IMG/VR virus record: IMGVR_UViG_3300022200_000032
Location: 13,856-77,855 of that record
Reading direction: 5' to 3' (one strand)
Length of the DNA: 64,000 bases
Source of the DNA: a virus
Program-made: the position numbers and the translations under genes
Shown here: in pieces, positions 1-64,000 of the stretch
Layout of the letters: the number at the start of each line of letters is the position of its first letter
How positions within the stretch are numbered: the first letter of the stretch is position 1
Notes under the pieces: model-generated
Told to the model about the DNA's origin: nothing
Database searches by the model: none
Seen by the model: the letters and a program-made list of their open reading frames with translations, nothing else

Positions 1-1
1 T

Positions 2-85
2 AACGATTTAATACACAACCAAAATTTGTTCTTAGAGAACAAACAAAACAGATTACTAAAATTATTAGAGGATATACATGAGTAG
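2..85 (+). CDS. 3' end of an upstream gene truncated by the window edge (...NDLIHNQNLFLENKQNRLLKLLEDIHE*)
   Basis: Frame open from position 2 to TAG at 83-85, overlapping the ATG at 78; translated by hand. Confidence 0.55.
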   Translation, partial: NDLIHNQNLFLENKQNRLLKLLEDIHE

Positions 86-1130
86 TCCAATCAACGCTTA
101 TACTTCCTGGGATCCATTGGAAGAAGTTATTGTGGGTCGTTGTTACCCACCTGAATATTTTGAGTTCATTCAAGATGACCAAGTACGCAATCAATTGCAA
201 AAAGTTCTGTCAGAAACAGAAGAGGATTTAGATAATTTACAAAAGGTATGTGAAACACACGGGGCTACTGTTCGCAGACCTGAACTTTGTATCACCAAAG
301 ACCAATTCTATATCTGGCAAACAAAGAATGGTGGCGCCCCATTACCACCATTAACTCCAAGAGATTGGCAAATTACATTAGGCGACAAATTATTGCGTGT
401 ACTACAGATGCACGAATTAGATCATATTTGCAACGATTATGAAGCTCAAGGTGGCAATGTAATTAATCCGCATAAAGCAGCAGGCGGGTATGATGAAAAC
501 TGTATTTTAAATGGTGGTTCAGCCTCATGTATTGTGCGTGTGGGTCGAGATGTGTTTTTTGATAATTCAGAATTTTTAACCGAGGCGCAAAGCGGTTGGA
601 TTAAAGAAAACGTACTAAATGACCAAGACTATCGTTTTCATGAAGCTCGTACAGAAGGTCACGGCGATGCTGTGTTTGCAATTTTAAAGCCTGGAGTTAT
701 TCTTAGCACTTATCATGCAGATGACCTTAACTTAGAAGCAGAGTTTCCTGGTTGGGATTTCTTACGTCTAAACGATAGTTCTATTATTGCTGCACAAATG
801 ATCGGACGTGTTAAAGAAGAAAATCGATTAGACGAAGCATGGTATCTTCAGGGAGATAAACCAACTGATCAATTCCGTGACTATGTTAACAACTATCTAA
901 GCCATTGGTTAGGATATATTGAAGAAACTGTGTTTGATGTTAACTGTTTAGTGTTAGATGAACAAAACGTTGTTTTTTCTGCTGAAAATAAAGAAGTATT
1001 CAAGTTTTGCGAAAAGCACGGCATTAATCCTATTGTATCTCCGCTGCGTCATCAGTATTTCTGGGATGGTGGTATTTCTTGTTGCACCCAAGATATTAGA
1101 CGTCGCGGTGGATTAGAAACTTATCTTTAA
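78..1130 (+). CDS. Amidinotransferase (glycine/inosamine-phosphate amidinotransferase, pentein fold)
   Basis: Family motifs WDPLEEVIVG, PRD, GHGDA (His), FDVN and C-terminal GGISCCT (Cys); GAGGA SD upstream. Confidence 0.85.
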   Translation: MSSPINAYTSWDPLEEVIVGRCYPPEYFEFIQDDQVRNQLQKVLSETEEDLDNLQKVCETHGATVRRPELCITKDQFYIWQTKNGGAPLPPLTPRDWQITLGDKLLRVLQMHELDHICNDYEAQGGNVINPHKAAGGYDENCILNGGSASCIVRVGRDVFFDNSEFLTEAQSGWIKENVLNDQDYRFHEARTEGHGDAVFAILKPGVILSTYHADDLNLEAEFPGWDFLRLNDSSIIAAQMIGRVKEENRLDEAWYLQGDKPTDQFRDYVNNYLSHWLGYIEETVFDVNCLVLDEQNVVFSAENKEVFKFCEKHGINPIVSPLRHQYFWDGGISCCTQDIRRRGGLETYL

Positions 1131-1879
1131 AACGGTTGCATTGAAAACGGATGTGGGGGCAATTGTTTTCCGGTACAGATTGGATGATCTAGAACATGCA
1201 ATGCATAAAAGTTAGGGATATTATATATCGAAGACTTTTTGCAGATTTTCCTAAATTCATTTTTTTGGTTAAATTCTGTTATGGCCAACTCTTCTCCACA
1301 ATAATCATTAAACATAAAACTGGTCTCTACGTCATCAAAATATAAAGGTAGAGCAGGTAGATATTTTGTTGCATCCATTTGAAATAGTGCTAATGCATTT
1401 TTTGTACTTGTATATTGATCTAAATCAACACTAACAAACCCCAACACTCTAGAAAAATTCTGGCAGAATTCTGGGATAGTATCATTAACGTCTCCAATCA
1501 CAAGATTAGCCCGATTGTCAATCTTTTCAAATAATTCGTCAATATCAATACGAAAATCTCCAGGTAACCAAAGTTCCGGATGATCTCTATGGTCGACTGG
1601 TTTAGGCATTCCACTCCCAACATCAAATCCAGTTATTGTAAAATCTATATCAAACTCTTTTTTATAGAACTCAGTGTATTCAATTAATGATAACAACCCA
1701 TTGCCGTTCGCCACTCCTAGCTCGATCACATCTATATGATCTAAATCTAGGCACTTTGCTTCCCAGATGCTCATTAACAATCCCAAAGATGTGCTGCGAT
1801 TTCCGTGAATTCCCAATCCATTTGATCTGATATGACTTGCAATGTCGCGTATCTTATTCTCAATATTTTTTAGCTGCAT
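1127..1879 (-). CDS. TylF/MycF-like class I SAM-dependent O-methyltransferase
   Basis: IELGVANGNGL, GFD..GMP, VDLDQYTST and FDD motifs. Confidence 0.6.
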   Translation of the reverse strand: MQLKNIENKIRDIASHIRSNGLGIHGNRSTSLGLLMSIWEAKCLDLDHIDVIELGVANGNGLLSLIEYTEFYKKEFDIDFTITGFDVGSGMPKPVDHRDHPELWLPGDFRIDIDELFEKIDNRANLVIGDVNDTIPEFCQNFSRVLGFVSVDLDQYTSTKNALALFQMDATKYLPALPLYFDDVETSFMFNDYCGEELAITEFNQKNEFRKICKKSSIYNIPNFYALHVLDHPICTGKQLPPHPFSMQPF

Positions 1880-3360
1880 ACAGTAACTCCATATTTCTTT
1901 TCAAAACGATCAGCATCCTTGCGATCGTTTACCATTGGTTCACCACGAATATTTAAACTTGTGTTTAACAACATTGGACAACCTGTTAAATTATACCATG
2001 CTTCAAGTAATTTGCGAATACCTGAATTATCTTTAGAAACTGTCTGCACCCGACTCGTTCCATCAACATGAACAATAGCAGGAAACTCATCTGGACGAGT
2101 GCAACGTGCGACTACTTGCATGTAAGGACTATTTTCAAAACCATGCGGCATATCGAAATATTCATGCACGTATTCTTCTAATATAATAGGAGCAAACGGG
2201 CGGAAACGTTGTCTACGCTTAATATCATTTACACGATCTTTAATGTCTGGGCCTCTTGGATCTGCTAATAAAGATCGTGTACCTAATGCACGAGGGCCAA
2301 ACTCAGCACGACCGCTTGCTACGCCTACAATTTTGCGAGACAATAACTCATCTAACAATTGTTTAACTGGATATTCTCCTGGAATATTGTGTCCTAAAAA
2401 CGCATCAGTCCAGTTTAACTTTTTACCGTATGCAAGTGCGGCTGTACCAAGTGAACTACCGGCGTCACCAGGATTAGGCATAATCCAAATATTATCATAA
2501 AAGTTGCCTAAGTTACGATTTGCCAAACAATTAAGTGCAACTCCTCCCATATATACTAGATTCTTACTAGTACCTAGTTGTCGAGCTTTGCTCATAATAT
2601 TGTAAATCATTGACTCGGCAATCTCTTGTGTTGAGCAAGCAATGTTTTCTAAATTAGCACTTTCATCTAAGAATGTACCTGTACCAATGTGCATGTTATG
2701 TTTGAATTTTGGTGGATTTATTGTTTCTACAAATTCTTTTAGAATTTCGTTTGTGTAATGGGGTTTTCCCCAACCAACCATACCCATTAAAATATATTCT
2801 TCGTCCAGTGGGCGCAATCCACAACGTTGTGTAAATGCAGAATAAAACAGTCCAATACTTTGCGGATAACGCATAGTCCATAGACGTTTATACTTTGCTA
2901 CACCTTTTTTGTTATATTCTGCGTGCCATATACTAATTGTATCCAATTCGCCAATTGCATCAATAACAACTACTGTTGCATCTGTATATGGACTTGTTTG
3001 AAATCCCGCTGCTGCATGTGATTTGTGATGTGAGAAATAAGTTAAATTGCAATTTAATAAATGGGTGTGTGTTGAAAATTGATCAAGTAATACGTCTCTA
3101 ATGTTAAAGTGCCATTGTGAAACACGTTCGCCACTGCGGATTTGCCTTAATTTTTTAAGCCAATGATTTTCATAGTATGCAACAGTGTCAATATCACCAT
3201 AACTTTCAGCATCATTAAGTATATCGGCACACAGGTTAGCATCGTGCTTTTGTTTGCTGTAGCGTTCTGAATGGCTAGCGAATAATATATCGCCATTGCG
3301 ATCAATCACACTTACACCGGCATCATGAAATCCGCAGCTTACACCTAGTATGTTACCCAT
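1870..3360 (-). CDS. O-carbamoyltransferase, NodU/CmcH/TobZ family
   Basis: FHDAG, HHKSHAA, DAIGE, GGVALNC, PGDAG, EFGPRALG, RPFAP, HVDGTSRVQTV, LNTSLN. Confidence 0.95.
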   Translation of the reverse strand: MGNILGVSCGFHDAGVSVIDRNGDILFASHSERYSKQKHDANLCADILNDAESYGDIDTVAYYENHWLKKLRQIRSGERVSQWHFNIRDVLLDQFSTHTHLLNCNLTYFSHHKSHAAAGFQTSPYTDATVVVIDAIGELDTISIWHAEYNKKGVAKYKRLWTMRYPQSIGLFYSAFTQRCGLRPLDEEYILMGMVGWGKPHYTNEILKEFVETINPPKFKHNMHIGTGTFLDESANLENIACSTQEIAESMIYNIMSKARQLGTSKNLVYMGGVALNCLANRNLGNFYDNIWIMPNPGDAGSSLGTAALAYGKKLNWTDAFLGHNIPGEYPVKQLLDELLSRKIVGVASGRAEFGPRALGTRSLLADPRGPDIKDRVNDIKRRQRFRPFAPIILEEYVHEYFDMPHGFENSPYMQVVARCTRPDEFPAIVHVDGTSRVQTVSKDNSGIRKLLEAWYNLTGCPMLLNTSLNIRGEPMVNDRKDADRFEKKYGVTVCS

Positions 3361-4108
3361 TTCTTACCTTGTTGTTGTATATGCATGCTTGCTCCAACAC
3401 AGTAAACGGTGCTCCAGCTTCGCGTGCTTGTTTAATCATTGCACGTGTATCTTTAGGGAAGCAATGTCCTCCCCAGCCACGTTCAGCAGTTACGTGCGAA
3501 TGATCTGGGCCGATGCGTTCATCTCTACACAAACTATACCGTACACTTTCAAAATCTGCACCTACATTTTCACATAGATCATATAGTTGATTAAAGAAAC
3601 TTACTTTAGTTGCTAAGAAACTATTTTCAGCATATTTAACTAGACTTGCTTCAATGTCGGTGATTAAGTGTGCTTCAATATACGGAAATGCTAGTGTCCA
3701 TATATCAAGCCAAAAATCTTGATTGCCGCCACCTAGAATAACATAATCTTGCGTAGCAAAATCTCTGTCTGCTGTTTCAGCGCGAAGAAACTCTGGGCTA
3801 TATGTGATTTCATGATTGGGAAATTGTTGTTTTAGATCTAGTACGCCTTTAACATCAACTGCTGATTTAATCACAACCGGAATAGTACTGTCTATGGTTG
3901 TTAACACTTGTGCTACATGCGAATAATCGCACGATCCATCAGCAGCACTTGGTGTGTTAACGCAAATAATAACCCCGTCGACATCGTTATAATCCTCTAC
4001 GGTTTCTAGTCCAATTTTAGGATCAACAACAATAATGTCCATGTGCTTGCTAAACTTAGCAGCAACAGCATGCCCAACAAATCCGTATCCTGCGATTGCT
4101 ATACTCAT
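3353..4108 (-). CDS. UDP-glucose/GDP-mannose dehydrogenase family protein, short form without the C-terminal domain
   Basis: GYGFVG Rossmann motif, CVNTP, IKS, SPEFL, KYAENSFLATK, catalytic GGHCFPKD. Confidence 0.85.
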   Translation of the reverse strand: MSIAIAGYGFVGHAVAAKFSKHMDIIVVDPKIGLETVEDYNDVDGVIICVNTPSAADGSCDYSHVAQVLTTIDSTIPVVIKSAVDVKGVLDLKQQFPNHEITYSPEFLRAETADRDFATQDYVILGGGNQDFWLDIWTLAFPYIEAHLITDIEASLVKYAENSFLATKVSFFNQLYDLCENVGADFESVRYSLCRDERIGPDHSHVTAERGWGGHCFPKDTRAMIKQAREAGAPFTVLEQACIYNNKVRNG

Positions 4109-4206
4109 TTGTAGATAAATGGATCGCGCTTACGTAATTCTTTTAGTTTCTTTCTGTAACGGATTTCGAGTTTAATCTTGTTCCAGAGTCGTTTAAAAAT
4201 ATTCAT
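4105..4206 (-). CDS. 33-aa basic peptide MNIFKRLWNKIKLEIRYRKKLKELRKRDPFIYK, absent from the ORF track
   Basis: Fills the gap exactly: TAATG overlap with the upstream stop and ATGA overlap with the downstream start. Confidence 0.8.
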   Translation of the reverse strand: MNIFKRLWNKIKLEIRYRKKLKELRKRDPFIYK

Positions 4207-5294
4207 TAATGTTTTCCTATTGCTTCTATCTGTCTTTGCACAAAATCTGGATCGCTCCAGTGATAATCATATTCAGCATAAGCATCTGATGTACGAATAC
4301 TATATACGTCCAAATACTTATAGAGAGTGTTCCAGATATCCTGATAATCTGTGCTATTAAAACTTTTTTGTAAATCAACCTGACCGATTTGTGGGTGTCC
4401 GATAGTCAGTGTTTTATCATCAGGATCAAATCCATTAACTATTAACCACTGTCTAAAATCCTGTAGTTTTTTCTGCATAAATTCGAAATGGCTTGGATCT
4501 CTGGCCCATTCAATATCGAAATCACCAGCAGCAAGCGTTTGTCCTCTGAGGGTGGTTGACACTAGCTCACCAACCCGGGAATCTCTGCCTTCGTCATTAA
4601 AAACTTCCCAGTGATGTTTTCCTACTGCCTTGTTGACGCCCACAAATACACCACCCAATGGCCTGGAAATGGTATCAATACCAAATAAATCAAAATCATT
4701 CTCATCTAGTTCAAATCTGGGTGCATTAATCCAGCACATGAGTTGACTGGGACGCATCCATTCAGGCATATGGAATTTTTTGCCGTAACTCAGTGCCCAA
4801 GATTCAAATTCATGACATAATAGATTGGTTTGTCTTATATACCATCGTTGTTCGTCATTGGCCTTTAACGCATATGGTGATGGTTCTTGTGCAGTTCCCT
4901 GAAGTTCTTCAAAATATAAATGCAGTCGATTGAAATGATCGTGATCAACCACAATTCTTTCTTTTCCATCATTTTCTGAAATTTCAGTTGTTAGTGAATT
5001 GCTTAATGTGAAGTGATCATCAATCTTATATCCAATATTGCTATTATTAATATATTCGATTACCTGATTAATTTTGTCAATTAAGAAGTTTCCGTTACGA
5101 TCACCATCAGCAAACCCAAAAAAGCAATAATTTTTTTCTAAATGTAGGTTATTGTTCAGTATGTTATTAAATGCATCTAACCATTTACGAGACAGGCTGT
5201 TGTCATACACATCAAAAAACACAGAATGGAATTGTCCGGTAGTATAATTACGTAATTTTATTTCAACGCTATCTAATATTTTGCCACCACTCAT
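4206..5294 (-). CDS. Hypothetical protein (362 aa) in the modification island
   Basis: Long ORF overlapping both neighbours; no motif recognised. Confidence 0.75.
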   Translation of the reverse strand: MSGGKILDSVEIKLRNYTTGQFHSVFFDVYDNSLSRKWLDAFNNILNNNLHLEKNYCFFGFADGDRNGNFLIDKINQVIEYINNSNIGYKIDDHFTLSNSLTTEISENDGKERIVVDHDHFNRLHLYFEELQGTAQEPSPYALKANDEQRWYIRQTNLLCHEFESWALSYGKKFHMPEWMRPSQLMCWINAPRFELDENDFDLFGIDTISRPLGGVFVGVNKAVGKHHWEVFNDEGRDSRVGELVSTTLRGQTLAAGDFDIEWARDPSHFEFMQKKLQDFRQWLIVNGFDPDDKTLTIGHPQIGQVDLQKSFNSTDYQDIWNTLYKYLDVYSIRTSDAYAEYDYHWSDPDFVQRQIEAIGKH

Positions 5295-6591
5295 ATATTC
5301 TTATATCCTGTTTTAATATTTCGTCCATCGTAATTGGTTGTGATCTGATGCTTTCCAGAGTTAAAATTCTTTCTTTGCCCTTGCGCATACCATCCGCATA
5401 TTCATCTATCCACTGCTCTGCAAGTGTGGGCCTATTTAGTAGTTGTTCTAGAACATCAATCAACGGCTGTTGATGTTTGTCGGCGTGCGGTTTGATCCGT
5501 TCTAACACAGAAGAAACATACGGTCCTAATATGTGTCTTGGCAAAGAGAGAGGACTCATTACAATGTCCGGGCTAAATGCAAAGGTAACCTTTGCAAGTA
5601 ACTGTGTATTTAATTCCTTAGATAGCCAGAACATATTTTCTAGTTCAAAAAGTCCTGGCAATGTTAAAGTAAAGTCCAGTCGCATCTGACGGTCATTGGT
5701 TTGTATTGCTTGCGCATCTTTGTAATTTTGCAGCCATTGATCCCACTTTAGTCCTGTACGAATATATTCTCCAACTTTGCCTGTGCCATCAATACTTGCA
5801 CAAATTTGCCAATCACGCAAATGTGCCAAAATATCTGTGTATAAGTTCAGCCCTTTGTAGTCAACTTGAGATAAGTTTGTGTTATAACGTGCATATACAC
5901 GATGACCTTGGTTTAATTCTACAATGCGTTGCATTACACGCCAATGTTCTTCAAACATAAGTGGCTCGCCGCCCACCCAGTATATTTCTTCTACACGGTT
6001 TTCTTCAACGGCATCATATAACTCCTGTGCGGCAGTTTCGGTCTGGAATTGTTGAATTTGTTTTTTGATATCTGGCTTCATCCAGTTGTTTTTGGGGTCA
6101 TTCCAGTTAATCATATTGTGCTTGCGTTGTTCTGATTCCCAAGAACTAGAAAGCATATCTCCACACATACGGCATTTGAAGTTACACAAATTAGATATAC
6201 GATAGTCCCAGGAAACAGGACGCATTGTGGTGTGACCCGATTCGTCTGTGGTTTCCCAGATACGATCGTAATGATGAGATGTTAAATGCCAAAAATAACT
6301 ACGATACACGTCTGTGTTCAATAACTTATGATTGCATACCTGACATTCATCAGGTATTTCTCCATTCATCATCTGAACACGCACATCACGTATCTGTTTA
6401 GAGTTCCAGTGTTCTTCAAGTGTGCGTGGTTTGTAATCACCAGTGCCTGATTCAATATCAATATATTGTGTAAAGTTTTGTGCGGGTTCTCTGGATGCAC
6501 AACAGAGACGGCGCTCTGTTTGTGGCGATAGATATGTGTGCGTCCAAGGCGCCATACACAGGAATTCTGGTTTTGTATCAGGCTTTCTCAT
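5269..6591 (-). CDS. Radical SAM protein with N-terminal twitch (half-SPASM) domain
   Basis: CMAPW...LCC...CQVC, then CNFKCRMC, GGEP, YNTN, SIDG, YIRTG. Confidence 0.9.
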   Translation of the reverse strand: MRKPDTKPEFLCMAPWTHTYLSPQTERRLCCASREPAQNFTQYIDIESGTGDYKPRTLEEHWNSKQIRDVRVQMMNGEIPDECQVCNHKLLNTDVYRSYFWHLTSHHYDRIWETTDESGHTTMRPVSWDYRISNLCNFKCRMCGDMLSSSWESEQRKHNMINWNDPKNNWMKPDIKKQIQQFQTETAAQELYDAVEENRVEEIYWVGGEPLMFEEHWRVMQRIVELNQGHRVYARYNTNLSQVDYKGLNLYTDILAHLRDWQICASIDGTGKVGEYIRTGLKWDQWLQNYKDAQAIQTNDRQMRLDFTLTLPGLFELENMFWLSKELNTQLLAKVTFAFSPDIVMSPLSLPRHILGPYVSSVLERIKPHADKHQQPLIDVLEQLLNRPTLAEQWIDEYADGMRKGKERILTLESIRSQPITMDEILKQDIRIYEWWQNIR

Positions 6592-7819
6592 ACAAGCAAT
6601 CTGCTAACTCCGGCAAGTAATCGTGCATAGACTGCCCTCTACGTTTATCCATACGCAGACTATCTTTGCGCAGAACTTCTGGATCAGTATCCTTGCTATT
6701 CATAAAAAACGCAATTTGTTTAAATTCTTTATAGTGACTAGAATTTACATTGGCACTTAAAAGTCTTTCTGTTGCACGTAGTTTTGCTGTTTTTGGTAGA
6801 CTTGTAATACAATGCTGCGGTGCGTCATGCAACATGTTCCAATATACAAAGTCAAACCCTTGTATATCAATCCAATTAGCAAGTTCTTCTAAATACATTA
6901 CATTAAAGACATTAACAGTAGAACAGACTTGTAATGTTATATTGTCTGAACGCTCACGCAGCTTTTTAAATTGGTCTAAGTTTTTATTAACTGTCTTCCA
7001 ATCTGCACCATAACGTTGATATTCAAAACGTCTTCCTAGATCATCGATTGAAAGTGCGATCTCAACATGTTTAAAATGCTTCCAGACTTCGTGCTCTTCT
7101 GGAAACAACGTACCATTTGTGTTGTAATGAATTTCAATGTCTTTAGCATATCCTTCGTCAACTAATCGTTGTAAGTAATCAAAATGAGGTCCGATCATAA
7201 ATGGTTCGCCGCCAGTGAATTCCAAGTAACGAATATTCTCTGAATTGTTGGCAAGACTATCCCAAAATGTTAAACTATTTTTAGGCCAAGCACCTTTGCG
7301 ATTCATTGTGTAAGCAAAACTTTCTTTGCGTTTTGCCACAGGCAGTTCTTTTAGTTCTTCGCCAGCGTAAGTTGAAGAACTCCACGATCCGCAAATGCGG
7401 CAAGCGATGTTACAAATGTTTCCTAATTTTAAATCTAGAAACTTTAGAGGTTTAGGATGAGTGGACCACTCTGTTTCTTCTTTAAGTATATCCTTTAATC
7501 TGTCTAACGTATGCATACGCTTAGACGTTCTGTTGGCGTCCTCTTCTGCCCAGCAACGTCGGCATTCTGCAGGCTGTTTACCTTCTAAAAATGCGGTTCG
7601 CAATTGATACATATACTCAGAATTTTGTACTTCTGTTAAATTAGTTTTAGTTAAATCAAACTTAACAGATTGGCTGTCAACTACCTCTCCATCATACATA
7701 CAACACGGGCGTACAGTTCCAATCGGGCTAGTTTCTAAACTAATCCAAGGCAATATGCAAAATTTGTTATGTGGTAGATTCATGGTTTCGCACCTATTAT
7801 TTCTTTGAAATAAATCCAT
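6578..7819 (-). CDS. Radical SAM protein with N-terminal twitch domain (likely start 7783, ATGA overlap)
   Basis: CILPW...PCC...CRRC, CNIACRIC, GGEPF, YNTNGT, SIDD. Confidence 0.9.
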   Translation of the reverse strand: MDLFQRNNRCETMNLPHNKFCILPWISLETSPIGTVRPCCMYDGEVVDSQSVKFDLTKTNLTEVQNSEYMYQLRTAFLEGKQPAECRRCWAEEDANRTSKRMHTLDRLKDILKEETEWSTHPKPLKFLDLKLGNICNIACRICGSWSSSTYAGEELKELPVAKRKESFAYTMNRKGAWPKNSLTFWDSLANNSENIRYLEFTGGEPFMIGPHFDYLQRLVDEGYAKDIEIHYNTNGTLFPEEHEVWKHFKHVEIALSIDDLGRRFEYQRYGADWKTVNKNLDQFKKLRERSDNITLQVCSTVNVFNVMYLEELANWIDIQGFDFVYWNMLHDAPQHCITSLPKTAKLRATERLLSANVNSSHYKEFKQIAFFMNSKDTDPEVLRKDSLRMDKRRGQSMHDYLPELADCLYEKA

Positions 7820-8748
7820 AGAGATTTTTCTTCATCTGATAGACTTTCTACTCTATTATAAACAATCTTGACATCAGACGCAATGCCCAATTGAATTATT
7901 TTTTTAATAATATCAATATTGCCATGTCCTCTAAATTCGATAACCCGAACATGATCCAGATGTCCATTCAGATATTCATCCCAGTTAACCTTTTCGTGAT
8001 ATTTTAAATCCAAAATATGCAATTGGTTTTTTTCTTTGGTCCATCGAGATCCCAATAATATATCTTCATACGTTACTACACTATCCAGAGTATCTGATCG
8101 TTTGCTTGGCTTACCATTTTGCTCATCATCCCAACATTTTGAACACGCGATCGGTTTTTTGCCTTGTACAAATTGTTGTCTTAAATTCATCATATAATCT
8201 GAATCTAAAACTTCATTTAAAGAATGCTCATGTATATTAAAATTCCCAATGGTATCATTGGATCCGCAGCAAACCTGAAATTTTCCATCCCTGGTGATCA
8301 CTATACCAATCCAAGGAAAAACGCAAAACGCATCACTGTTAGGGAAATTGTATTTGTCGTGGCAGTGTAATGTCTTTTTTTGTAAAGGATGGCCCGATAC
8401 AATCTTGTTATCTTTAAAATAATTCATTGGCGTCGGATCATAACTAATCACACGTGTAACATCAATAATTTCCTGTGCGATGTTAGCACTGTTGCTTACT
8501 ATTATCACAAAACAATTACTTATATCTGCTATGTTTAGTGCTTCTTGTATTCTGGACAAATGATCACCATAATCAGATATTTCATATTTTTCTTCTGGTA
8601 TGAAAAACACTAACCTGTCGGTAGGACCATAATAATCTTTGCGGCTTTGTTTAACAATAGAATTCAAACGTCTAATATTTGCATCAACAACACAGGCAAA
8701 AACAACATTATAATCTTCGCTGATATGTTTGAGTACGTTATTATTCAT
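7780..8748 (-). CDS. Twitch/SPASM-domain protein with a degenerate radical SAM core
   Basis: CVFPW...VCC...CSKC retained; no CX3CX2C after LDLK; N-terminus paralogous to 8741..10426. Confidence 0.7.
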   Translation of the reverse strand: MNNNVLKHISEDYNVVFACVVDANIRRLNSIVKQSRKDYYGPTDRLVFFIPEEKYEISDYGDHLSRIQEALNIADISNCFVIIVSNSANIAQEIIDVTRVISYDPTPMNYFKDNKIVSGHPLQKKTLHCHDKYNFPNSDAFCVFPWIGIVITRDGKFQVCCGSNDTIGNFNIHEHSLNEVLDSDYMMNLRQQFVQGKKPIACSKCWDDEQNGKPSKRSDTLDSVVTYEDILLGSRWTKEKNQLHILDLKYHEKVNWDEYLNGHLDHVRVIEFRGHGNIDIIKKIIQLGIASDVKIVYNRVESLSDEEKSLWIYFKEIIGAKP

Positions 8749-10426
8749 TTAACAATAATGCCTCTAACTCAGGAATATGATCTAAAATATTTTCTTTACG
8801 TATGACATCCAGTTGATGTGTTTTATCCCAAAACTTTTGTAACAAATAAGTTTTATCACACGATAGCATGTTTATTGCTGACATGAATCCATTGGTTGCC
8901 CTACGTAAATGATCATTAGGCTCTAACCATTCCAGATGTGCCACGAACGATTTTCTTATTTTTTCTTTATATGCAGGAGTAGCAATATCAATTCGGTAGA
9001 ACAGAGGATCTTGCAAAATGTTAACATTAAAATCTTGTGGCTTAATAAATCCTTTTTCTACCCAATTTTTATGAAAATCTGTGATGTGTAATGCATTCAT
9101 AATGCTTAATGTAGGACTAACATAAAAATCTACATGGGGACACATTTCCATCATTAATTGTCTATTCTGTTCTACATCTTGCCACTTTGTTCCTGAACGA
9201 ATATATTCTGCATGTTTTCCCATTCCATCAAGACTTGCACCGACAGCAACGTTCGAAAAATGTTGCCATTGTTCAAACGCATGCTTGTCTTTGAGTTTGA
9301 CTTGTGTGAAATTTGTATTATATATTAACCTAACATCAGTCATATTGCGTTTAATAAGTTCGTCAAGTATAATATAATGTTCTTCCATGACCAGAGGCTC
9401 GCCTCCCGCAAAATAAATCTGTTCTACGCAATCAATATGTTCTAACAATTGTTCGAGCATGTCTGTCTCGTAACGACCAGCATATACTTTTGGTTTATTA
9501 TTGCTTGCCCATTCTGGACCTGCCAAAAGGGCTTGATCCTTGTACCATTGACTACTGAAAATATGACCACAGCTACGGCATTTCAAATTACACAAATTAC
9601 TAAATCGTATATCCCAATATGCCAGTTCAAATTTCTCGTACGTTCCATCTGGTTGTGTTTCTAAAACACGTTCGATTAGATGTCCGTGATGCTTATTTGC
9701 ACTCTGTCTTCCAGAAAAGAAGCCATAACCCTCTTCTTCATAACATCTGGAGCAAGCAACACTTTCTTTATCACGTAACATGTTCAAACGTAATTCTTTC
9801 ATTGCGTTTGAATTCCAAATTTCCTCCAGTGTATTGTCTCTGCAATTTCCTACTGTTCCTGCTGGGTCTGCCATACAACATGGCATGGCCTCTCCAGTTG
9901 GATAAGCATGTAAATGAATCCAAGGATATATGCAAAATACTTTGCTATCAGTAAGTAAATATTTTTCTTTATCAGAAATATTTTCAAGTGAAATTTTCAA
10001 AGGATTGATTGATCCATATGCGTATGCTTCTTTTTTACTAGATGGATGCAGTTGTAAAATTTTTCTTTCAAAATCACCATCTACAATTTTGTAAGAAATT
10101 GGCACTGGATCATGACTAATTTGTTGTAATAATGTTAATTCATGTGCAATATGTGTATTTGTTGATTCTATTATGACGAACGCATTGCTGATATCAACTT
10201 CGTTAAGAATTGTTTGTATATTACGCAACACTAGTCCAAGATTAGACTTTTTAACATACATATCCCCAGTATGTTTCAAAATAATTCTTTCTTCAGGCTG
10301 GTATACTTCTTTGTAAATTTCTCGCAATTGTTGTTCAAATTTTTGCTGGGAACGTTGGTATGTTTCGTTCATCCAATAACTCAACTCAATTTCATAAATC
10401 ATTATACCATGCTCCAATGTGTGCAA
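8741..10426 (-). CDS. Radical SAM protein with an extra N-terminal domain and a twitch domain (likely start 10402)
   Basis: CIYPW...PCC...CSRC, CNLKCRSC, GGEP, YNTN, SLDG, YIRSG. Confidence 0.9.
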   Translation of the reverse strand: MHTLEHGIMIYEIELSYWMNETYQRSQQKFEQQLREIYKEVYQPEERIILKHTGDMYVKKSNLGLVLRNIQTILNEVDISNAFVIIESTNTHIAHELTLLQQISHDPVPISYKIVDGDFERKILQLHPSSKKEAYAYGSINPLKISLENISDKEKYLLTDSKVFCIYPWIHLHAYPTGEAMPCCMADPAGTVGNCRDNTLEEIWNSNAMKELRLNMLRDKESVACSRCYEEEGYGFFSGRQSANKHHGHLIERVLETQPDGTYEKFELAYWDIRFSNLCNLKCRSCGHIFSSQWYKDQALLAGPEWASNNKPKVYAGRYETDMLEQLLEHIDCVEQIYFAGGEPLVMEEHYIILDELIKRNMTDVRLIYNTNFTQVKLKDKHAFEQWQHFSNVAVGASLDGMGKHAEYIRSGTKWQDVEQNRQLMMEMCPHVDFYVSPTLSIMNALHITDFHKNWVEKGFIKPQDFNVNILQDPLFYRIDIATPAYKEKIRKSFVAHLEWLEPNDHLRRATNGFMSAINMLSCDKTYLLQKFWDKTHQLDVIRKENILDHIPELEALLLNE

Positions 10427-11750
10427 ATGTATCAGTTATACTCTTTCCACGTCGACGATCATACTGTGCATAAAATTTCTTAAAATCGTTGTGTAATGCT
10501 GACATATCAAATGTGTCCGAATGCGGTGTCTTAACTACATCCAGATAATCAATTAACCGCTGTACTTGGTTAATTTCCATTTCGTGCAACAGTATGTTTT
10601 TATATGCGTGTTCTTCTAACCAAGTGTCTAATTTATCTGCATAATCCATACGTAGATCTTCTGGCAACACCAACGGTGACTGAAAACTCGGAAAACGTAA
10701 TATGTTTAATGTGAAAGTTGGATAATTTTTTCCGTATTGCTTTTTTAATTCTAACATCCAATCCAAAAACTCAGTCAATGATTCTAAACACAACGCATTA
10801 ATAGTACACATAACATGAAATCCATTTACGCTACCTTCTGTAATAACACGATGTACGTTACGCTCCCATTGTTCCCAATTTAACCCATCACGTATATATT
10901 CTGCATGAGCACTCATGCTTTCTTGCGACGTGTATAACTGGAAATCTTTAATGTTGTGACTTGCTTCAATTAACTTATCAATCTTTTCATCTTCGATTCC
11001 AAGATTAGAGTTAAGTGCAAACGACACTTCTGATTCATTATTAATATACCAATCAATGAGTCGCATAGTATGCGGGCTCATCATTGGCTCGCCACCAGTT
11101 AATCGTAATTCTTGTAACGTTTTATGTAAGTCCGATTCCCACCATTTAAAGAATGCTTCTACGTAGGGATTTTCTTCTTTGGGTTTAAACAACTGTGCTG
11201 AATCGTGTGTGTGGGTGAAATGGTTACGCCCATCTGATATTAGATCTGTGTAAGGTCCGTTCTTTTTCAAATCCGTTACCCAACTTGTACTGAATGCTGG
11301 ATTGCAGTATGAACACGAAAATTGACACGTCCTGTCAAATGCAATTTCTAATGTTTTTAAGTCAATATCTGTTTCAGGATTTGCTGCCATTGCTGTAACA
11401 ACATCCCACTCATCGTAGATCACAGTTTTATAAACACGATCTGAAATGTTGTCGCGGCCGATATCTTCAATTTTCCAGCAATATTCACAACCCGCCGGAC
11501 GTTCTGAATGCTGCATCATACGGCGTTCATCTTTCTTTTTGCGTGTATTGTGTAGCGCCTTCGGATTAGCAGTTACTTCATCAACACTCACATGATGCGG
11601 AAGTGGATGATGACAACTCGTGGTCATACCAGATCCTAACCAAATGGTAGCATTATACCATTTAGCCGCACAAAAACTTGTACTGAACTCATCTATCCAT
11701 TTTTTAATTTCAAGATCCGTTTCTCGACCTGGTTTACGCAATTTACTCAT
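10392..11750 (-). CDS. Radical SAM protein, N-twitch FC.AKW/SC.HP subfamily
   Basis: FCAAKW...SCHHP...CEYC, CQFSCSYC, TGGEP, NSN, EYIRDG. Confidence 0.9.
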   Translation of the reverse strand: MSKLRKPGRETDLEIKKWIDEFSTSFCAAKWYNATIWLGSGMTTSCHHPLPHHVSVDEVTANPKALHNTRKKKDERRMMQHSERPAGCEYCWKIEDIGRDNISDRVYKTVIYDEWDVVTAMAANPETDIDLKTLEIAFDRTCQFSCSYCNPAFSTSWVTDLKKNGPYTDLISDGRNHFTHTHDSAQLFKPKEENPYVEAFFKWWESDLHKTLQELRLTGGEPMMSPHTMRLIDWYINNESEVSFALNSNLGIEDEKIDKLIEASHNIKDFQLYTSQESMSAHAEYIRDGLNWEQWERNVHRVITEGSVNGFHVMCTINALCLESLTEFLDWMLELKKQYGKNYPTFTLNILRFPSFQSPLVLPEDLRMDYADKLDTWLEEHAYKNILLHEMEINQVQRLIDYLDVVKTPHSDTFDMSALHNDFKKFYAQYDRRRGKSITDTFAHIGAWYNDL

Positions 11751-11759
11751 ATGTTTTAC

Positions 11760-13181
11760 TTAATTAGACTGTGATTGTTGTGCAAAATATTTGCACTCGT
11801 TCCACCAGGTAGACATTTCTGGAAAAGTTTTCAAAAAATTAAACTCGTGTCGTCTGTCGTATTCGTTGAAGAAACGATAAAAATCTGCCTTATTTTGTTC
11901 TAGATTTTCAGCAGGCTGGCGCATCCATGCGATATCTCTATCCATTCGATTAATTTCGTAATCTTTAAACCCTTTAAACCGTGTATCTGGAGTTTCACAA
12001 TGCTCGATCATCCAGGTCATCAATTCTTCCAATCTATCTGCATACATATCTGGGAGTAAACGCATACTTTGCCAATTGGGCGTGTGTAATACAGGGGTAT
12101 CAAACCACACACGCTGATATGTGTCTGAGTAAACCTGCCTTAATCCGTGTATAGCAGGAATGAGTTTATCCAGACTGGTAATCGATAAGTTATTCATAGT
12201 GATGATAAACGTTAGACTACTTCTATACGGTACTTCTGTTAAAAATTGATTAACCCGATCCCACATTAAATCAAAATTTAGCCCTGCTCGCATATATTCT
12301 GCTTGCTTTCCGAATCCGTCAAGTGACACGTACTGCATAAAATGCTCAACATTTTCGCCATCATTGCAAATACGCTTAACATAATCTAGATACTTGTTCC
12401 ATAGTTTCTGTTCTACAGATAAGTTAGATGTCACGTTAATATGCAAGTCAGGTTTTGGATTTTCTAATACATAATCAAATACGCGATATGTATTTTTATC
12501 CATTAAAGGTTCGCCACCAGTCATACGGAAGTGTTTTAGGTCTTTATATAATTCTGGCCACCATTCCCAGAATGCTTCTACATACGGGTTATATTCAGAA
12601 TGCGGAATAGGTCTACGGTCGCCTTGGAAATAAGCAGGATCGTTGTGCGGTTGGCTTGTAGGATAGGCGCCATATTCTTTTGCTTGACGCATCCACGAGC
12701 TGCTAAATTGAGGTGAACAATAACTACACTCTAAATTACAAGCAGAGTTGAAGTTCACTTCAACATACGCAGGATTAGTGTCTGCCATTGGGTCAGACAC
12801 AACCTCATCAAACTTTTCAATAGCCCACGGTTCTCCCGAACGGTAGTGTCTATCAGAAAGTTTTCCGTTGTCTTCCATTGCCCAGCAATAAAAGCACTCC
12901 TCGGGTCTCCTCCCCTCCATCATGTGTTTGCGTTGTAGTTTTTTATAATCGGTGTTATGCAACTTACTGGGATTTCCAGTAAGTTCATCTACAGGAATTT
13001 TATGCAATGGCGGATGATAACATGAGTTATTCATGCCATTAGTTAGATGTAATGAAACTTGTTTCCATTTAGCCAAACAAAAGCTCGGACTCACAGTATC
13101 TAGCTTTTGTTGTGCTATTTCAGCATCAGATAAGAACTTTGATTTAAAATCCTTGTCTACCTCATCACCTTTGTTTTGCAT
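11760..13181 (-). CDS. Radical SAM protein, N-twitch FC.AKW/SC.HP subfamily
   Basis: FCLAKW...SCYHP...CFYC, CNLECSYC, TGGEP, TSN, EYMRAG. Confidence 0.9.
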   Translation of the reverse strand: MQNKGDEVDKDFKSKFLSDAEIAQQKLDTVSPSFCLAKWKQVSLHLTNGMNNSCYHPPLHKIPVDELTGNPSKLHNTDYKKLQRKHMMEGRRPEECFYCWAMEDNGKLSDRHYRSGEPWAIEKFDEVVSDPMADTNPAYVEVNFNSACNLECSYCSPQFSSSWMRQAKEYGAYPTSQPHNDPAYFQGDRRPIPHSEYNPYVEAFWEWWPELYKDLKHFRMTGGEPLMDKNTYRVFDYVLENPKPDLHINVTSNLSVEQKLWNKYLDYVKRICNDGENVEHFMQYVSLDGFGKQAEYMRAGLNFDLMWDRVNQFLTEVPYRSSLTFIITMNNLSITSLDKLIPAIHGLRQVYSDTYQRVWFDTPVLHTPNWQSMRLLPDMYADRLEELMTWMIEHCETPDTRFKGFKDYEINRMDRDIAWMRQPAENLEQNKADFYRFFNEYDRRHEFNFLKTFPEMSTWWNECKYFAQQSQSN

Positions 13182-13190
13182 AATGGTATA

Positions 13191-14354
13191 TCAGAGATAT
13201 TTGTTGGGGCCTGATCCATCACGATGTAAATCATTCGTAATACAGTGAATACCAGCATCCCAAAAATATTTGTGTCTAAATGGCGATACATGGACCTCAA
13301 CTCCGTGTCTTGCGCATGCCTCTTCAACTTGGTCATTATGTGCTGATACAATTACATTCTTTTGATCTATCACTAGCATGTTTACATCAAATACAGTTTC
13401 ATGTACTTCCCCAACCCATTCATCAAAATAATGGTCTACCATTGCTGTCATGTTAGGATCTTTTTCAAAACCTGGAAAGAACCAACGACCTTTATTGCGC
13501 TTCATTGAAAATTCAAATTCACGCATATGAGCGTAATTTGAATCTGGCAAATATACAACTTCCCAATCTGGGAAGGTATCTTTATATGTTGGAATATCAT
13601 GTAAACTAATAATTAAACCAGGTGTTACTGGACAATATACAGCGTCACCGTGACCACCTGCATTTACGATCTTATTAGTGGTATTAGGGAAATACTCGTT
13701 AACCTGATCGAGCAATGTTTTCTTATCATCATGAAATGTTTGTGTTGCAAACATCAAGTCTTGTCCCAGTCGGCTAACAAAGCATCCATTGATAAAATCT
13801 AGATCAGTATACTCAATAGTATTACTGTTATTTCTTAAATCATCAAAAATATGATCATAGAATTTTAATTTGGCATCCAGATGATTCTGATCAAATTTTT
13901 GAAATTGTTCAAATTTCGCACGGACTTCATCAGCAAATTGTGGCCAGTCATTATAGAAATCTAATGGACGAACATAATCTGGCCAGTATTCTTGTTTATT
14001 TTGTCTGTAAAAAACTGACCAGGCATGACTGCCATTGGGTATTTTGGGTACCCAAAATTTGTCCCCAATCATGATAAAGTAATCACGAGGTGCGGTCGGT
14101 GGCTGCACCCACTTACCATCAATATAAAGTTCATTCATATTTTCTGGAAATTCTGGACGCACAGTTCGTACACCGAACTTGCCTTCTAGTAATTTAATTA
14201 AGTTTTGGTAATCTTCTTCTGTTTCTTCTGCTAATTTTTCAAAAATACCCCGTGTTTGGGTATTTTCAATCCAAGAATAAAACTCTGGTGGGTAAGTCTT
14301 CCCTACCATGCAATATTTCAAAGGATCCCAGTGTTGATATACTGAATATGACAT
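13191..14354 (-). CDS. Second amidinotransferase
   Basis: WDPLK, PRD, GHGDA, VFDVN, FWDAGIHCIT; paralog of 78..1130. Confidence 0.85.
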   Translation of the reverse strand: MSYSVYQHWDPLKYCMVGKTYPPEFYSWIENTQTRGIFEKLAEETEEDYQNLIKLLEGKFGVRTVRPEFPENMNELYIDGKWVQPPTAPRDYFIMIGDKFWVPKIPNGSHAWSVFYRQNKQEYWPDYVRPLDFYNDWPQFADEVRAKFEQFQKFDQNHLDAKLKFYDHIFDDLRNNSNTIEYTDLDFINGCFVSRLGQDLMFATQTFHDDKKTLLDQVNEYFPNTTNKIVNAGGHGDAVYCPVTPGLIISLHDIPTYKDTFPDWEVVYLPDSNYAHMREFEFSMKRNKGRWFFPGFEKDPNMTAMVDHYFDEWVGEVHETVFDVNMLVIDQKNVIVSAHNDQVEEACARHGVEVHVSPFRHKYFWDAGIHCITNDLHRDGSGPNKYL

Positions 14355-14431
14355 TAAAGTTTTCTCATTTTATATGTTTCGATGTAATTAGTCAATTGTT
14401 GTAGGAGCATAATAATTTTTATTTCCTGTCA

Positions 14432-15391
14432 TCAATGGATAACATCTATTTCGCGCACAGTGGCGCCCATGTTGTACCAGTTACTACGATAATGGTGTTT
14501 GAAGAATTTACTTGTTGTTTCGTCCATATACATAACAGGCAAGTCTAAACGTTCTTGCAATGCATGTCCATAATATTCGCTTTGTTCTGCAATTTGATCT
14601 GTGTGTACTTGTTCGTCGAAAATACGCTCTAAATTGTCAAACCACTGTACTTCAGTATGATCCCAATCCGAAAGCATAGTCATGCACGTTCCCATTCTTG
14701 CGCCAAGAATGGCATATTCGCCAAACTCTACATCACGACCAACGTTCTGCCATACCGTTAAATGATCCATGTTACGCTTGTGAACAGCATCTTTAAATTC
14801 TGTTTCTGTTGGTTTGCGTCCGCGGTCTAAACACATTTTAACACCTTCTCTAAAGCCTGCTCTCCAAGCATGAAATGCTGATCCATTTGGGTATGTTGTA
14901 GAATAACAGTCGTGCATTGGCCAATACAATGGATCAAAACAAAACTCAACATTTGTATCAGCAGAACCGTCAGATGCTTCGTGAGTTTTCATATTCATAA
15001 TAAACTCACGTGTCCAGCAACTTAGTCCACCGTTACCGTACATGAGTCCATTAATATGATTAACTGCCCTCCAACGAAATACAGCTTTCTCATATTCAGG
15101 TGTTTTCATTTCCAATTGCAGATTGAAAAATTCTGGGTTTGGCAAATTGTCACCATCAATAAGCACAAAACGTTCTGTTGTGCTTGCTTCTGCTGCTGCT
15201 TTGTGTGCTGCATCTGATCCTTTTACTCCGTCAACACGAACTGCCCAGGGCACCATGTTTTTAATTTTTACCCAAAATTCTTCTTTCTGTGGCTCGTCAT
15301 AGCTCAGGTATACGACGTCCAAATCGGCGATATCAATCAAGTTCATATGTTTTGTTCTTCCAGTATATTGATTTAGTTGTGTTTGATACAA
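14432..15391 (-). CDS. Putative GT-A fold glycosyltransferase (likely start 15346)
   Basis: LSYDEP, GVKG...AH, DxD motif IDGDN, AWRAGFREGVK. Confidence 0.55.
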   Translation of the reverse strand: MYQTQLNQYTGRTKHMNLIDIADLDVVYLSYDEPQKEEFWVKIKNMVPWAVRVDGVKGSDAAHKAAAEASTTERFVLIDGDNLPNPEFFNLQLEMKTPEYEKAVFRWRAVNHINGLMYGNGGLSCWTREFIMNMKTHEASDGSADTNVEFCFDPLYWPMHDCYSTTYPNGSAFHAWRAGFREGVKMCLDRGRKPTETEFKDAVHKRNMDHLTVWQNVGRDVEFGEYAILGARMGTCMTMLSDWDHTEVQWFDNLERIFDEQVHTDQIAEQSEYYGHALQERLDLPVMYMDETTSKFFKHHYRSNWYNMGATVREIDVIH

Positions 15392-15671
15392 TGGTCACAT
15401 CTTTGGGATGTGTTGGAAAACCACTGTCTCCAGGAACCAGTTTTCCAATCGATTCGTGTCTGATATACACAATCTTGTTATTTTTTATGCAGATGTCATA
15501 TCGAGATTCATTATATGTTTTTTTATCAATCACAATGTACACTCCCGGTTCGTCTTGTGTAGTATAAAATAAAGGAGTCCCAGATTGATCATCATAATAC
15601 AAGCGATATTCTAATTCAATCAGCTTCTGATTTTGATCAACCTGATCGAGTGCTTCCCAAAAGTGTGTCAT
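15333..15671 (-). CDS. Hypothetical protein
   Basis: ORF overlapping both neighbours in the operon. Confidence 0.7.
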   Translation of the reverse strand: MTHFWEALDQVDQNQKLIELEYRLYYDDQSGTPLFYTTQDEPGVYIVIDKKTYNESRYDICIKNNKIVYIRHESIGKLVPGDSGFPTHPKDVTIVSNTTKSIYWKNKTYELD

Positions 15672-16473
15672 AATGTTTGTTTACTATTTTACTAAATTCT
15701 TTAATATTATAATGGAACGGATATTCTTGGTCAACTGTGTTAATTCTGATATTGGAACCATCTAATTCCCAAATTAATTCTCGTGTCCAATCTTCTTGTA
15801 GTAATCCATTAATTTTTCCCTTCATGTGAATTAAACTTGGGTAACTGACTGATGGTGGTAATGTTACATTTTCCACACCAATAATTTGCGCAGCAAGTGC
15901 ATATACAACATCGGTTGTTCCTGGATCATCACTTCCACCTTTGATTGTTGCTTGAAAAGCTGGCCAATTTTCAAAAATATTTCTGACTAAATTAAAGAAC
16001 TGTTGTGCTGTTCTACTTAGGCGCCAATAAGTAATGGCGTTATAAACATCAGGTAAACCATTTAAATCAAATATTTTACGATAATGTCGCATATTTGACC
16101 GCTGATTCAAATAATTGCGTGCGCCTGTTGTTAATACAACGTCTTTGTGCTCAAACATTGTCCACCAGTGCCAGATACTATGCGGAATAATCATATCTGC
16201 TTCCAGCTTAATTGTTTGCCTAAATGGACTCGCCGTAAAAATTTGCCAATCATTTTTAAGTTTCCACTGGCTATCTGATGCCTGATCTCCATATGGCAAT
16301 GGCTTTACAAAGTCAAATACTGGATCAGTAACTTCAGATGAAGTTACCAAGCACACTTTTGCTTGCGGAGTATGATACTTTAGAGAACGTGCCAGAGCGC
16401 GAGCGCAGTCAATATAATCAACTTCGCTTGTATTTTCTGCCACAATCAAATAGCCGCGTTCTGCTTCAACCAT
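15637..16473 (-). CDS. Putative glycosyltransferase (GT8-like GT-A fold)
   Basis: GYLIVA...LARSLK start, SPF..TIKLEADM (DxD-like), TDVVYA, HMK. Confidence 0.55.
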   Translation of the reverse strand: MVEAERGYLIVAENTSEVDYIDCARALARSLKYHTPQAKVCLVTSSEVTDPVFDFVKPLPYGDQASDSQWKLKNDWQIFTASPFRQTIKLEADMIIPHSIWHWWTMFEHKDVVLTTGARNYLNQRSNMRHYRKIFDLNGLPDVYNAITYWRLSRTAQQFFNLVRNIFENWPAFQATIKGGSDDPGTTDVVYALAAQIIGVENVTLPPSVSYPSLIHMKGKINGLLQEDWTRELIWELDGSNIRINTVDQEYPFHYNIKEFSKIVNKHYDTLLGSTRSG

Positions 16474-17287
16474 TTATCATCTTCTCCAGTGAAAACTTGT
16501 TTAAAAAATGTATATCATGATCATCAACTACGATGCGCACAGGACGTTCGATATGATTTTTATACTTAACATATTCTATCTCAAACTTACGAGCATCTAA
16601 CTGGTTAATCTCTGCATTATCACTAATCATTGGCATATTCCAGGGAATTTCGGGAATAGCATTGATGCGGTGTCCGTAAACAATGCCTAATGCAATGCTT
16701 ACAACATAGTCATTTCTAAACGGACTTGACCTAAACTTGTAGATACGTGAATAATGTGCATAATTCTCACGTATCATTTTAATTGTATCAAATATTGTTT
16801 TAGCGAACTCTGTTTTTCTAAAGAAGATAACGGTTGCCCAGTAATGTGGGAAATAATATTTAGGTAAAAAGTCGTATGGTTGGAAACTTTTTCTATCTGT
16901 AATATCGTATGGTTTACGATGTACTAAAAAATCTTCAGGAGATTCAAATAGAGCAAGTAGCTGTTCGCTATTAACAATATAATCTGAATCGATAACAACA
17001 GTTTCGTCATATGGAGTCAAGTCAAATGCTTGGAAACGATTAACATTCTTCCATTCAGCAACGTTTCCATCTTTGTGTATATTAAAATTACGTTGATGTC
17101 CTGCTAGTGCTTCTGTTAAAATTAAATTGTGTTTGACGTTTTCTTTTGTGCTAGCACTTGCTTCATCGGTAACAATACTTGTTGGCAATTTTAAGATAGA
17201 TTCAATGCGGTCAGCAATCCACAAAGCATGTCCTAAATAATCAATCACTTCATTGTTAAACGCAAATATTAAAAAACCACGAGTCAT
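16466..17287 (-). CDS. Putative glycosyltransferase (GT8-like), paralog of 15637..16473
   Basis: GFLIFA, TPYDETVVIDSDY (DxD), WATVIFFRK, FRND, HFLNK. Confidence 0.6.
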   Translation of the reverse strand: MTRGFLIFAFNNEVIDYLGHALWIADRIESILKLPTSIVTDEASASTKENVKHNLILTEALAGHQRNFNIHKDGNVAEWKNVNRFQAFDLTPYDETVVIDSDYIVNSEQLLALFESPEDFLVHRKPYDITDRKSFQPYDFLPKYYFPHYWATVIFFRKTEFAKTIFDTIKMIRENYAHYSRIYKFRSSPFRNDYVVSIALGIVYGHRINAIPEIPWNMPMISDNAEINQLDARKFEIEYVKYKNHIERPVRIVVDDHDIHFLNKFSLEKMING

Positions 17288-17466
17288 TTAATTTCTAACG
17301 CCTTGCCAATCGTAGAATCAAGATCTTTCATTGTAGTCTGTAGATCTTGTTGAATTTCTAGTACACGACGTTTTGGGTTTAAGTTAAGTTTAGATGTAAA
17401 CCAGATGTTGACACGATCTGCAACATCAACTAAAAACCTAAACAATTTACGTTTATTAATTTTCAA
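17284..17466 (-). CDS. Small hypothetical protein
   Basis: 60-aa ORF with ATGA overlaps at both ends. Confidence 0.65.
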   Translation of the reverse strand: MKINKRKLFRFLVDVADRVNIWFTSKLNLNPKRRVLEIQQDLQTTMKDLDSTIGKALEIK

Positions 17467-17852
17467 AATAACTCCCGTTCAGTTAATACTTGAAATTCCA
17501 TATTGTTATTAACACAATATTCTTCTGCTGCTGCCCATTTTGCCTTATTAACATGCCACTTCATTTGATAGCGTGGTTTGATCTCAATTAGTTTTTTACG
17601 TGGATTGCCATATTTGTCAATGTAATCTACATAAAAGTCTGGATAATAATTACGCATACGCTTTTCTTTAGGATGCATATATGGAATATGAAAACTTTCC
17701 GAGTCCCAGAATTTAATAGCTTCAGACCGATCGCAATACATCATAAATCTACGTTCCCATAGGCTACGATAAATTGGATCTTTCTTTCCTAAAAATTTAT
17801 TTTTATTATTTGGAGTAAACTTACCTTTGACGGCCGAGTTCTTGAAATTCAT
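17463..17852 (-). CDS. T4 gp4-like head completion nuclease (TnsA-N-like PD-(D/E)XK)
   Basis: YRSLWERRFMMYCD, YYPDF, IEIKP, NKAKWAAA, LTE.ELF. Confidence 0.85.
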   Translation of the reverse strand: MNFKNSAVKGKFTPNNKNKFLGKKDPIYRSLWERRFMMYCDRSEAIKFWDSESFHIPYMHPKEKRMRNYYPDFYVDYIDKYGNPRKKLIEIKPRYQMKWHVNKAKWAAAEEYCVNNNMEFQVLTERELF

Positions 17853-18126
17853 TTAGCCACCCATTCATCTGTTCTTGCCAACGCTGTTGTGCTAATAGCT
17901 CTAAATCTCTAACATTTACTTTTACAGGATTACCGTATTCATCTAATAATACACATTCCTCTTCGAAGCAAATATCTAATGTTTTTAGTAGTTCTGGACC
18001 TGCTCGCCACATTCCGCCAGCATGCGCAAAAAGCATCTTTGCTTCGTACTTTTCTTTAAGCACACGTTTGGCAGCATCGTGATCAAAACGACGGCGAACT
18101 GTTTCTACAAGTTGTTCAGTATTCAT
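17821..18126 (-). CDS. Hypothetical protein
   Basis: 101-aa ORF directly downstream of a late-promoter-like ATAAGTA (18132-18138). Confidence 0.7.
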   Translation of the reverse strand: MNTEQLVETVRRRFDHDAAKRVLKEKYEAKMLFAHAGGMWRAGPELLKTLDICFEEECVLLDEYGNPVKVNVRDLELLAQQRWQEQMNGWLNEFQELGRQR

Positions 18127-18156
18127 AGTGTTACTTATTATACAGGAAGTTGAGTC

Positions 18157-18185
18157 AAAAGTAAAGGGCCGTTAAGCCCTTTACT
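18157..18185 (-). terminator. Intrinsic terminator downstream of 18210..19199
   Basis: 10-bp stem AGTAAAGGGC/GCCCTTTACT, 6-nt loop, short T run on the minus strand. Confidence 0.75.
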
Positions 18186-18209
18186 AATTTCAATGCAACG
18201 CTTGAATTA

Positions 18210-19199
18210 TTAACTACCTGACCATGCAGTTGAACTCATAGTTGGAGTTCCCCATGTGTTTGAAATATACGTAGTTGCAGGTGGTTTAATAGTCATTGTG
18301 GCTGTTAAGGTGCCATCAACGTTATCTAATGCCGATGCTGAACCATCCGGGAAGGTAGTTGTGTCTGTTGCTGCGTCTACTAACGTAATTCTATAGTAAA
18401 TATTTGCTGCTGATTTGTATGCTTCAACAGTTACATAGTTTGTGGTATATAGATATGTCGAGTCATATTTCTGCCAAAGTGTAACATACGTTCCGGTGTA
18501 ATCACGCCATCCTGTGTTTTCTAAATAAGTGGTAGGGGTTCCCGAACCACCAACACGTGTTGTGCCTGAATATATTGCGCTGCCAGCAATGCTAACATTC
18601 GATGTACCACCGCCCCCAGTAAAATATAATGTACCGCACGATGTTAATAGGTTTGACCATCCGGTATTTTTGTCATTGGTTGTACCACCTGAACGACTTA
18701 GTGTTAACGCAATACGTCCGCCTGCATTAAAGAAATAACGTGCTGCTGTTTCACTAGTAAATGTAACAGTATATGTTGTTTGTTGCTGCGTATACCAGGT
18801 ATTGGTGCCAGAACGTGTGCCGCCTGTTGTGATATCAGTACCACTTGCTGCACAATTTAATCTGTTATTAAAAATACTGGTAATGTTACCACTTAGTGCT
18901 GTATATGCGCTAATAGTATCACCAGTAGTAGGGTTAGTGATTGCTGTAATTGAAGTGCCTTGGTGATTGGCAATTGTGCTTACTCGATTAAGTAAGTTTA
19001 CCCATTGTGTTGCAGTAATTGTTGAACCCGTACTTACTGTGGAAAGGTTGCCAGATTGTCCATAACCTTTATCACCAGTCGCAACTGTTCCCCATACGGT
19101 GTTTACGTTTGCAACATTATGATCTACTGCACTAGCGCCACCTTGTACAAAAGTGTTGTAGTGATCATCTAAAATTGTATCGCCTGCTGTATATGCCAT
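18210..19199 (-). CDS. Virion structural / tail-associated protein (Thr/Gly/Ser-rich)
   Basis: MAYTAGD start, GYGQ, ARYFFNAGG motif; located in the tail module. Confidence 0.7.
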   Translation of the reverse strand: MAYTAGDTILDDHYNTFVQGGASAVDHNVANVNTVWGTVATGDKGYGQSGNLSTVSTGSTITATQWVNLLNRVSTIANHQGTSITAITNPTTGDTISAYTALSGNITSIFNNRLNCAASGTDITTGGTRSGTNTWYTQQQTTYTVTFTSETAARYFFNAGGRIALTLSRSGGTTNDKNTGWSNLLTSCGTLYFTGGGGTSNVSIAGSAIYSGTTRVGGSGTPTTYLENTGWRDYTGTYVTLWQKYDSTYLYTTNYVTVEAYKSAANIYYRITLVDAATDTTTFPDGSASALDNVDGTLTATMTIKPPATTYISNTWGTPTMSSTAWSGS

Positions 19200-19236
19200 G
19201 TTATATTATTCCCTTTGTATTAGTTGATTTAACAAC

Positions 19237-19321
19237 GCTATAATGTGCGGCGTTCTGCTTTTGCAGTAAAGTACTATACTTTTATTGTATTTCTACAAGC
19301 GTCACAACAATTTATTATAGC
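19237..19321 (-). ncRNA. Candidate structured 5'-UTR RNA (multi-branch junction)
   Basis: Closing stem GCTATAAT/ATTATAGC around hairpins UUGUA-GAAA-UACAA, AAAGUA-UAG-UACUUU and CUGC-AAAA-GCAG. Confidence 0.55.
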
Positions 19322-19340
19322 TGGGTATGTAAATCTTCTT

Positions 19341-20822
19341 TTAAAAATTAATTTTAACGACTGCTTCAACTGTGCCTTCGCCGGTTGTCTCTTTATTATT
19401 TAACGCACGACCAATAATATTACGTGCTGTTGCTTCACCGTCTTGTGCTGCACGGGCAAAGCCATTGCCTGCAGAAACTAAGCGATCGCCTTTATTCACA
19501 GTTCCAATAACTTTAACCGGCACACGTCCATTCATAGCGATTGGTGGGTGTGTAGCATCTGTACCTGCTTTTGCGTTCATTAAGTACGCCGCACGGTCTG
19601 AGATAACGCCAAAAACGTTTTCTGATAATTCTTCTACAGCTTTAGTAATTTCAGCAATACCGCCTAATTCTACAACAGTACCTGCTTCGTATTCAGCATC
19701 AGCTTCGAAGCGTTCTGCCAAGTCAGCGTATTCTGCTGTTGTTGCTGTACCATTAAATTCTGTGGCATAAATGGTAGCAAATTTAGCACCACCACTACCA
19801 AAATTTCGAGTACCGTCACCATCTGGCACAATATTGCCAGAAATTGTATTTGTACCATCACGATATAATAGATCGCCTACTGTACTTGTGGCAGCGTCTA
19901 CATATTGTTTTGTGGCAGCACCCAACGCCGTTGTTGGATCTCCGGCTAAAATAACACGACTAGTTGCACCATCAAGTGTCATAACGGTTGTTACTACGCT
20001 ATTATCGTTTACACGGAAAATAATATCACCATCTAGCGTGGCATTTTGTACTGTTACGTCCGATCCGCTAACACTAACACGGAGGTCTTGATCTTGACCA
20101 ACACGGAATCCAGTGTCGTTTAACACATATAATGATCCGGTTGTGCTATCGTTACCAATTGCGCTTAAGAAATCAGTGCTATTTAAATTATCAAGTGTGT
20201 CTGCATTTGTTGCAGTACCTTGGAAATATGAATTTGAAATAGCTGTACTTAACTGGATACCTGGTTTAATGCTTTGTAAATTCCAATCTCCCCCAACAGC
20301 ACTGCCAGGAGTAAATGTTGGATCTTTACTTACCATTGCTACGATCTTATCTTCAACCCAAAGTTGGACCACAACATGGTCTGCACTTCCGTCATTAATA
20401 GTATCAACAATTGCACCTGATGTGTCTGTGCCACTAGTAAACGCAGGTCCTACTAGAATAAAACTTGATCCGTCGTATACTTTTAGTTGGCTGTTAGTCG
20501 AATCAAACCACAAATCACCAGCAACATTGCTGCTAGGTGCGCTAGCACTTGATGTGGCTGCACCTAAATTTTTCCAGGTAGTGCCGTTATAAACTTTTAA
20601 CAAACCATTGCCAGTATCAAACCACATTTGACCACGCAGTGGTGCACTTGGTGCTGTACTATTTGCACTATTTTCCAATAGTTTAATAAAGTTTTCACCT
20701 AAAAACTCACCATAACCAGCATAGTTTTTACCAATAATAGTCATGCTTGATGATGTGTTTACTGTACCGTCAGCTACCGAAGCAAAAACTGTACCGTCTG
20801 TTTTGTTTATAGTATAAGCCAT
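19341..20822 (-). CDS. Tail fibre/baseplate protein with a probable C-terminal intramolecular-chaperone-like domain
   Basis: MAYTINKTDGT, GKNYAGYGE, G.LWFD repeats, AATKQYVD, YADLAE, GRVPVKV. Confidence 0.75.
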   Translation of the reverse strand: MAYTINKTDGTVFASVADGTVNTSSSMTIIGKNYAGYGEFLGENFIKLLENSANSTAPSAPLRGQMWFDTGNGLLKVYNGTTWKNLGAATSSASAPSSNVAGDLWFDSTNSQLKVYDGSSFILVGPAFTSGTDTSGAIVDTINDGSADHVVVQLWVEDKIVAMVSKDPTFTPGSAVGGDWNLQSIKPGIQLSTAISNSYFQGTATNADTLDNLNSTDFLSAIGNDSTTGSLYVLNDTGFRVGQDQDLRVSVSGSDVTVQNATLDGDIIFRVNDNSVVTTVMTLDGATSRVILAGDPTTALGAATKQYVDAATSTVGDLLYRDGTNTISGNIVPDGDGTRNFGSGGAKFATIYATEFNGTATTAEYADLAERFEADAEYEAGTVVELGGIAEITKAVEELSENVFGVISDRAAYLMNAKAGTDATHPPIAMNGRVPVKVIGTVNKGDRLVSAGNGFARAAQDGEATARNIIGRALNNKETTGEGTVEAVVKINF

Positions 20823-20849
20823 TTTTGACTAACTCCAATTCTTTAAACT

Positions 20850-20879
20850 TATTTATCAATTATTCAATCTACGCATATT
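20850..20879 (-). promoter_or_regulatory. Late promoter ATAAATA with upstream palindrome AATATGCGTAGATT
   Basis: T4-like late box at 20850-20856; GGAG SD downstream. Confidence 0.6.
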
Positions 20880-21537
20880 ATGTTGCGCTTAAATTCGTTA
20901 ATGTCTGGATACGAACTGTATAATCAATTTGTATCTGTCTGTTCAATGATTTTTGAACAGGGTGGAAGATAACATGAGTGATTAATTTCAAATCACTTGC
21001 TGAACCATTCCACGATTTTAATCCTAATTCATCAAATACAAACTCGCCATCTAGGTTGGTGCTATTATCAAACGCCTGTTGACCACTTGGTTCGCCATAA
21101 TCTAGCAAACAACTTACAAGAATATCTGTATATACACGTCCTGATGTGTGCAGTACAGTTAAGTTATTGCGACTGGTATCTGTGTTTGTTGATGAGTTAT
21201 CGTCAACCACCTTGCTATAAGTCTCGTTATATAGATCTGCATTTTGTCCGGTTGTGTTGGCTGGCAAGTAAGTGATGACTCCAGTTGGATCAACACTAGT
21301 GCCGCCGTTTCCAAAACTCATTTGATAAATGTATCCTAAGTTTTTGTTAGCAAGACTTTGTGCTAACGCTTCACTCATGTTTTCATAATGAATAGCGTTA
21401 CGCTTGTCAATAAACACTTCGTTGGTATTAGGATCAAAAATCTTAATGTGTCCTTGAATAGTTACCGTTCCTGATTCGTTAGGTTTTGTCTCTTTGCTAT
21501 CCATTTTCTTTTCTTGTTGTGCGTTTGTTTTTTGCAT
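20878..21537 (-). CDS. Virion structural protein (baseplate/tail-associated)
   Basis: KRNAIHYEN, FGNGG, FDELGL, THVIFHPVQKS; ATAAATA at 21544-21550. Confidence 0.7.
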   Translation of the reverse strand: MQKTNAQQEKKMDSKETKPNESGTVTIQGHIKIFDPNTNEVFIDKRNAIHYENMSEALAQSLANKNLGYIYQMSFGNGGTSVDPTGVITYLPANTTGQNADLYNETYSKVVDDNSSTNTDTSRNNLTVLHTSGRVYTDILVSCLLDYGEPSGQQAFDNSTNLDGEFVFDELGLKSWNGSASDLKLITHVIFHPVQKSLNRQIQIDYTVRIQTLTNLSAT

Positions 21538-21560
21538 TTTTATTATTTATGCAACCGGTT

Positions 21561-24500
21561 TCATAGGCCTTTCAGGAATTTAGCCGCAATGGTTGTTTGC
21601 TGTTGCAATGCAATTCCATCACTTGCGGTTGTTGCACCTTGAGCGTACCAGATCTCATTGTACGGTGTTTGCAATAACTGTCCGCGACTTAGATCAGTTA
21701 CTACAGATCCTGCTGAATGCTCTCGATGCATACCTGTTCCGGCTGTTCCTCTGCGTAATCCGCTTACTGTATTGTTGTCTAAGTCAACATCGCGATACGT
21801 AATTCGTTCACCATTTATTTCCAAAATACCAAAAATAGCAGCATCTAGATTAGGTGTACCCAATTTACTTGCATCATCGACATAGATAACATCATCTGTC
21901 CATTTTAGTGTACGTGTTAAGAATGTCTGACTACCGGTATTATTTCTATAAACTGCTACATTATCACGCATATCCTTGAATATGCGGAATCCTACTGCAT
22001 CTGGGACAACGCTGTCGGTAAACGTTGTGATCGCAATTACATCAGTGTCGCTTATTGAACCGCCAGCAATAACTAATGTGGTTCCTTCATTTGTAACACT
22101 ATAATCTGATCCTGGAAGCAGTCTACGTCCATTTAATGTCACCCACATTCTATCAGTATTCTCAACTACAGTTTCTAAGTCAAACACGTTAATTGTTGCA
22201 TAGGCACCGGTAGATCTATCAAATAAATCCATGTCAAACCCATATGTATCGAATAATTCTCGAGTCGCTTCTAGAACCGTAACTGGACCTTTGAAAATCT
22301 GTGTGAACACATCTTGTTCTCTCACATCTCTCCAGGCAGTTACAGCAAGCGTGTCTCCAGCGTTTAAATCAATTCCATATCCAGTCGCAATCACCAGTGT
22401 TTCTGAACTATCACCGCCCAATTCATATCCAGCGTGTGTGCCTTGTTGAATACCATCAATAATTTCGCCTTCAGTCTTGGTAACATAAATGTCAATTATA
22501 TCATACGGGCCCGGAACTTCTGCTAAGAAACTAATAGTACGATAACTACTTCCGTCTGCTGGATCTAATTGATAATCAATTCCGCTCACTTGTCTAACTT
22601 GATTAACGTATACCACAACTTCATCGTCATCTACTTCGCTCATATCGATACCAGTAGACATGCCATCTGGTAATTCGTATGTTGTAATACTAGAGCCGTC
22701 ACCAACATGACGTTTAGCTGTTGGTGGCTGCAATCTGCGGCCATTTAACTCAACAATTAAATTTTCTCGATTCTTATTATCAACGTCAATGCTCAATGTA
22801 AACGTATTTGTTGATCCATCACAAGTGAAAATTTCAGTTTCTGGATAACTGTATTCCAGATCAGTTATAGTTGATCCGTCTTCTGCAGGATTAGCACCAA
22901 ATACTGTGATGTTAATATAGTTGCTGTCTGTGTATGCATTGTCAAATTCAATTATAGTTTGGCTGACAAAAGAACCTTCTGCATAACTGTAGGACAAGAT
23001 TTCATCACCATCAACCAAAACCAGCACACTTTCGATACTATCATAGTTAATTGGAAGCACCAGAGTATTGCCTACAATTTCACCGCCCAAGTAAGAATTG
23101 CGATATAATTGATTTCCGCCGCCGATCCCATACACAAAAATCTTAACTTCATCAAGAATACCCAACCCACTATTTAACTGCACAGTTTTGTCTGCCCAGT
23201 TGACTGTATAATTAATACCTTCGTACAATCTTGTTCCGGTCGTTGCATTATATACGATTAATTCTGCTGGGTGCTGTACCAGATTACGATTTTCCAACGC
23301 AGACGTTGGTGCACATCTTGCATCAAGACCACCCCAGGCTACTATATTTCCTGCACCCGGATTAGCATAAACTATGCTCTTAACTTCGAATCCGTGACCG
23401 TTACCAAGGTAATCATAACCTGGAAGTGTATGGACTTTTAAGTCAAGTGTGTCAAAAATTGCTCCAGGAATTAATTCTTCTGGTGCATGTGAATTATATA
23501 CATCAATGAATTCACCACCAACAATATCAGCATCAGGATCAATATCACTTGGTGGACCAATTGTAACAGTTGGAGTTCGTAAGTATCCAAAACCTGGATC
23601 AGTAATAGTGATGCCAATAACGGATCCACCAACAATAACAGGAACACCGGTTGCAGGTTGTGTCGTGCGGGTGGGCGCACTAATAGTAATGGTTGGTGCT
23701 AGATCATATCCGGTGCCTGGATTAGTGATTGTGATACCAGTGACTTGTTCATTAACAACAATCGCAGTCGCAGTTGCTCCGGTTCCATGACTCGCCGTAC
23801 CCGTTGGATCACTAAATGTTACACTCGGTGCGGTTGCATAATTTGCCCCTGCATTTGTGATTGTAACACTATACACATTACCGTTTGTCATTACCGCTGT
23901 GCCTGTGGCAATATCATTAGATACGCTTGGATCTACTGCAATTGTTAGTGTTGGTACTGTTAAATAACCAGCACCTGCTGTGTCAATTGTCAATGATGTT
24001 ACTGCGTCGCCAGTTAAGTTTGCTGTAAATGCGGCTGTTACCGGTGTGACATCTGGTGCTGCAATAGTGATACTTGGAGTTTCTAAATACCCCCAACCGT
24101 TATCTGTAATTGTAAATCCTGTAACAACACCGCCACTTACGATCGAATCAACTGTTGCTGTGGTAACAGTTGTTGGAGGATCAATAGAGATTGTTGGAGC
24201 AATATCATAATAACTACCACCATTACTAACAGCAATACTAATAACCGCGGTATCATCTAATGTTGCAGTAGCGGTTGCACCAGTACCATGATTAATATTT
24301 GAATCTGGAGCAGCAATGCTTACTGTAGGCGCAGTTGTATATCCTGAACCAGGTTCAGTAACTGTAATACTTGTAACCCTTCCTTGTCCAGCATATAACG
24401 GTGCAGTTTCGCCGCTTACTGTTGCAGATGCCGTTGCTTGTGTGCCTCCACTAATGTCTGGGGCACTAATGGTAACTACAGGAGCAGATGTATACCCATC

Positions 24501-27500
24501 ACCTTCAACAAGAATAGTAAACGTTCCAATTCCGCCTTCAGTATCAAAAGCAACAGCATCAAATCCGTCACCGTCACCATCTACCCCATCAAAACCAACT
24601 GTAGTTGTATCTAATGCTACTGTTGCCGCAGCATTGGTACCAGCCGTTGGCGATGCCGGGGTAATAGTTACTGATGGTGCAGTTTGATACATATAACCCG
24701 GTTGATCTACACTGATACTTTGTACCTGATTGCCCCCAATTGTTGCTGATGCTGTTGCTTGAGCAGCAATTGCAGTTGGTGCCGCTACTGTTACAGTCGG
24801 GGCTGAACTATAATAATTACCAGCCACATCTAAAGTAACTGTGCTTAATTCATATCCGGCAATCGCAGCGGTTGCGGTTGCTGTTACACTTGCAGGCGGA
24901 GGAGTAACGGTTACTGCTGGAGCACTTGTATAACTGTTTCCTCCGTTCGTAATTGTAGTTGCTGTTACCCCACCAGTGCTACTCAGTGTAGTTACTGACG
25001 CTCTTGCACGTGATGTTACAATGCTTGGCGGATCTGAGAATGTAACTGTCGGTGGACCTGTGTATCCGGATCCATTATTTGATAACGTTACTCCGGTTAC
25101 GCTGCCGGCTGATATTAATGCGTATCCTGTGGCCGTTTCACCTGGCGAATTTGGTTGAGCCGTGATGGTCACAGTCGGAGTCGTAATATATCCGAATCCA
25201 CTGCTTGTAACCGCAATATCATCTACTGTTAGTGTGGCAAAATCAATAGTTGCAAGTGCTGTTGCTGTGATATTGTCGCGAGGTGCGCTAATAGTTACAC
25301 TTGGTGGTACATCTGCCGAATAACCTTTGCCTATTTCTGTGATTGTGATTTCAGAAATTTCAGTAGTGCTAGTATTAACAGTTGCGGTCGCTAATGATTG
25401 TACTGCGTCAATGCCAGATAAATCAACGCCCACATACGACCCGGTAAACGATGTAAATATTTCGTTATCAAGAATGCTTTCACTGTATGTTGGTAATCCT
25501 TCTGGTCCATAATCCAAATTATCAAATAAGTTGATATCATAATTGCCAACATCAAATCCAGTATTTGCGCCGAATCCTGGGCCCATTAATTGTACCCCTG
25601 GATAGTCTAATCCATCGATCAACAACGCTAAATCTAGGCCCGGATTGTTCACATCAGAAACATAAAATCCTGTTGTACGATCAATGCCCGAAAGTGTATC
25701 AGCAGCCACAATTTGATATTCGGCCGGATCAAATGTGGAATCACTTGCTGTAGATCCATCTGCATTGATTGCCCTGTATACACGATCATTAAATCTAACT
25801 AATTGGTTTTCATCATAAACTGTATTTGCTTCCCAATTAACAATTTGTGATGTGTATTCATATCTGTCGTATTTGATTGTGGTGTTTAATGAACGCACAA
25901 CAGAAGGTTTCATATATGCAGTCGCAGTTGCGCCTGTACCATTTCCGCCTGTGATAGTGATTGTTGGTGTTGTTCTGTATTCCCCATAACTACTACCAAC
26001 GATATTAACAGCAGATACCTCGCCATCTTCGTTAATAATAGCAACCGCAGTTGTTAAAATTTCAGAATCTCCAACGATCTCAACTTGCGGAGCAACAGTA
26101 TATCCTGATCCGCCATTGGTTACCACAATATTATCAATTATTAATAATCTGTTGTCGTACCATTGGTTCCAAGGAACTGTACTCCAAACAGTATCCTCAG
26201 TTTTTCTGTTGCTGATGTCTGTTTCTAATATTGCAATACCGTCGTCGAGTACCGGGCTTACAAATTTACTATATGTGGTATCATAAGCGGCTGGAACATC
26301 AAAGTCCATAACAGTACCATCGATCGTGTCAATGCCTTCGTAACGTAATAGGAATTCTTTAATTTTTACGTGATATGGTTTTGATTCGTTGATATAATCA
26401 AGTACAAAATCTTGATTATCCTTACGATATATTGCATATTCTTCAAGATTTCTAACCTTGTGGTTTACATCGATTAGTGAAGTTTTGTACAGCCAATCAA
26501 CACGACCTTGTTCAGCCAGAATGTAATTAAACACACTAATTAACAATTGATTGCGATGGTCTAAGAAGTCACCCGTTAAGAATTCTTCATTGATTGAACG
26601 AATAATATTACGCAATTCAAGAACTGGTTCTTGATCAAAATATTGTGCATCATAAACTTCACTGTCAAACCCATATCGATCAATAGTGTAATCGTATAAA
26701 GAATTCTTAAATTGAATTGTGCCATCTTGTAATCCAACACGGACCCAAGATCCACTCAAATATGCATATAATTCCCATTTGCCGTTACTGTTGGTATTAA
26801 CTTTTATAACTGTTCCTTCATCAGGAAAGTTAGTCAATAATTCACTATACGTGTTAACAATCTTGGACGGTTTCGTTAGGTTATCATAATTTGTGGCGTA
26901 CCAGTTTGTATATTCCCAATATCTGTTGGTATCATAGCTTTGTACTCTGACTAGATCTAAACCTAAGCTATTGTTAACTTCATAAATTGTCCACAGCCCA
27001 TTGTTGTTTTCATCAACCTCGACTAGGTAACGATAACCCACTCCTGCAACTGCTAAATTTTGATACCCTAACTCAACCAAATCTGCAACAGTCGCATTCC
27101 ATGCTCCTGAAGATGCTGTTGGAATTGATTCTTGTGCTGTCAGAAGGCTAAATGTTCTTAATTCGCTAAATGGGTGATCTTTAATTAATAAATTTGATTT
27201 GTCAATATACGTTTTGAGGGCCGCAAAGTTATTACGGAATAAACTCTTGCGAGGACGGAATTCAACACCGTATTTGTCCGTTGGACTTAAATTAAAATCA
27301 GGAACTTTATTTCCAAGTGTGTCTACCCCGCATAAGCTATCTTGCAATTTGCGATATAGCAAATCTGGTAAGAAATCATTGGAGTAATTTTCGCGAATTA
27401 AATCATACTCAACAAAAACATTATTATCTGTTAATGTACGATTATATTCAATATGCAAGATGCTATCATAATTGTCTGCAATGTACTCATCGGAATTATA

Positions 27501-30500
27501 TAACGCAACAACATTCTTGCGAATCAATGCTGCATATGGTATTCCGGATGCTTGTGGATTTTCAATATAGCTAGCAATTGCACGTGCGCTTAATGTTTTG
27601 TTCGCAGCTTTGTTTGTTATTGATCTGTTTTTAACCCAGAAGTAATAACGAGTGGTTACTGTGCGTGATGCATCAAGTCCACTAACTGCTGAAAATTCAG
27701 TACTATTTCGAACTGTACCTGTGCCGGTATATTGATTTGGTGGAACCGAACTTTCAATCCATTCATAAACATCAACAGAGCTACCCGGGAACAACTGTCC
27801 CCAATTTTTAGAACTATAAACAATGTCTTCTTGATTATAATTTAGATAACGTACCTGTGTTGTGTCCCACCATAAATTTCCCACGTGATCTTGAGCCCAA
27901 TAAATTCCTGATCCTGCTCTGCCAGCATTATATACAGCTGGATTAACCGCACCGATATAATCTAAATTTTGCTTGACTGGGCCTAGTAATTTTCCGTTAA
28001 TTGGATCGATAAAATCTAAATAGACAGAAACCAGATCAGTATCTTTGTTGTAAATATACAGATAGTTTGTTAAACGACTATCGACTACGGTGGGTTCTGA
28101 TTGTATTTCTTGCCAAGCCTGTACTCTGGTTGGGTTTTCAAATACAACTAACCGACCAATATTTTCAACTGTCGCATCATATCCTGGACTTGTTACTACT
28201 AGCAGATTGTCAGTAAAGTTTACTGCTGTGCCGAATTGATCAAGCTCATTAATATCAGAATCATAAATTTGTTGTCCAAATACAAATTTGCCTGGTGTCT
28301 GGTAATTTGAACTTGGTAATAAATCAAACGTATATGCTGTGCCACCTTCAATAATTGGATCAACAAACCGTGTCGTATCTGAATCATAAACTGTTTCAGT
28401 TAAGTTCTTGTTAAATGTTGTTGGAATACGTGCAATGGCACGATTAGCGCCAACAACTAGATTTGTCGAAGAATAATCAACATGGATGCTACTACCAAAG
28501 TGATCATATTCATTTGGTGCTGGGCTAACAATTGTTTGAACATTTTCAAATGGCACTAGGCCCAAGTCATCAAACGCTGTACCAACACCAGGCATGACTG
28601 TTAATTTGCTTAATATCGGTGCTTCGTCTTGATTAACGACACTAATAACAAGTTGCCCATCACTGTTTACATTTGCTTGCACATTTGGAATAATAGCGGC
28701 GTTGATATCTTGCGCTACTTGCTCTACAGTGGTATTAGTAAAGAACACATCCTTGTTGTCGATTCGAATTGAATCGCCAACTGATATGGTTGGATTTGAT
28801 ACTGTTCCTGTAATTGTACCAAATACACGACTTCTATTTAAATATCGTGTCACTGACCCTGCTTCTGGTAGTGCCCAATTATCTCTTGGTGCGCTAACAT
28901 ATATTGAACAATCTGTTCTACAAATAGTTTGCGCTTCACCAAAATGTGCCCCTTGATTGTTGTTGGTTAATGATAGTGTTTGGACAAGTTGAAACGTATT
29001 GATATCAATATCAATCTCGTCACCAACGTGCAACGTAACACCATTTGAAAAAGTCACAGTGTTCAAAGTTTCATTAATTGTATATGTTTGCGTACCCACA
29101 TTATTGATTGAATTTAACTGATGGACGTTATTAAGGTGTACAGAGTTTGTATCAGAGACGGATCTGTAGGTTTCATATGTTTTTACTGATGCGTTAGTTA
29201 CTACAAATCGCTCAACTGTTCTTTCGTAAACGTATACCTTGCCTGAATTTAGTAATGCACCGTTTGTGGCAGTTGGAGCGCCTACCACAAGTTGCTGTCC
29301 ATCACTAGTGGTGCCAACAGTTTGACCAAATCCTTCGCTAACAGATCCTGATATGGTATCTGTGTATCTGTAATAATCTTGTGCTCTGAACACAATTGAC
29401 GCATCTTCGGCTGGCGCTGTTGCAAAATCGATTGCAACCGTACTATCAATGTTAAAACTATAATCATAATATGGGCGTTGTAGTACACCATCGACGTATA
29501 CCTGAACCGCTTCTTCATCAATTGCGGTATATAATTCCGTGACTTCTGCAAAAGTAGTAGTACTGCCATCGCCGATGGCACTCACTAGTTTTTTGCGAGA
29601 AACCTCAACCACGAGTCCAGCGGCCGGAACGTCATTAATAGTTAATATGTTTGATGTGAGATTATATTCACTGGCAGTTAATGTTTCACCATTTAGAGTT
29701 ACTGTTATCTGCGTTTTGTTATCAACTTCGATGTAATTTGTAATATCATAACTAGCAGTGTTACCATTGGTTATAAATGATGCGGTCTGATCTTGATAAT
29801 CATTGCGGTTGTATGCGTATACTTTCCCAATGCCTGCGGCTGAAATATATATCCACTTCTCGTCTTCGGAAATCACTACATCGTAACCAAATAATGCACC
29901 TTCTGTGCCTATATCGGCATCAGGAAGGGTTAACACTTGATATTCTTGGAATAAATTAAGAGCTGGATCTTTGTGTATTACAACAGCGATACCCTGGTTA
30001 TTTTCGGTTTGTTTGGCACCAGCAATGAACCAATCAGATGCCATGGACACCGAATTGCCCAGATATGCGATATCTTTAACATCCTTCAGTACATTGCTAA
30101 ATGTATATCCAGAATTAGTTTTATTGTAGCAATACAATCCTCCATTTCCACCCAGGTGTCCAGGAGCGCCAACAATACACCCAGTACCGTTCAATCCTTG
30201 GGCAACGCTGGTACCAAATCCAATATCAGACGATGCACCGGTAGGAGTCTGACTCTGACTTAACGAAAATGGTACTTTCTTTTCATAAACTTTCCATTTT
30301 CCATTAACATCACTGTTTACCCAAATTTTGTCGCCTTCAAACAAACGTGTATTGAATTCACTATCTGCTGCGTCACTTGCTTGATCCAATCTTGCAGTAA
30401 CTAATTTAAACGCAATACCTAGTCCAGTTAACGTTGACTCGTTTCCGGAAATATTCCCATTAATAATAACTGAAGTTGCATCGTTAATTTTTCTAATACG

Positions 30501-33500
30501 GTGTGCACCGTTGATGGTTTCGTTGAATTGTTTGATTATGATAATATCATTGGCAGCTAAACCAGTTGGTTCATTAAAAATTAGAGTTAATGTACCATTC
30601 AGATTATCAATTACCGTGGTAACATCTGGAGAAATGCTATCACAACGGTATACATTCCAATCATATACGTTAGAACGTGCGACCCAAATATTTGTTCCGT
30701 CTCGCACGTCTTCTAATTGTGTGTTTATGGATGTTAAATCTGAAAGATCAAAAAGTGTGATGTCAACATCATCAGAATTAACAAAACCTGCGGTTGGAAG
30801 ACCAATGTCTGTTAAACTTTCTGTTAACTCGGGTAAGATATTTGTTGTTGTATTCTTAATGCTTTGTTTATAGATGTCATTTACAAAGATAAATTGATCT
30901 GCATCTGATTCTGCGTCAAGTAATCCAATTTCGATTGTACTTGGATTCGAACGCAGAGATTCATTATCAAGAGCAACCTCTACAAAACGTTTATTGTCAT
31001 TCGCACCATATGTCGCACGTTTAATAGCCCAGTTTTCGTAAATGTCATATTCAGCTTGCTCTTTGTCAAATTCAACGCCTTGGAATAGTTTGGCATTTGC
31101 TGGTGTTCCTTTTTGTCTGATCAGGTTTCCGTATACCTGTACCTGACTTATATCATCTAAATTTAGAGATTCTAAATAATCTCTTGTACGGAAACCTGTC
31201 AGTCCTAATCCAAGTAAATCAGCATCAGATTCTAAATTAGCAACCGAATTATTATAATAATTGCGCATCTGATCTGATTTATTACTAATGTTTGGTAATA
31301 ATCCTTTACTAAAGCTATCATAGTCTACTTTAGTCCATTCATCAAAATCAAACTCCTCGCTTGGTTGAATTTTAATGGCTGCTGTCCAGTATGCATTCTT
31401 ATATTTGACAATGTCACCTTTATTGTAATTTTGGTTTGCATTCCATGTTGCCACATTATCTTGGTTAAGAATAAAACCTTGTGCATCAAGCTGACCAGTC
31501 CATTCAAATGTTTTATAACCGTCAATACGCAAACGCTGTTGACGTAACCCTGTTACTGGTTGGTACATTAAATCATTGAAAATGCTAACATTATCAAAAA
31601 CCAATAAATGTTCGTAAGCAGTAGCACGTATGCGCAAATAGCTGATTCCTTTATCGGCCGCAAGAGAAGTTATTTTAAAATTATTATCCAGGCGTGTAAT
31701 TGCATAATCTTTTTTCAGCAGTGGTTGGCGATTTTGATCTAATGGTTGTTCATTAATTGCTAAATTTCCCAAATCATCAACAACAGCGCGAGCACGTTGA
31801 TATTGTAATTGATTGGCAGCCGGATTTAAGTTTATTAAACTGCCTGTACCCCAGCTTTGGTTCGCCCAATACAAGAATTCATTAGACATCTGACCCCAAT
31901 CAAGAGTGTAATTATTTTCAATATCTTCAAATACCAACCCAGAACTCTTTAAAAACTCTCCATAACTTGCAAGAAAGTCAATGACACTATTAATATTGGT
32001 GAATGTATACCCATAAGGAACACGAACTACACGATTGGTGAAACTACGAGGTAATCTGTATCTGTTGGATCCAAAATTGATTGTTTCGTAATCTCCACCA
32101 GTGTTACTTTGTAAGATTCTAAAGTATGCTTCAGTTTGGCTATTACCATACACAGCATATCCACCATCTGTTTTTTGAACCATTACACCCGAGTATTGTA
32201 GATCACCAAATGGTTGGTTTTTGTATAATAAAACACTATAACTTTCATCTGGAATCAGTAAGCTAGTGTTAGAACTATCTGGACTAGATTTGTCTGTGAA
32301 AACTTTTAAATATTTTTTATCAGTAAAACCAGCTACACGATAACACAAACGAACATCAATATTAGATAGATAATTGCCTAATGCTACTGATGTTTCAATT
32401 CCGATATTTCTATTATGTTCCACAATCCAATTAATATAACTATGCTTTGGATTCGCCTCATCAAAAATCTCCACGGTACGTGTATCTAACCGTTGACGGC
32501 GATCATAAACATACTGTAAAACAGAATCACTATATTTGTATCTGTCGCAGTCAATCATTAACGAGAAATATTCTGCTGGTTTAGTCAATGCAAGTAATTT
32601 TTGTACAGCAAACGGCCAATTGCTCGAGCGTCTCCATGCTGATTCGACTGGGCCAATGTCACCAGCAATCCAACTTTTTCTTAAATCGGTTTGATTAAAA
32701 TTCGCTACCAGTGTTTCCATTGGATGCTGAAGATTACCTTCAGAATCAACTGGAATAATAGTGGTTAAACCAGGACGCACAAATCGTGAATCGTATCGTT
32801 GATTGCCAGGTTCATTAATAAATCCAGCTTCTAGATCTTCCCACATTACCAGGTTACCAGAAGTCCATGGTGCCGGACCATAACGATCTTCCCACCAAGT
32901 GGGTTCATCTGTTATACCCAACATTTCCCAAGGATGAGTATGAGGACGATCTGTATCGTAATAATGCTTATAAATTCCTCGCCATCCACCTTTCAGTAGG
33001 CTACCATCTAATCGGCTGGTTGCAGTGCTGTAATTCCAAGTAAATTCATTTGTGGCATCATAACTTTGTGTCTTATAATCAAGTTTGTGCCAGCCTACCC
33101 AATTTAGTAGACTTTCCGAAAGTATTTCTGTTATTTCCGTATCTGTGTAGTCAGTTTCACGGAATTTACCTGGAATAACATCACTAACTGTTAGCGGGAC
33201 ATCTCCGCTGTCTAAACTTTTGAGGTTATTATAAATTCTACGTTCAAATTCTAACAGAACATCATCTCGAACATCACCAAATGCAATCGTAATAGATCCA
33301 TCATGACCTTGAATTACATTACGAGGAGTCACATAAGTGTCATCCTCATAAATTTCTGGATCAAAGCGAGGGAACAAACCCAATTTAGTTGGTGTTTCCG
33401 GAACATAGCTACCATAAGTGGATGCATATTCTCTGATCGTAATTGTATCACCAATTGACGGCGTTATTAATAATGTAATACGTGGCCCATCAGTTGCAAC

Positions 33501-36500
33501 AGTATAATCAGTGTCTTTGAGCAGAATGGTATCATTGTGATATACCAACAATCCAAAACTATTAGCGTTTGAAAAATCATAAACATTGTTAATTGAATAG
33601 TTTTCAGTGCTAATAACGGACACCGTGTACTCAATCTCAGTATAATCGCCCCCAAACGGTAGCATATCGCTCCAATAGTAGGCACTATTGCTTGATTTAC
33701 CATGATTAATGGCCGCTAGTGCTGCATCAAGAATTTGATGCGTAGTTAACCCATAAGTATCATTTTGTTCTATCCAGTTAAGAATCTGATTCTTAAACTT
33801 TTCATACTGTTTTGCATTATAATCAAGTGCATTGAAGAAGTCATACTCTGACTTACGTAGAAAGAACGCTGCTGGCGCAACAGGTGCAGAATGTTGTACA
33901 ATCACATCACCATATGCTGGTACATTTCCTTTGTCACGTAGATTGTTTGCACCATTGATTTCCCCAATAAACCCATCAATGTTTTCAACTAAACGATTAA
34001 AGTGATTTCTAACAGTACCAAGTGTAAACGTTGCTGGATTTTCATTAAAGATATTGCTTTCCAAGTTACTAGGAACTTCGTAATAAGCCACTGTGCTTGC
34101 TGACTCACTTATAATTTTTACCTGTATCAGATCACCAACACTGACAGTATTATCATTGAATACAACAAATGTTTGATTGTTGTAAATGTTTGTGTTATAT
34201 GAAGTTGGATTTACAAACTTATTATTAACATAGATCTTGATAGCAGGTATTGATAAATCTGTTCTAGGCAGAACATCCAAAGATAGTGGTGATCCGTTAT
34301 ACTCATAAGTAAAGACCTGTCTAGACCAGTTTCTCTCAGCACTTGGCGTCCATCCGATCTCATTGGTGTATGCAGTTCGTGTTGTGTATTTTCTTGCAAA
34401 GCCGTTCTTGGTTTCTCCATTAACACTAGCTGAATCAATTACGTAAACAAAACTATCAGTATATTGGTTATTATCAAACACAATGTCACCAATATTATCA
34501 ATGTTTAGATAGGATAAACTAAATCCCAGAACTGTATCTACAGTGGAACTAGATCCAGGTTTATATGAAAACAACTTTGATCCTGTAAATGTAGTGCTTG
34601 GGTATACTGATGTATCACCATAACTATATCCATTGCTATCAAAAATATCAAACAATGGTGCTTGGTTTACTGATGTCTTTTCTTGCGATGCTGACCAACC
34701 AGATCCGTCAAATGTAAAATGTTTTCCGATTTGTGTATTTCCACTGGAACAGAAAACAACTTGATCTGCAAGTATTTGTGCATCATCCGCTGGATAGAGA
34801 TTTATAATTTCTCCATATGCTGTAGAATCATCATCTGGATCAACAATCTGTACAGTATAAATTTTATTTTTTACTTCTGGGTCAGTGTCAGCCGCAAAAA
34901 TAACTCTTGAACCGTTGGTCAATGTATATCCATCAACTGAATAACCTGAACTACCATGTACATTTGATAGTGCATCAGTTTCTGTGAAATCAATGACATT
35001 GATTGGTGCAGTTGATTCTGTACCAAAATTGTATAATCTTGTACCAGCATTAAACTCAATAATAGGACGTTTTGCTCTATAGGCATTGTCTAAACTAACA
35101 ACGGTATTATTATACTCAGCAGTTGCATTAATGACATCAATATGAAACCAACGATTGCTTCGTGTCCATGGATTCAAATCTGAGCTGGAACGGTTAATTG
35201 TTAGATAATCTAAATCTTGTGGTGCATTATTTTCACCAGAAACATTATTAACATATAAGTCTGGTGTTACTAAATCGGTAACAGGAACTAAAACAATAGA
35301 ACTGCCAACCCCATCAACATAGTATTCGTTTCCGCTATATGTTGATGGGTCAGTTGTTCCCTGAAACTTAACTCTTAATCCATTTGTAAATATAACACCA
35401 TTCGGTGACGTATACTCTGTTTTTCCTATAATATCATCATCAACGTACAGTTGTTCTGATCCTTCCTGATCAACAAGTTTAATGACACCAAATTTGTTTG
35501 CTGTAGTGCCGTCTTGGTAATATAAAACATCATTGGCTGCGGTTAATAATGGTACTTCTTCAAAAAATCCACTAGAATTCTTAAAAAATGTTCTATTACT
35601 ATATGTTGCACCATAACGAATAGTAAACTTTTCTTGAATAGATGTAATGTCGTCAATTTTTACCAGATTTATAAATGCACCGTCATCAGTACTGCCATCT
35701 GGTCTTACATATTGAATTCTGTAAAGACTGTAACGATCGCCACGGCTATCAATTGTGGTTTCAATCCCAAATTCTGGAGAAATTGGATCAAACATTGCTT
35801 CACGCACCCATCCAAGATCCTCGCTATCACCTTCTTGTGTGTTTAGAAATACTAGAGTACGTCCTTCGAGATCACTGATACCATCAATTGTGACGTTTTC
35901 AACAAGTTGTCTATCAATCGAATTAAATTTAGCCATTGTTGCTAAATCAACATCTGATCGGTCAGTTAAATCATAATAAAATTGTTGCGCATCTGCATTA
36001 GGCACATTAAAGATAACTGCACCCACGTCCTCGCCATTATTAACAACACCCAACACACTGCGGCTGCTGATGTTTGGAGAATAGTTTAATGTTCCGTCTA
36101 CACCAGCCTCGCTTTGAATCCAAAAACTTGATTCTTGATTTACATTAAAGGTATACGTGCCTCCGCGAACTAATGTTAATGTTGGGTTATCACCAGCAAT
36201 ATCGCTTAGATTATATGAACCGTCGACTGTAGTGACATCAAAATCGTCAACCACAGCTATTGTGGTTGCACGCACATCAACGGCATCCGGGCCTTCTGGT
36301 AACCAATAATATTGCCCATAATTGATAAATTTATCAAAATCAATTAGTGGATCCCACGAGTATGTTTCACTAGAAAACAATCTGTCATGTCTTGTTACAT
36401 TTGCACCTTTAACTGCAAGTGAATCGATGATACCAGGGTATGTGATTGCATCTGTAACTTTGTTATCATCATCAGTAAAAACAACACCTGGTTCAAGTTG

Positions 36501-36704
36501 ATAATTGGAACGTATGGTAGATGATTCTAATAGATATCCATTTCCTGACGTTACTCCTGGGCCAAAACGACGACCGATATAACCCTGAGTTCTTTTCAGT
36601 TTAGGTTGTTGTGTCAACTGATCTAGAGTTGCGCTTAAGAACTCACGATTGACGTCTGTTCTAAAAATTTCAGGTAAAAAATCAACTGAACGAATACGTG
36701 CCAT
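21561..36704 (-). CDS. Giant 5047-aa baseplate wedge / receptor-binding structural protein
   Basis: Uninterrupted ORF after the gp6-like gene; FG-GAP-like repeats, G.GY..P.V.I beta repeats, KPYHVKIKE and GLRRGTAGT motifs. Confidence 0.8.
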   Translation of the reverse strand: MARIRSVDFLPEIFRTDVNREFLSATLDQLTQQPKLKRTQGYIGRRFGPGVTSGNGYLLESSTIRSNYQLEPGVVFTDDDNKVTDAITYPGIIDSLAVKGANVTRHDRLFSSETYSWDPLIDFDKFINYGQYYWLPEGPDAVDVRATTIAVVDDFDVTTVDGSYNLSDIAGDNPTLTLVRGGTYTFNVNQESSFWIQSEAGVDGTLNYSPNISSRSVLGVVNNGEDVGAVIFNVPNADAQQFYYDLTDRSDVDLATMAKFNSIDRQLVENVTIDGISDLEGRTLVFLNTQEGDSEDLGWVREAMFDPISPEFGIETTIDSRGDRYSLYRIQYVRPDGSTDDGAFINLVKIDDITSIQEKFTIRYGATYSNRTFFKNSSGFFEEVPLLTAANDVLYYQDGTTANKFGVIKLVDQEGSEQLYVDDDIIGKTEYTSPNGVIFTNGLRVKFQGTTDPSTYSGNEYYVDGVGSSIVLVPVTDLVTPDLYVNNVSGENNAPQDLDYLTINRSSSDLNPWTRSNRWFHIDVINATAEYNNTVVSLDNAYRAKRPIIEFNAGTRLYNFGTESTAPINVIDFTETDALSNVHGSSGYSVDGYTLTNGSRVIFAADTDPEVKNKIYTVQIVDPDDDSTAYGEIINLYPADDAQILADQVVFCSSGNTQIGKHFTFDGSGWSASQEKTSVNQAPLFDIFDSNGYSYGDTSVYPSTTFTGSKLFSYKPGSSSTVDTVLGFSLSYLNIDNIGDIVFDNNQYTDSFVYVIDSASVNGETKNGFARKYTTRTAYTNEIGWTPSAERNWSRQVFTYEYNGSPLSLDVLPRTDLSIPAIKIYVNNKFVNPTSYNTNIYNNQTFVVFNDNTVSVGDLIQVKIISESASTVAYYEVPSNLESNIFNENPATFTLGTVRNHFNRLVENIDGFIGEINGANNLRDKGNVPAYGDVIVQHSAPVAPAAFFLRKSEYDFFNALDYNAKQYEKFKNQILNWIEQNDTYGLTTHQILDAALAAINHGKSSNSAYYWSDMLPFGGDYTEIEYTVSVISTENYSINNVYDFSNANSFGLLVYHNDTILLKDTDYTVATDGPRITLLITPSIGDTITIREYASTYGSYVPETPTKLGLFPRFDPEIYEDDTYVTPRNVIQGHDGSITIAFGDVRDDVLLEFERRIYNNLKSLDSGDVPLTVSDVIPGKFRETDYTDTEITEILSESLLNWVGWHKLDYKTQSYDATNEFTWNYSTATSRLDGSLLKGGWRGIYKHYYDTDRPHTHPWEMLGITDEPTWWEDRYGPAPWTSGNLVMWEDLEAGFINEPGNQRYDSRFVRPGLTTIIPVDSEGNLQHPMETLVANFNQTDLRKSWIAGDIGPVESAWRRSSNWPFAVQKLLALTKPAEYFSLMIDCDRYKYSDSVLQYVYDRRQRLDTRTVEIFDEANPKHSYINWIVEHNRNIGIETSVALGNYLSNIDVRLCYRVAGFTDKKYLKVFTDKSSPDSSNTSLLIPDESYSVLLYKNQPFGDLQYSGVMVQKTDGGYAVYGNSQTEAYFRILQSNTGGDYETINFGSNRYRLPRSFTNRVVRVPYGYTFTNINSVIDFLASYGEFLKSSGLVFEDIENNYTLDWGQMSNEFLYWANQSWGTGSLINLNPAANQLQYQRARAVVDDLGNLAINEQPLDQNRQPLLKKDYAITRLDNNFKITSLAADKGISYLRIRATAYEHLLVFDNVSIFNDLMYQPVTGLRQQRLRIDGYKTFEWTGQLDAQGFILNQDNVATWNANQNYNKGDIVKYKNAYWTAAIKIQPSEEFDFDEWTKVDYDSFSKGLLPNISNKSDQMRNYYNNSVANLESDADLLGLGLTGFRTRDYLESLNLDDISQVQVYGNLIRQKGTPANAKLFQGVEFDKEQAEYDIYENWAIKRATYGANDNKRFVEVALDNESLRSNPSTIEIGLLDAESDADQFIFVNDIYKQSIKNTTTNILPELTESLTDIGLPTAGFVNSDDVDITLFDLSDLTSINTQLEDVRDGTNIWVARSNVYDWNVYRCDSISPDVTTVIDNLNGTLTLIFNEPTGLAANDIIIIKQFNETINGAHRIRKINDATSVIINGNISGNESTLTGLGIAFKLVTARLDQASDAADSEFNTRLFEGDKIWVNSDVNGKWKVYEKKVPFSLSQSQTPTGASSDIGFGTSVAQGLNGTGCIVGAPGHLGGNGGLYCYNKTNSGYTFSNVLKDVKDIAYLGNSVSMASDWFIAGAKQTENNQGIAVVIHKDPALNLFQEYQVLTLPDADIGTEGALFGYDVVISEDEKWIYISAAGIGKVYAYNRNDYQDQTASFITNGNTASYDITNYIEVDNKTQITVTLNGETLTASEYNLTSNILTINDVPAAGLVVEVSRKKLVSAIGDGSTTTFAEVTELYTAIDEEAVQVYVDGVLQRPYYDYSFNIDSTVAIDFATAPAEDASIVFRAQDYYRYTDTISGSVSEGFGQTVGTTSDGQQLVVGAPTATNGALLNSGKVYVYERTVERFVVTNASVKTYETYRSVSDTNSVHLNNVHQLNSINNVGTQTYTINETLNTVTFSNGVTLHVGDEIDIDINTFQLVQTLSLTNNNQGAHFGEAQTICRTDCSIYVSAPRDNWALPEAGSVTRYLNRSRVFGTITGTVSNPTISVGDSIRIDNKDVFFTNTTVEQVAQDINAAIIPNVQANVNSDGQLVISVVNQDEAPILSKLTVMPGVGTAFDDLGLVPFENVQTIVSPAPNEYDHFGSSIHVDYSSTNLVVGANRAIARIPTTFNKNLTETVYDSDTTRFVDPIIEGGTAYTFDLLPSSNYQTPGKFVFGQQIYDSDINELDQFGTAVNFTDNLLVVTSPGYDATVENIGRLVVFENPTRVQAWQEIQSEPTVVDSRLTNYLYIYNKDTDLVSVYLDFIDPINGKLLGPVKQNLDYIGAVNPAVYNAGRAGSGIYWAQDHVGNLWWDTTQVRYLNYNQEDIVYSSKNWGQLFPGSSVDVYEWIESSVPPNQYTGTGTVRNSTEFSAVSGLDASRTVTTRYYFWVKNRSITNKAANKTLSARAIASYIENPQASGIPYAALIRKNVVALYNSDEYIADNYDSILHIEYNRTLTDNNVFVEYDLIRENYSNDFLPDLLYRKLQDSLCGVDTLGNKVPDFNLSPTDKYGVEFRPRKSLFRNNFAALKTYIDKSNLLIKDHPFSELRTFSLLTAQESIPTASSGAWNATVADLVELGYQNLAVAGVGYRYLVEVDENNNGLWTIYEVNNSLGLDLVRVQSYDTNRYWEYTNWYATNYDNLTKPSKIVNTYSELLTNFPDEGTVIKVNTNSNGKWELYAYLSGSWVRVGLQDGTIQFKNSLYDYTIDRYGFDSEVYDAQYFDQEPVLELRNIIRSINEEFLTGDFLDHRNQLLISVFNYILAEQGRVDWLYKTSLIDVNHKVRNLEEYAIYRKDNQDFVLDYINESKPYHVKIKEFLLRYEGIDTIDGTVMDFDVPAAYDTTYSKFVSPVLDDGIAILETDISNRKTEDTVWSTVPWNQWYDNRLLIIDNIVVTNGGSGYTVAPQVEIVGDSEILTTAVAIINEDGEVSAVNIVGSSYGEYRTTPTITITGGNGTGATATAYMKPSVVRSLNTTIKYDRYEYTSQIVNWEANTVYDENQLVRFNDRVYRAINADGSTASDSTFDPAEYQIVAADTLSGIDRTTGFYVSDVNNPGLDLALLIDGLDYPGVQLMGPGFGANTGFDVGNYDINLFDNLDYGPEGLPTYSESILDNEIFTSFTGSYVGVDLSGIDAVQSLATATVNTSTTEISEITITEIGKGYSADVPPSVTISAPRDNITATALATIDFATLTVDDIAVTSSGFGYITTPTVTITAQPNSPGETATGYALISAGSVTGVTLSNNGSGYTGPPTVTFSDPPSIVTSRARASVTTLSSTGGVTATTITNGGNSYTSAPAVTVTPPPASVTATATAAIAGYELSTVTLDVAGNYYSSAPTVTVAAPTAIAAQATASATIGGNQVQSISVDQPGYMYQTAPSVTITPASPTAGTNAAATVALDTTTVGFDGVDGDGDGFDAVAFDTEGGIGTFTILVEGDGYTSAPVVTISAPDISGGTQATASATVSGETAPLYAGQGRVTSITVTEPGSGYTTAPTVSIAAPDSNINHGTGATATATLDDTAVISIAVSNGGSYYDIAPTISIDPPTTVTTATVDSIVSGGVVTGFTITDNGWGYLETPSITIAAPDVTPVTAAFTANLTGDAVTSLTIDTAGAGYLTVPTLTIAVDPSVSNDIATGTAVMTNGNVYSVTITNAGANYATAPSVTFSDPTGTASHGTGATATAIVVNEQVTGITITNPGTGYDLAPTITISAPTRTTQPATGVPVIVGGSVIGITITDPGFGYLRTPTVTIGPPSDIDPDADIVGGEFIDVYNSHAPEELIPGAIFDTLDLKVHTLPGYDYLGNGHGFEVKSIVYANPGAGNIVAWGGLDARCAPTSALENRNLVQHPAELIVYNATTGTRLYEGINYTVNWADKTVQLNSGLGILDEVKIFVYGIGGGNQLYRNSYLGGEIVGNTLVLPINYDSIESVLVLVDGDEILSYSYAEGSFVSQTIIEFDNAYTDSNYINITVFGANPAEDGSTITDLEYSYPETEIFTCDGSTNTFTLSIDVDNKNRENLIVELNGRRLQPPTAKRHVGDGSSITTYELPDGMSTGIDMSEVDDDEVVVYVNQVRQVSGIDYQLDPADGSSYRTISFLAEVPGPYDIIDIYVTKTEGEIIDGIQQGTHAGYELGGDSSETLVIATGYGIDLNAGDTLAVTAWRDVREQDVFTQIFKGPVTVLEATRELFDTYGFDMDLFDRSTGAYATINVFDLETVVENTDRMWVTLNGRRLLPGSDYSVTNEGTTLVIAGGSISDTDVIAITTFTDSVVPDAVGFRIFKDMRDNVAVYRNNTGSQTFLTRTLKWTDDVIYVDDASKLGTPNLDAAIFGILEINGERITYRDVDLDNNTVSGLRRGTAGTGMHREHSAGSVVTDLSRGQLLQTPYNEIWYAQGATTASDGIALQQQTTIAAKFLKGL
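23545..25400 (-). repeat. 14 tandem ~40-aa repeats (I.(V/I)T..G.GY..(A)P.V.I..P...ATATA) inside the giant protein
   Basis: Counted in the translation; degenerate at DNA level; two more copies near 25920-26130. Confidence 0.85.
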
Positions 36705-36707
36705 TTA

Positions 36708-39700
36708 TTATACTACTCCACTAGTGTTTGTTAATCTTAGTTGGCTTGCTGTTAAACTATCAACAATTTGAATGTCATTTACTGTTGCGGCGCTAACAAA
36801 AATTTCGTTAGCATCACAACCAATTTCGTATAAATCGCCAAAACTCTTACTTGGATCTTTTGGTAATAGGATTACACTACCAATTATTCCACCGAGCTCT
36901 TCGTGAATGTAGGCTGCTAACTCCGAAAAATAAAAAGTTTCACCAAAGTCCCAATTATCAACATTAAAAAATGTATTAATTGTTTCAATTACACGACTTT
37001 TAATTTCTGAATTACTTACCACTGTATTCTCAAGTTTAACTACTTTGATGTATGCTTGTAACGCTGTTTCTGCTTTGCTACCAAATAGCGGTTTAAATTC
37101 AACACTATTAAAAATCATGTTATCACTAACCATTTTATAATTGTTTAGAGATTCATATAATGTAGTTAATTCGTCTGTGGTTGGTTGTGCAGGTTCTGCA
37201 ACTGTGGCTGTTGTATCTTGAATATAACGCTGATATGCAGTATAATAATCAGCAGTAACCAAATACAAGTCAATAATATTTGTTGATCCAGGATTAATGC
37301 GCCTTGTTTCGGGACTGTTATGTTTGTATTGGAATTGAATATCACCACGCCCAATCTTAGAAATATAGCCTGTATCTTCTGCAATAGTACGCACATTATT
37401 ACTAACAGTTAGAACAAAGAATTTATCTTCATTATACGCATAAAAAACCTGACCACTGCTATATTCTGCCTTAACTAATTCAATTTCGTCCTGCGATCCA
37501 TAAATTGTATTAACAACTGATGTCGCTAATGGCAGATAACGCTCTAAATTATCAAAATCAACTGTTTGTTCAAAAAAGACTAGCTTATTGTTGGCATTCA
37601 CGTCTGGTGCAACCAGTGTGTTGAAAAAATCTGGATCGTCTGGAACACCATCATCATCAGTATCCGCAAAGCTAATTTCAACATTGAAATCATTAACAAA
37701 TCCGTCTGTTTCAACAGTTTGACCGATGATGTCAAGACGCACTTCTCCAACCAATGGACTATTGCTATCTGGTTGACTGTTAGTTTTTAAAACCATTATA
37801 TAATCGTTTACGGTTTTGCCAGTCTTAGGATCGTAAATCTTTTGGTTATTTTCGTAAAAGAAACGTGTTTCTGCTACACTTGAGAAATAGTAGTTCAGTG
37901 TACGACTTGTGACTGTGTAAGTCGTGCCAGTGCTAATAAACTTAACTAACCAACTGGAATCCAGATTTAAATTTGATGTATCACCTGCGTTAGTCAATGC
38001 AAACGCACTAGTTTGATCTAAATTGTTAGCACTAATAATATACCATTCACCAGTTGCATTGTTGTAACCTAAACCAAAATCTCTATATAATTCAATTTGT
38101 GCTAACAAGCTCTGTTCCAGTGCAGTAGGCAGGTCTGTGTTGAATACTGGAATCACTTCATCAGCAATTGCACCGGTTGGTACATAATTGTTAATTGTCA
38201 CTGGACCAAGACCGTTAGCATCATTACCGGCACCACTGTTTGTGCCATCACCTGACAATACTTTAACACTTGCCCACAGATATGTTCTTTGTCCTGGGCC
38301 TGTTGGGGTGCCTGTTTGCAATCTGTTATTGCGATCAAAGTATTGCCCTGTTGGAGCCACAAATTTAATCAAACAATTCTGATCAACAAATTGGCGATCA
38401 TCGCCAACTGTGCTACCAATGGAAATTGGTGTTTCATCTGCATCATAGAAATAACCAGTAGTTTCATTAATTAGGCTTGTACTGCGGTTCCAGTTCATAC
38501 CAAATATTTCTAAGTTCTTGCGATTATACTGGTTATAATAAAAGTGAAGCATTTGTCTACCAGCAAGTACTGGTTCTACCTGATTGCGAATAACATTTTC
38601 AATATCATTTTTATCAACAAATGTGAATCCAAATGCCGCTTCTGAAAATTCTTCATAAAATAAACCGTCACCACCAAACGCATTGATGCTGGAATATTTT
38701 CCAGTTGGATCAACCAAATCAAGATATCTGCTTGCACCAATGTTACTGCGGTTAACTGCTTTTGATTTAATAATAGAACTGAACTGTGTATATGGGAAGT
38801 TATTGTAATCTTCTCCATTTACCATTCTATTTTGTGTATAATAACGAGCAGGTGCTCTGCGTTTAATATCAGCAATAGTTTCTCTTGCACGACTGTTGCT
38901 TATGTTGTTTTGTAACCCAAGTGTAAATGTTGCAGTTTCTAAACGTCCACGACGACTAACATATGTGACACTAATGTCAATGTTTTGCATTTCGTTAGGA
39001 TTTATAACATATTCAAGACCGTTAGAGCTTCGGGTGTAACTACGGAATGTGCCAACTGGAATTTCTGAGAAAACACCATCACCGAAGTTCATAGTAATTT
39101 GATCATTGGCACGACTTGATACTGAAAATAACTTTCTGCTCGCACCTTCCTCTTGGGAACTGCTGCCATAAATGTTCTCAACTTGTGTCCATTGCTCAGT
39201 AATTGCACCAGTTGAACTATTAATTTTGTATAGCCACACATCGTTGTTATTGGTGCCTTCAATGTTAATATCAACCGTGCGATTAGCGATACGTTCTGGT
39301 AAACTAAATTCACGGGTTTCCAAAGAACCTTGTTTAAAATAAAAGAAGTATCCGGTTTCTGTGCTACCGAAACCTAACCCATCATTACGATATAATAAAT
39401 TAAAATCACCACCTGGTCTCGGAATTGCTTCATAGATATAGGTTTTATCAACGCTTGTTCCACTCACTGCCTCAAACGACATGTTAACACCATCAACCTG
39501 AGCAGTAAACGGAATAACTGGTAATAAATTTGGTGCCAAGTTGATTGTGTATTCGCTAGTGTTTACGCCCAGAATGTTTTGTGCATTGCCTGGATTGCCT
39601 ACGGTTTGGCTGTCAATTAAAATGGCATTGATAATTGTTTTAAATTGTTCTTGCCAATCTGGGTTAGTGCGATCGTTCCATTTAACAGTAACATTTGCTA

Positions 39701-40109
39701 GGCTATTACGATTGTAATCTAGCACAGATTCTGTTGTGCTAACTGCGGTTACTTTCAGATAACCACGAGCTGCTTGGTTACGCTTTGGTGTATATCCAAC
39801 TAGTTTTGCTAGATTAACAACGCTATCACGGCGCTCTGCTGTGTCTAGGAAGTTTTCGCGACTATTTAAATCAACACGGAATGAAAGACTCTGGCCCATA
39901 AACGCCATTAAGTCAAGCATAGCTACAAATTCTGATGATTCTACAAAATCATTAAATGATTCTGGATAGTATTGACGCAGATAATCCACAAAACTTTTAC
40001 GTAATGTTTCAAAGTTATAACTTTGAAAATCTGCTTCTCGATAAGTCTGATAGATTCTTTTCCAGTCTTCGATACCAAAAATAGTAGTTTGACGTGAAGT
40101 TGTGGCCAT
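36708..40109 (-). CDS. Baseplate wedge protein, T4 gp6-like
   Basis: FNDFVESSE, ENFLDTAERRDSV, LVGYTPKR, FGDGVF, TQNRMVNGEDY. Confidence 0.9.
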   Translation of the reverse strand: MATTSRQTTIFGIEDWKRIYQTYREADFQSYNFETLRKSFVDYLRQYYPESFNDFVESSEFVAMLDLMAFMGQSLSFRVDLNSRENFLDTAERRDSVVNLAKLVGYTPKRNQAARGYLKVTAVSTTESVLDYNRNSLANVTVKWNDRTNPDWQEQFKTIINAILIDSQTVGNPGNAQNILGVNTSEYTINLAPNLLPVIPFTAQVDGVNMSFEAVSGTSVDKTYIYEAIPRPGGDFNLLYRNDGLGFGSTETGYFFYFKQGSLETREFSLPERIANRTVDINIEGTNNNDVWLYKINSSTGAITEQWTQVENIYGSSSQEEGASRKLFSVSSRANDQITMNFGDGVFSEIPVGTFRSYTRSSNGLEYVINPNEMQNIDISVTYVSRRGRLETATFTLGLQNNISNSRARETIADIKRRAPARYYTQNRMVNGEDYNNFPYTQFSSIIKSKAVNRSNIGASRYLDLVDPTGKYSSINAFGGDGLFYEEFSEAAFGFTFVDKNDIENVIRNQVEPVLAGRQMLHFYYNQYNRKNLEIFGMNWNRSTSLINETTGYFYDADETPISIGSTVGDDRQFVDQNCLIKFVAPTGQYFDRNNRLQTGTPTGPGQRTYLWASVKVLSGDGTNSGAGNDANGLGPVTINNYVPTGAIADEVIPVFNTDLPTALEQSLLAQIELYRDFGLGYNNATGEWYIISANNLDQTSAFALTNAGDTSNLNLDSSWLVKFISTGTTYTVTSRTLNYYFSSVAETRFFYENNQKIYDPKTGKTVNDYIMVLKTNSQPDSNSPLVGEVRLDIIGQTVETDGFVNDFNVEISFADTDDDGVPDDPDFFNTLVAPDVNANNKLVFFEQTVDFDNLERYLPLATSVVNTIYGSQDEIELVKAEYSSGQVFYAYNEDKFFVLTVSNNVRTIAEDTGYISKIGRGDIQFQYKHNSPETRRINPGSTNIIDLYLVTADYYTAYQRYIQDTTATVAEPAQPTTDELTTLYESLNNYKMVSDNMIFNSVEFKPLFGSKAETALQAYIKVVKLENTVVSNSEIKSRVIETINTFFNVDNWDFGETFYFSELAAYIHEELGGIIGSVILLPKDPSKSFGDLYEIGCDANEIFVSAATVNDIQIVDSLTASQLRLTNTSGVV

Positions 40110-40138
40110 GGTATAATACTCTTATTTTATAATCGTAT

Positions 40139-40171
40139 TATTTATGGTAGTTATAAACTGCGTAGTTTATA
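40139..40171 (-). promoter_or_regulatory. Late promoter CATAAATA with upstream inverted repeat TATAAACT-GCGT-AGTTTATA
   Basis: Box at 40139-40146; perfect 8-bp inverted repeat at 40152-40171. Confidence 0.65.
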
Positions 40172-40556
40172 CAAAAGATGCTGTTTGTGATTCTTCGTCA
40201 AATTTAATTTGAAGTACTTCTGGATCTAAACCAGAAACGAATGTCACTACCAGTTCTAATATCACACCGCTTGGATCAGTAGTAACAATTATATCATCAA
40301 TGCTGATCCGTGGATCATAATTTGTTGTGCGTTCAAGTTCTGCCGTTATTTGTCGTACAATATCTGGTGTGTTTGGTTCAAAAATAAAATTCCATAAACG
40401 TGTACCAAATGCTGGGCGTCCAGGCAACTCGCCTTCGCGAATCGAGAGTGCATTAAGTAGGTCTCGTTTAATTAACTCGCTATCAGTTAATGTAAACTTT
40501 TTATATTTGTCTATTGTACTAAACCCTTTAAAACGTGCCATAATGTTTATATCCAT
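40167..40556 (-). CDS. Baseplate wedge subunit, gp25 family
   Basis: LIKRDLLN, GE..GRPAFGT.LW..IFEP, YDPRI. Confidence 0.9.
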   Translation of the reverse strand: MDINIMARFKGFSTIDKYKKFTLTDSELIKRDLLNALSIREGELPGRPAFGTRLWNFIFEPNTPDIVRQITAELERTTNYDPRISIDDIIVTTDPSGVILELVVTFVSGLDPEVLQIKFDEESQTASFV

Positions 40557-42022
40557 GTACCGGAAGCACCGGTTCCTTTATTATTTACTGTATAACAAGT
40601 CCATTTACCACCAGCAGCCTCACATTCTGCCTGTGTTGGGCCAATTAATGTTGGATCAGAACATGAACAAACTTCAATCGGTTGATCGCTGGCTACCGCA
40701 TTACTAAATGTATCTGTTATCCCACTTAACGATGGTAACTGGAAGTTACTTGCTTGCACAATGCCTGTGTAATTTGGTGATGGTACCTTGGGATTGCCAA
40801 TTAAATTTGTTACTACATTATCAATACCCGATCGTTGAACGGTTTGTGTTACTGCCGGTGGTGTAATAGTTACAGGTCCGGAACTACCTCCACCAAACAA
40901 GCCACCAATTCCACCTAACAGGCTACCAAAAACATTTCCAAGAGCACCGCCGATTGCACCACCAACGCCGCCAATTAAATTTCCAGCAACATCACTAATC
41001 GCACTGATTCCTCCGATACTTCCTGCCAGATCGCCTAGACTGCCTGTTAAACTCCCTGTTAAGTCGCCAAAGATTTCGCCGCCAAGATCTGCAAACCCAC
41101 CTGTAATTTGCCCTAGTAATTCTCCAGCACCCCCAGTAACAAAACTACCCAGGTCCGATCCAAACTGCCCTAACGCATTACCAAAACCGCCCGCAAAATC
41201 ACCAAGACTACCAGTTATGTCACCAAATCCAATATCTCCAAAACTAACATCACCTAAACCAACTGTATCTGTTAACCCACCAGTAAAATCTCCGATGTCG
41301 CCTGCTACGTTTCCTAATACATCTCCGGTACCGCCTACTATTCCATTGATACCGTTGCTAACTATGCTGCTGTCTCCAAGGCTTGGCAGTAGTTTAGTAT
41401 CAACAAAATCAATCGCATATTGTCCACCACGGCCGGTTAAATCCATTGCTGCACCTTGCAGTGGTCCTGGCACATTACCTGAAATCCAATCATTAGCAGC
41501 ACCTACACCAAATTTAGACGCTACGTTTGTAACGCCTGCTACGATGTCTGCATCTTCAAATCCTGTAATCGTGCCAGTTGACTTTAACCCAGACAATGAA
41601 TTACTCATTATATCTGTTTGTACTGTACTTTGCAGTGATCCATTACTTAATAGCGTGTCTACCGCGGTAATTCCTTCCTTGCCTGTCCAAACATTTGGGC
41701 TATTTAAAACTGTTTCGAGTTGGGCAGGATCATCAAGAAAACGTTCTACTGTTCCTGGTTTAATATAATTGTTATCTTCAAGCGCCTGTGCTGAAATTCC
41801 GTACTTACCTACTCCGGCTCCAAGAACACTTTCTGCTGTGCTTCCGGTTTGTGAAACAATTCTGTTAGTCATTTCATCAACGGTTAAACTGTTAGCACTT
41901 GCAACAGACTTTGATTGTTGGGCCATAACTGTGCCCAACTGATCAGCAGTTATTGATCCCAGCCCTTCTGTGATTCTGTCTTGTTTTGCTAGATCTGATA
42001 TTTCAACACCGAGAATTGCCAT
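40547..42022 (-). CDS. Baseplate-hub-associated protein: possible muramidase-like N-domain, Gly-rich repeat region, Cys-rich tail
   Basis: GVGKYG...LE...YIKPG...WTGKEG; long G-D/S-L/F repeats; CSC...ECEAAGGKWTC; TAATG-coupled to the gp5-like gene. Confidence 0.55.
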   Translation of the reverse strand: MAILGVEISDLAKQDRITEGLGSITADQLGTVMAQQSKSVASANSLTVDEMTNRIVSQTGSTAESVLGAGVGKYGISAQALEDNNYIKPGTVERFLDDPAQLETVLNSPNVWTGKEGITAVDTLLSNGSLQSTVQTDIMSNSLSGLKSTGTITGFEDADIVAGVTNVASKFGVGAANDWISGNVPGPLQGAAMDLTGRGGQYAIDFVDTKLLPSLGDSSIVSNGINGIVGGTGDVLGNVAGDIGDFTGGLTDTVGLGDVSFGDIGFGDITGSLGDFAGGFGNALGQFGSDLGSFVTGGAGELLGQITGGFADLGGEIFGDLTGSLTGSLGDLAGSIGGISAISDVAGNLIGGVGGAIGGALGNVFGSLLGGIGGLFGGGSSGPVTITPPAVTQTVQRSGIDNVVTNLIGNPKVPSPNYTGIVQASNFQLPSLSGITDTFSNAVASDQPIEVCSCSDPTLIGPTQAECEAAGGKWTCYTVNNKGTGASGTWI

Positions 42023-43548
42023 TATTCATTCCTCACAGGAATATTATTACTAAGTGAATTCATTTTATCAACCACCGCTTGATCTGCTGCAACAGATGTT
42101 GTGCCTCCAGCATCAAACTCGACATTAGTTGCTACACCTTTATTATGATGCGGATATGGTTCATGAGTTGGTGCTCTGGTTACGATACTTTCAAGATCAC
42201 CTTCTGTTGATGTCCATCCCGTGCTACCATGATTTACATCTGGCAATGTTGTGCGTGTTCCATAAATTCCCGGACTGGTTGGTAGTGCCGGTCCTGTGTT
42301 TAACAATACAAGCGCACCCTTAACGCTGGTTGGTCCCACGGCACTTAAACTTGCCGCGGTTGTACCAGCGAGTGCTAACATACCATCAGACTTAACATTG
42401 ATTTTGCTGTTACTGTTAATAGATACCATTTTGTCGCCAATTAAACTCAGTACTTCTTCACCTTCGACAAATGTTGCTTTTTTACCATGCAACGCTGCTG
42501 TTACACCACCATATAAATTTAAACTCTGATCAGCGTGAATGTTTACATCACCCTGTGAACGCAAGTTAATAGAGTTAGCAGCATACATATCAATGGTGCC
42601 TTCTTTGCCTAACTCTACCCATGATTGACCATTTGCATGCATTATGTGCAAACAGTTACCATCGTCGCTTAGTGTGATTTGATGTCCTTTTGCAGTACGA
42701 ATGCGTACCAAATTATCATTGCCTGTGATGTCTCCATCGTCCATGATAAATGAATGTCCGCCACGACGCCCGACCACTTCCAGATCATCTTGTGTTACAC
42801 CACCACTTGCGAAACTTTGTCTAATATTGTATTCTGAAATACCTGATTTATAAATTGGACGCCCGGGTGTTAAGATGCCAAATACATTACTTGGAGATTC
42901 CCTGTAAGCACTTGATCCAATTGGTCCGCGTACTCTATCATTAATAACACCTTGTTGATACATTGTTGCTGCGGTCACAGCATGAACTGGTCTGGGAGCA
43001 GCAAATGCCTGGTTGTTTTCTCTGATCTGTTTGTTTTCCACATTCATTTCTGCAACTGGCAGACGTGTTGCTCCAGCGAATCGTTGTGCTTGTTCTTCAT
43101 TATCTGTTACGAATGCCGCACTAGCACCTACCGCAGGAACCATGTGCATTAAGTCTGGATCCGGAATACTACCAAAGTAATAACCTTGATTTGGATCTCC
43201 TTGCACAAAAATGCACATTACTTTAATTCCAACATCAGGAACAGTAAACCACATGCCATATGAGTTAGAATTGCCTTCGCCGTTACCTTTTCCAAACCCA
43301 TCACTGGTACCAGCATGGGGAGTATTACCAAAAAACGGACTCATATAACGCACTGTGCGCCAACTTGACGAATCTTCTCGATCTTGACCGCCAAGCTCTG
43401 GAATGTATACCTGTATACGCCCAATGCGTGCTGGGTCCCTGTTATTCATTACTTCGCCAATAAAAGGACCAGGATCACTAGGGAATCCACCACGTTCTAT
43501 TTTGTAGTTACTTGGGCGTCCTCGGGTACGTTGTATATTCTCTGCCAT
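42022..43548 (-). CDS. Baseplate central spike, gp5/VgrG-like (OB fold + beta-helix, no lysozyme domain seen)
   Basis: DPARIGRIQVYIP, YGMWFTVPDVG, GHSFIMDDG, RIRTAKGHQI, C-terminal PTHEPYPHH. Confidence 0.85.
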   Translation of the reverse strand: MAENIQRTRGRPSNYKIERGGFPSDPGPFIGEVMNNRDPARIGRIQVYIPELGGQDREDSSSWRTVRYMSPFFGNTPHAGTSDGFGKGNGEGNSNSYGMWFTVPDVGIKVMCIFVQGDPNQGYYFGSIPDPDLMHMVPAVGASAAFVTDNEEQAQRFAGATRLPVAEMNVENKQIRENNQAFAAPRPVHAVTAATMYQQGVINDRVRGPIGSSAYRESPSNVFGILTPGRPIYKSGISEYNIRQSFASGGVTQDDLEVVGRRGGHSFIMDDGDITGNDNLVRIRTAKGHQITLSDDGNCLHIMHANGQSWVELGKEGTIDMYAANSINLRSQGDVNIHADQSLNLYGGVTAALHGKKATFVEGEEVLSLIGDKMVSINSNSKINVKSDGMLALAGTTAASLSAVGPTSVKGALVLLNTGPALPTSPGIYGTRTTLPDVNHGSTGWTSTEGDLESIVTRAPTHEPYPHHNKGVATNVEFDAGGTTSVAADQAVVDKMNSLSNNIPVRNE

Positions 43549-43558
43549 TGTTTACCTA

Positions 43559-46500
43559 TTATAAATCTAAAAATGGGTCTGGATTGCTCTGACGTTCGTA
43601 GGCCTGATTAAAATAATCCATGGTTTGTTTAATTTGTGATGGTAATGTTCCTGGATCAAACTCCTTGAGTTTACCATCTTGACCATACACACCAATCACT
43701 GTTTGTGTAATATTTCCTGAGTTGTCAATGTCGACTTTCTTACGAACTTTAGCGTCATAGTATGGATCGTAATCTTCAATATATCTTGGTTTAAATCCTT
43801 TCTTCTCTTGTGCGTATTTAATAGCGCGAATGTTACTGTCGTAAGCATCTTGGGTGTTGGCATTAAATTCTATACCATTATAATTAAATGTGTTGTTACC
43901 AAGTGCCTGTGCGCCGGCAGTATTATTGACCGTTTCAGCACGTGCGGCCGGTGGAGGAGGCACAGGATTAGAGAACTCAGGTTCTGCTTGTGGTTCTGTC
44001 GTGCCATTAACTACAACATCATGTGCTGGATCAGCTGGTGTTGTTGGTTGTGGTGTAGGCGGATCAGAGGTTGCATCAGGGGTGAGTAATGGAACAGTAC
44101 TATTTGTCGCTGCTGTATCACCAGTATTGTTAGGTGCTAACATTAACTCTTGTTCATCAAATGCTTGCTCAAATTCAACATCAGTGATTTCACCACTTGG
44201 TGACGTAATTGGCTGCGTATTGACTACACTTGGTGTATTTAGGTCAGCCTCATCAATGTCATCACGCTCTTGTGCAGCCATGTCTCTAGCATATTGATAT
44301 CCAGCATCATATTCTTCATAATCTGTATCTTGTGCTTCTAGGTTAGTAGCAACAACGGATTGACGATATTTTGCATCAACATCGATAGCAAGTGTTCCAT
44401 CAGCTAATCGTTCTGCATCTTTGTCATCTCTCCAGGTCATTAATGTCCCTTTGAGGGTTTGTTTAAATTCACCATTGTGTAATAATGTTGTAATTTCATT
44501 TGCACGATATGCCAGGACAACTGTAGCTGTTGCACCAGATATGTCAACTACACCTTTGTTAGGATTGTTATATCCAATATTTTGTAAGCCGGTATCCTGA
44601 TAATCCGCTGGTGTATTATATTCAACAGAAAAATATATTTCTGATGCATCATAATTTACACTTCCATCTGGCAAGAACGGAGAGTTACCAACTTTCTGTT
44701 TGCTTATTTTAGGTGAATAGAAAACTTCGCTTTGTGCAATCCAGTCTGGGTCTCCAACGATGGTAAGTTCGGCCATTGCCATATCAGCAGGACTATATAA
44801 CACGCTTGCTGCACTGGATGTTGCTTCGCTAGATTTATTAACACCACCAAGATTTGTTTCATTTGACCGAGGCATATAAAAGTTTTTGGTTACATGTATT
44901 GTATTAATTTCCACAGGATTAGTTAAACGTTCCGGTCCAAACTGCTGAAAATACAAATAATTAAAATCTTGCCTGAAATCTATAATTTCAGTATTTTCTC
45001 CAGTGAACCAATATGGATAACGTTTGTGTACTCCTCTATAATATGCACCAGGGAAGTATGGACTTTTGACATCACCAACACCATAACGCTTAATAGTATA
45101 TTTGATATTATATGCATAATCCATTGTTTGTGGATTAATTTTATCTGATCTCGGTGTTACTGTTGTTACAACTTTAAACCATTGAAATACCTTGCTGGAC
45201 CCTTCTTTAACAATGGGTTTACCGGTGCGTTTGTCAACGTCAATGTTTCGTTGTGCTGTTACAAATTCACTTTCGCGCACCACTAATTCAATTGCCTGAA
45301 TAATACTTGTGCCTGCTGGTAGACTTTTACGCCCTTGATTTTTGTCAACGCGATCAGTGTTTGGTGCGGTTGGGTTTGTTTTATCTGAAGGCATAGCAGA
45401 TTGGTTTTTATCGACATTCTGATCTACAACCACTTTCTTAGTGTCGATCTCGGACCCTTCTTCTACCTCAATAATATATTTGTTGGCAAACTCTTTTCCA
45501 TAGGCACGTTCGCTCTCAGCATTTAGTGCATTGGCCAAACCAGTATAAATTGAAAGATTTGCCTGGGTTGTAATATCATCTCTTCGCTGATCAAATTCTT
45601 CAGGGAAATATTCTTCGCCTGCGCCACCAATACCCAAGATGCTCCCCACTGTGCCACCTTGCAGTTCAATGTTGAATGGTAACGCACCATGTGTTCCGAT
45701 CTGTGAGTAAAAGCTCATCGGAGTAGCACACGTGCAGCGATATTCGATCATTTCTGCCGCCATTGAAAATGTAATTCCAGTAAAAATGAATGGTATAAAC
45801 TTTTCGCTAAACGCACGAGCATCAGAGGTGGGCTCTGCTTTTGAAATTTTTGAACCATCAACTAAATTACCGTATTCGTCATATCCGTAAAAACGAATAA
45901 CCATCAGATAATTTTGTGCTGCATAATTGATCTTATCTGACGGAAACCCTTTGCTTATTTTATAATCTTTAACTGCTTTATGTAAACTATCTAAAAACGT
46001 CAGCCCATTAGGTTCTCTGACAGTAAAACTCATCTCAAATGAATTATGTACAGATTGGGTTGATGTACCAGATATTAATCCTTTGATCTCAATATTATCA
46101 AGATAAAAGTCTAAATGAAAATTAGGATCCCTTAGTGCTCCATATGTTCCTGTACCAACACTTGCTGCACCACCACTTTGCATTAATAATGGAAGCCCAG
46201 CAACGCTTTTGATGCCTTGATTATAAATTCTATCCATCGCTGGTTTATCAAGCATGTAAAGGCTGATTGCATATGTCATTGTGGCAAACCCTTTAAATGG
46301 GTTTGGTTTTGCCACAATCTTTTCTAAAAATTCTTTTGGAATCGGACTTGCGCCATCTGATCCACGTGCAACATTTGGGTCAGAAACAGCATCTTGCTCA
46401 GGTGCAATTGGTTCTTCCTTATTTGGCCCATAAACTTCTGGACCAACACCAATCGGAAGTGTTCCTGCACCAGTGCCCAACCCATTGCCTGGTAATGCCG

Positions 46501-47554
46501 CATCTTCAGCTAATGCAAGTTGATCAATATCTGCTGGTTGAGCATTCGTTTCTCCGCCTTGAATTCTGCCATCAGTAATCAATCCATCTGTATCAATATT
46601 TGCATCTTCAGGATTACCTAAATATTCTGCAGGTTCTGATTGCAGTAGTTCTCCGGTACTGACCGACGGTGGGGTAAATGCAGATCCGTCCTGTGTTTCA
46701 TTCTGTAATACTATTGTATCTGTATTTCCAGCCACATGTGGCATAAGCGTCGCTGATGACCCAGGTTCCATTACAACTTCTGTGTTTGGTGGTAACACAG
46801 CGACGCCACCGGTGGTCACAACATAGTCACCATTTGCTGCTTGTTGCACTCCGGTACCAAGTTTTACTTCTGTTGCAGTATCTGGTGTAATTTGCAACGT
46901 TCCATCAGAGGTCAATCGTACTTGTGATGCTGGTCCAACCTCGATGCTACCCGTGGTTGTGTTAAATTCTGTAGCTCGGGTGGGAGCAAACACAGCCTGA
47001 GCTGTATCAGGCTGTACTGTAATGTTACCTAAAGCTGGATTAGAGTCATAATTGGCGTTAATTGCGCTGCCTGGCATTGCGACTGAAACTGGAGTTGAGC
47101 CAGTGCTGAAACTTGGTAATGCTGCACTAGCATTGTAACTGGGTGCAAGCTCTGGTGTAATTGCCTCGGTGGACTCCCCAGTAAACGTATAAGTATTCGC
47201 ATTTTCAGGAAGCCCTGGCACTGCTGTATTTGGTGTAGGAGGTGGCAATACACCAGTTGGTCGCGAAATTGTTGTAGGCGGTACATTCACGTTACCGACT
47301 GCGTTAGATGATGCAGGTGTAGCACCTGATAGTGGATTGTAATTTGATCGTGTGAAATTAAACCCGTTTAAATTAACAACAGTTTCTCCTGACGGCCATC
47401 GTTTTGCTTCAAGTGGTCGTCCAGCAGTTGTAAAATCTCCTGCTTTGGTTGGGAGATTTTCAAACAAAACGTTGTAGTAAAGATCACCGTTTGGATCAAC
47501 GTAAAAGTTCTTGTTATCTACGTTTCCGGCACCTGAAATCGTAATATTTGCCAC
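43559..47554 (-). CDS. Probable baseplate hub (gp27-like) with long Pro/Thr-rich extensions
   Basis: Lies between the gp53-like and gp5-like genes; FTVREPNG, YWFTGENTEIIDF, LTIVGDPDWI. Confidence 0.55.
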   Translation of the reverse strand: MANITISGAGNVDNKNFYVDPNGDLYYNVLFENLPTKAGDFTTAGRPLEAKRWPSGETVVNLNGFNFTRSNYNPLSGATPASSNAVGNVNVPPTTISRPTGVLPPPTPNTAVPGLPENANTYTFTGESTEAITPELAPSYNASAALPSFSTGSTPVSVAMPGSAINANYDSNPALGNITVQPDTAQAVFAPTRATEFNTTTGSIEVGPASQVRLTSDGTLQITPDTATEVKLGTGVQQAANGDYVVTTGGVAVLPPNTEVVMEPGSSATLMPHVAGNTDTIVLQNETQDGSAFTPPSVSTGELLQSEPAEYLGNPEDANIDTDGLITDGRIQGGETNAQPADIDQLALAEDAALPGNGLGTGAGTLPIGVGPEVYGPNKEEPIAPEQDAVSDPNVARGSDGASPIPKEFLEKIVAKPNPFKGFATMTYAISLYMLDKPAMDRIYNQGIKSVAGLPLLMQSGGAASVGTGTYGALRDPNFHLDFYLDNIEIKGLISGTSTQSVHNSFEMSFTVREPNGLTFLDSLHKAVKDYKISKGFPSDKINYAAQNYLMVIRFYGYDEYGNLVDGSKISKAEPTSDARAFSEKFIPFIFTGITFSMAAEMIEYRCTCATPMSFYSQIGTHGALPFNIELQGGTVGSILGIGGAGEEYFPEEFDQRRDDITTQANLSIYTGLANALNAESERAYGKEFANKYIIEVEEGSEIDTKKVVVDQNVDKNQSAMPSDKTNPTAPNTDRVDKNQGRKSLPAGTSIIQAIELVVRESEFVTAQRNIDVDKRTGKPIVKEGSSKVFQWFKVVTTVTPRSDKINPQTMDYAYNIKYTIKRYGVGDVKSPYFPGAYYRGVHKRYPYWFTGENTEIIDFRQDFNYLYFQQFGPERLTNPVEINTIHVTKNFYMPRSNETNLGGVNKSSEATSSAASVLYSPADMAMAELTIVGDPDWIAQSEVFYSPKISKQKVGNSPFLPDGSVNYDASEIYFSVEYNTPADYQDTGLQNIGYNNPNKGVVDISGATATVVLAYRANEITTLLHNGEFKQTLKGTLMTWRDDKDAERLADGTLAIDVDAKYRQSVVATNLEAQDTDYEEYDAGYQYARDMAAQERDDIDEADLNTPSVVNTQPITSPSGEITDVEFEQAFDEQELMLAPNNTGDTAATNSTVPLLTPDATSDPPTPQPTTPADPAHDVVVNGTTEPQAEPEFSNPVPPPPAARAETVNNTAGAQALGNNTFNYNGIEFNANTQDAYDSNIRAIKYAQEKKGFKPRYIEDYDPYYDAKVRKKVDIDNSGNITQTVIGVYGQDGKLKEFDPGTLPSQIKQTMDYFNQAYERQSNPDPFLDL

Positions 47555-47555
47555 G

Positions 47556-47855
47556 TTAGAACCCTAATGCTTCTCGTAATGTTTCCAGTGCGGGTAAATA
47601 AATTTGTGTGCCAATCCTAAAATCATAAAGTGGATCAACAAGAGTGTTTGGATTGCGTTGTGCAAATACCCACCATAGTTCACTGTTTCCATACAAATCA
47701 TGTGCCAATAAATCAGGACGTAAATTATATACCTGATTAATTGTAAACAGTCGATCATCTGACTTTTTTGGTATCTTTCGATTGACCATTAAATCTAAAT
47801 AGAACTCATTGTTGCGAGTTTCATAATATGGACTTGTTGCTGTATATGATGCCAT
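47556..47855 (-). CDS. Baseplate wedge subunit, gp53-like (LysM-like)
   Basis: RPDLLAHDLYG..LWWVFAQRN; start taken at 47855 from the TAATG overlap. Confidence 0.85.
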   Translation of the reverse strand: MASYTATSPYYETRNNEFYLDLMVNRKIPKKSDDRLFTINQVYNLRPDLLAHDLYGNSELWWVFAQRNPNTLVDPLYDFRIGTQIYLPALETLREALGF

Positions 47856-49708
47856 TACCAAATACCTTTCTTAATTAAGTTACCGTTAGAAAATTCACGC
47901 AGACTGAATTCTTTACTGATTTGTGTGCGTGTATTGATTGGCAAGAATGTTAGACTAAAATTAATTCTTGTTGGCACATAGGTATCACCACCGGTATTTT
48001 TAGTCATTCCGCTAATTGAAGGGTTAATAGGACTCAATGTTTGCGGACTTCCGAACAGATAGTCTAATCCAGCATTCACTAATCGACTCAACACACTGCT
48101 GTTCCCTGAATATCCACCTGAAGTGTTCTTGCTCATAAACTGATTACCAGTTGTTGTTGAGTTGGTTGTTTTAATGTAGTCTACGTTGTCTGGCAACGTA
48201 TACTGGAAAACAGTCAAAGCACACGGATGTTCATTAAATTGATACTCACCAAGCCCAGTCATGTATAACAACGGAGGCGGTGTGCCACGCTCTTTGTCTT
48301 GCCCGTAAAACATTTTAGTTGCTGATTTGAAAAAATGCATAGTAGCTAACAAATAATTCGCTTCTGCTGTGTCTTGTGCGGTAAATTCTGCATTTACAAC
48401 GATATTTGAAACATGACTTCCTGAATAAAAATATCCACGATAATTGCTGTGTGTTAAATCATAACTTGCATATCTTGCTTCGCTTGATACAGTGATTTGG
48501 GGCATGTACGGAAATATAACACCGTCAGTATCACGCAATGGAGAAAGTATCCCAGGACTGGCGCTATTATACAGATAGTCAGCAAAAGGACTCAGTCTTA
48601 CACGGAAACGCCAATCACCACGATTAATTGTCTTACGTGCGTCTTTGATACTACGTTGTTTTGCGTATGCTTGCTCTGCTGCAACGGTTACCGGATCATA
48701 GAGTTCTGGAGTGGTACCAATAGGCACACATTCCATTGTTTCATCATCATAATATTCTGATCCAATCAAACAGCCATTCTCGTCACGTTCGTCAACCGGC
48801 AATGGACTGCCTAAGTAATTTGATGTTTGACCAATTGGTACACAAATACCATCAGTATCATCATAAACCTCTAACCCAACTCTACATCCAAATTCATCAT
48901 ATTCTGGTCCACCTTGCGGGTCTGCACCATATTGCCAGTTATCGGGCATATCTTCCCGTGCTACCCATTCGCCTAAGTCATCATTATAAACAAATTCATT
49001 TTGATTACGTGCTTGCCAATCTTCAGGGCGATCATCGCGAGGCACATATTCACCTAAACTATCGTCATACCACAAATTTGGGTCATTCGCAGGACTAAAC
49101 TCGTCGTCGTATAGTGTAGTACCTTGTCGTTGTGCCAACAATTCATCAATACGTGCTTGTTGGTTAGCTGCATAGTCATCAGCAGTAAATTCAGCCAAAT
49201 CGTCTTCATATCTTTGCTGTATAAATTGATCTGTTTCTTCAGGTTGTGTATAGTAGTTGTACGTTCCTGGAACATCAAACACATCAAATGCAGAATCTGG
49301 AAGTTCTGCAGGTGGCGTTGATAAGTTTTGTTGTGCAGTTGTTGCAGACGCTGCTGGTTCAACATACGAAGGGACTTGTGCTGGAACAGCACCCGCTTGG
49401 AAATTACTACCAGCAGCACCGAACTGACTAGAAACTTGTCTTTCTATATCCGGGCCGTTATTATATTGAAGTATGCTTGAATATAAACTAGCTTCGTAAC
49501 TTTCGGCCTCTCCAATTGCTTCTTCCAAAGCATTATAATCCGGATGGTTAAACAACGCTGAACCAGATAGTCCTTTGGCAGACAACTGATCTGCAAGAGC
49601 ATCTAACTGATTACCTAAACGTATTCTGTTTTCAATTGCTGCTGCATATTCGCCTGCTAGATGTTGTGGTACCGGTGCGTTTGCCATTCTTACGTTTCCT
49701 TGTGTCAT
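47855..49708 (-). CDS. Tail tube initiator/cap (gp48/gp54-like) with an acidic Cys-repeat N-terminal extension
   Basis: C-terminal GVIFPYMP, THSNY, FTAQ, ATKMFYG, GTPPP, LPDNVDYI. Confidence 0.65.
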   Translation of the reverse strand: MTQGNVRMANAPVPQHLAGEYAAAIENRIRLGNQLDALADQLSAKGLSGSALFNHPDYNALEEAIGEAESYEASLYSSILQYNNGPDIERQVSSQFGAAGSNFQAGAVPAQVPSYVEPAASATTAQQNLSTPPAELPDSAFDVFDVPGTYNYYTQPEETDQFIQQRYEDDLAEFTADDYAANQQARIDELLAQRQGTTLYDDEFSPANDPNLWYDDSLGEYVPRDDRPEDWQARNQNEFVYNDDLGEWVAREDMPDNWQYGADPQGGPEYDEFGCRVGLEVYDDTDGICVPIGQTSNYLGSPLPVDERDENGCLIGSEYYDDETMECVPIGTTPELYDPVTVAAEQAYAKQRSIKDARKTINRGDWRFRVRLSPFADYLYNSASPGILSPLRDTDGVIFPYMPQITVSSEARYASYDLTHSNYRGYFYSGSHVSNIVVNAEFTAQDTAEANYLLATMHFFKSATKMFYGQDKERGTPPPLLYMTGLGEYQFNEHPCALTVFQYTLPDNVDYIKTTNSTTTGNQFMSKNTSGGYSGNSSVLSRLVNAGLDYLFGSPQTLSPINPSISGMTKNTGGDTYVPTRINFSLTFLPINTRTQISKEFSLREFSNGNLIKKGIW

Positions 49709-49741
49709 TATTTATGGCACACATAAACTGCGTATATAATG
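49709..49741 (-). promoter_or_regulatory. Late promoter CATAAATA with upstream ATAAACTGCGTA element
   Basis: + strand TATTTATGG-N5-ATAAACTGCGTA, the same as at 40139. Confidence 0.65.
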
Positions 49742-49752
49742 TGCTGAAAATA

Positions 49753-49782
49753 TTGACATCATACATAAAAATAGTATATAAT
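49753..49782 (+). promoter_or_regulatory. Sigma70-type promoter for the gp55-gp47-gp46 operon
   Basis: TTGACA (49753-58), 18-nt spacer, TATAAT (49777-82); AGGAG SD at 49797-49801. Confidence 0.85.
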
Positions 49783-49807
49783 ACGTGTATTGATATAGGA
49801 GCCCTTA

Positions 49808-50713
49808 ATGGCACAACCAGGACAAAAGAGAGTAAATTATCTAAACAATAAAGATATTTTAGCAGAAATTCACAAAAGTAAGAACACATTTTGCTCTTAT
49901 AGAGACAAGATTATAGATAGTGATTTTGATTTAATTTTAGAACCAGACGAGAACGGCAAAACCGGACTTGAAAAGATCAACGTTCGCACCCTAAAAGAAG
50001 CACGTGATAATCGTGCTACACGTTTGTCTAAACTTACAGGAGAAACTGTTGATCCAAAGTCTATTACTAATGAAGACATTGTTATTCGTGTAATGACCGA
50101 TGAACATATTCCGCTAGGTCCTAAGAAGCGCACAAAAGCAAGCACTAAACCTAAAAAGAAGAAAGCAGCAGATTTGCTTGACGATTTAGATTTAGATGAA
50201 GATTTAGATTGCGACACTTGTGACGAAAATGATCCGGATGTGGAAATGGTTCCTGTTCGTGTCAACTTTCCATCATTCAAGCATTATAGAATTGACGCTG
50301 ACGGCAATCCATATGAAGTGGGTCGTAGTCACTGGAAAGGCACCATCGAGGATGGGCACTTTAGCAAAAGTCATGGACGTGTTACTGATAAACTTGCTAT
50401 GATGTATATGAAGTTATGTGAACGTTATGCTACACGAAGCAACTGGCGTGGTTATACTTACAACGACGAAATGCGTTCACAGGCATTGTTGCAGTTATGT
50501 CAGATTGGCTTACAATTTAACGAAGCCAAATCACAGAATCCATTTGCTTATTACACAGCAGCAGTTACTAACTCGTTTACTCGTGTACTAAACATTGAAA
50601 AAAAGATGCAGAACATTCGCGATGACATCCTTGAACAGCATGGGCTTGATCCAAGCTGGACACGTCAGTTCGCAAATGAAAATGTCGACGGAAAGTATTT
50701 AGAAGATCAATAA
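49808..50713 (+). CDS. Late-transcription sigma factor, T4 gp55-like
   Basis: VNYLNN, NWRGYTYNDEM, FNEAKSQNPFAYYT...NSF. Confidence 0.85.
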   Translation: MAQPGQKRVNYLNNKDILAEIHKSKNTFCSYRDKIIDSDFDLILEPDENGKTGLEKINVRTLKEARDNRATRLSKLTGETVDPKSITNEDIVIRVMTDEHIPLGPKKRTKASTKPKKKKAADLLDDLDLDEDLDCDTCDENDPDVEMVPVRVNFPSFKHYRIDADGNPYEVGRSHWKGTIEDGHFSKSHGRVTDKLAMMYMKLCERYATRSNWRGYTYNDEMRSQALLQLCQIGLQFNEAKSQNPFAYYTAAVTNSFTRVLNIEKKMQNIRDDILEQHGLDPSWTRQFANENVDGKYLEDQ

Positions 50714-51726
50714 TGAGTTTATTCAAACGAGCGGCGATTTTTACTGATATCCATTTTGGTTTAAAAAATAATAGTGTTACACATTTACAAGACTGCGAAA
50801 GTTTTGTAGATTGGTTCATCGACTTAGCCAAAAGTAAAAATTGCGAAACTGGAATGTTTTTAGGTGATTGGCACCACCATCGTGCATCAATTAACTTACA
50901 AACACTAAACTTTAGTTTACGAAGTTTAGAAAAATTGAGTGCTGCGTTTGAACAATTCTACTTCTTACCCGGTAATCATGATTTGTATTATCGCGACAAA
51001 CGAGATATACACGGTGCAGAATGGGCACGCCACTTACCTAACATTCATGTTATTAATGATTGGTTTACAGATGGTGACGTTACTATTGTTCCATGGCTTG
51101 TTGGTGATGATCATAAACGTATTCAAAAGATTGAATCTAAATACGTATTCGGACACTTTGAACTGCCACACTTTAAAATGAATGCCATGGTAGAAATGCC
51201 CGACACAGGAGAAGTTAACGCAAATGATTTTAAAGGCGTCGAGCGTGTGTTTAGTGGGCACTTTCATCTAAGGCAAGAACACGGAAATATTACCTATATC
51301 GGCAATGCCTTTCCGCATAATTTTTCAGATAGTGGTGATGATATGCGGGGTGCAACCATCATGGAATGGGGTGGTAAACCAGAATATCATGCTTGGGATC
51401 AGCAACCCACATATCGTGTTATTGATCTATCGGCACTGATTGATCATGCTGACCAGATATTAAAACCAAATATGCATGTTCGTGTTAATCTAGATATTAA
51501 TGTTAGTTACGAAGAGGCAAACTTTATTAAAGAAACATTTGTTCACGGGTATGGCATTAGAGAAATCAGTTTGTTGCCAAAGTCAAGCAACCACGAACAC
51601 AACGTTGATCAACAGGAAACTGTTGTATTCCATTCAGTTGACCAAATTATCACTGATCAATTGACAAATATTGATTCAGAGTTTTATAATAAACAGTTAT
51701 TGCTACAAATTTACCAAAACTTATGA
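50713..51726 (+). CDS. Recombination nuclease subunit, gp47 / SbcD / Mre11-like
   Basis: Metallophosphoesterase motifs DIHFG, FLGD, GNHD, GHFE, SGHFH. Confidence 0.93.
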   Translation: MSLFKRAAIFTDIHFGLKNNSVTHLQDCESFVDWFIDLAKSKNCETGMFLGDWHHHRASINLQTLNFSLRSLEKLSAAFEQFYFLPGNHDLYYRDKRDIHGAEWARHLPNIHVINDWFTDGDVTIVPWLVGDDHKRIQKIESKYVFGHFELPHFKMNAMVEMPDTGEVNANDFKGVERVFSGHFHLRQEHGNITYIGNAFPHNFSDSGDDMRGATIMEWGGKPEYHAWDQQPTYRVIDLSALIDHADQILKPNMHVRVNLDINVSYEEANFIKETFVHGYGIREISLLPKSSNHEHNVDQQETVVFHSVDQIITDQLTNIDSEFYNKQLLLQIYQNL

Positions 51727-53480
51727 TTAAAATAAAGACCTTAACGGTTAAAAACTTTATGAGTGTAGGCAACGCTACGCAGGCTGTTCATTTTGACCGC
51801 AATGACTTAACACTTGTGTTAGGTAATAACATGGATTTGGGTGGCGACGGTGCTCGTAATGGTACAGGTAAAACTACAATTATTAATGCACTTTCGTATG
51901 CATTTTATGGTGTAGCATTAACTAACATTAAACGCGATAACCTAATTAACAAGACAAATTCCAAAGGTATGCTTTGTTCTGTAGAATTTGAACACCGCGG
52001 AAAAGAATATCGTATTGAACGTGGCCGCAAACCTAACGTATTAAAATTCTATATCGAAAACGAAGAACAAGAAGCAACAGATAACGCCCAAGGCGATTCA
52101 AGAGAAACGCAAAAAGCTATTGAGGAATTGCTAGGTATAAGCCACGACATGTTTAAACACATCATGGCTTTGAACACATATACCGAACCTTTCCTCAGTA
52201 TGCGGGCTAATGACCAACGTGCTATTATTGAACAACTGCTTGGTATTACGCTGCTTACTGAAAAAGCAGAACAATTAAAAGAGCAAGTAAAACAAACCAA
52301 GAATGATATCAAAGGAGAAGAATTACGGATTGCTGCTATACAAGAAGCTAATCAGCGCATACAAGACCAGATTAACTCAGTTAAACGCAGGCAATCATTA
52401 TGGATCAGCAAAAAGAATGATGACATTGCAGAATTTGAATCAGCGATTGCTGCGCTTGAACATATCAATATCGATCAGGAAGTCAGAACGTTTAGTGATA
52501 TTGAAGTATGGACCGAAAAGAAATCAAACATTAACACACTTAACAGTTATATTGATGCTATTAAAATCGATAACGATCAGAAAACATCCAAAATTCAAAA
52601 ATTAGAAAAAGAAATCAATGCATTGCGTGACCACAAGTGTCATGCATGTGGACAAGATTTACATGATGCCGATCACGAAGAAATTTTACACAAAAAAGAG
52701 ATTGATCTTCAGGAAACAGCTCTTGAGATTATTGCTAACGAAGGTCAGTACGAAGAACATATTGCTGCATTGAAATCACTTGGTCCGCTTGAAGAGAAAC
52801 CCAGTACTTTTTATAGCACGGTTCAAGAAGCATTTGAACACAAGAATACATTAGAAACGGCAAGAGCGCAGTTAGAATCAAGAAAAAACGACCAAGACCC
52901 ATATGCTGAACAAATTACAGAAATGGAAGAACAGGCCTTGCAAGAGATATCGTACGATCGTATGAATGAACTAGCGCATCTGCAAGAACATCAGGACTTC
53001 TTGCTTAAATTACTCACGAACAAAGATTCATTCATTCGTAAAAAGATCATTGACCAAAACTTAGCGTATCTGAATTCACGATTAACTTATTATTTAGACA
53101 AGATTGGTTTGCGCCATACTGTACAGTTCTTAAATGATCTTAGCGTGGAAATCACAGACTTGGGCCGTGATTTAGATTTCGATAACCTATCTCGTGGTGA
53201 ACGTAACAGACTTATTTTAAGTTTATCATGGGCATTCCGCGATGTTTGGGAATCTTTGTATCATCCAATCAATCTTGTGTTCATTGACGAACTCATTGAT
53301 TCTGGGATGGACACACAAGGTGTAGAGAACAGCCTGAGTATTCTTAAACACATGAGCAGAGAGCGCCAAAAAAGTGTGTGGCTAGTATCACACAAGGACG
53401 AACTTATTGGTCGTGTGCATAATACGCTAACTGTTATAAAAGAAAACGGATTTACTACATACGATATTGATGATGTTTGA
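51723..53480 (+). CDS. Recombination ATPase subunit, gp46 / SbcC / Rad50-like
   Basis: KNFMS, Walker A NGTGKT, zinc hook CHACGQ, LSRGE signature, FIDE Walker B, VSH. Confidence 0.95.
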   Translation: MIKIKTLTVKNFMSVGNATQAVHFDRNDLTLVLGNNMDLGGDGARNGTGKTTIINALSYAFYGVALTNIKRDNLINKTNSKGMLCSVEFEHRGKEYRIERGRKPNVLKFYIENEEQEATDNAQGDSRETQKAIEELLGISHDMFKHIMALNTYTEPFLSMRANDQRAIIEQLLGITLLTEKAEQLKEQVKQTKNDIKGEELRIAAIQEANQRIQDQINSVKRRQSLWISKKNDDIAEFESAIAALEHINIDQEVRTFSDIEVWTEKKSNINTLNSYIDAIKIDNDQKTSKIQKLEKEINALRDHKCHACGQDLHDADHEEILHKKEIDLQETALEIIANEGQYEEHIAALKSLGPLEEKPSTFYSTVQEAFEHKNTLETARAQLESRKNDQDPYAEQITEMEEQALQEISYDRMNELAHLQEHQDFLLKLLTNKDSFIRKKIIDQNLAYLNSRLTYYLDKIGLRHTVQFLNDLSVEITDLGRDLDFDNLSRGERNRLILSLSWAFRDVWESLYHPINLVFIDELIDSGMDTQGVENSLSILKHMSRERQKSVWLVSHKDELIGRVHNTLTVIKENGFTTYDIDDV

Positions 53481-55221
53481 GTTATCTAAAATCGATGAAT
53501 TTCAAATTGAAATAACGAGTTATTGTAATTCTGACTGTCCGCAATGTCCCAGAAATATAAACGGTGGAATTAAAAATCCATATCTTCGTCAGGAACATTT
53601 GCCTCGTACAATCATTGATCGTACATTCACAAAAGAAATTTGTTTAAATCTTAGACAAATATTCTTTTGCGGAAGTTATGGTGATCCCATAATGCATCCA
53701 GACTTTCTGAAAATTCTTTCTGATTTCAGAGACAAAAATCCAAAGTTATGGCTTTATGTACACACAAATGGCGGTGCACACGACGAAAAATATTGGAAAG
53801 AACTTGGAGAAATTATTGGTACACAGGGCCAAGTTGATTTTAATGTTGATGGTCTAGCTGACACAAATCCATTGTACCGATTAAACACTGATTTTGATAA
53901 AATAATGCGCAATGCAATGGCGTACATGCGCACTGGTGCGACGGCTGAGTGGAATTATATTGTATTCAAACATAACGAACATCAGGTTGACGATGCTCGC
54001 CAGTTATCAGCTCTGCTTGGATTTAAAAATTTTAATCCCCGCAGTACAGGACGATTTTTTAATCATGAAACCTGTCAAGAATTTAATGAATGGCCAGTAT
54101 TCAATAAAGATGGTGATATCAACTATTCATTGGAAATTCCTGTCGCCATAGAATACCGTAACCAGAGTATGCTATATCTGGATAATCTGGAAAAATCATA
54201 TGGATCCTTTGAAAATTATTTTAATCAAACCAAAATCAATTGTGACTGTTCAAACAAAAATTTGGGCACATCAAAGGTATTAATTAATTCTCACGGCTGG
54301 GTCATGCCTTGCAATTTCTTTAATCATAATCTGGAAGATGCTCGATTTTATAATCGTTCTGTTATGCCAGGCAGCAATAATTTAAGTTTCTTACCTGATG
54401 GCAAAAATCAAATTCAAAATTTATTTGAAAAACACAATGCATCAAAAACACTTAACATCAATGATTGTTCGTTAAGTGAAATTTTTGAAAATGATTTTTG
54501 GAAAGAAATACAAGACTCATGGAACAAAGATTTAAATAACGGCAGAATTTTTGAGTGTGCAATGACTTGTGGCAGTAAATTGACCAAAGTATGGGATCAA
54601 ACTAAAATGAAAACTAATAAATTTTTAATTACCGGTGCTAATCATGGCTTAGGACTAGAATTAGCAAATCACTTCAGAGGTGTAAATGCATCACGATCTG
54701 CTAACGATAACGGTTTAAAAATTGATATCACAAATGCTGACGATGTCAAGCGTATTGCCGAACATAGTTTGAATTATGATGTGTTTATTAATAATGCATT
54801 TGATGGACCAGCTGGTGAACCATGGGCTAATTTTGCGCAAGTTAACGTGTTAGTTGCTGTCTATGATGCCTGGGTGCGTGCAAACAAAACGGGATACATT
54901 ATTAACATCGGAAGCATTGGTGAAAAAGACATTGCCGCACCAGAACCCACATTCGAACGTTATCGTATTCCCAAGGCGGCACTATCACATGCAAGCAAAC
55001 AATGCACCAGAGCATTCAAACAAAACAAAATTCAGTTTAAAACCAGTTTGCTTACTATCGATCGTGTGGATCTGCCACATATCAGAGAAAGAGCAAGTTG
55101 GACAGGCAATGGGTTAGATCCACGTGATGTGATACGTGCAATTGAATTTATTATGGATACACAACCTAACACCTGCATTGAAGAAATTACTGCTTGGGTA
55201 AATTATAATTTTGAACAGTAA
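53467..55221 (+). CDS. Radical SAM/SPASM domain fused to a short-chain dehydrogenase/reductase (SDR) domain
   Basis: CNSDCPQC, GDP, TNG, DG, PC...CAMTCG; then ITGANHGLG, INNA, NIGS, YRIPK (YxxxK). Confidence 0.85.
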   Translation: MMMFELSKIDEFQIEITSYCNSDCPQCPRNINGGIKNPYLRQEHLPRTIIDRTFTKEICLNLRQIFFCGSYGDPIMHPDFLKILSDFRDKNPKLWLYVHTNGGAHDEKYWKELGEIIGTQGQVDFNVDGLADTNPLYRLNTDFDKIMRNAMAYMRTGATAEWNYIVFKHNEHQVDDARQLSALLGFKNFNPRSTGRFFNHETCQEFNEWPVFNKDGDINYSLEIPVAIEYRNQSMLYLDNLEKSYGSFENYFNQTKINCDCSNKNLGTSKVLINSHGWVMPCNFFNHNLEDARFYNRSVMPGSNNLSFLPDGKNQIQNLFEKHNASKTLNINDCSLSEIFENDFWKEIQDSWNKDLNNGRIFECAMTCGSKLTKVWDQTKMKTNKFLITGANHGLGLELANHFRGVNASRSANDNGLKIDITNADDVKRIAEHSLNYDVFINNAFDGPAGEPWANFAQVNVLVAVYDAWVRANKTGYIINIGSIGEKDIAAPEPTFERYRIPKAALSHASKQCTRAFKQNKIQFKTSLLTIDRVDLPHIRERASWTGNGLDPRDVIRAIEFIMDTQPNTCIEEITAWVNYNFEQ

Positions 55222-55257
55222 TTTATTGCAATTATATTACAAGGAATAAGTAAGCAC

Positions 55258-55779
55258 GTGCCAAGTCCGCAGAAAGCAAAAGGTAGTAATTGGGAAAGAG
55301 ATGTTGCTAGACAACTTTCTGAAATCTACAACGAAACCTTTATTCGTGTTCCAGGATCTGGTGCGTATGTGGGCGGGTTAAACGCTGCTCGCAAAGAATT
55401 TTTACACGAAGGAACCATACGAGTTCTTAAAGGAGATATTGTTCCTCCATTAAGTTTTCCTCGTTTTAATGCTGAGTGTAAGAGTTATAAAGAATTTCCG
55501 TGGCATCAACTATACACAGGCGACTGCAAAGTTCTTGACGGTTGGATAACTCAGTGCCTGGATGCTGCGGATGATGGAGATGTGAACTTTTTGTTCATGA
55601 AATTTAACCGTAAAGGCACATATTTGGCATTTGAACAGGCATATCAAGATAATTTTTTAACACCAAGTTACACATTATATTCAGGGAAAAATTTAGGCAA
55701 GAACTGGATCATAACAGATTTAGGTACATTTTTAGGCATAAGGCATAATCAAGACCATCTTAAAGAGTTGTGTGCATAA
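55258..55779 (+). CDS. Holliday junction resolvase-like PD-(D/E)XK nuclease
   Basis: KAKGSNWER, RVPGSGA, GDI, AECKSY; ATAAGTA at 55246-55252. Confidence 0.75.
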   Translation: MPSPQKAKGSNWERDVARQLSEIYNETFIRVPGSGAYVGGLNAARKEFLHEGTIRVLKGDIVPPLSFPRFNAECKSYKEFPWHQLYTGDCKVLDGWITQCLDAADDGDVNFLFMKFNRKGTYLAFEQAYQDNFLTPSYTLYSGKNLGKNWIITDLGTFLGIRHNQDHLKELCA

Positions 55780-55799
55780 GAATTAGCGCACGGTTAAAT

Positions 55800-56245
55800 C
55801 GTTGATAGCCTAGCTTGGGGCGATTAGTACAAGCGGTAATACTCTCTGTTGTGTGGAGGACACCCAAATCGTGAGCAGCGACACGGACTTCAATCACTAT
55901 CCTTAACAGGACGCTGATACGACATGCCTGTGAACTTTGAACGTCTTTTTGTAGTTCACTAACGTATTTGATTGAATGTATGGCGAATTAAAAAGGCTAA
56001 ATGATGCTGCTCTGTCAAAAAATCAACAGCAAGTTTGCATATAGCGGGCAATTAGTTATATGCGAGCTCCCGTCAGAAACAAGTCTAGAGTAGGGGGTAC
56101 AGGCTGACCGCCTCCGTGGAATGTATATTAAACATCTTAATCTCTTATAATTGCTGGCTAGCTCACTCGACGAAAGATGAATTAGTTTGAACTTTACCCC
56201 CGGATGGGTAAAGTCTGACCAGTCTATCTGACGAAGATATTATCC
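55800..56245 (+). ncRNA. Candidate large, highly structured ncRNA (~450 nt)
   Basis: No ORF of 60 aa or more; many nested stems whose G-U pairs work only on the + strand; loop-distal pseudoknot. Confidence 0.65.
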
Positions 56246-56307
56246 GATCATACCTGCAATTAACATTAGATTTACAATTATACAACAATAATTAGATTTT
56301 AAAACCA

Positions 56308-56351
56308 TAAGATTGAGCGTTAGCGAAATCTTAGATATGCGTAGCATATCT
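56308..56351 (+). other. Tandem stable ssDNA-type hairpins (GA-GC-GTTA-GC-GA; GC-GTA-GC triloop), candidate priming/origin signal
   Basis: TAAGATT-GAGCGTTAGCGA-AATCTTA and AGATATGC-GTA-GCATATCT, after an AT-rich tract. Confidence 0.45.
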
Positions 56352-56435
56352 TCGAATATATAATTAATGATGATATGCTCATACTCTGAGTTGAGATATC
56401 AGAATCATTCAGAATTTTTGGTAATAATGCTCATG

Positions 56436-56472
56436 AAAAAGCCCCTAGCATTTTGGCACTACTAGGGGCTTT
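56436..56472. terminator. Intrinsic terminator, probably bidirectional, between convergent units
   Basis: AAAGCCCCTAG...CTAGGGGCTTT stem; longer U tract on the minus strand. Confidence 0.75.
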
Positions 56473-56506
56473 GATTTAGGCATGTTACGTTGCGTAACAC
56501 ATTTAT

Positions 56507-56839
56507 TTATTCAAATGTGTCTGGCCAGTCACGATAATATGCGTGTTTGATATCTTCAACAAATTGATTGAAACTCTGATGTTTTGCTTCGAGTTCTCCC
56601 TCAAGTGGAGCCACACGTTTGAATGCATCTTCAAGTTGTGCCATGTCTTTAAACTCCATCATGATGTGCCACTCTGGCAAATTAGGAATTGAAGCAAAAC
56701 CCATCTTACAACGTGTAATACGATAACCTTCGCATTTGCCTTCGTTTTTTAAGTGATCCAGAAATCCCTTCATGTTGTTTACCCAATCAATGTCGGGTAT
56801 GTCTGTGGACTTTTCAGCCCAGATATGATAAATGTCCAT
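56507..56839 (-). CDS. DUF6614-like small alpha/beta protein
   Basis: MDIYHIW, YRITRCKMG, EWHIMMEF..MAQLEDAF resemble that family from memory. Confidence 0.55.
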   Translation of the reverse strand: MDIYHIWAEKSTDIPDIDWVNNMKGFLDHLKNEGKCEGYRITRCKMGFASIPNLPEWHIMMEFKDMAQLEDAFKRVAPLEGELEAKHQSFNQFVEDIKHAYYRDWPDTFE

Positions 56840-57261
56840 TATGTTCTTGGTCCTAGTATTTCAAATCCATCTATTTGACGCTTGTATTCCGAAGCTTCGC
56901 CCAGATACAAATAGTCAAACCCTCGCATTTTGTAATAAGCACATTCACTTTTTAGACTAGAAAGTCCTAGCCTTAATTTGGGATTCTGGTAGTCCCAAGC
57001 AAACTGAATCGCCTCTACATTTTTGTTATCAAAAACTTGCATCAAGCTAAATGCCACAAGTTTGTCTTGATCATAATAACCCAGTACCTCATTTTTAAAG
57101 TATTCTTGTGGAAATATGGGCATCACTGAATTAAATTTTTTGTGTACACAATAAGAATTGTAAATTTTTTCCAATTCGTCTGGATCAGGATTTGATATTA
57201 CCTGAAAATTATCCAAGACAGAGTAATTGGTATCAGATAATTGTATTCTGGCATATATCAT
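56839..57261 (-). CDS. Arginyl-tRNA--protein transferase (ATE/Bpt) C-terminal-like GNAT protein
   Basis: LVAFSL, WDY..PKLRLG...L..E......GFDYLYLG...YK. Confidence 0.6.
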   Translation of the reverse strand: MIYARIQLSDTNYSVLDNFQVISNPDPDELEKIYNSYCVHKKFNSVMPIFPQEYFKNEVLGYYDQDKLVAFSLMQVFDNKNVEAIQFAWDYQNPKLRLGLSSLKSECAYYKMRGFDYLYLGEASEYKRQIDGFEILGPRT

Positions 57262-57761
57262 GTTCTGGGATCCTGTCTGTGCAAAAATAAATCGTCCAGA
57301 TATTCTGGATCCCAGCCTGAATAATAGCCCTTTTTGTATAGATTTGCACTTGCATCATCTAAATTTTTAGTGAGTGCCGCGATGCTAAGTGCATATGTGC
57401 CATGATTAAAACAAACACCGTTTTGTGTTTCTGTATGATCTGGATGATCACTCAGACTCACTAATCCTGCTGATTTCATGGGTCCAGCATTTGCTTCGTC
57501 AATATGTTCGTTAAATTCATCAGCACTCCATAGATTTGGGTCGTAGATGTAAACAACAACTTCCCACGTTTCCATACCTTTTTTGCTTAACATTAATAAG
57601 TCTAGATATGGATCACCGCCTAAACGATAATCAACTTGATTTTTTAAGCGGGCTTGACGTGCATACGGACACGGAGGAAACCCACCTAGCGCAGGATGTG
57701 GAACCTCAATAAAATTTTCTAACCAGTTTTCAACTGATTCTCGTGCTGCTTTTAAATCCAT
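57258..57761 (-). CDS. DUF1415/YqcI-YcgG-like protein with a PCPYA motif
   Basis: WLENFIE.PHP.LGGFPPCPYARQA, DHPD, GYY..W. Confidence 0.45.
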   Translation of the reverse strand: MDLKAARESVENWLENFIEVPHPALGGFPPCPYARQARLKNQVDYRLGGDPYLDLLMLSKKGMETWEVVVYIYDPNLWSADEFNEHIDEANAGPMKSAGLVSLSDHPDHTETQNGVCFNHGTYALSIAALTKNLDDASANLYKKGYYSGWDPEYLDDLFLHRQDPRT

Positions 57762-57973
57762 TAAAAATACGGTAATCCTGTTTTCTTAGTTGTTTCCATG
57801 TTGTCTTTGACAAGTTTTGATAATAATTCTCGCTCTTTAAAACTTAACATTAAAGCACTTTCATAACTTAACCCACCCCGCATATACCATGAAAATCGTA
57901 ATGCTTCGTCTTTAATTTGGTTTGTCTCGGCTTCTAATCTATCAACATAATTGGAAATTTCCTCAGAATTCAA
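57761..57973 (-). CDS. gp51-like / tail chaperone 'T' segment, probably reached by -1 frameshift from the upstream gene
   Basis: Only a TTG start; the -1 frame is open from the slippery site at 57991-58000; WYMRGG.SY...L...ER. Confidence 0.6.
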   Translation of the reverse strand: MNSEEISNYVDRLEAETNQIKDEALRFSWYMRGGLSYESALMLSFKERELLSKLVKDNMETTKKTGLPYF

Positions 57974-57984
57974 GGTCAGAAGCC

Positions 57985-58812
57985 TTATCCGAAAAAATTT
58001 GTCATATCCAGTGTAAATGGTTGTTTGTATTCATGACCGCAACTACGACACTTGATATCTAATGGTTTGAGTTCAGCTTCCTTTCTCAAGTTCATGATAT
58101 GATCTCGAATAGTATCAAATATACCTTTGTCACAGTTTCGCAAAAACTCATCAATATATTGTGGTTCACTAACATCCGCATCGGGTGTATGAATATAATG
58201 AATACCCTGCCGTACTGCTTTTAGTGTTAACTGACTTACTTTTTTGAATGCTTCGGCGACATGTGTTAATTTTTCTTCTTCAGTCATTTCTGAATCCTGA
58301 ATCAGACTCATTAATTTTTGTTCTTCAAACTGCACAATGCTGTTTCCGGTAAGTTGTTTATAACTTAATGGTTTGAAGTGAATTTCTAAATCACCAACTA
58401 ATCTGGGTTGATCAAACTTCGGCGTTTTAAATCCATCAAGTACTGTACGTAGGTCAAGCGCATAGGTAGATTCTTCGCTACATTTAGGACATGTGGTGTC
58501 AATATCCATTGAATGCCCGTAACTGGCAATTCTGATAGCGATTAAAATAGTATCAATGTCGATGTTGGGCATTGCCCAAGCATTTTTAATTGCAGGAATG
58601 CAGCTCTGAACGACATCAACCAATGCCTGACCGTTAAACAATGCATCTGGTGTACGATAGGTAATTTCATCAATGGCTGTCATAGGAAACACAGGAAGTT
58701 CTTTGTTGTCAGGCAGATCAATTGTACCCGGTGGCCAATATTTGCCGTCACTAGGTAGTTTGATGTAAATTGCTGGACGTCTAAAATATCCGGTCAAAGG
58801 GTTGTCAGCCAT
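57985..58812 (-). CDS. Baseplate hub assembly protein, T4 gp26-like
   Basis: IKLPSDG, PMTAIDE, ILIAIRIASYG, CPKC, C-terminal CRSCG...NFF. Confidence 0.8.
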   Translation of the reverse strand: MADNPLTGYFRRPAIYIKLPSDGKYWPPGTIDLPDNKELPVFPMTAIDEITYRTPDALFNGQALVDVVQSCIPAIKNAWAMPNIDIDTILIAIRIASYGHSMDIDTTCPKCSEESTYALDLRTVLDGFKTPKFDQPRLVGDLEIHFKPLSYKQLTGNSIVQFEEQKLMSLIQDSEMTEEEKLTHVAEAFKKVSQLTLKAVRQGIHYIHTPDADVSEPQYIDEFLRNCDKGIFDTIRDHIMNLRKEAELKPLDIKCRSCGHEYKQPFTLDMTNFFG

Positions 58813-58826
58813 ATATTTTCCTGTGA

Positions 58827-58849
58827 ATAAATATGTGTAAATTACTTAT
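58827..58849. promoter_or_regulatory. Face-to-face late promoters: ATAAATA (+, 58827-33) and ATAAGTA (-, 58843-49)
   Basis: Both lie in the 49-bp gap between the divergent gp26-like and tape-measure genes. Confidence 0.55.
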
Positions 58850-58861
58850 GGTTGAAAATAT

Positions 58862-61036
58862 ATGGCTGATGAAAATATCGATGATTTAAGCGAAAGTGCC
58901 CAGGAAGGTGCGTATTCTATTAGAGAATTTGTACGAGCAGTTTCTTCTGGTGCAAATATTTCTGAAGAAAAACTTAAAGCATTTGCACGTGCTAATGGAA
59001 TAGCAATTGATGCACTGCTAGGGTTTACTAACGCATACAAATCAGCAAAACAGACATTAGTAAACATAGGATCAATGGCTGGTGCTGTTGGCAAAGGTAA
59101 CACCAGCTTCAATGTACTAAACAGCACAATTACATCTCTTTCGAATGTAGTTGGTGAATTACTTGGAACAATTCCATTAGTTGGTGGAGCATTAAAAGGA
59201 TTAACACAAGCCGCAGGCCAAGCAACAAACTACATGCTTGATCAATACCAAACTGCATATGGTGCATTTGAACAGCTAAGTCAAGCTGGCGCAGCAGGTG
59301 CAGGAGGTATTGAAGATATTAGACGACAATTTAGCGAGCTAGGAATGCCAATTGAAGCAATGAGCGCAATTGTTACTAGAAATTCTCAAAGATTGGCAGG
59401 ATTAAGCGGAACCGTTCTCGATGCATCTAAGCAGTTCACATCAACTGCCGGTGCCATGAAAAAAGCTGACGAAGCAGGCAATCGATTAGATATGCAGTTG
59501 CGTGTGTTAGGATATAGTTCTGATGAAATTGCTGATACCATGATCCAATATGCAGATCTACAACGTCGGTTTGGCGCTCAGCAAACATTATCTAACGAAC
59601 AATTAGCAGCAGGAACACTGGCATACGGCAAAGAGCTTGACGCTATTGCTAAGTTAACTGGCATGAGTCGTAAGCAATTGCAAACTGAAATGGATCAGAT
59701 GATGCTTAACGAACGATTTGCTGCTAAGATTAGAGATATGCAATTAAACGGTCAAGAAGCAGCAGCAAAAGAATTGCAAGCAGCAGTATTAGCACAAACA
59801 GCAATGGGCAATAAACAAATGGCGTCTGCGATTATGGCGGCAGCTACAGGTTTCTATACAACACCAGAAGCACAAGCCGCTGCTGCAACTATTCCGGGTT
59901 TTGCTGAAAATGTTAGCGCACTTGCTGCTGGTTCTATGAAAATGAATCAATTCACACAAAACTTGCAAGATAGCGCAATCATTGCCGAACAACAATATCG
60001 TGGATTAGCGCAAGCAACTGGTAATAACACAATTGCTACCCGCATGTATAACGAGCAACTAAATTTAGCAACACGTGATGCTGGTAAAATTGGTGAAGCA
60101 ATTGATGGCGCATATAATGCTATTGATCAAGGTACACAATTTCCAGATGAAGCAACACAAAATTTAGCCGGCGCTAGAGCTGATTTAGAACAAGCAGCAT
60201 CAAACATCTCGTTATTAGCAACTGAATTTCAAACGGTTACTGCTGGCGTAAAAACATTTGCAGCCGCAATTAACGATGTAACACAATGGGTTTATGATAA
60301 TATTTCTAATGTTCCAGCAAACGTCCAAACACCTGGACAGAATGCAGTTGCAGTTGAACAGCGTGCTAAAATGGGTCAAGAGCTTGAATCCATTAGAAAA
60401 CAACTTGAAACTGAAACAGATCCAGAACGTATTGCTGAGTTAAACACACGGTTAGATGAGTTAAACAAGAGTATTACCCAATTAACTGCTGGTATGAATG
60501 AATATTATCAACGCACTCAGCCAACAGTAGGTGGTAAAGCAGCACGCCCAACACCGGGTAGTCTAGAGCCAATTATGCCCGGTACTCCTCTTTATGAATC
60601 TATTAAGTCTGGAGAACGCCAGGTTCCTGAAGGTATGTATTTGTTTGAACCTAAAAAACCAGAAGTTAAGACACCGACAGAACCAGAAGTTAAGACACCG
60701 ACAGAACCAGAAATTAAAGCACCTATTCCTGAGTTAACTGCTCCTACAACAAAACTTGGTCCCGCTGCACCAGCGACTCTAGAAACACAACAAAGTTTGG
60801 CTTATGGTGGTGTTGCGACAGGACCAAAATCAGGTTATCGTGCCACATTACACGGCACTGAGGCTGTTGTTCCACTTGAAGGTAATAAAATACCAGTAGA
60901 AATTAAAGATACTCGTGATATGAAACCTCAGATAGATTTGATGGAACGCCAAATTGCAAAACTTGATGCAGTAATTGACGCCATACAGAGACACACTGCT
61001 GTATCTGAAAAAATGTTCCGTGCGAACTATAGCTAA
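58862..61036 (+). CDS. Tape measure / gp29-like protein
   Basis: Ala/Gln-rich helical sequence, LAKLTG-type motif (IAKLTGMSRKQL), C-terminal GGVATGPKSGY...LHGTEAVVPL; next to the chaperone genes. Confidence 0.7.
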   Translation: MADENIDDLSESAQEGAYSIREFVRAVSSGANISEEKLKAFARANGIAIDALLGFTNAYKSAKQTLVNIGSMAGAVGKGNTSFNVLNSTITSLSNVVGELLGTIPLVGGALKGLTQAAGQATNYMLDQYQTAYGAFEQLSQAGAAGAGGIEDIRRQFSELGMPIEAMSAIVTRNSQRLAGLSGTVLDASKQFTSTAGAMKKADEAGNRLDMQLRVLGYSSDEIADTMIQYADLQRRFGAQQTLSNEQLAAGTLAYGKELDAIAKLTGMSRKQLQTEMDQMMLNERFAAKIRDMQLNGQEAAAKELQAAVLAQTAMGNKQMASAIMAAATGFYTTPEAQAAAATIPGFAENVSALAAGSMKMNQFTQNLQDSAIIAEQQYRGLAQATGNNTIATRMYNEQLNLATRDAGKIGEAIDGAYNAIDQGTQFPDEATQNLAGARADLEQAASNISLLATEFQTVTAGVKTFAAAINDVTQWVYDNISNVPANVQTPGQNAVAVEQRAKMGQELESIRKQLETETDPERIAELNTRLDELNKSITQLTAGMNEYYQRTQPTVGGKAARPTPGSLEPIMPGTPLYESIKSGERQVPEGMYLFEPKKPEVKTPTEPEVKTPTEPEIKAPIPELTAPTTKLGPAAPATLETQQSLAYGGVATGPKSGYRATLHGTEAVVPLEGNKIPVEIKDTRDMKPQIDLMERQIAKLDAVIDAIQRHTAVSEKMFRANYS
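60657..60712 (+). repeat. 24-bp tandem repeat AACCAGAAGTTAAGACACCGACAG (2 exact copies + partial third), encoding PEVKTPTE
   Basis: Exact duplication 60657-60680 / 60681-60704. Confidence 0.9.
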
Positions 61037-61044
61037 ATAGCGAT

Positions 61045-62769
61045 ATGTCTTACAAAAAACATTTCCGAGCAGCCGATACTTCTGGCAGATTTAGCCCAAT
61101 GGGCAATGGCAACATGGCGTCAAATAATTCGCCAAACTTTTCGTTTCGAAATTATGAAAGTGTATTGCCAGAAGTATATACAGGACATCCAAATCGTGTT
61201 GAGCGTTATAATCAATACGAAGCAATGGATATGGACTCGGAAATTAATGCTTGTTTGGATATTATTGCTGAATTCTGCACACAAGAAAATGAACAAAATG
61301 GTACAGCGTTTGAAATTAACTTTAACGAAAAACCAACCGAAAATGAAGTAAACATTATTAGACAGCAATTAAAACAATGGTCTAAATTAAATCAGTTTGA
61401 TCAAAGAATTTTTAAACTTTTTCGTAATACATTAAAATACGGCGATCAAGTATTCATTCGCGACCCAGAAACATTTGAACTATTCTGGGTTGAGCCAAGT
61501 AAAGTGGCACGTGTTATTGTAAATGAAAGCGAAGGTAAAAAGCCAGAACAATACGTTGTGCGCGATATTAATCCTAATTTTGAAAATTTAACAGTAGCAC
61601 AAAAATCCACAAACGATTTCCAACATACTATTCCAACTAGTGCTAATGGGCAGCAATACAATTATAATGCACCAGGCAGCACAGGTGCAGGTATTCAAGG
61701 ACGGTTTGAAACTGCAATGAACGAGTCTGCAATTGATGCTAAACATGTGGTTCATTTAAGTTTAACAGAAGGTTTAGATTACTTTTGGCCATTTGGACAA
61801 AGTATTTTAGAAAACATTTTCAAAGTATTCAAACAAAAAGAATTGTTAGAAGACGCAATTCTAATTTACCGCGTTCAACGTGCGCCAGAACGTCGTGTTT
61901 TCTATATTGACGTTGGTAACATGCCAAGTCACATGGCTATGAGTTTTGTTGAACGTGTTAAAAACGAAATCCATCAACGTCGCATTCCTACTAAAAACGG
62001 CGGCGCTAGTGCAATGGATGCTTCTTATAATCCACTAAGCATTAACGAAGATTACTTCTTCCCACAAACGGCAGAAGGACGTGGATCTAAAGTTGAAACA
62101 TTACCTGGCGGTGAAAATTTAGGCCAAATTGATGACTTAAAGTATTTTAATAACAAAATGGCACGTGGATTACGTGTACCAAGCAGTTATTTGCCAACTG
62201 GTCCAGATGATTCAGCAACACCATTATCAGACGGACGGGTAGGCACAGCACTAATTCAGGAATATCGTTTTAATCAATACTGCCAACGTTTGCAAAATAC
62301 ACTAGTCGCTACGTTAGATGACGAGTTTAAGATGTTTTTACGCTGGAGAGGATTTAATATTGACTCAGGCTTATTTGACTTAAAGTTCAACTCTCCACAA
62401 AACTTTGCTACATTCCGCCAAGCAGAAATGGATTCAGCACGTGTAGGAACATTCCAAGGTTTAGAACAACTACCATACATGAGCAAGCGTTTCTTGTTAG
62501 AACGTTTCTTAGGTTTAACTGAAGAAGAAATTGTTCGCAACGAAGAATTATGGAACGAAGAGCAAGGATCACAAGAAGATATGAGCCCGGAAGGTTCTGA
62601 TTTACGTTCTGTAGGCATTATGCCTGGTGGATTTGAGACAGATTTGGGCAATTTAGAAGGGATGGAAGCACCACCAGAAGGCGGTGAAGGTGTCGAAGTT
62701 GGTGCTGGGGAAGTCCCGCCAATGCCTAGCACAGGGCCAACAGGTGGAACACCGCCGCCCGGGGTATAA
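61045..62769 (+). CDS. Portal protein, T4 gp20-like
   Basis: LLEDAILIYRVQRAPERRVFYIDVGNMP, EDYFFP...GRGSKVETLPGG, LRVPSS. Confidence 0.95.
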   Translation: MSYKKHFRAADTSGRFSPMGNGNMASNNSPNFSFRNYESVLPEVYTGHPNRVERYNQYEAMDMDSEINACLDIIAEFCTQENEQNGTAFEINFNEKPTENEVNIIRQQLKQWSKLNQFDQRIFKLFRNTLKYGDQVFIRDPETFELFWVEPSKVARVIVNESEGKKPEQYVVRDINPNFENLTVAQKSTNDFQHTIPTSANGQQYNYNAPGSTGAGIQGRFETAMNESAIDAKHVVHLSLTEGLDYFWPFGQSILENIFKVFKQKELLEDAILIYRVQRAPERRVFYIDVGNMPSHMAMSFVERVKNEIHQRRIPTKNGGASAMDASYNPLSINEDYFFPQTAEGRGSKVETLPGGENLGQIDDLKYFNNKMARGLRVPSSYLPTGPDDSATPLSDGRVGTALIQEYRFNQYCQRLQNTLVATLDDEFKMFLRWRGFNIDSGLFDLKFNSPQNFATFRQAEMDSARVGTFQGLEQLPYMSKRFLLERFLGLTEEEIVRNEELWNEEQGSQEDMSPEGSDLRSVGIMPGGFETDLGNLEGMEAPPEGGEGVEVGAGEVPPMPSTGPTGGTPPPGV

Positions 62770-62772
62770 ATA
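62765..62772 (+). promoter_or_regulatory. T4 consensus late promoter TATAAATA
   Basis: Exact match 5 nt upstream of the ATG at 62778. Confidence 0.75.
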
Positions 62773-62777
62773 AAACT

Positions 62778-63005
62778 ATGCAACTTAACGAAATGTTTGA
62801 TCAAGCTGTCCCAGGATACCAAGACGTTCAAGATGACAACACTCAACTTGACGACGATGCTACACGTAAAACTCGTTTAACATTAAAGCAGATTAATAAA
62901 CTACGCCGTATGCTTGATTTGCGTAACGTAGAATATCGAGAAAAATTAAAAAAGATTCAAAAACAATACGCTGTATCTGCAGAAGCAATGCAGCCACCAA
63001 TGTAA
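62778..63005 (+). CDS. Small prohead-associated protein
   Basis: Between portal and scaffold; N-terminal L.E motif; RKTRLTLKQINKLR. Confidence 0.7.
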   Translation: MQLNEMFDQAVPGYQDVQDDNTQLDDDATRKTRLTLKQINKLRRMLDLRNVEYREKLKKIQKQYAVSAEAMQPPM

Positions 63006-63141
63006 GCAGAATTGACTATATCTAGTAGCAATTTCTGACTTTTTCGCCCTTTTTTGTTATTTTCAGTGTAATATACGCACATTTTTGTAAGTTATTGTAA
63101 ATACAATACACATAAAGCCATACTTTATTGGAGAACAAAAC

Positions 63142-63909
63142 ATGAACAAATTCGAGAAGCTAATTGAATACGTCATTAATGACGAAGATTCAAAAGCACA
63201 AGACCTATTCCACGAAATCGTGGTTGAGAAGTCTCGTGAAATTTACGAAAACCTAATGTCTGAAGAAGACATGGCAGAAGATGAAGTTGATGATCTAATC
63301 GACGATATCGAAGCTGACGAAGAAGGCGTTTCTGAAGCCGAAGACGACATGGAAATGGACGTTGAAATGGGCGACGAAGAAGGCGAACTAGAATTAGACG
63401 CTGACGACGAAGAAGGCGAAGAAGAAGATTTAGAAGACCGTGTTGTTGATCTAGAAGATCAAATGGAAGAATTAATGGCAGAGTTTGAAGCTCTAATGGC
63501 TGATGAAGCTGAAGAGCCAGAACATGCTGACATGTTCGGCGCTGAAGAAGGCGACATGGAAATGGAAGGCATGTTTGAATCTGAAGAAGAAGTTTCTGAA
63601 GATGAAGACGAAGATGCTGAAGCACTAGAAGAAGGCGTTGCTTTAAAAGCTGCTCCTGCTCCAGTTAAGAGCGAAGAAGGTGCTGTGAACAAAAAATCAA
63701 CTGTTGCTGCTAATGCAGGCGCCAAAGGTGCTGAAGCAAAACCAGCAATGAGTTCTGGTGACGAAAGCGGCCGTGCTGCTCCAACAGCTAAGGATTTAAT
63801 TGGTAAGGTTGGTAATACTCCAGCCCAATCAACTCAAAAGCCATCAGCTGCTCCTAAGGCTAAGACCAAAGGTGAAGAAGCTGGCACCAACGCTAAAAGC
63901 ACAGTATAA
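63142..63909 (+). CDS. Acidic prohead core / scaffolding protein
   Basis: E/D-rich; GGAG SD; GTAAATA at 63097-63103; between portal and protease. Confidence 0.7.
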   Translation: MNKFEKLIEYVINDEDSKAQDLFHEIVVEKSREIYENLMSEEDMAEDEVDDLIDDIEADEEGVSEAEDDMEMDVEMGDEEGELELDADDEEGEEEDLEDRVVDLEDQMEELMAEFEALMADEAEEPEHADMFGAEEGDMEMEGMFESEEEVSEDEDEDAEALEEGVALKAAPAPVKSEEGAVNKKSTVAANAGAKGAEAKPAMSSGDESGRAAPTAKDLIGKVGNTPAQSTQKPSAAPKAKTKGEEAGTNAKSTV

Positions 63910-63924
63910 GGACACTGATTAGGT

Positions 63925-64000
63925 ATGGCATACTTAAAAGAGAACTTAACCTTTGATGCTGCTAACATTATTGTTGAAAGCAGCGGAGAAGGCGACTCTA
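63925..64000 (+). CDS. 5' end of the probable prohead protease (gp21-like), truncated by the window edge
   Basis: MAYLKENLTFDAANIIVESSGEGDS; T4-like gene order portal-core-protease. Confidence 0.6.
   Translation, partial: MAYLKENLTFDAANIIVESSGEGDS

Follow-up and report, generated by a model that had tools for sequence, protein, structure and literature searches.

A tail-adjacent island of predicted sugar-building and sugar-decorating enzymes in an uncultured freshwater jumbo myophage

Gene content and layout of the island

The window analyzed here, a 64,000-nucleotide stretch of viral DNA, opens on an island of soluble enzymes that occupies about 23 kb of its contig beside the tail-fibre genes. 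The source is an uncultured freshwater jumbo myophage of the Rak2/GAP32/Atu_ph07 type, as judged from the baseplate wedge, which is nearest to those of such phages in sequence comparison. The contig represents about 22% of the genome, and statements on gene content cover that part. A preliminary description placed a 17-kb island at positions 78-17287; the open reading frames lie exactly there, but the island continues 6.2 kb further left, past the window edge, where it encodes an SDR, a DegT aminotransferase, a tandem GT-A protein and two orphan "TEKT" proteins. The tight coupling of the genes described earlier was reproduced (13 of 15 junctions overlap or leave at most 9 nt), as was the location of the tail module, whose genes for fibres, the giant protein and the baseplate lie immediately upstream in the same orientation. 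None of the island proteins of the window or its left extension showed a hydrophobic segment, and no sugar-activating nucleotidyltransferase was seen in the contig. All sequencing runs holding the island sequence are DNA runs. With one exception, the island features given below with coordinates are on the minus strand.

Five radical SAM genes score 291-388 bits against NF033640 (N_Twi_rSAM; cut-off 170 bits), an NCBIfam catalogue family with which they share the auxiliary-cluster cysteines of an N-terminal twitch domain and the CxxxCxxC motif. These are rA (440 aa, 5269..6591, 291 bits), with CNFKCRMC, the twitch cysteines and orthologues at 59-83% identity; rB (413 aa, 6578..7819, 339 bits), with CNIACRIC; rC (561 aa, 8741..10426, 388 bits), with CNLKCRSC and a family match over residues 161-557; rD (452 aa, 10392..11750, 300 bits), 52% identical to a gene of Ralstonia jumbo phage RsoM2USA that lies close upstream of the carbamoyltransferase gene of that phage; and rE (473 aa, 11760..13181, 325 bits), with CNLECSYC. 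Six such genes had been reported, of which the sixth (322 aa, 7780..8748, 83 bits) is a degenerate paralogue. It keeps an N-terminal extension and the twitch part alone, lacks CxxxCxxC and stays below the cut-off, its match spanning profile positions 1-118 only. The extension of about 160 aa is common to this protein and rC, and the two are 29% identical across extension and twitch domain. No relative of the degenerate paralogue was found in viral contigs.

The anchor gene of the cassette encodes a 496-aa carbamoyltransferase of the NodU/TobZ type (1870..3360), in which both the N-terminal (PF02543, Carbam_trans_N, E 2e-34) and the C-terminal (PF16861, Carbam_trans_C, E 2e-51) domains were detected. 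The adjacent gene (3353..4108) was previously listed as an NDP-sugar dehydrogenase. Its 251-aa product retains GxGxxG and the catalytic Cys (GGHCFPKD) of UDP-glucose/GDP-mannose dehydrogenases (PF03721 in part, PF00984), but the whole C-terminal nucleotide-sugar-binding domain is absent, the alignment to 4a7p stopping at residue 301 of 446. The orthologue in the relative L004 is equally long (dN/dS 0.085). Three genes were missing from the earlier list. One encodes a basic 33-aa peptide ending in DPFIYK (4105..4206), for which a Pfam search gave no match; it recurs at 19 or more related loci with an invariant Y..DPFIY, in most relatives directly upstream of the carbamoyltransferase. The second is g16 (4206..5294), a 362-aa enzyme-like orphan of a conserved family, with 19 orthologues and 58 invariant positions, chiefly charged or aromatic; its relatives are uncharacterized phage proteins, one of them from Atu_ph07. 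A Foldseek search of the PDB with the g16 model (pLDDT 85) gave no match, and the sole structural match of the model is a cyclophilin-like barrel (Z about 9). The third is a 112-aa ORF (15333..15671) with a 45% identical orthologue in L040, the closest relative, and no match in family searches.

The two amidinotransferases and the TylF-like methyltransferase named at the outset are borne out, the latter by weak matches. AmT1 (350 aa, 78..1130, plus strand) is the last gene of a plus-strand sub-operon that begins left of the window, and phmmer matches it in the PDB to AGAT (E 3e-19), SxtG, StrB1 and HsvA. AmT2 (387 aa, 13191..14354) matches HsvA and StrB1 (E 2e-7) and is 30% identical to AmT1. 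Both keep the invariant Asp, His-x-Asp and the C-terminal Cys (C335 in AmT1). The 250-aa class I SAM methyltransferase (1127..1879) resembles CalS11 (E 0.004) and phrog_6608 methyltransferases (E 8e-8).

All three GT-A-like proteins reported before hold up as such. The 319-aa product of 14432..15391, a single-domain GT-A-like glycosyltransferase, is homologous to residues 433-664, the C-terminal GT-A domain, of the 675-aa tandem protein left of the window; its family has an invariant DxD, and the protein itself matches PF13641 faintly. The predicted fold of the 675-aa protein (pLDDT 84) contains two GT-A domains that match B4GALNT1, WrtF, SpsA and PBCV-1 A64R at Z 10-12, and Foldseek adds Mimivirus R699, LH3, K4CP and SunS at E 1e-5 to 1e-3. 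Two paralogous GT8-like (glycogenin-like) proteins of 278 and 273 aa (15637-16473 and 16466-17287) carry an LDAD motif, and their family profile matches glycogenin-1 (GT8) in the PDB over the nucleotide-binding and DxD region (E 2.9e-5). Family searches with the TEKT proteins gave no match; a brief sequence motif and a faint embedding signal hint that they may be glycosyltransferases too.

The boundary region (17284..18209) comprises small ORFs, a TnsA-like endonuclease (PF08722, E 1.5e-19) and, in the gap 18127-18209 between the island and the last fibre gene, a stem-loop (AAAGGGC/GCCCTTT) and a sigma-70-like promoter (TTTACT-17-TATAAT at 18165-18137). A promoter-like site also occurs in the 77-nt gap upstream of AmT2. 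The late-gene context proposed previously therefore stands as regards the adjoining tail genes but is weakened by this hairpin and promoter. Since these elements separate the island from the fibre genes, its position beside the tail is weak evidence for a virion target.

Conserved core and accessory genes

The order rE-rD-rC-rB-rA-g16-peptide-carbamoyltransferase-GT-A was found in 17 or more distinct viral contigs, which range from 40 to 352 kb, and once more in a contig of 148 kb that had been binned with a Haliscomenobacter MAG. Within this core the position of g16, between rA and the peptide/carbamoyltransferase pair, is constant. Relatives of the carbamoyltransferase occur at 38 viral loci (49-88% identity), a homologue in RsoM2USA is 45% identical, and in relatives the gene is always followed by one for a GT-A protein of 434-1896 aa. 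In several of these contigs TEKT genes are interspersed among the radical SAM genes.

Both amidinotransferases are accessory modules rather than core components. AmT1 orthologues (dN/dS 0.04) were found in seven contigs, each time together with TEKTb and TEKTc. AmT2 is a lineage-specific insertion almost unique to the studied phage and is missing at the equivalent position in L040. The methyltransferase has an orthologue only in L004 (dN/dS 0.09).

Island genes are under strong purifying selection, with dN/dS of 0.04-0.09 for the 12 genes that have a usable L004 orthologue. Loss of co-conservation and decay of catalytic residues had been named in the preliminary description as observations that would speak against it; instead, the genes are co-conserved and strongly constrained, and their catalytic residues are intact.

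Comparison with known systems

Among the nearest published parallels are the islands termed 'host recognition cluster' in pelagimyophages and cyanomyophages (Zaragoza-Solas et al. 2020, PMC7029224), which are likewise large and located inside the structural module. In those islands and the present one, the neighbors include tail-fibre genes and a gene for a giant protein of the baseplate or fibre, and both contain glycosyltransferases, sugar-nucleotide enzymes and radical SAM cassettes. In contrast, the core studied here is syntenic rather than hypervariable, lacks Fe/2OG oxygenases and belongs to a different phage lineage, that of Rak2/GAP32/Atu_ph07. For instance, Pelagibacter phage Mosig EXVC030M carries, between a fibre gene and the giant VrlC gene, a block of DegT, MoaA-like radical SAM and carbamoyltransferase genes, the last of these followed by a methyltransferase gene. 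Mosig also has an epimerase; only its carbamoyltransferase matches ours in sequence, at 30% identity. The T4-like cyanophage S-SCSM2R has a cluster that encodes an AHBA_syn/DegT aminotransferase, an inosamine-type amidinotransferase and a radical SAM enzyme and whose function was declared unclear (PMC12801897). That cluster has three genes compared with about 25 here, and the comparison of sequences, limited to the carbamoyltransferase, gave 26% identity. Comparable cassettes are already in the literature, in passing and with no function assigned; the earlier view that no phage pathway of such composition has been characterized still stands beside these uncharacterized analogues (PMC7029224, PMC12801897).

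The island also shares families with aminoglycoside biosynthesis of the streptidine/bluensidine and 2-deoxystreptamine kinds, namely DegT/StsC, AGAT/StrB1 (twice), TobZ/NodU and twitch radical SAM enzymes, although the identity of its amidinotransferases to StrB1 and AGAT lies chiefly in the C-terminal catalytic region and the twitch domain is N-terminal, not C-terminal as in BtrN. Unlike those pathways, it is virus-encoded, has many glycosyltransferases and lacks an inositol-phosphate or DOI synthase, kinase, phosphatase and exporter. Soluble GT-A enzymes and rare-sugar pathways are likewise found in virus glycosylation systems (PBCV-1 A64R, Mimivirus R699 and fibril glycans, mycobacteriophage virions), and A64R and R699 both turned up in the structure comparisons of the 675-aa protein. 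Virion glycans have been demonstrated in these systems, whereas the present island is known from its genes; conversely, they lack radical SAM arrays, AGAT-type amidinotransferases and NodU-type carbamoyltransferases.

Proposed pathway and alternative explanations

An NDP-sugar SDR, a DegT aminotransferase, a UGDH-like protein, at least four GT-A proteins, an O-carbamoyltransferase and a sugar-type O-methyltransferase were counted as pathway parts. These families, the fold matches and the conserved synteny fit a pathway, encoded by the phage, for making and decorating sugars, as first suggested, except that the amidinotransferases are accessory insertions and not core. Given the lack of membrane segments and the adjacent canonical thymidylate synthase, a pathway in the cytoplasm that yields a glycan with carbamoyl, methyl and guanidino groups is the best reading, to which we assign about an even chance; that the island is a self-contained soluble pathway building and heavily editing an oligosaccharide is a proposition we hold with equal reserve. 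Points that weigh against it are the missing nucleotide-sugar-binding domain of the UGDH-like protein, the lack of a sugar-activating nucleotidyltransferase in the contig and the slender basis for a glycosyltransferase role of the TEKT proteins. We infer the chemical steps, product and acceptor that follow from the observed families, folds, motifs, synteny, selection and lack of membrane proteins. The SDR 4,6-dehydratase/epimerase, the DegT aminotransferase and the UGDH-like protein would supply amino or deoxy NDP-sugars. The GT-A set (the tandem-domain 675-aa protein, its single-domain paralogue and the two GT8-like proteins), probably joined by the three orphan TEKT proteins, would then assemble a chain on a cytoplasmic acceptor. 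Individual sugars would be edited by the five old, non-redundant radical SAM enzymes, the likely chemistry being BtrN/HygY-like C-H abstraction leading to ketone oxidation or epimerization. Transamination of the ketones could yield amines for both amidinotransferases to turn into guanidines, and hydroxyls may be capped by the carbamoyltransferase (with the 33-aa peptide) and the O-methyltransferase. As the acceptor, a virion protein, for instance a fibre or the 5047-aa giant protein, is weakly favored, a tentative guess that we put at clearly worse than even.

An unlikely alternative is that the soluble enzymes modify lipid-linked O-antigen, capsule or core intermediates of the host at the cytoplasmic face, so that the surface of the infected cell is altered and competing phages fail to adsorb. 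A change of the host O-chain was proposed, without experiment, for the analogous islands with glycosyltransferases and radical SAM cassettes (PMC7029224); LPS synthesis commonly involves GT8 and GT2-like folds, and the sigma-70-like promoters in the two gaps of the island would permit expression before the late genes. However, Wzx, Wzy, GtrA/B, an initiating phosphoglycosyl transferase and membrane segments are all lacking, a slow change of surface polymers would bring a lytic jumbo phage little gain, and a cassette common to phages of many samples and contig sizes suits a target within the phage better than O-units specific to a host strain. Somewhat more doubtful still is a product other than a glycan, in which the radical SAM array, g16 and the amidino- and carbamoyltransferases tailor side chains of a protein or peptide (fibre proteins, for instance) or else a free small molecule, perhaps an aminocyclitol or aminoglycoside-like compound, with glycosyltransferases in a minor role. 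In streptidine and bluensidine biosynthesis, a DegT-type aminotransferase, amidinotransferases and a carbamoyltransferase combine, a logic that the DegT protein, two amidinotransferases and carbamoyltransferase of the island resemble. SPASM/twitch enzymes, to which secondary profile matches point, classically act on peptides. No member of NF033640 is characterized and no reaction is known for it, and a literature search found no paper on the family. On a Bacteroidota chromosome, a gene of this family adjoins five PhyH-type oxygenases and one WelO5-type oxygenase, a methyltransferase and a protein with an intramolecular-chaperone domain as in tail fibres. This context of Fe/2OG oxygenases instead of sugar genes counts against the glycan reading, since the substrate could be a peptide, protein or lipid. 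The trio of S-SCSM2R was moreover termed 'antibiotic synthesis genes' by its authors, and the virion proteome of that phage contained an amidinotransferase and a prolyl hydroxylase (PMC12801897). Nevertheless, five or more GT-A domains plus three additional putative transferases exceed what a minor role would need, the constant GT-A neighbor of the carbamoyltransferase (434-1896 aa) and the accessory status of the amidinotransferases argue the same way, and no precursor peptide, inositol-phosphate synthase, kinase or exporter was seen.

Phage glycosyltransferases that build DNA glycans have been demonstrated. Decoration of 5-hydroxymethyl-pyrimidines in phage DNA by the carbamoyltransferase and glycosyltransferases is nonetheless very improbable here. 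In its favor, all island enzymes are soluble, and a phage-encoded enzyme of the same two-domain NodU/TobZ family forms 5-carbamoyloxymethylcytosine, with thymidylate-synthase homologues occurring alongside it (Yang et al. 2021, PMC8670742); a thymidylate synthase gene (ThyA) likewise lies within a few kb of the carbamoyltransferase in the studied phage and in at least 10 relatives. However, this ThyA has the dUMP-type PFN motif, with Asn at the site matching E. coli 177, and the His of PCH; it also scores above the cut-off of an NCBIfam equivalog and lies next to a DHFR gene. Together these features identify it as a true dTMP synthase; the canonical motif is also present in the 10 relatives in which it is readable. 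No hydroxymethylase, dNMP kinase or dCTPase was found in the contig. The conserved neighbors of the island carbamoyltransferase are a GT-A protein and radical SAM enzymes, and in the MetaGPA study the GT-flanked carbamoyltransferases were located in contigs of unmodified DNA (PMC8670742).

Extent and conservation of the island

The contig measures 77,855 bp, of which the window covers bases 13856-77855. According to IMG/VR and CheckV it is linear and about 22% complete, which would correspond to a full genome near 350 kb. Rightwards of the putative sugar-tailoring island, PHROG matches identified baseplate wedge and hub proteins, other virion proteins and an SbcC-like nuclease. For the 1133-aa wedge protein of the baseplate, the closest matches (32-35% identity over the full length) are in jumbo myophages such as Atu_ph07, Serratia phage BF, GAP32 and XaC1. 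A megablast search with the first 20 kb found no match among GenBank phages. Sequencing runs containing this sequence were exclusively freshwater metagenome DNA, with no RNA runs.

Within the window, the ORFs follow the layout of the preliminary description, with the genes between 17287 and 1127 on the minus strand and one plus-strand gene at 78-1130. Three genes missing from it were added inside 78-17287: a 362-aa orphan termed g16 (4206-5294, minus strand), a 33-aa peptide and a 112-aa ORF. The contig continues leftward beyond the window and, reading rightwards, encodes DHFR and thymidylate synthase (ThyA), an SDR NDP-sugar 4,6-dehydratase/epimerase, a DegT aminotransferase, a 675-aa protein (minus strand) and two orphan proteins named after their TEKT motif, followed by amidinotransferase 1. 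With these genes, the island begins at genome position 7642, ends near 31142 and covers about 23.5 kb. The genes for the 675-aa protein (minus) and TEKTb (plus) diverge with starts only 8 nt apart (genome coordinates 11615-11624), so both promoters must sit within coding sequence. The G+C content is even along the window (0.35-0.43), hence composition does not set the island apart.

A search with the carbamoyltransferase (1870-3360, minus strand) recovered 38 viral loci at 49-88% identity. By mapping every island protein onto these loci, we read a fixed core order of rSAM-E, -D, -C, -B, -A (five radical SAM genes), g16, the peptide, the carbamoyltransferase and a multi-GT-A protein in at least 17 distinct contigs. 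DegT, SDR, ThyA and DHFR genes often lie behind this core on the opposite strand. A Haliscomenobacter MAG also includes a binned 148-kb contig with the whole island, at 56-64% identity, and a second copy on another contig; both are probably phage contigs. Ralstonia phage RsoM2USA carries no more of the cassette than rSAM-D and the carbamoyltransferase, and Vibrio phage K566 has an array of four rSAM genes. The preliminary description had treated the genes as one pathway, to be doubted if they were not co-conserved or if their catalytic residues had decayed. Neither was observed, as the core is shared by these contigs, catalytic residues are retained, and dN/dS against the closest relative, L004, is 0.04-0.09 for those 12 island genes that have a usable orthologue there.

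Other parts of the island are accessory. TEKT genes are placed between the radical SAM genes in several contigs, and in seven contigs an inverted TEKTb-TEKTc-amidinotransferase 1 block lies between the carbamoyltransferase and the GT-A gene, where it looks like an insertion. Other contigs have full-length UGDH genes in place of the short one present here, while amidinotransferase 2 and a degenerate radical SAM gene are peculiar to this phage.

Enzyme families encoded in the island

Five intact radical SAM genes scored 291, 339, 388, 300 and 325 bits against NF033640 (N_Twi_rSAM, curated cut-off 170 bits), a family in which the twitch (half-SPASM) auxiliary-cluster domain precedes the radical SAM core. 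Six such genes had been proposed; the sixth (7780-8748) reached 83 bits, below the cut-off, and is therefore not a member. It shares the twitch cysteine pattern found in all six genes and is the only one to lack the CxxxCxxC motif of the SAM cluster, and no relatives of it were found in the viral collection. The paralogues are mutually just 21-33% identical, which indicates that the duplications are old. An N-terminal extension of roughly 130-160 aa is common to the degenerate paralogue and rSAM-C (7780-10426, minus strand) and is carried in L004 by rSAM-B (530 aa), so that the extension moves between paralogues. Outside the viral loci, a sample of 401 Bacteroidota genomes contained NF033640 genes in 4, each time as a cluster of 2-4 adjacent copies. 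In one such chromosomal stretch (G081:C2:1208000-1227999), two N-twitch radical SAM genes adjoin five PhyH-family dioxygenases and one WelO5-like oxygenase, together with a methyltransferase, a reductive-dehalogenase-like Fe-S protein and a secreted 842-aa Peptidase_S74/T9SS-sorted protein with a fibre-type intramolecular chaperone domain. This stretch looks like an uncharacterised tailoring cluster.

Both proposed amidinotransferases were supported by PDB matches and by retained catalytic-type residues. Amidinotransferase 1 (78-1130, plus strand) matched AGAT (E 3e-19), StrB1 (E 3e-13), SxtG and HsvA, with an overall range of E 3e-19 to 5e-13. Amidinotransferase 2 (13191-14354, minus strand), which is 30% identical to the first, matched HsvA (E 2e-7) and StrB1. 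D96, D158, H195-x-D197, H325 and C335 are invariant in the two paralogues and six relatives, and the Asp, the His-x-Asp and the C-terminal Cys are presumably the AGAT catalytic residues, judging by their positions. The carbamoyltransferase assignment also held, with 120 bits against PF02543 (gathering cut-off 24) and 175 bits against PF16861 (cut-off 27), although the protein is not a NodU equivalog (138 bits vs 1000 required). For the putative methyltransferase, a candidate sugar O-methyltransferase of the TylF/CalS11 type, matches were weak: CalS11 at E 0.004 over 59 residues, a phrog methyltransferase at E 8e-8 and Pfam Methyltransf_24 at E 0.19.

The 33-aa basic peptide (4105-4206, minus strand; …YRKKLKELRKRDPFIYK) ends in DPFIYK and has an invariant Y..DPFIY. 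In at least 19 related loci its gene immediately precedes that of the carbamoyltransferase, while the short UGDH-like gene (3353-4108, minus strand) is inserted between the two in this phage and in L004. A predicted complex of the carbamoyltransferase with the peptide scored 0.01, a result that gives no answer and counts neither for nor against an association.

UDP-glucose and GDP-mannose dehydrogenases consist of an NAD-binding domain, a central domain with the catalytic Cys and a C-terminal nucleotide-sugar-binding domain. The product of the UGDH-like gene, previously described as an NDP-sugar dehydrogenase, keeps the first two, with the Rossmann motif GxGxxG and the catalytic Cys in GGHCFPKD, but stops at the position matching residue 301 of 446 and so lacks the nucleotide-sugar-binding domain. 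Its orthologue in L004 is of equal length with a dN/dS of 0.085, and the gene is a maintained short form, not one in decay.

The three GT-A-like proteins of the preliminary description were supported by separate routes. The protein at 14432-15391 is paralogous to the second of the two GT-A domains in the modelled 675-aa protein, and its family has an invariant D79-x-D81. The pair at 15637-17287 gave no Pfam match as single sequences even at E up to 10; a profile of the pair with six relatives matched glycogenin-1 (GT8) at E 2.9e-5 over profile positions 16-106, which cover the nucleotide-binding region and the DxD motif. In the model of the 675-aa protein (pLDDT 84), residues of about 223-390 and 444-585 each form a GT-A/nucleotide-diphospho-sugar-transferase domain. 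The model gave Z of 10-12 to B4GALNT1, WrtF, SpsA, GnT-I and PBCV-1 A64R in VIA, and its best Foldseek matches were the multi-GT-A enzymes Mimivirus R699, LH3, K4 chondroitin polymerase and SunS (lowest E 1.5e-5). Because the GT-A fold is common to nucleotidyltransferases, these proteins are best termed predicted glycosyltransferases. Relatives of the 675-aa protein range from 434 to 1896 aa, and each lies downstream of a carbamoyltransferase. The matches to LH3 and R699 had prompted an analogy with collagen glycosylation, which was dropped since no ORF of the contig contains GXY repeats of at least 6 units.

Sequence profiles of the 675-aa protein, the TEKT proteins and the single-domain GT-A family found no match in PDB, and Pfam searches at E up to 10 found none for the 675-aa and TEKT proteins; the TEKT family profile likewise had no Pfam or PDB relative. 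The TEKT family comprises more than 5800 sequence clusters, none of them named, some on contigs of 347-365 kb. For the two or three TEKT proteins left of the window, an embedding lead to GT10 (0.79) and a TE(K)T...P motif were noted. PF00852 (GT10) had no match in the contig; it had none either at E 1e-20 in 151 Bacteroidota genomes, where the control was unmatched too and the search is therefore uninformative. A GT10-like role for these proteins is only a lead. The g16 model is confident (pLDDT 85). Neither a sequence profile nor Foldseek found a PDB match for g16, and its sole match across VIA was a cyclophilin-like barrel with Z of about 9, within the background range. Among its structural relatives, all of them uncharacterised phage proteins, is one from Atu_ph07. 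The 58 invariant positions of g16, many of them charged, suggest that it is an enzyme.

Proposed pathway, acceptor and alternatives

Taken together, the island can be read coherently as a sugar pathway, in which SDR, DegT and the UGDH-like protein would supply nucleotide sugars, numerous transferases would assemble them, and O-carbamoylation and O-methylation would follow; we infer every chemical step. The latter two modifications cap sugars in novobiocin, tobramycin and Nod factors. The radical SAM enzymes could, as BtrN and HygY do, abstract hydrogen from C-H bonds of individual sugars and so work as dehydrogenases or epimerases, and the ketones formed could be transaminated by DegT and the resulting amines amidinated. 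DegT, radical SAM and amidinotransferase genes are likewise clustered in cyanophage S-SCSM2R, for which its authors offered no explanation (PMC12801897).

A crude scan of the island proteins (19-residue windows, mean hydropathy of at least 1.6) detected no hydrophobic segments, and the island encodes no flippase, polymerase or initiating transferase, the membrane components expected of a Wzx/Wzy- or ABC-dependent O-antigen or capsule pathway. The acceptor should therefore be cytoplasmic. A virion protein is our first guess, on thin evidence: the enzymes are soluble, the island lies beside fibre genes and a 5047-aa protein rich in Thr, Ser and Asn, and glycosyltransferases of giant-virus capsids and fibrils are among the fold matches. 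Remodelling of the host surface, a less probable alternative here, is the role suggested in print for analogous islands of pelagimyophages (PMC7029224). The case for hypermodification of DNA comes from a phage NodU-type enzyme that was shown to carbamoylate 5hmC and is found together with ThyA homologues (PMC8670742), and ThyA is encoded here as well. In that system, however, the co-occurring homologue is dCMP-specific with Asp at E. coli position 177, whereas ThyA here and in the 10 relatives with a readable motif has ...GVPFNIASY..., with the dUMP-type Asn (PFN). Moreover, ThyA adjoins its partner DHFR and scores as a true thymidylate synthase, and the GT-flanked carbamoyltransferases in PMC8670742 belonged to unmodified contigs. 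We thus assign DNA modification a low probability, as judged from the about 22% of the genome in view, with 78% lying outside the contig. A target other than a glycan gains some weight from the Bacteroidota NF033640 genes, which on one chromosome keep company with PhyH-type and WelO5-type oxygenases, a methyltransferase and a secreted chaperone-domain protein.

Returning to the virion as acceptor, we tentatively propose, while considering it rather unlikely in full, that in giant aquatic phages the conserved array of at least five N-twitch radical SAM enzymes, with the putative orphan transferase families TEKT and g16 and a peptide-assisted carbamoyltransferase, would radically edit a phage-built glycan into a cationic guanidino/carbamoyl virion coat. 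Such a coat would differ from every known viral post-translational decoration, and the reactions that make it would lack a characterised precedent. Glycosylation by phages and giant viruses is known as such. Islands of this general kind have been mentioned in genome papers (PMC7029224, PMC12801897), and a literature search on "N-terminal twitch" radical SAM enzymes and on jumbo-phage cassettes of such composition found no characterisation of the cassette, the N-twitch family, g16, TEKT or the peptide. If the sugar-pathway reading holds, large phages of a group very common in fresh and marine waters would devote 15-25 kb to experimentally unexplored chemistry. Four island families (N-twitch radical SAM, g16, TEKT and the DPFIYK peptide) have no assigned reaction, and AGAT-type amidinotransferases occur here in a context never before described. 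Knowledge of the product would assign a role to a catalogued, unstudied radical SAM family. It would also test if phages resemble giant eukaryotic viruses in glycosylating their particles with rare sugars of their own making, and would account for a recurrent "auxiliary" island so far only listed in genome papers. The island is worth experimental follow-up, though it is not unique to this window.

Putative promoters and neighbouring genes

Behind the last fibre gene, a gap of 83 nt contains a stem-loop followed by TTTACT-17-TATAAT, and the 77-nt gap before amidinotransferase 2 contains TTGACT-17-TAAAAT. From these sequence features, the island may be transcribed on its own; promoter-like and terminator-like sites overall showed no enrichment over shuffles. 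Against 6.7 occurrences expected in 64 kb, the T4 late promoter TATAAATA was found a single time, indicating that this motif is not used in the window. A GTATAATAC-like extended -10 element recurs in several intergenic gaps of the contig, for example at 40110-40166 and 49709-49807 of the window and in genome gaps 769-916 and 3108-3165, which suggests sigma-70-type promoters with a phage-specific flavour.

The 5047-aa protein is a single ORF (21561-36704, minus strand) between the baseplate wedge and fibre genes. It is also rich in Asp and Gly, and its only matches, both faint, are to FG-GAP and CBM_5_12. A giant baseplate or fibre protein is its probable identity, with VrlC of pelagi- and cyanomyophages as a counterpart. 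The largest gap between two fibre genes spans 141 nt (19200-19340). Outside the island, a 584-aa fusion of an N-terminal radical SAM and a C-terminal SDR/RmlD-like domain (53467-55221, plus strand) adjoins SbcCD-like nuclease genes. Between the island and the fibre genes, a protein with a TnsA-like endonuclease N-terminal domain (17463-17852, minus strand; E 1.5e-19) may be a homing endonuclease, and it is kept in the same position in L040, another of the closest related viral loci.

What the first reader, a model, noticed from the sequence alone, without database searches (positions are those of the whole stretch)
55800..56245. Candidate large ornate ncRNA with a pseudoknot in the only long ORF-free gap
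Seen: TAGCCT 55806-11 pairs with AGGCTA 55994-99. TTCAATCA 55889-96 pairs with TGATTGAA 55969-76 and encloses TCCT-TAAC-AGGA and GTGAACT/AGTTCAC. A 14-bp stem (56032-45 / 56055-68) has three G-U pairs that work only on the + strand, and its loop GGCAATTA (56047-54) is complementary to TAATTGCT (56148-55), giving a pseudoknot. Also GGGGGT/GCCTCC (56093-98 / 56110-15) and ACTTTACCC/GGGTAAAGT (56191-214), the latter flanked by two related GACGAA(A)GAT motifs. I do not recognise tRNA, tmRNA, RNase P or group I/II cores. Inference: a functional ~450-nt phage RNA, comparable in complexity to the ROOL/GOLLD class of large ncRNAs and possibly undescribed.
Basis: partly seen in the sequence, partly recalled or inferred. 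Interest (0 to 1): 0.85.

Follow-up and report, generated by a model that had tools for sequence, protein, structure and literature searches.

The report
Full-length Polynucleobacter-1 knotted phage RNA
The largest gene-free gap of this giant T4-like freshwater phage encodes a real, roughly 555-base, four-times-knotted non-coding RNA; only its first quarter is catalogued (the orphan Rfam motif Polynucleobacter-1) and its function is still unknown.

Summary
Rfam places 55808-55947 (+) in RF01718 Polynucleobacter-1, just over threshold (39.2 bits, cut-off 37). The RNA is much larger, about 55799-56351. It has a 5' domain, a middle domain, a tail with two identical short "twin boxes", an AT-rich linker and a two-hairpin 3' module.

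Relatives came from about 40 IMG/VR phage contigs and from Polynucleobacter genomic islands. G-U pairs place the RNA on the + strand. Two points failed: the TAGCCT/AGGCTA helix has no covariation support, and folding energy is no better than shuffled controls.

The RNA keeps its place between a small nuclease gene and the gp26 hub module in phages. In bacteria it sits between DUF6641 and a 188-aa tyrosine recombinase. Two further syntenic RNA types share only parts of it and have no Rfam match.

No RNA-seq data were available, so expression is untested and function is unknown. This scan has met the same RNA many times before on other DNA.

The parts
55258..55779 (+). Upstream gene: a PDDEXK_15 (D14/RusA-like) putative Holliday-junction resolvase, 173 aa. 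This is context, not part of the RNA.
   Evidence: Pfam PF24608 at 3.2e-22 and PHROG 244. Its homologues are annotated as resolvases in jumbo phages. In canonical relatives this position holds a 141-aa SegE-type GIY-YIG gene instead.
55799..55986 (+). 5' domain, the Polynucleobacter-1 motif plus flanks.
- PK1: 55799-804 with 55876-81
- P1: 55813-17 / 55830-34
- P2 (weak): 55843-47 / 55855-59
- P3: 55869-73 / 55882-86
- P4: 55887-96 / 55969-79
- P5: 55900-03 / 55908-11
- P6: 55916-21 / 55963-68, with inserted hairpin 55930-36 / 55953-59
- PK2: 55925-28 with 55982-85
   Evidence: RF01718 hit at 55808-55947. Covariation is shown. PK1 reads CUACUG/CAGUAG in canonical copies, UCGUUG/CAGCGA here, UCGUUA/UAACGA in L003 and UCGCUG/CAGCGA in L004. 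PK2 occurs as GCUU/AAGC, GGUAU/AUACC, GGCAU/AUGCU, GACAU/AUGUC and, here, UGCC/GGCG.
56003..56159 (+). Middle domain.
- P7: 56006-09 / 56027-30
- P8: 56033-45 / 56055-67
- PK4: 56072-76 with 56104-08
- P10: 56093-97 / 56111-15, which forms an H-type knot with PK4
- P11: 56121-24 / 56132-35
   Evidence: Covariance model R1, built from canonical phage copies only, finds 56001-56159 at 30.1 bits (E = 6.5e-4). It also finds L003, L004 and 13 bacterial-island loci, 12 of them at E <= 0.0023. Pair counts: 94.5% paired, PK3 and PK4 both 100%. PK4 variants are GUCAU/GUGAC, GUUAU/GUAAC, GUCAG/CUGAC (window), GUUGG/CCAAC (L004), GUUUU/AAAAC and GCUUC/GAAGC.
56163..56238 (+). Twin-box tail.
- P12: 56163-67 / 56175-80, with box 1 GACGAA (56169-74) in its loop
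- P13: 56192-99 / 56206-13
- P14: 56220-22 / 56228-30, followed by box 2 GACGAA (56230-35)
   Evidence: The two boxes are near-identical within a genome and differ between genomes: GACGAA(A) in the window and L003, GUCGAAAG in L004, GGUCAAG(U), GUGUCAAGU, AGACAAG or AGUCAAG in canonical phages, and GCAAAAU in a bacterial copy. P13 has compensated pairs.
56239..56308 (+). AT-rich linker that varies in sequence between relatives.
   Evidence: It is poorly conserved in alignment A1. Relative L072 carries four tandem ATCAAATGTG repeats here and L083 carries one.
56309..56351 (+). 3' module. Hairpin 1 is 56309-14 / 56327-32 with loop GAGCGUUAGCGA. Hairpin 2 is 56333-40 / 56344-51 with loop GUA.
   Evidence: The module is present in every RNA type and in the bacterial copies. 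The inner pairs of hairpin 2 covary freely. Model R2 scores 64.7 bits here. The only other match in the 64-kb window is an antisense overlap of this same site at E = 0.2. R2 also finds copies that were not used to build it, in bacterial islands and in group C.
56441..56469 (.). Bidirectional intrinsic terminator: GCCCCTAG...CTAGGGGC with T runs on both strands. It closes the convergent transcription units.
   Evidence: Read directly from the sequence. Only weak terminator-type Rfam matches occur here. The region is conserved in L002, L003 and L004.

Best explanation
The gap encodes the full-length form of the Polynucleobacter-1 RNA, a + strand non-coding RNA of about 555 nt (roughly 55799-56351).

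Shown:
- It consists of a 5' domain (the catalogued 141-nt motif), a middle domain, a twin-box tail, a variable AT-rich linker and a two-hairpin 3' module.
- It is tied into a compact fold by four pseudoknots.
- The window's copy is a divergent subgroup. It has an extra hairpin inside P6 and a longer P11. A PDDEXK resolvase gene, not a GIY-YIG gene, lies upstream. Three genes and a terminator are inserted between the RNA and the small ORF/gp26 hub module.

Inferred:
- It is made as the last part of the recombination-gene transcript or from a promoter inside that unit.
- No + strand gene follows it in phages, so it acts as a free-standing folded RNA rather than as a leader.
- I judge it most likely (about 30%) to be the RNA core of a ribonucleoprotein, with the twin boxes and the RYGA-rich loop of the 3' module as the parts a partner reads. 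Its role would be connected with DNA recombination or replication in mobile elements.

The function itself is not shown.
For: - Family membership: RF01718 match at 55808-55947.
- Homology over the whole length with 28 canonical phage copies scoring 84-101 bits.
- Covariation over 101 pairs: 91.5% paired against 84.6% in shuffles, 31 pairs with double changes, 0/500 shuffles as good; slid controls give 30-46%.
- PK3 and PK4 are 100% paired with compensatory changes. Further variants appear in bacterial copies and in the window's own subgroup.
- Many U-G and G-U pairs work only on the + strand.
- No conserved ORF: the spurious ORFs differ among window, L003 and L004.
- Conserved synteny in phages.
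- A second, unrelated context in 17 of 151 Polynucleobacter species genomes. This shows a self-contained module carried by mobile elements.
- The twin boxes change in concert.
- The 3' module has no second significant match in the window and is conserved across RNA types.
Against: - No transcript evidence: no RNA run holds the sequence.
- No convincing promoter; promoter-like sites are no more frequent than in shuffles.
- The 3' end is not defined. Hairpin 2 lacks a U tract and the first clear terminator is at 56441-69.
- The Rfam score is marginal, and cmscan mis-registers the outer helix because of the insertion in P6.
- MFE z-score is only -0.69.
- P2 is weak here, and P9 as I first drew it was wrong.
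- Nothing identifies a protein or nucleic-acid partner.
Confidence: 0.8

Rival explanations
1. RNA-primed replication origin. The structured RNA would be a primer precursor, like ColE1 RNA II or the T4 oriF/oriG R-loop transcripts. The AT-rich linker would be the unwinding element, and the 3' hairpins would mark the RNA-DNA transition.
For: - An AT-rich variable linker separates two conserved structured parts.
- Iteron-like tandem repeats occur in the linker of some relatives (L072, L083).
- The RNA sits at the end of the replication/recombination gene block.
Against: - GC and AT skew on a 285-kb near-complete relative simply follow transcription direction. The locus is a convergent junction, not a skew turning point.
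- The same RNA sits on bacterial islands beside a recombinase, with no replication genes seen next to it.
- A four-pseudoknot fold with invariant loops is far more than a primer needs.
- Linker repeats are absent from most copies.
Confidence: 0.07
2. Cofactor or guide of the neighbouring minimal DNA enzyme. The RNA would target or regulate the small nuclease or recombinase encoded beside it, with the twin boxes read by base pairing.
For: In every context the RNA lies beside a small DNA-cutting or DNA-joining enzyme that is essentially a single catalytic domain:
- a 173-aa PDDEXK protein here;
- a 141-aa SegE-type GIY-YIG protein in canonical phages;
- a 188-aa tyrosine recombinase in 6 of 6 bacterial copies examined.

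The twin boxes co-vary.
Against: - Three unrelated enzyme families replace each other while the RNA stays the same.
- The enzyme is upstream in phages and 0.45-1.4 kb downstream in bacteria.
- PDDEXK_15 resolvases are common in phages that lack any such gap, such as SCTP-2.
- No significant match of any part of the RNA, on either strand, elsewhere in a near-complete relative genome.
- The variable loops pair within the RNA, so they are not free guides.
Confidence: 0.05
3. A cis-acting 3' untranslated element. The fold would protect the upstream recombination mRNA from 3' exonucleases, or insulate the convergent early and late transcription units.
For: - It lies directly after the last + strand gene at a convergent junction.
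- Only about 20 nt separate the stop codon from PK1.
- Hairpin 2 of the 3' module is followed by a short U-containing stretch in groups B and C.
Against: - Four covarying pseudoknots, invariant single-stranded blocks and twin boxes are far more than stabilisation needs.
- In bacterial islands the RNA is preceded by a conserved upstream sequence block that includes a -35/-10-like motif, and the neighbouring DUF6641 gene is divergently oriented, so the RNA is not the 3' end of an mRNA there.
- In this window a proper terminator exists 90 nt further on.
Confidence: 0.08
4. Not an RNA gene. The gap would hold small unannotated protein genes or a DNA-level site such as a recombination or packaging site.
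For: - Short ORFs of 30-45 aa exist in the gap.
- The region adjoins recombination enzymes.
Against: - The ORFs are not conserved among close relatives.
- Substitutions are compensatory in helices and include G-U pairs that are valid on one strand only.
- A covariance model recovers the region across phages and bacteria.
Confidence: 0.02

Closest known systems
Polynucleobacter-1 RNA motif (Rfam RF01718; Weinberg et al. 2010, Genome Biol 11:R31, PMC2864571)
   Same: The window's 55808-55947 matches the whole 141-position model above the gathering score. It shares P1, P3, P5, the invariant CACUAUCC...GGACG block and the outer helix. The 2010 supplement already noted a poorly detected '3' half' and a possible phage link through a P-SSM2-like neighbouring gene.
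   Different: The published motif is only the first quarter. The parts below are not in the Rfam model, and I found no paper describing them:
- PK1, whose 5' strand lies before model position 1
- PK2, PK3 and PK4
- the middle domain
- the twin boxes
- the 3' module

The window's copy is divergent (39 bits against 84-104 for canonical copies). It has an inserted hairpin in P6, and a PDDEXK gene rather than a GIY-YIG gene lies upstream. The 2010 paper found no copy in any purified phage, whereas here the RNA sits in T4-like phage contigs.
GOLLD and ROOL large ornate RNAs (Rfam; phage- and prophage-associated)
   Same: Size class of several hundred nucleotides, many helices and pseudoknots, carriage by phages and other mobile elements, and unknown function.
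   Different: No sequence or structure match: no Rfam hit at E <= 10 in 55000-57000. No neighbouring tRNA genes. The architecture and gene context differ.
ColE1 RNA II and T4 oriF/oriG origin transcripts
   Same: A structured RNA of about 550 nt followed by an AT-rich stretch, in a replication/recombination gene neighbourhood. This is only a functional analogy.
   Different: No homology. No evidence of an RNA-DNA junction or of initiation here. The RNA also occurs on bacterial islands beside a recombinase.
Recombinase- and nuclease-associated RNAs (IS110 bridge RNA, omega RNA/HEARO)
   Same: A structured non-coding RNA encoded next to a small DNA-processing enzyme on mobile elements.
   Different: The neighbouring enzymes belong to three unrelated families and change position. 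No programmable free loops were found, and no significant match to the rest of a near-complete relative genome on either strand. There is no Rfam match to those families.

Membership tests
Rfam RF01718 Polynucleobacter-1 | Covariance-model score at or above the curated gathering score (37 bits) | tested here: met
   39.2 bits over model positions 1-141 at 55808-55947 (+). The margin is small. Close relatives score 38.5 (L004) and 32.7 (L003).
Rfam RF01718 Polynucleobacter-1 | Hairpin P3 with a GCAGYRRC-type loop, and hairpin P5 (UCCU-NNNN-AGGA) inside the invariant block CACUAUCC...GGACG | tested here: met
   P3 is 55869-73 / 55882-86 with loop AGCAGCGA, compensated in L004 (UUGCG/CGCAG). P5 is 55900-03 / 55908-11 and is invariant in all 31 sequences.
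Rfam RF01718 Polynucleobacter-1 | Outer helix enclosing P5 and P6 (model positions 83-88 with 133-138) | tested here: met
   cmscan's register shows non-standard pairs. The true partner is 55969-79, displaced by a 45-nt insertion in P6. That gives 8+2 bp, with compensatory changes in L004.
Rfam RF01718 Polynucleobacter-1 | Hairpin P2 (model positions 36-54) | tested here: inconclusive
   Only UCUCU/GGAGG (5 bp, two of them G-U) can form here. cmscan marks mismatches, and the three close relatives show no variation.
Rfam RF01718 Polynucleobacter-1 | Typical context: downstream of a GOS11034-type gene, as stated in the 2010 supplement | tested here: not met
   Canonical phage copies follow a SegE-type GIY-YIG gene. 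The window has a PDDEXK_15 gene instead. Context is not part of the model, so membership stands.
tRNA / tmRNA | Detectable by ARAGORN | tested here: not met
   No tRNA or tmRNA gene in the whole window.
GOLLD, ROOL, RNase P RNA, group I/II introns, 6S and other Rfam families | Covariance-model match | tested here: not met
   In 55000-57000 with permissive filters, only RF01718 and chance-level hits at the terminator reach E <= 10.
Intrinsic terminator (for hairpin 2 of the 3' module) | GC-rich stem followed by a run of U | tested here: not met
   The stem AGAUAUGC/GCAUAUCU is AT-rich and is followed by UCGAAUAU. The terminator scan does not list it. The true terminator is at 56441-69.

The most novel reading that the evidence does not exclude
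The RNA is the shared, portable RNA subunit of a new kind of RNA-dependent DNA recombination or cleavage system. Minimal catalytic-domain enzymes of three unrelated folds (GIY-YIG, PDDEXK, a 188-aa tyrosine recombinase) would be interchangeable partners. The co-evolving twin boxes would be read by base pairing with the DNA or RNA target.
Probability: 0.04. Interest if true: 0.95.

Novelty: new variant of a known kind. Interest (0 to 1): 0.55.

Why it matters
Large RNAs with several pseudoknots are rare, and every well-understood one has turned out to be a ribozyme, a riboswitch or the core of a ribonucleoprotein machine.

The work here turns a 141-nt orphan motif from 2010 into a roughly 555-nt RNA with four covariation-supported pseudoknots. 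It also fixes where the RNA lives: in giant T4-like freshwater phages and on small recombinase-bearing islands of Polynucleobacter. Finally, it shows that the same genomic slot in related phages holds two further, uncatalogued structured RNAs, both with the same 3' module and one also sharing parts of the core. That gives structural and genetic experiments a defined target with boundaries, helices, twin boxes and natural variants.

For this window the finding is not new to the scan, and no function has been gained.

Tried and rejected
- Expression: no RNA holder is listed for 55700-56500; only DNA metagenome runs appear.
- Folding energy against shuffles: not significant on either strand. It was rejected as a criterion because covariation is decisive.
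- Cultured phages: no DNA match for the window gap or for a canonical copy. The resolvase homologue in Salicola phage SCTP-2 has no comparable gap beside it; Sinorhizobium phage Phosso has none downstream, though an unexamined ~1-kb unannotated gap lies upstream of its gene.
- Origin test: cumulative GC/AT skew and gene orientation on a 285-kb relative were uninformative, because skew tracks transcription.
- Guide test: blastn-short of a canonical RNA against the rest of its genome gave only chance-level matches.
- Promoter and terminator scans: nothing above shuffle expectation.
- My first P9 helix was mis-drawn (33% paired). PK4 replaces it.
- A raw all-against-all covariation scan was too noisy to use, because of phylogenetic signal.
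- A scripted search for further copies of the 3' module was too permissive and missed the window's own copy. Model R2 replaced it.
- R2 is insensitive to the long-loop canonical form, so uniqueness of the module could be judged only in this window.
- Defence-system profiles (PADLOC) for the neighbouring proteins gave no hit, apart from an AbiEi-like ORF in one bacterial island.
- Literature: only the 2010 paper mentions the motif. A 2026 preprint on mapping non-coding sequence space does not mention it.

Full report
**What is in the sequence.** The window is part of a 77.9-kb IMG/VR virus record that CheckV rates about 22% complete. It carries T4-type genes: the gp55 late sigma factor, gp47/gp46 SbcCD-like nuclease, a radical-SAM fusion and a gp26-type baseplate hub.

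The gap 55780-56506 lies between convergent genes. On the + strand a 173-aa PDDEXK_15 (D14/RusA-like) resolvase gene ends at 55779. On the - strand a DUF6614 gene ends at 56507. At 727 nt it is the longest ORF-free stretch in the window; the next is 372 nt.

**Known part.** Rfam's RF01718 Polynucleobacter-1 matches 55808-55947 (+) over the whole 141-position model. The score is 39.2 bits against a gathering score of 37. No other family reaches E <= 10 apart from chance-level hits on the terminator at about 56430-56520. ARAGORN finds no tRNA or tmRNA.

The only paper in the library that names the motif is Weinberg et al. 2010. Its supplement says three things: the 3' half is not always detected, most copies follow a GOS11034 gene with possible homology to cyanophage P-SSM2 locus 218, and no copy was found in a purified phage. 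The flanks printed in its Stockholm file already look conserved well beyond the motif.

**Relatives.** The resolvase protein recovered 26 viral loci, and each has a gap of 630-870 nt after the gene. By sequence they fall into three groups:
- Group A: window, L003, L004.
- Group B: L005-L014, L016 and the 5' part of L002.
- Group C: L015, L017-L026.

A DNA pattern taken from the motif core, followed by RF01718 scoring, gave about 40 further viral contigs with canonical copies at 84-101 bits. I call these group P. One of them lies on a 285-kb contig rated 86% complete.

In group P the gene order is gp47, gp46, Hc1-like, a 141-aa SegE-type GIY-YIG gene, the RNA, then on the opposite strand a 73-75-aa ORF and the gp26 hub. 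The window has the same small ORF at 57761-57988 (-) next to its hub. Three genes (56507-57761) and a bidirectional terminator (56441-69) have therefore been inserted between the RNA and that ORF.

**Extent and architecture.** Groups A and P align over about 560 nt. In window coordinates the helices are:

| Element | Coordinates |
|---|---|
| PK1 | 55799-804 with 55876-81 (the loop of P3) |
| P1 | 55813-17 / 55830-34 |
| P2 (weak) | 55843-47 / 55855-59 |
| P3 | 55869-73 / 55882-86 |
| P5 | 55900-03 / 55908-11 |
| P6 | 55916-21 / 55963-68 |
| P6 insert (group A only) | 55930-36 / 55953-59 |
| PK2 | 55925-28 with 55982-85 |
| P7 | 56006-09 / 56027-30 |
| P8 | 56033-45 / 56055-67 |
| PK3 | 56047-54 with 56148-55 |
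| PK4 | 56072-76 with 56104-08 |
| P11 | 56121-24 / 56132-35 |
| P12 | 56163-67 / 56175-80 |
| P13 | 56192-99 / 56206-13 |
| P14 | 56220-22 / 56228-30 |
| AT-rich linker | 56239-56308 |
| 3' module, hairpin 1 | 56309-14 / 56327-32 |
| 3' module, hairpin 2 | 56333-40 / 56344-51 |

**Is it more than chance?** I tested a 17-helix structure on 28 canonical copies (alignment A2). It gives 91.5% paired cells against 84.6% in shuffles. There are 31 pairs with changes on both sides and a covariation score of 0.224 against 0.105. No shuffle in 500 reached any of these values. Sliding the 3' partners by 1-3 columns drops pairing to 30-46%.

On the middle domain alone (A5), pairing is 94.5%. PK3 is 100% paired with 4 of 7 pairs doubly changed, and PK4 is 100% paired.

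A covariance model built only from canonical phage copies (R1) recovers the window (56001-56159, 30.1 bits), L003, L004 and 13 bacterial-island loci, 12 of them at E <= 0.0023. It finds nothing in groups B or C.

The recovered sequences add new compensated variants:
- PK3: GGCAAUUA/UAAUUGCU (window), GUGAUUA/UAAUCAC (L004), CCACUUA/UAAGUGG and GCACUUC/GAAGUGC (bacteria), and in phages CAAUUA/UAAUUG, CAACUA/UAGUUG, UGGAUU/AAUCCA, UGGUUU/AAACCA.
- PK4: GUCAG/CUGAC (window), GUUGG/CCAAC (L004), GUCAU/GUGAC, GUUAU/GUAAC, GUUUU/AAAAC, GCUUC/GAAGC.

PK1 never varies within group P but is compensated between groups: CUACUG/CAGUAG against UCGUUG/CAGCGA, UCGUUA/UAACGA and UCGCUG/CAGCGA. Frequent U-G and G-U pairs, which would be A-C mismatches on the other strand, fix the RNA on the + strand.

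**What did not hold.**
- The TAGCCT/AGGCTA closing helix shows only one-sided changes in group A. In group P the corresponding 3' strand pairs with the P6 loop as PK2 (GCUU/AAGC, GGUAU/AUACC, GGCAU/AUGCU, GACAU/AUGUC).
- Single-sequence folding energy is no better than shuffles.
- P2 is weak in this copy.

**Twin boxes and 3' module.** Earlier follow-up reports of this scan on other genomes describe the same thing. I had seen the concerted change in alignment A1 before reading them, and I counted it.

It has three features:
- A first hairpin whose loop is built of RYGA words.
- An 8-bp second hairpin that starts AGAU or AGUU and ends AUCU or AACU.
- Inner pairs in that second hairpin that covary freely.

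A model of the module (R2) scores 64.7 bits here and has no second significant match in the 64-kb window. It recovers copies it was not trained on in group C and in bacterial islands. So the module is specific to this locus and is not a general terminator.

**Sister RNAs.** Groups B and C occupy the same slot and are also structured. RNAalifold predicts 66 pairs with 20 compensated for B, and 78 pairs with 40 compensated for C. Neither has an Rfam match at E <= 10. B shares the first hairpins, a P13-like hairpin plus GUCUGACUGAA, and the 3' module with A and P. C shares only the 3' module.

**Second context.** RF01718 is present in 17 of 151 Polynucleobacter species genomes sampled. There are one or two copies per genome, at different chromosomal positions, so the RNA is accessory there. 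In six of six copies examined the order is the same: a divergent DUF6641 gene, the RNA, then 0.45-1.4 kb further on the same strand a 188-aa tyrosine recombinase consisting of the catalytic domain only. The core, twin boxes and 3' module are all present there. The RNA is therefore a self-contained module of mobile elements and does not depend on any one neighbouring protein.

**How it most likely works.**

*Shown:* it is a conserved, + strand, compactly knotted RNA with invariant unpaired blocks, such as CACUAUCC...GGACG and GGUACAG..ACCGCC.

*Inferred:* no + strand gene follows it in phages, so it acts as a free RNA. The co-evolving twin boxes and the RYGA loop look like recognition elements for a partner. 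The repeated neighbourhood of DNA-junction enzymes points loosely to recombination or replication. I put about 30% on a ribonucleoprotein role of that kind.

The rivals are listed with their odds in the Rival explanations section: origin primer, enzyme cofactor or guide, 3' UTR stabiliser, and not an RNA at all. None could be tested decisively here:
- No RNA-seq run holds the sequence.
- Skew analysis was uninformative.
- No significant match to the rest of a relative genome, on either strand, was found.
- No promoter stood out.

**Novelty and verdict.** The 5' quarter is a known orphan Rfam family. The full length, the four pseudoknots, the twin boxes, the 3' module, the phage home and the sister RNAs do not appear in the literature I could search. 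They have, however, been reported repeatedly by this scan on other genomes: one search returned 622 notes in at least 388 genomes that hold the search words.

The window's copy is a divergent variant, with the P6 insertion, the PDDEXK neighbour and the inserted three-gene block. The function remains unknown.

Noticed in passing
L005-L014, L016 (group B) and L015, L017-L026 (group C), the 400-470 nt after the resolvase gene: Related phages carry two other large structured RNAs in the same slot, with 20 (B) and 40 (C) compensated pairs. Neither has an Rfam match. Group C shares only the 3' two-hairpin module with the window's RNA.
   Followed up: partly
L254 (G130:C1:2120001-2140000), L255/L256 (G203), L257 (G117), L161, L173: In Polynucleobacter genomes the RNA travels as a module: a divergent DUF6641 gene, the RNA, then a 188-aa catalytic-domain-only tyrosine recombinase. 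It is found in 17 of 151 species genomes, sometimes twice (two modules 18 kb apart in G203).
   Followed up: partly
L255:4274-4825 (+): In one bacterial island an AbiEi-like (abortive-infection antitoxin) ORF lies between the RNA and the recombinase gene, on the opposite strand.
   Followed up: no
window 56507-57761 (-) and 56441-56469: Three genes (DUF6614, a 140-aa ATE_C-like protein and a 167-aa protein) plus a bidirectional terminator sit between the RNA and the small ORF/gp26 hub. In the other phage groups examined (B, C and P) the RNA directly abuts the small ORF, so this looks like an inserted cassette.
   Followed up: partly
window 55258-55779 versus L028:331-759: The gene in front of the RNA is a PDDEXK_15 resolvase in groups A, B and C and a SegE-type GIY-YIG protein in canonical phages. 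This looks like a non-orthologous replacement at one position.
   Followed up: partly
L072 and L083, linker between the twin-box tail and the 3' module (alignment A1 columns about 525-600): L072 has four tandem copies of ATCAAATGTG in the AT-rich linker. L083 has one copy plus two copies of CACTATAAT. The repeats resemble iterons and vary in copy number.
   Followed up: no
Group P, P6 loop and following bases (e.g. L036, alignment A2 columns about 134-163): TTGCTTGA followed 13 nt later by TAGTAT resembles a T4 middle promoter (MotA box plus -10). The box is not conserved where PK2 covaries, so this is probably coincidence.
   Followed up: no
window 57761-57988 (-): A 70-75-aa ORF with a TTG start lies directly after the gp26-type hub gene and is conserved in all phage groups (46% identity to L017). 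It has no Pfam or PHROG match.
   Followed up: no
L108:2986-4001 (Sinorhizobium phage Phosso): An unannotated gap of about 1 kb lies upstream of the homologous resolvase gene in this 469-kb cultured phage. I did not examine it for structure.
   Followed up: no

What the first reader, a model, noticed from the sequence alone, without database searches (positions are those of the whole stretch)
55800..56351. Structured RNA, AT-rich tract and GNA-loop DNA hairpins: possible RNA-primed replication origin
Seen: downstream of the RNA-like element (G5 tract at 56093-97) is an AT-rich stretch (~56255-56307), then two abutting hairpins, TAAGATT-GAGCGTTAGCGA-AATCTTA and AGATATGC-GTA-GCATATCT. Established: d(GC-GNA-GC) mini-hairpins and sheared G-A pairs are unusually stable in ssDNA and occur in single-strand priming signals. 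ColE1 uses a ~550-nt structured primer RNA with a G-tract upstream of a primosome assembly site, and T4 origins are R-loop primed. Inference: the RNA may be a primer RNA and the hairpins a helicase/primase loading signal.
Basis: partly seen in the sequence, partly recalled or inferred. Interest (0 to 1): 0.7.

Follow-up and report, generated by a model that had tools for sequence, protein, structure and literature searches.

The report
Conserved twin hairpin capping phage RNA
Two small abutting hairpins are a real, strongly conserved, single-copy module that ends a large uncharacterised RNA gene in giant T4-like lake phages; it is still open whether they act in the RNA or, as their DNA-type loops hint, as a single-stranded-DNA start signal for replication.

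Summary
The G5 tract, the 81% A+T stretch and both hairpins lie where stated. The hairpins are far from chance: a model built from them finds one copy per locus in over 100 relatives, and all 16 base pairs show compensatory changes. There is one copy in each of six near-complete 307-374 kb genomes.

The hairpins always lie 15-120 nt behind a 350-560 nt structured RNA. Its 5' domain here is a weak Polynucleobacter-1 match (Rfam RF01718). This scan has met the RNA family many times on other DNA as the 'twin-box RNA'.

Two props of the origin reading fail:
- The G5 tract is paired inside a conserved hairpin.
- The AT-rich tract is a clade-specific insert.
GC skew says nothing either way.

The hairpin part of the reading gains support:
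- 62 of 80 variants carry the mini-hairpin DNA motif GCG(N1-2)AGC, on the RNA-sense strand only.
- Tandem G·A pairs are conserved.
- G·U pairs are almost absent.
- Ordinary terminator-like hairpins in these genomes show none of these loops.

Best reading (about 0.4): the 3'-terminal module of the RNA transcription unit. Main rival (about 0.3): a single-stranded-DNA signal of an RNA-primed origin. No expression or replication data were available.

The parts
55258..55779 (+). PDDEXK_15 (RusA-like resolvase-type) endonuclease gene. It is the last gene of the gp55-gp47-gp46-radical SAM operon. The RNA starts about 29 nt after its stop codon.
   Evidence: Pfam PF24608, E = 3e-22, and PHROG 244. In relatives the same position holds a SegE-type GIY-YIG gene, a PDDEXK_15 gene or, once, an RNase H gene.
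55808..55947 (+). 5' domain of the RNA: a weak member of the Polynucleobacter-1 RNA motif.
   Evidence: Rfam RF01718, 39.2 bits against a gathering score of 37. Relatives L078, L054, L067, L087 and L093 score 77-121 bits. Their matches end 226-259 nt upstream of the twin hairpin in the two I computed, L078 and L054.
55808..56245 (+). Body of the large structured RNA ('twin-box' RNA of earlier notes).
   Evidence: RNAalifold on the window, L003 and L004 gives 109 pairs, 13 of them with compensatory changes and many G·U pairs. There is no credible protein-coding ORF in the gap. The gap is conserved at 80-82% identity in L003 and L004.
56093..56115 (+). G5 tract paired in a conserved hairpin. GGGGG(U) at 56093-98 pairs with (G)CCUCC at 56110-15, and the inner GG at 56102-03 pairs with CC at 56108-09.
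   Evidence: pairs at columns 317-339 and 326-333. The homologous hairpin is GAGG.../...CCUC in class A and AGGGG/CCUCU in L032.
56169..56178 (+). Box 1 (GACGAAAGAT), preceded by ACUC.
   Evidence: Repeated word found. The same arrangement is seen with other words in relatives: AGATAATG, GGATAATG, AGATGAAGC, ACATGATG.
56191..56214 (+). Hairpin between the two boxes, followed by the conserved CUGACC.
   Evidence: Covarying 8-11 bp hairpin in 62 distinct relatives. G·U pairs make up 5.1% of its pairs.
56230..56238 (+). Box 2 (GACGAAGAT), preceded by AUCU.
56245..56307 (+). AT-rich linker, 81% A+T at 56255-56307. It is poorly conserved and specific to a few clades.
   Evidence: The distance from the UGAC motif to the hairpin is 86-98 nt in the window clade and mostly 25-72 nt elsewhere.
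56308..56333 (+). Hairpin 1: a 7-bp variable stem, tandem G·A pairs, then the tip GC-GTTA-GC, which is the mini-hairpin motif GCGTTAGC.
   Evidence: R1 scores 68.5 bits. The six stem pairs and both tip pairs covary, with GC changing to AU. The GA/GA dinucleotides are invariant or nearly so.
56333..56351 (+). Hairpin 2: AGAUAUGC-GUA-GCAUAUCU. It has a conserved AGA...UCU base, a variable middle, and the tip GCGTAGC, which is the mini-hairpin motif GCGNAGC.
   Evidence: All 8 pairs show compensatory changes.
56436..56477 (.). Canonical bidirectional intrinsic terminator. The stem is GCCCCTAG at 56441-48 with CTAGGGGC at 56462-69, flanked by an A run and a T run. It lies between the twin hairpin and the convergent DUF6614 gene.
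   Evidence: Sequence. It is conserved in L003 and partly in L002. It appears in weak terminator-type Rfam matches.
56507..56839 (-). Convergent DUF6614 gene, which bounds the gap.
   Evidence: Pfam PF20319, E = 8e-26.

Best explanation
The two hairpins are the fixed 3'-terminal module of a large structured phage RNA gene. This RNA is the 'twin-box' RNA, whose 5' domain is the Polynucleobacter-1 motif.

Shown here:
- The module is conserved, covarying and strand-specific, on the same sense as the RNA.
- It is single-copy per genome.
- It always lies 15-120 nt behind the last conserved element of the RNA.
- It always marks the end of the unit.

Inferred: the operon ending in the small nuclease gene is transcribed through the RNA and the hairpins fold in the transcript. 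Hairpin 2, with its paired AGA/UCU base and a short U-rich tail, acts as a weak terminator or as a 3'-end protecting stem-loop. Hairpin 1, with its tandem G·A pairs and G..A-closed tip, is a specific recognition or tertiary-contact element of the RNA.
For: - All 24 PDDEXK-anchored loci that reach far enough have the module on the gene's strand, 420-560 nt behind the stop codon.
- 45 loci found by a sequence pattern alone each have a 310-560 nt ORF-free gap upstream. Apparent shorter gaps come from spurious opposite-strand frames. In 9 of 10 sampled loci the upstream gene is a small nuclease.
- Tandem G·A pairs and the G..A loops exist only on the RNA-sense strand. GCG(N1-2)AGC occurs in 62 of 80 variants on that strand and in 0 of 80 on the other.
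- The upstream RNA has RNA-level covariation with G·U pairs on the same strand and matches Rfam.
- The unit ends at hairpin 2. Either a convergent gene's reading frame reaches within about 10 nt of it, or a T4-type late promoter (TATAAATA, TAATAAATA) follows within 2-20 nt and drives the next gene.
- No promoter-like box lies between the nuclease stop codon and the RNA in about 50 loci, which fits co-transcription.
Against: - Hairpin 2 is a poor intrinsic terminator. Only 0-4 U follow the stem, and the scan did not call it. The window clade needs a separate canonical terminator 90 nt downstream.
- The loops do not follow RNA rules. GNA triloops closed by C-G dominate, and 33 of 74 GNNA tetraloops have a pyrimidine at position 3, so they are not GNRA. 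None of 29 tri- or tetraloops of ordinary terminator-like hairpins in 1.07 Mb of these genomes is closed by G..A.
- G·U pairs are nearly absent: 4 of about 583 paired cells, and 4 one-sided against 164 two-sided changes. The RNA body's own hairpin has 5.1%.
- Mini-hairpins of this type are much more stable as DNA than as RNA (PMC13037366).
- No RNA reads were available.
Confidence: 0.4

Rival explanations
1. RNA-primed replication origin. The structured RNA stays hybridised to its template near its 3' end, at the purine-rich linker. The hybrid is processed into a primer. The displaced strand has the sense of the RNA and folds into the twin mini-hairpins. These keep the bubble open and/or recruit the helicase or primase.
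For: - The module is single-copy in each of six near-complete 307-374 kb genomes.
- The hairpin tips are the mini-hairpin DNA motifs GCGNNAGC and GCGNAGC on the displaced-strand sense in 62 of 80 variants, about 75 times the background rate. The window's GCGTTAGC is the very motif of the St-1/alpha3 primase origins. Related motifs occur in G4 ori and RSF1010 ssiA.
- Pairing is almost entirely Watson-Crick, and tandem G·A pairs sit in the Y-GA-R context.
- The 16 nt before hairpin 1 are 67% purine and 55% A, against 54% and 31% in the RNA body.
- The neighbours are recombination and replication nucleases: gp46/47, a resolvase-type PDDEXK or GIY-YIG gene, and once RNase H.
- 19 of 78 cassettes carry a further GA-GCGAAGC-GA motif on the opposite strand, which recalls paired ssi sites.
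Against: - No priming, R-loop or marker-frequency data exist.
- The G5 tract is paired and not conserved, and the AT-rich tract is not conserved.
- No skew signal appears at the cassette.
- Known T4 origins use short unstructured transcripts from middle promoters and need no hairpin signal (established knowledge). Here no promoter is seen directly upstream.
- A deeply conserved, pseudoknotted 350-560 nt RNA is more than a primer needs.
Confidence: 0.3
2. Another DNA-level signal that is not an origin. Possibilities are a structure-specific target of the adjacent resolvase-type nuclease that seeds recombination-dependent replication, a clamp-loading or enhancer site for the late promoter that often follows, or an N4-type hairpin promoter.
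For: - The same DNA-type signatures apply as for the origin rival.
- A small structure-specific nuclease gene is constantly adjacent, and gp46/47 are in the same operon.
- A late promoter lies 2-20 nt after hairpin 2 in co-directional loci.
- Mini-hairpins occur in N4 early promoters.
Against: - The stems of 6-8 bp are short for cruciform extrusion.
- The motif is strand-asymmetric, whereas a cruciform needs both strands.
- The nuclease family changes between phages while the hairpins stay the same.
- The late promoter is absent where the next gene is convergent, as in the window.
Confidence: 0.12
3. An ordinary, possibly bidirectional, intrinsic terminator and nothing more.
For: - It sits at the end of the transcription unit, often at a convergence point.
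- An A run lies upstream and a short U run downstream.
- Strict Watson-Crick pairing would suit folding in both transcripts.
Against: - The sequence features are conserved across phages whose neighbouring protein is only 53% identical: GA/GA, AGA/UCU, exact abutment and G..A loops.
- It occurs once per 307-374 kb genome, whereas terminators occur many times.
- Ordinary terminator-like hairpins in the same genomes look different.
- The window clade keeps the module beside a separate canonical terminator.
- On the opposite strand the G·A pairs become C·U mismatches.
Confidence: 0.08

Closest known systems
Polynucleobacter-1 RNA motif (Rfam RF01718; Weinberg et al. 2010, PMC2864571)
   Same: The first 140 nt of the RNA upstream of the hairpins match this model. 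The match is weak here and strong in relatives. The habitat is the same: fresh water, Burkholderiales-type hosts.
   Different: The Rfam model covers only the 5' domain. The remaining 250-400 nt, the twin boxes and the twin hairpin are not catalogued. Several classes of the cassette lack the Polynucleobacter-1 domain altogether but keep the twin hairpin.
ColE1 origin: RNA II primer, G-run/C-run hybrid anchor, RNase H cut, downstream primosome assembly site (established knowledge)
   Same: A structured RNA of about 550 nt is followed by hairpins on the strand that an R-loop would displace. RNase H is an occasional neighbour.
   Different: The G run here is paired within the RNA and is not conserved. 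No antisense regulator is known. No evidence exists of a hybrid or an RNase H site. The host replication machinery is T4-type, not PriA/DnaB.
Primase-dependent complementary-strand origins of phages G4, St-1 and alpha3, and RSF1010 ssiA/ssiB, with mini-hairpin DNA GCGNNAGC/GCGNAGC (review PMC13037366)
   Same: The loop-closing motifs are identical: GCGTTAGC and GCGTAGC in the window, and GCGAAAGC, GCGATAGC and GCGCAAGC in relatives. Sheared G·A closure is shared. Some cassettes have motifs on both strands.
   Different: Those are signals on packaged or conjugative single-stranded DNA read by DnaG or RepB'. Here the genome is double-stranded T4-like DNA, the motif sits on a tandem G·A platform with a covarying stem, and function on ssDNA is untested.
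T4 oriF (uvsY) and oriG (34) R-loop origins (established knowledge)
   Same: The phage lineage is the same. The RNA 3' end as leading-strand primer is an accepted mechanism in it.
   Different: T4 origins consist of a MotA-dependent middle promoter plus an adjacent DNA-unwinding element, with no structured RNA and no hairpin signal. Here the AT-rich tract is 450 nt from the RNA start and is not conserved.
Stable intercistronic and terminator hairpins of T4 (C(UUCG)G type; established knowledge)
   Same: Short, very stable stem-loops at the ends of transcription units in a T4-like phage.
   Different: The loops here are G..A-closed tri- and tetraloops, which is a DNA stability rule, and not UUCG or GNRA. 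The module is a fixed pair and is single-copy per genome.

Membership tests
Polynucleobacter-1 RNA (RF01718) | Score at or above Rfam's gathering threshold (37 bits) over the full 141-position model | tested here: met
   39.2 bits at 55808-55947 on the + strand, model positions 1-141. This is marginal. Relatives score 77-121 bits.
Polynucleobacter-1 RNA (RF01718) | The hairpins of the finding lie inside the family model | tested here: not met
   The model ends at 55947. The hairpins start at 56308.
   The gap is 55780-56506, behind the PDDEXK_15 gene. The same layout is seen in more than 100 loci.
Twin-box / extended Polynucleobacter-1 phage RNA cassette | Two copies of one short word flanking a hairpin that is followed by UGAC | tested here: met
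   GACGAA(A)GAT at 56169-78 and 56230-38 flank the hairpin at 56191-56214.
Twin-box / extended Polynucleobacter-1 phage RNA cassette | Twin hairpin (tandem-G·A hairpin abutting an AGA...UCU hairpin) at the 3' end | tested here: met
   R1 scores 68.5 bits at 56301-56361.
ColE1-type RNA II primer origin | A free G run in the RNA that anchors the hybrid on a C run of the template | tested here: not met
   The G5 tract pairs with CCUCC in a conserved hairpin. The strict motif search did not find it in classes C and D.
ColE1-type RNA II primer origin | RNase H-processed RNA 3' end extended by DNA polymerase | not testable with these tools
   No RNA or nascent-DNA data. No RNA run holds the stretch.
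ColE1-type RNA II primer origin | Single-strand priming signal on the displaced strand downstream of the primer | tested here: inconclusive
   The hairpins are on the RNA-sense (displaced) strand and carry mini-hairpin DNA motifs. Activity was not tested.
T4 oriF/oriG-type R-loop origin | A promoter immediately followed by a conserved DNA-unwinding element | tested here: not met
   No late or sigma-70-type box lies upstream of the RNA in about 50 loci. MotA boxes were not modelled. The AT-rich tract lies 450 nt downstream and is clade-specific.
Mini-hairpin DNA priming signals (G4/St-1/alpha3 ori, RSF1010 ssiA) | GCGNNAGC or GCGNAGC at a hairpin tip | tested here: met
   The window has GCGTTAGC and GCGTAGC. 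62 of 80 variants have at least one and 11 have two. Background is 0.14-0.27 per kb per strand. The motif definition is from PMC13037366.
Mini-hairpin DNA priming signals (G4/St-1/alpha3 ori, RSF1010 ssiA) | Primase-dependent initiation on the single strand | not testable with these tools
   Needs an ssi assay or in vitro priming.
Intrinsic (rho-independent) terminator | G+C-rich stem followed by a U tract | tested here: inconclusive
   Hairpin 2 has 7-8 bp with 2-4 G-C pairs, and 0-4 U follow it. The scan did not call it in the window.
Intrinsic (rho-independent) terminator | Position at the end of a transcription unit | tested here: met
   Either a convergent gene's reading frame reaches within about 10 nt, or a late promoter follows within 2-20 nt.

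The most novel reading that the evidence does not exclude
The cassette (structured twin-box RNA, purine-rich linker, twin mini-hairpins) is the conserved replication origin of a very large group of uncultured T4-like phages. The RNA would be the primer. The hairpins, folding on the displaced DNA strand, would be the single-strand entry signal. This would be a ColE1/G4-like logic in a dsDNA myovirus.
Probability: 0.3. Interest if true: 0.85.

Novelty: new variant of a known kind. Interest (0 to 1): 0.6.

Why it matters
The replication origins of environmental T4-like phages are unmapped, and the Polynucleobacter-1 RNA has been an orphan motif since 2010.

This work shows that the motif is only the head of a 400-600 nt cassette. 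The cassette always ends in one defined, single-copy, covarying twin hairpin. The loops of that hairpin follow the stability rules of DNA rather than RNA.

That gives a compact 45-nt element that can be tested directly. Useful tests are RNA 3'-end mapping, an ssi assay, DRIP, and melting of DNA against RNA oligonucleotides.

If it is an origin signal, it would be the first conserved origin module for this huge phage group and a new use of mini-hairpin DNA. If it is an RNA module, it defines the true 3' end and a recognition hairpin of a widespread phage RNA of unknown function.

Tried and rejected
- **Expression.** No RNA holder was listed for the stretch.
- **Cultured relatives.** blastn of the gap and of four RNA classes against 50,697 phage records found nothing. 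R1 with filters off found nothing in the nuclease loci of SCTP-2, Phosso, PA5oct, Melnitz, Variovorax V45v66, syn9 and YB07.
- **GC skew.** Cumulative skew in G004, G001 and G003 simply follows transcription direction. The switch lies at the gp55 promoter, 6-7 kb from the cassette. Third-codon-position skew corrected for gene strand shows no two-replichore step anywhere. This is uninformative.
- **Apparent absence from genome G009.** This was a filter miss. With filters off the module is at L280:7302-7359, behind a GIY-YIG gene.
- **Hammerhead, K-turn and box C/D readings of the GA...GA hairpin.** Rejected on topology, by my own reasoning. Rfam has no hit.
- **Hairpin 2's arm as a third copy of the twin box.** Rejected: 1 match observed against 2.8 expected.
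- **Pairing of the window's CTAACG at about 55962 with the hairpin-1 loop.** No covariation in L003.
- **ViennaRNA energy comparison of loops.** Neither the RNA nor the DNA parameter set holds a GNA bonus, so the test is empty.
- **Genome-contig scan.** The pattern was too degenerate and gave only chance matches. Those loci served as a negative control for R1.
- **The 33-aa ORF at 56368-56469.** It is not conserved in L003 and runs into the terminator, so it is probably not a gene.

Full report
**Setting.** The window is part of a 77.9-kb IMG/VR contig that CheckV rates as 22% of a genome, so it comes from a jumbo phage. The genes upstream of the finding are T4-like: the gp55 late sigma factor, gp47 (SbcD), gp46 (SbcC), a radical-SAM/SDR fusion and a PDDEXK_15 resolvase-type endonuclease at 55258-55779. 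On the other side, convergent, are DUF6614, an ATE_C-like gene and a baseplate hub gene. The 727-nt gap at 55780-56506 holds the finding.

**Observation.**
- The G5 tract is at 56093-97.
- The tract at 56255-56307 is 81% A+T, against 61% background.
- Hairpin 1 is 56308-14 paired with 56327-33, enclosing GA-GC-GTTA-GC-GA.
- Hairpin 2 is 56333-40 paired with 56344-51, with loop GTA.

The 61-nt segment folds into exactly this twin hairpin. The z-score is -3.6 as RNA and -3.1 as DNA, and it is worse on the opposite strand at -2.5.

**The hairpins are a conserved, covarying module.**
- Alignment with the three closest relatives already shows compensatory changes in both stems. This includes L002, whose upstream RNA is unalignable.
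- A simple motif search and then a covariance model (R1, built from 23 sequences) find exactly one copy in the 64-kb window. They find one per locus in 61 loci that were fetched through the flanking genes. These include all 24 PDDEXK-anchored loci that extend far enough. The copy is always on the sense of the PDDEXK gene.
- On 39 distinct sequences, 95.6% of cells pair, against 32-46% in slid controls. All 16 pairs show double changes, including the two G-C pairs at the tip of hairpin 1, which change to A-U.
- An unbiased pattern scan of IMG/VR followed by R1 adds 45 more loci.
- 569 kb of unrelated bacterial DNA give no hit.
- The module is single-copy in five near-complete genomes of 307-374 kb. 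It is also present in a sixth, complete genome, where the fast filter had missed it.

**Anatomy of the module.** The consensus has these parts, in order:
- an A/purine-rich run;
- a 5-7 bp variable stem;
- GA, then a 2-bp stem (GC, or AC/GT), a 3-4 nt loop, the 2-bp partner, then GA (often with one more A);
- the partner strand of the variable stem;
- immediately after, AGA, 4-6 variable pairs, a loop, and UCU.

The base 5' of each GA is almost always a pyrimidine.

**Link to the RNA.**
- Upstream of the module there is always a 310-560 nt ORF-free stretch.
- In the window clade this stretch folds into a multi-helix RNA with 13 compensatory pairs among only three sequences.
- Its first 140 nt match Rfam's Polynucleobacter-1 motif weakly, at 39.2 bits.
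- Other relatives match strongly, at 77-121 bits. In the two I computed (L078, L054) the match ends 226-259 nt before the twin hairpin. In genome G005 the gap is about 245 nt.
- Other classes lack that domain but share the 3' half: a G-rich hairpin, two copies of a short word flanking a covarying hairpin, then UGAC.
- Earlier notes of this scan describe the same family on many other genomes as the 'twin-box RNA'. So the RNA is not new to the scan.
- Even the closest phage by protein identity (L002) carries a different RNA class but the same hairpins.

**What fails in the origin analogy.**
- The G5 tract is not free. It pairs with CCUCC in a conserved hairpin. It is GAGG/CCUC in the Polynucleobacter-1 class, and the strict motif search did not find it in classes C and D.
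- The AT-rich tract is an insertion of the window clade and of one class-C group. Elsewhere the last conserved RNA element lies only 25-72 nt from the hairpins.
- Cumulative GC skew in three near-complete genomes follows transcription. Its local switch is at the gp55 promoter, 6-7 kb away, because of conserved gene order.
- Codon-third-position skew corrected for gene strand shows no replichore structure at all. This is what one expects for T4-type recombination-dependent replication.

**What argues for a role in the transcript.**
- The module marks the end of the unit. Either the reading frame of a convergent gene reaches within about 10 nt of hairpin 2, or a T4-type late promoter (TATAAATA, TAATAAATA) follows within 2-20 nt and drives the next gene.
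- The AGA/UCU base with a short U-rich tail resembles a terminator whose U tract is paired with an upstream A tract.
- No promoter-like box separates the nuclease gene from the RNA in about 50 loci, so the whole is probably one transcript.
- The upstream gene is SegE-type GIY-YIG in 7 of 10 sampled loci, PDDEXK_15 in one, RNase H in one and unknown in one.

**What argues for a DNA-level role.** The hairpins obey different rules from the RNA body.
- G·U pairs are almost absent: 4 of about 583 paired cells, and 4 one-sided against 164 two-sided changes. They make up 5.1% of pairs in the RNA's own box-flanked hairpin.
- Hairpin-2 loops are GNA triloops in 42 of 81 cases and G..A tetraloops in about 15 more. 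63 of 79 are closed by C-G.
- Hairpin-1 tips are GNNA in about 59 of 79 cases. Counting both hairpins, 33 of the 74 GNNA tetraloops are not GNRA, and GATA alone accounts for 21 hairpin-1 tips.
- 62 of 80 variants carry the exact motif GCG(N1-2)AGC on the RNA-sense strand and none on the other. This is about 75 times the genomic background.
- The motif is the 'mini-hairpin DNA' of Hirao and colleagues. It is extraordinarily stable as DNA, considerably less stable as RNA, and is found at the primase origins of G4 (GCGAAAGC) and St-1/alpha3 (GCGTTAGC, as in the window), in RSF1010 ssiA and in N4 promoters (PMC13037366).
- Ordinary terminator-like hairpins in 1.07 Mb of these phage genomes have no such loops, 0 of 29.
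- 19 of 78 cassettes, though not the window clade, carry an invariant ATCGCTTCGCTC shortly before hairpin 1. On the opposite strand this reads GA-GCGAAGC-GA.

**Weighing.** The positional evidence and the clear RNA nature of the upstream element favour a 3'-terminal RNA module. The loop rules, the strict Watson-Crick pairing and the single copy per genome favour a single-stranded-DNA signal. On the RNA-sense strand, that is the strand an R-loop would displace.

| Reading | Confidence |
|---|---|
| RNA 3'-terminal module | about 0.4 |
| RNA-primed origin | about 0.3 |
| Other DNA-level signals | about 0.12 |
| Plain terminator | about 0.08 |

The two leading readings do not exclude each other. 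No expression, R-loop or replication data were accessible, and no cultured phage with the cassette was found. The decision therefore needs the experiments listed under next steps.

Noticed in passing
L002:3520-4095 compared with window:55780-56351: The phage closest to the window by protein identity (PDDEXK 90%, DUF6614 97%) carries a different, unalignable class of the upstream RNA but the same twin hairpin. RNA classes therefore seem to be exchanged between close relatives while the terminal module stays.
   Followed up: partly
L052, L066, L093, L087, L007, L012, L153, L180 and others, 15-33 nt (up to 92 nt) before hairpin 1: An invariant block ATCGCTTCGCTC occurs in 19 of 78 cassettes of three RNA classes. 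It is the reverse complement of a tandem-G·A mini-hairpin (GA-GCGAAGC-GA) and is also complementary to the hairpin-1 tip. It is absent from the window clade. Its meaning is unknown.
   Followed up: partly
L194, L145, L154, L169, L200, L192, L205 (downstream of hairpin 2): Where the next gene is co-directional, a T4-type late promoter box (TATAAATA or TAATAAATA) follows hairpin 2 within 2-20 nt.
   Followed up: partly
L205:11433-11861 (- strand); probably also L192: In at least one phage the gene directly upstream of the RNA cassette is an RNase H gene (Pfam PF00075, E = 3e-44) instead of a GIY-YIG or PDDEXK nuclease gene.
   Followed up: no
window:56352-56440: The spacer between hairpin 2 and the canonical terminator holds a TATATAAT box and a 33-codon ATG frame (56368-56469) that runs into the terminator. 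It is not conserved in L003, so it is probably not a gene.
   Followed up: partly
L054, L067, L204, L144 (AGTGTGGC or AGTGTGAC); L180, L200, L162, L186 (GTGACTG(C)): A second pair of identical words, 55-60 nt apart, occurs in the 3' half of many cassettes in addition to the AGATAAT-type boxes.
   Followed up: no
G009 (L280:7302-7359): The fast first look of the genome search missed a diverged twin hairpin (GA/GA changed to AA/GU, hairpin 2 starting GAAT). cmsearch without filters found it at 27.6 bits. Absence calls made with R1 through that route are unreliable.
   Followed up: yes
L280:4957-8158 (G009): In this complete genome the cassette is surrounded by three NUMOD3 or HNH homing-endonuclease-like genes as well as the minimal GIY-YIG gene.
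   Followed up: no
L127:1486-2501 (Sinorhizobium phage Phosso): A gene-free gap of about 1 kb lies between the RNase HI gene and the PDDEXK resolvase gene of this cultured 469-kb phage. R1 finds no twin hairpin there. It was not examined further.
   Followed up: no
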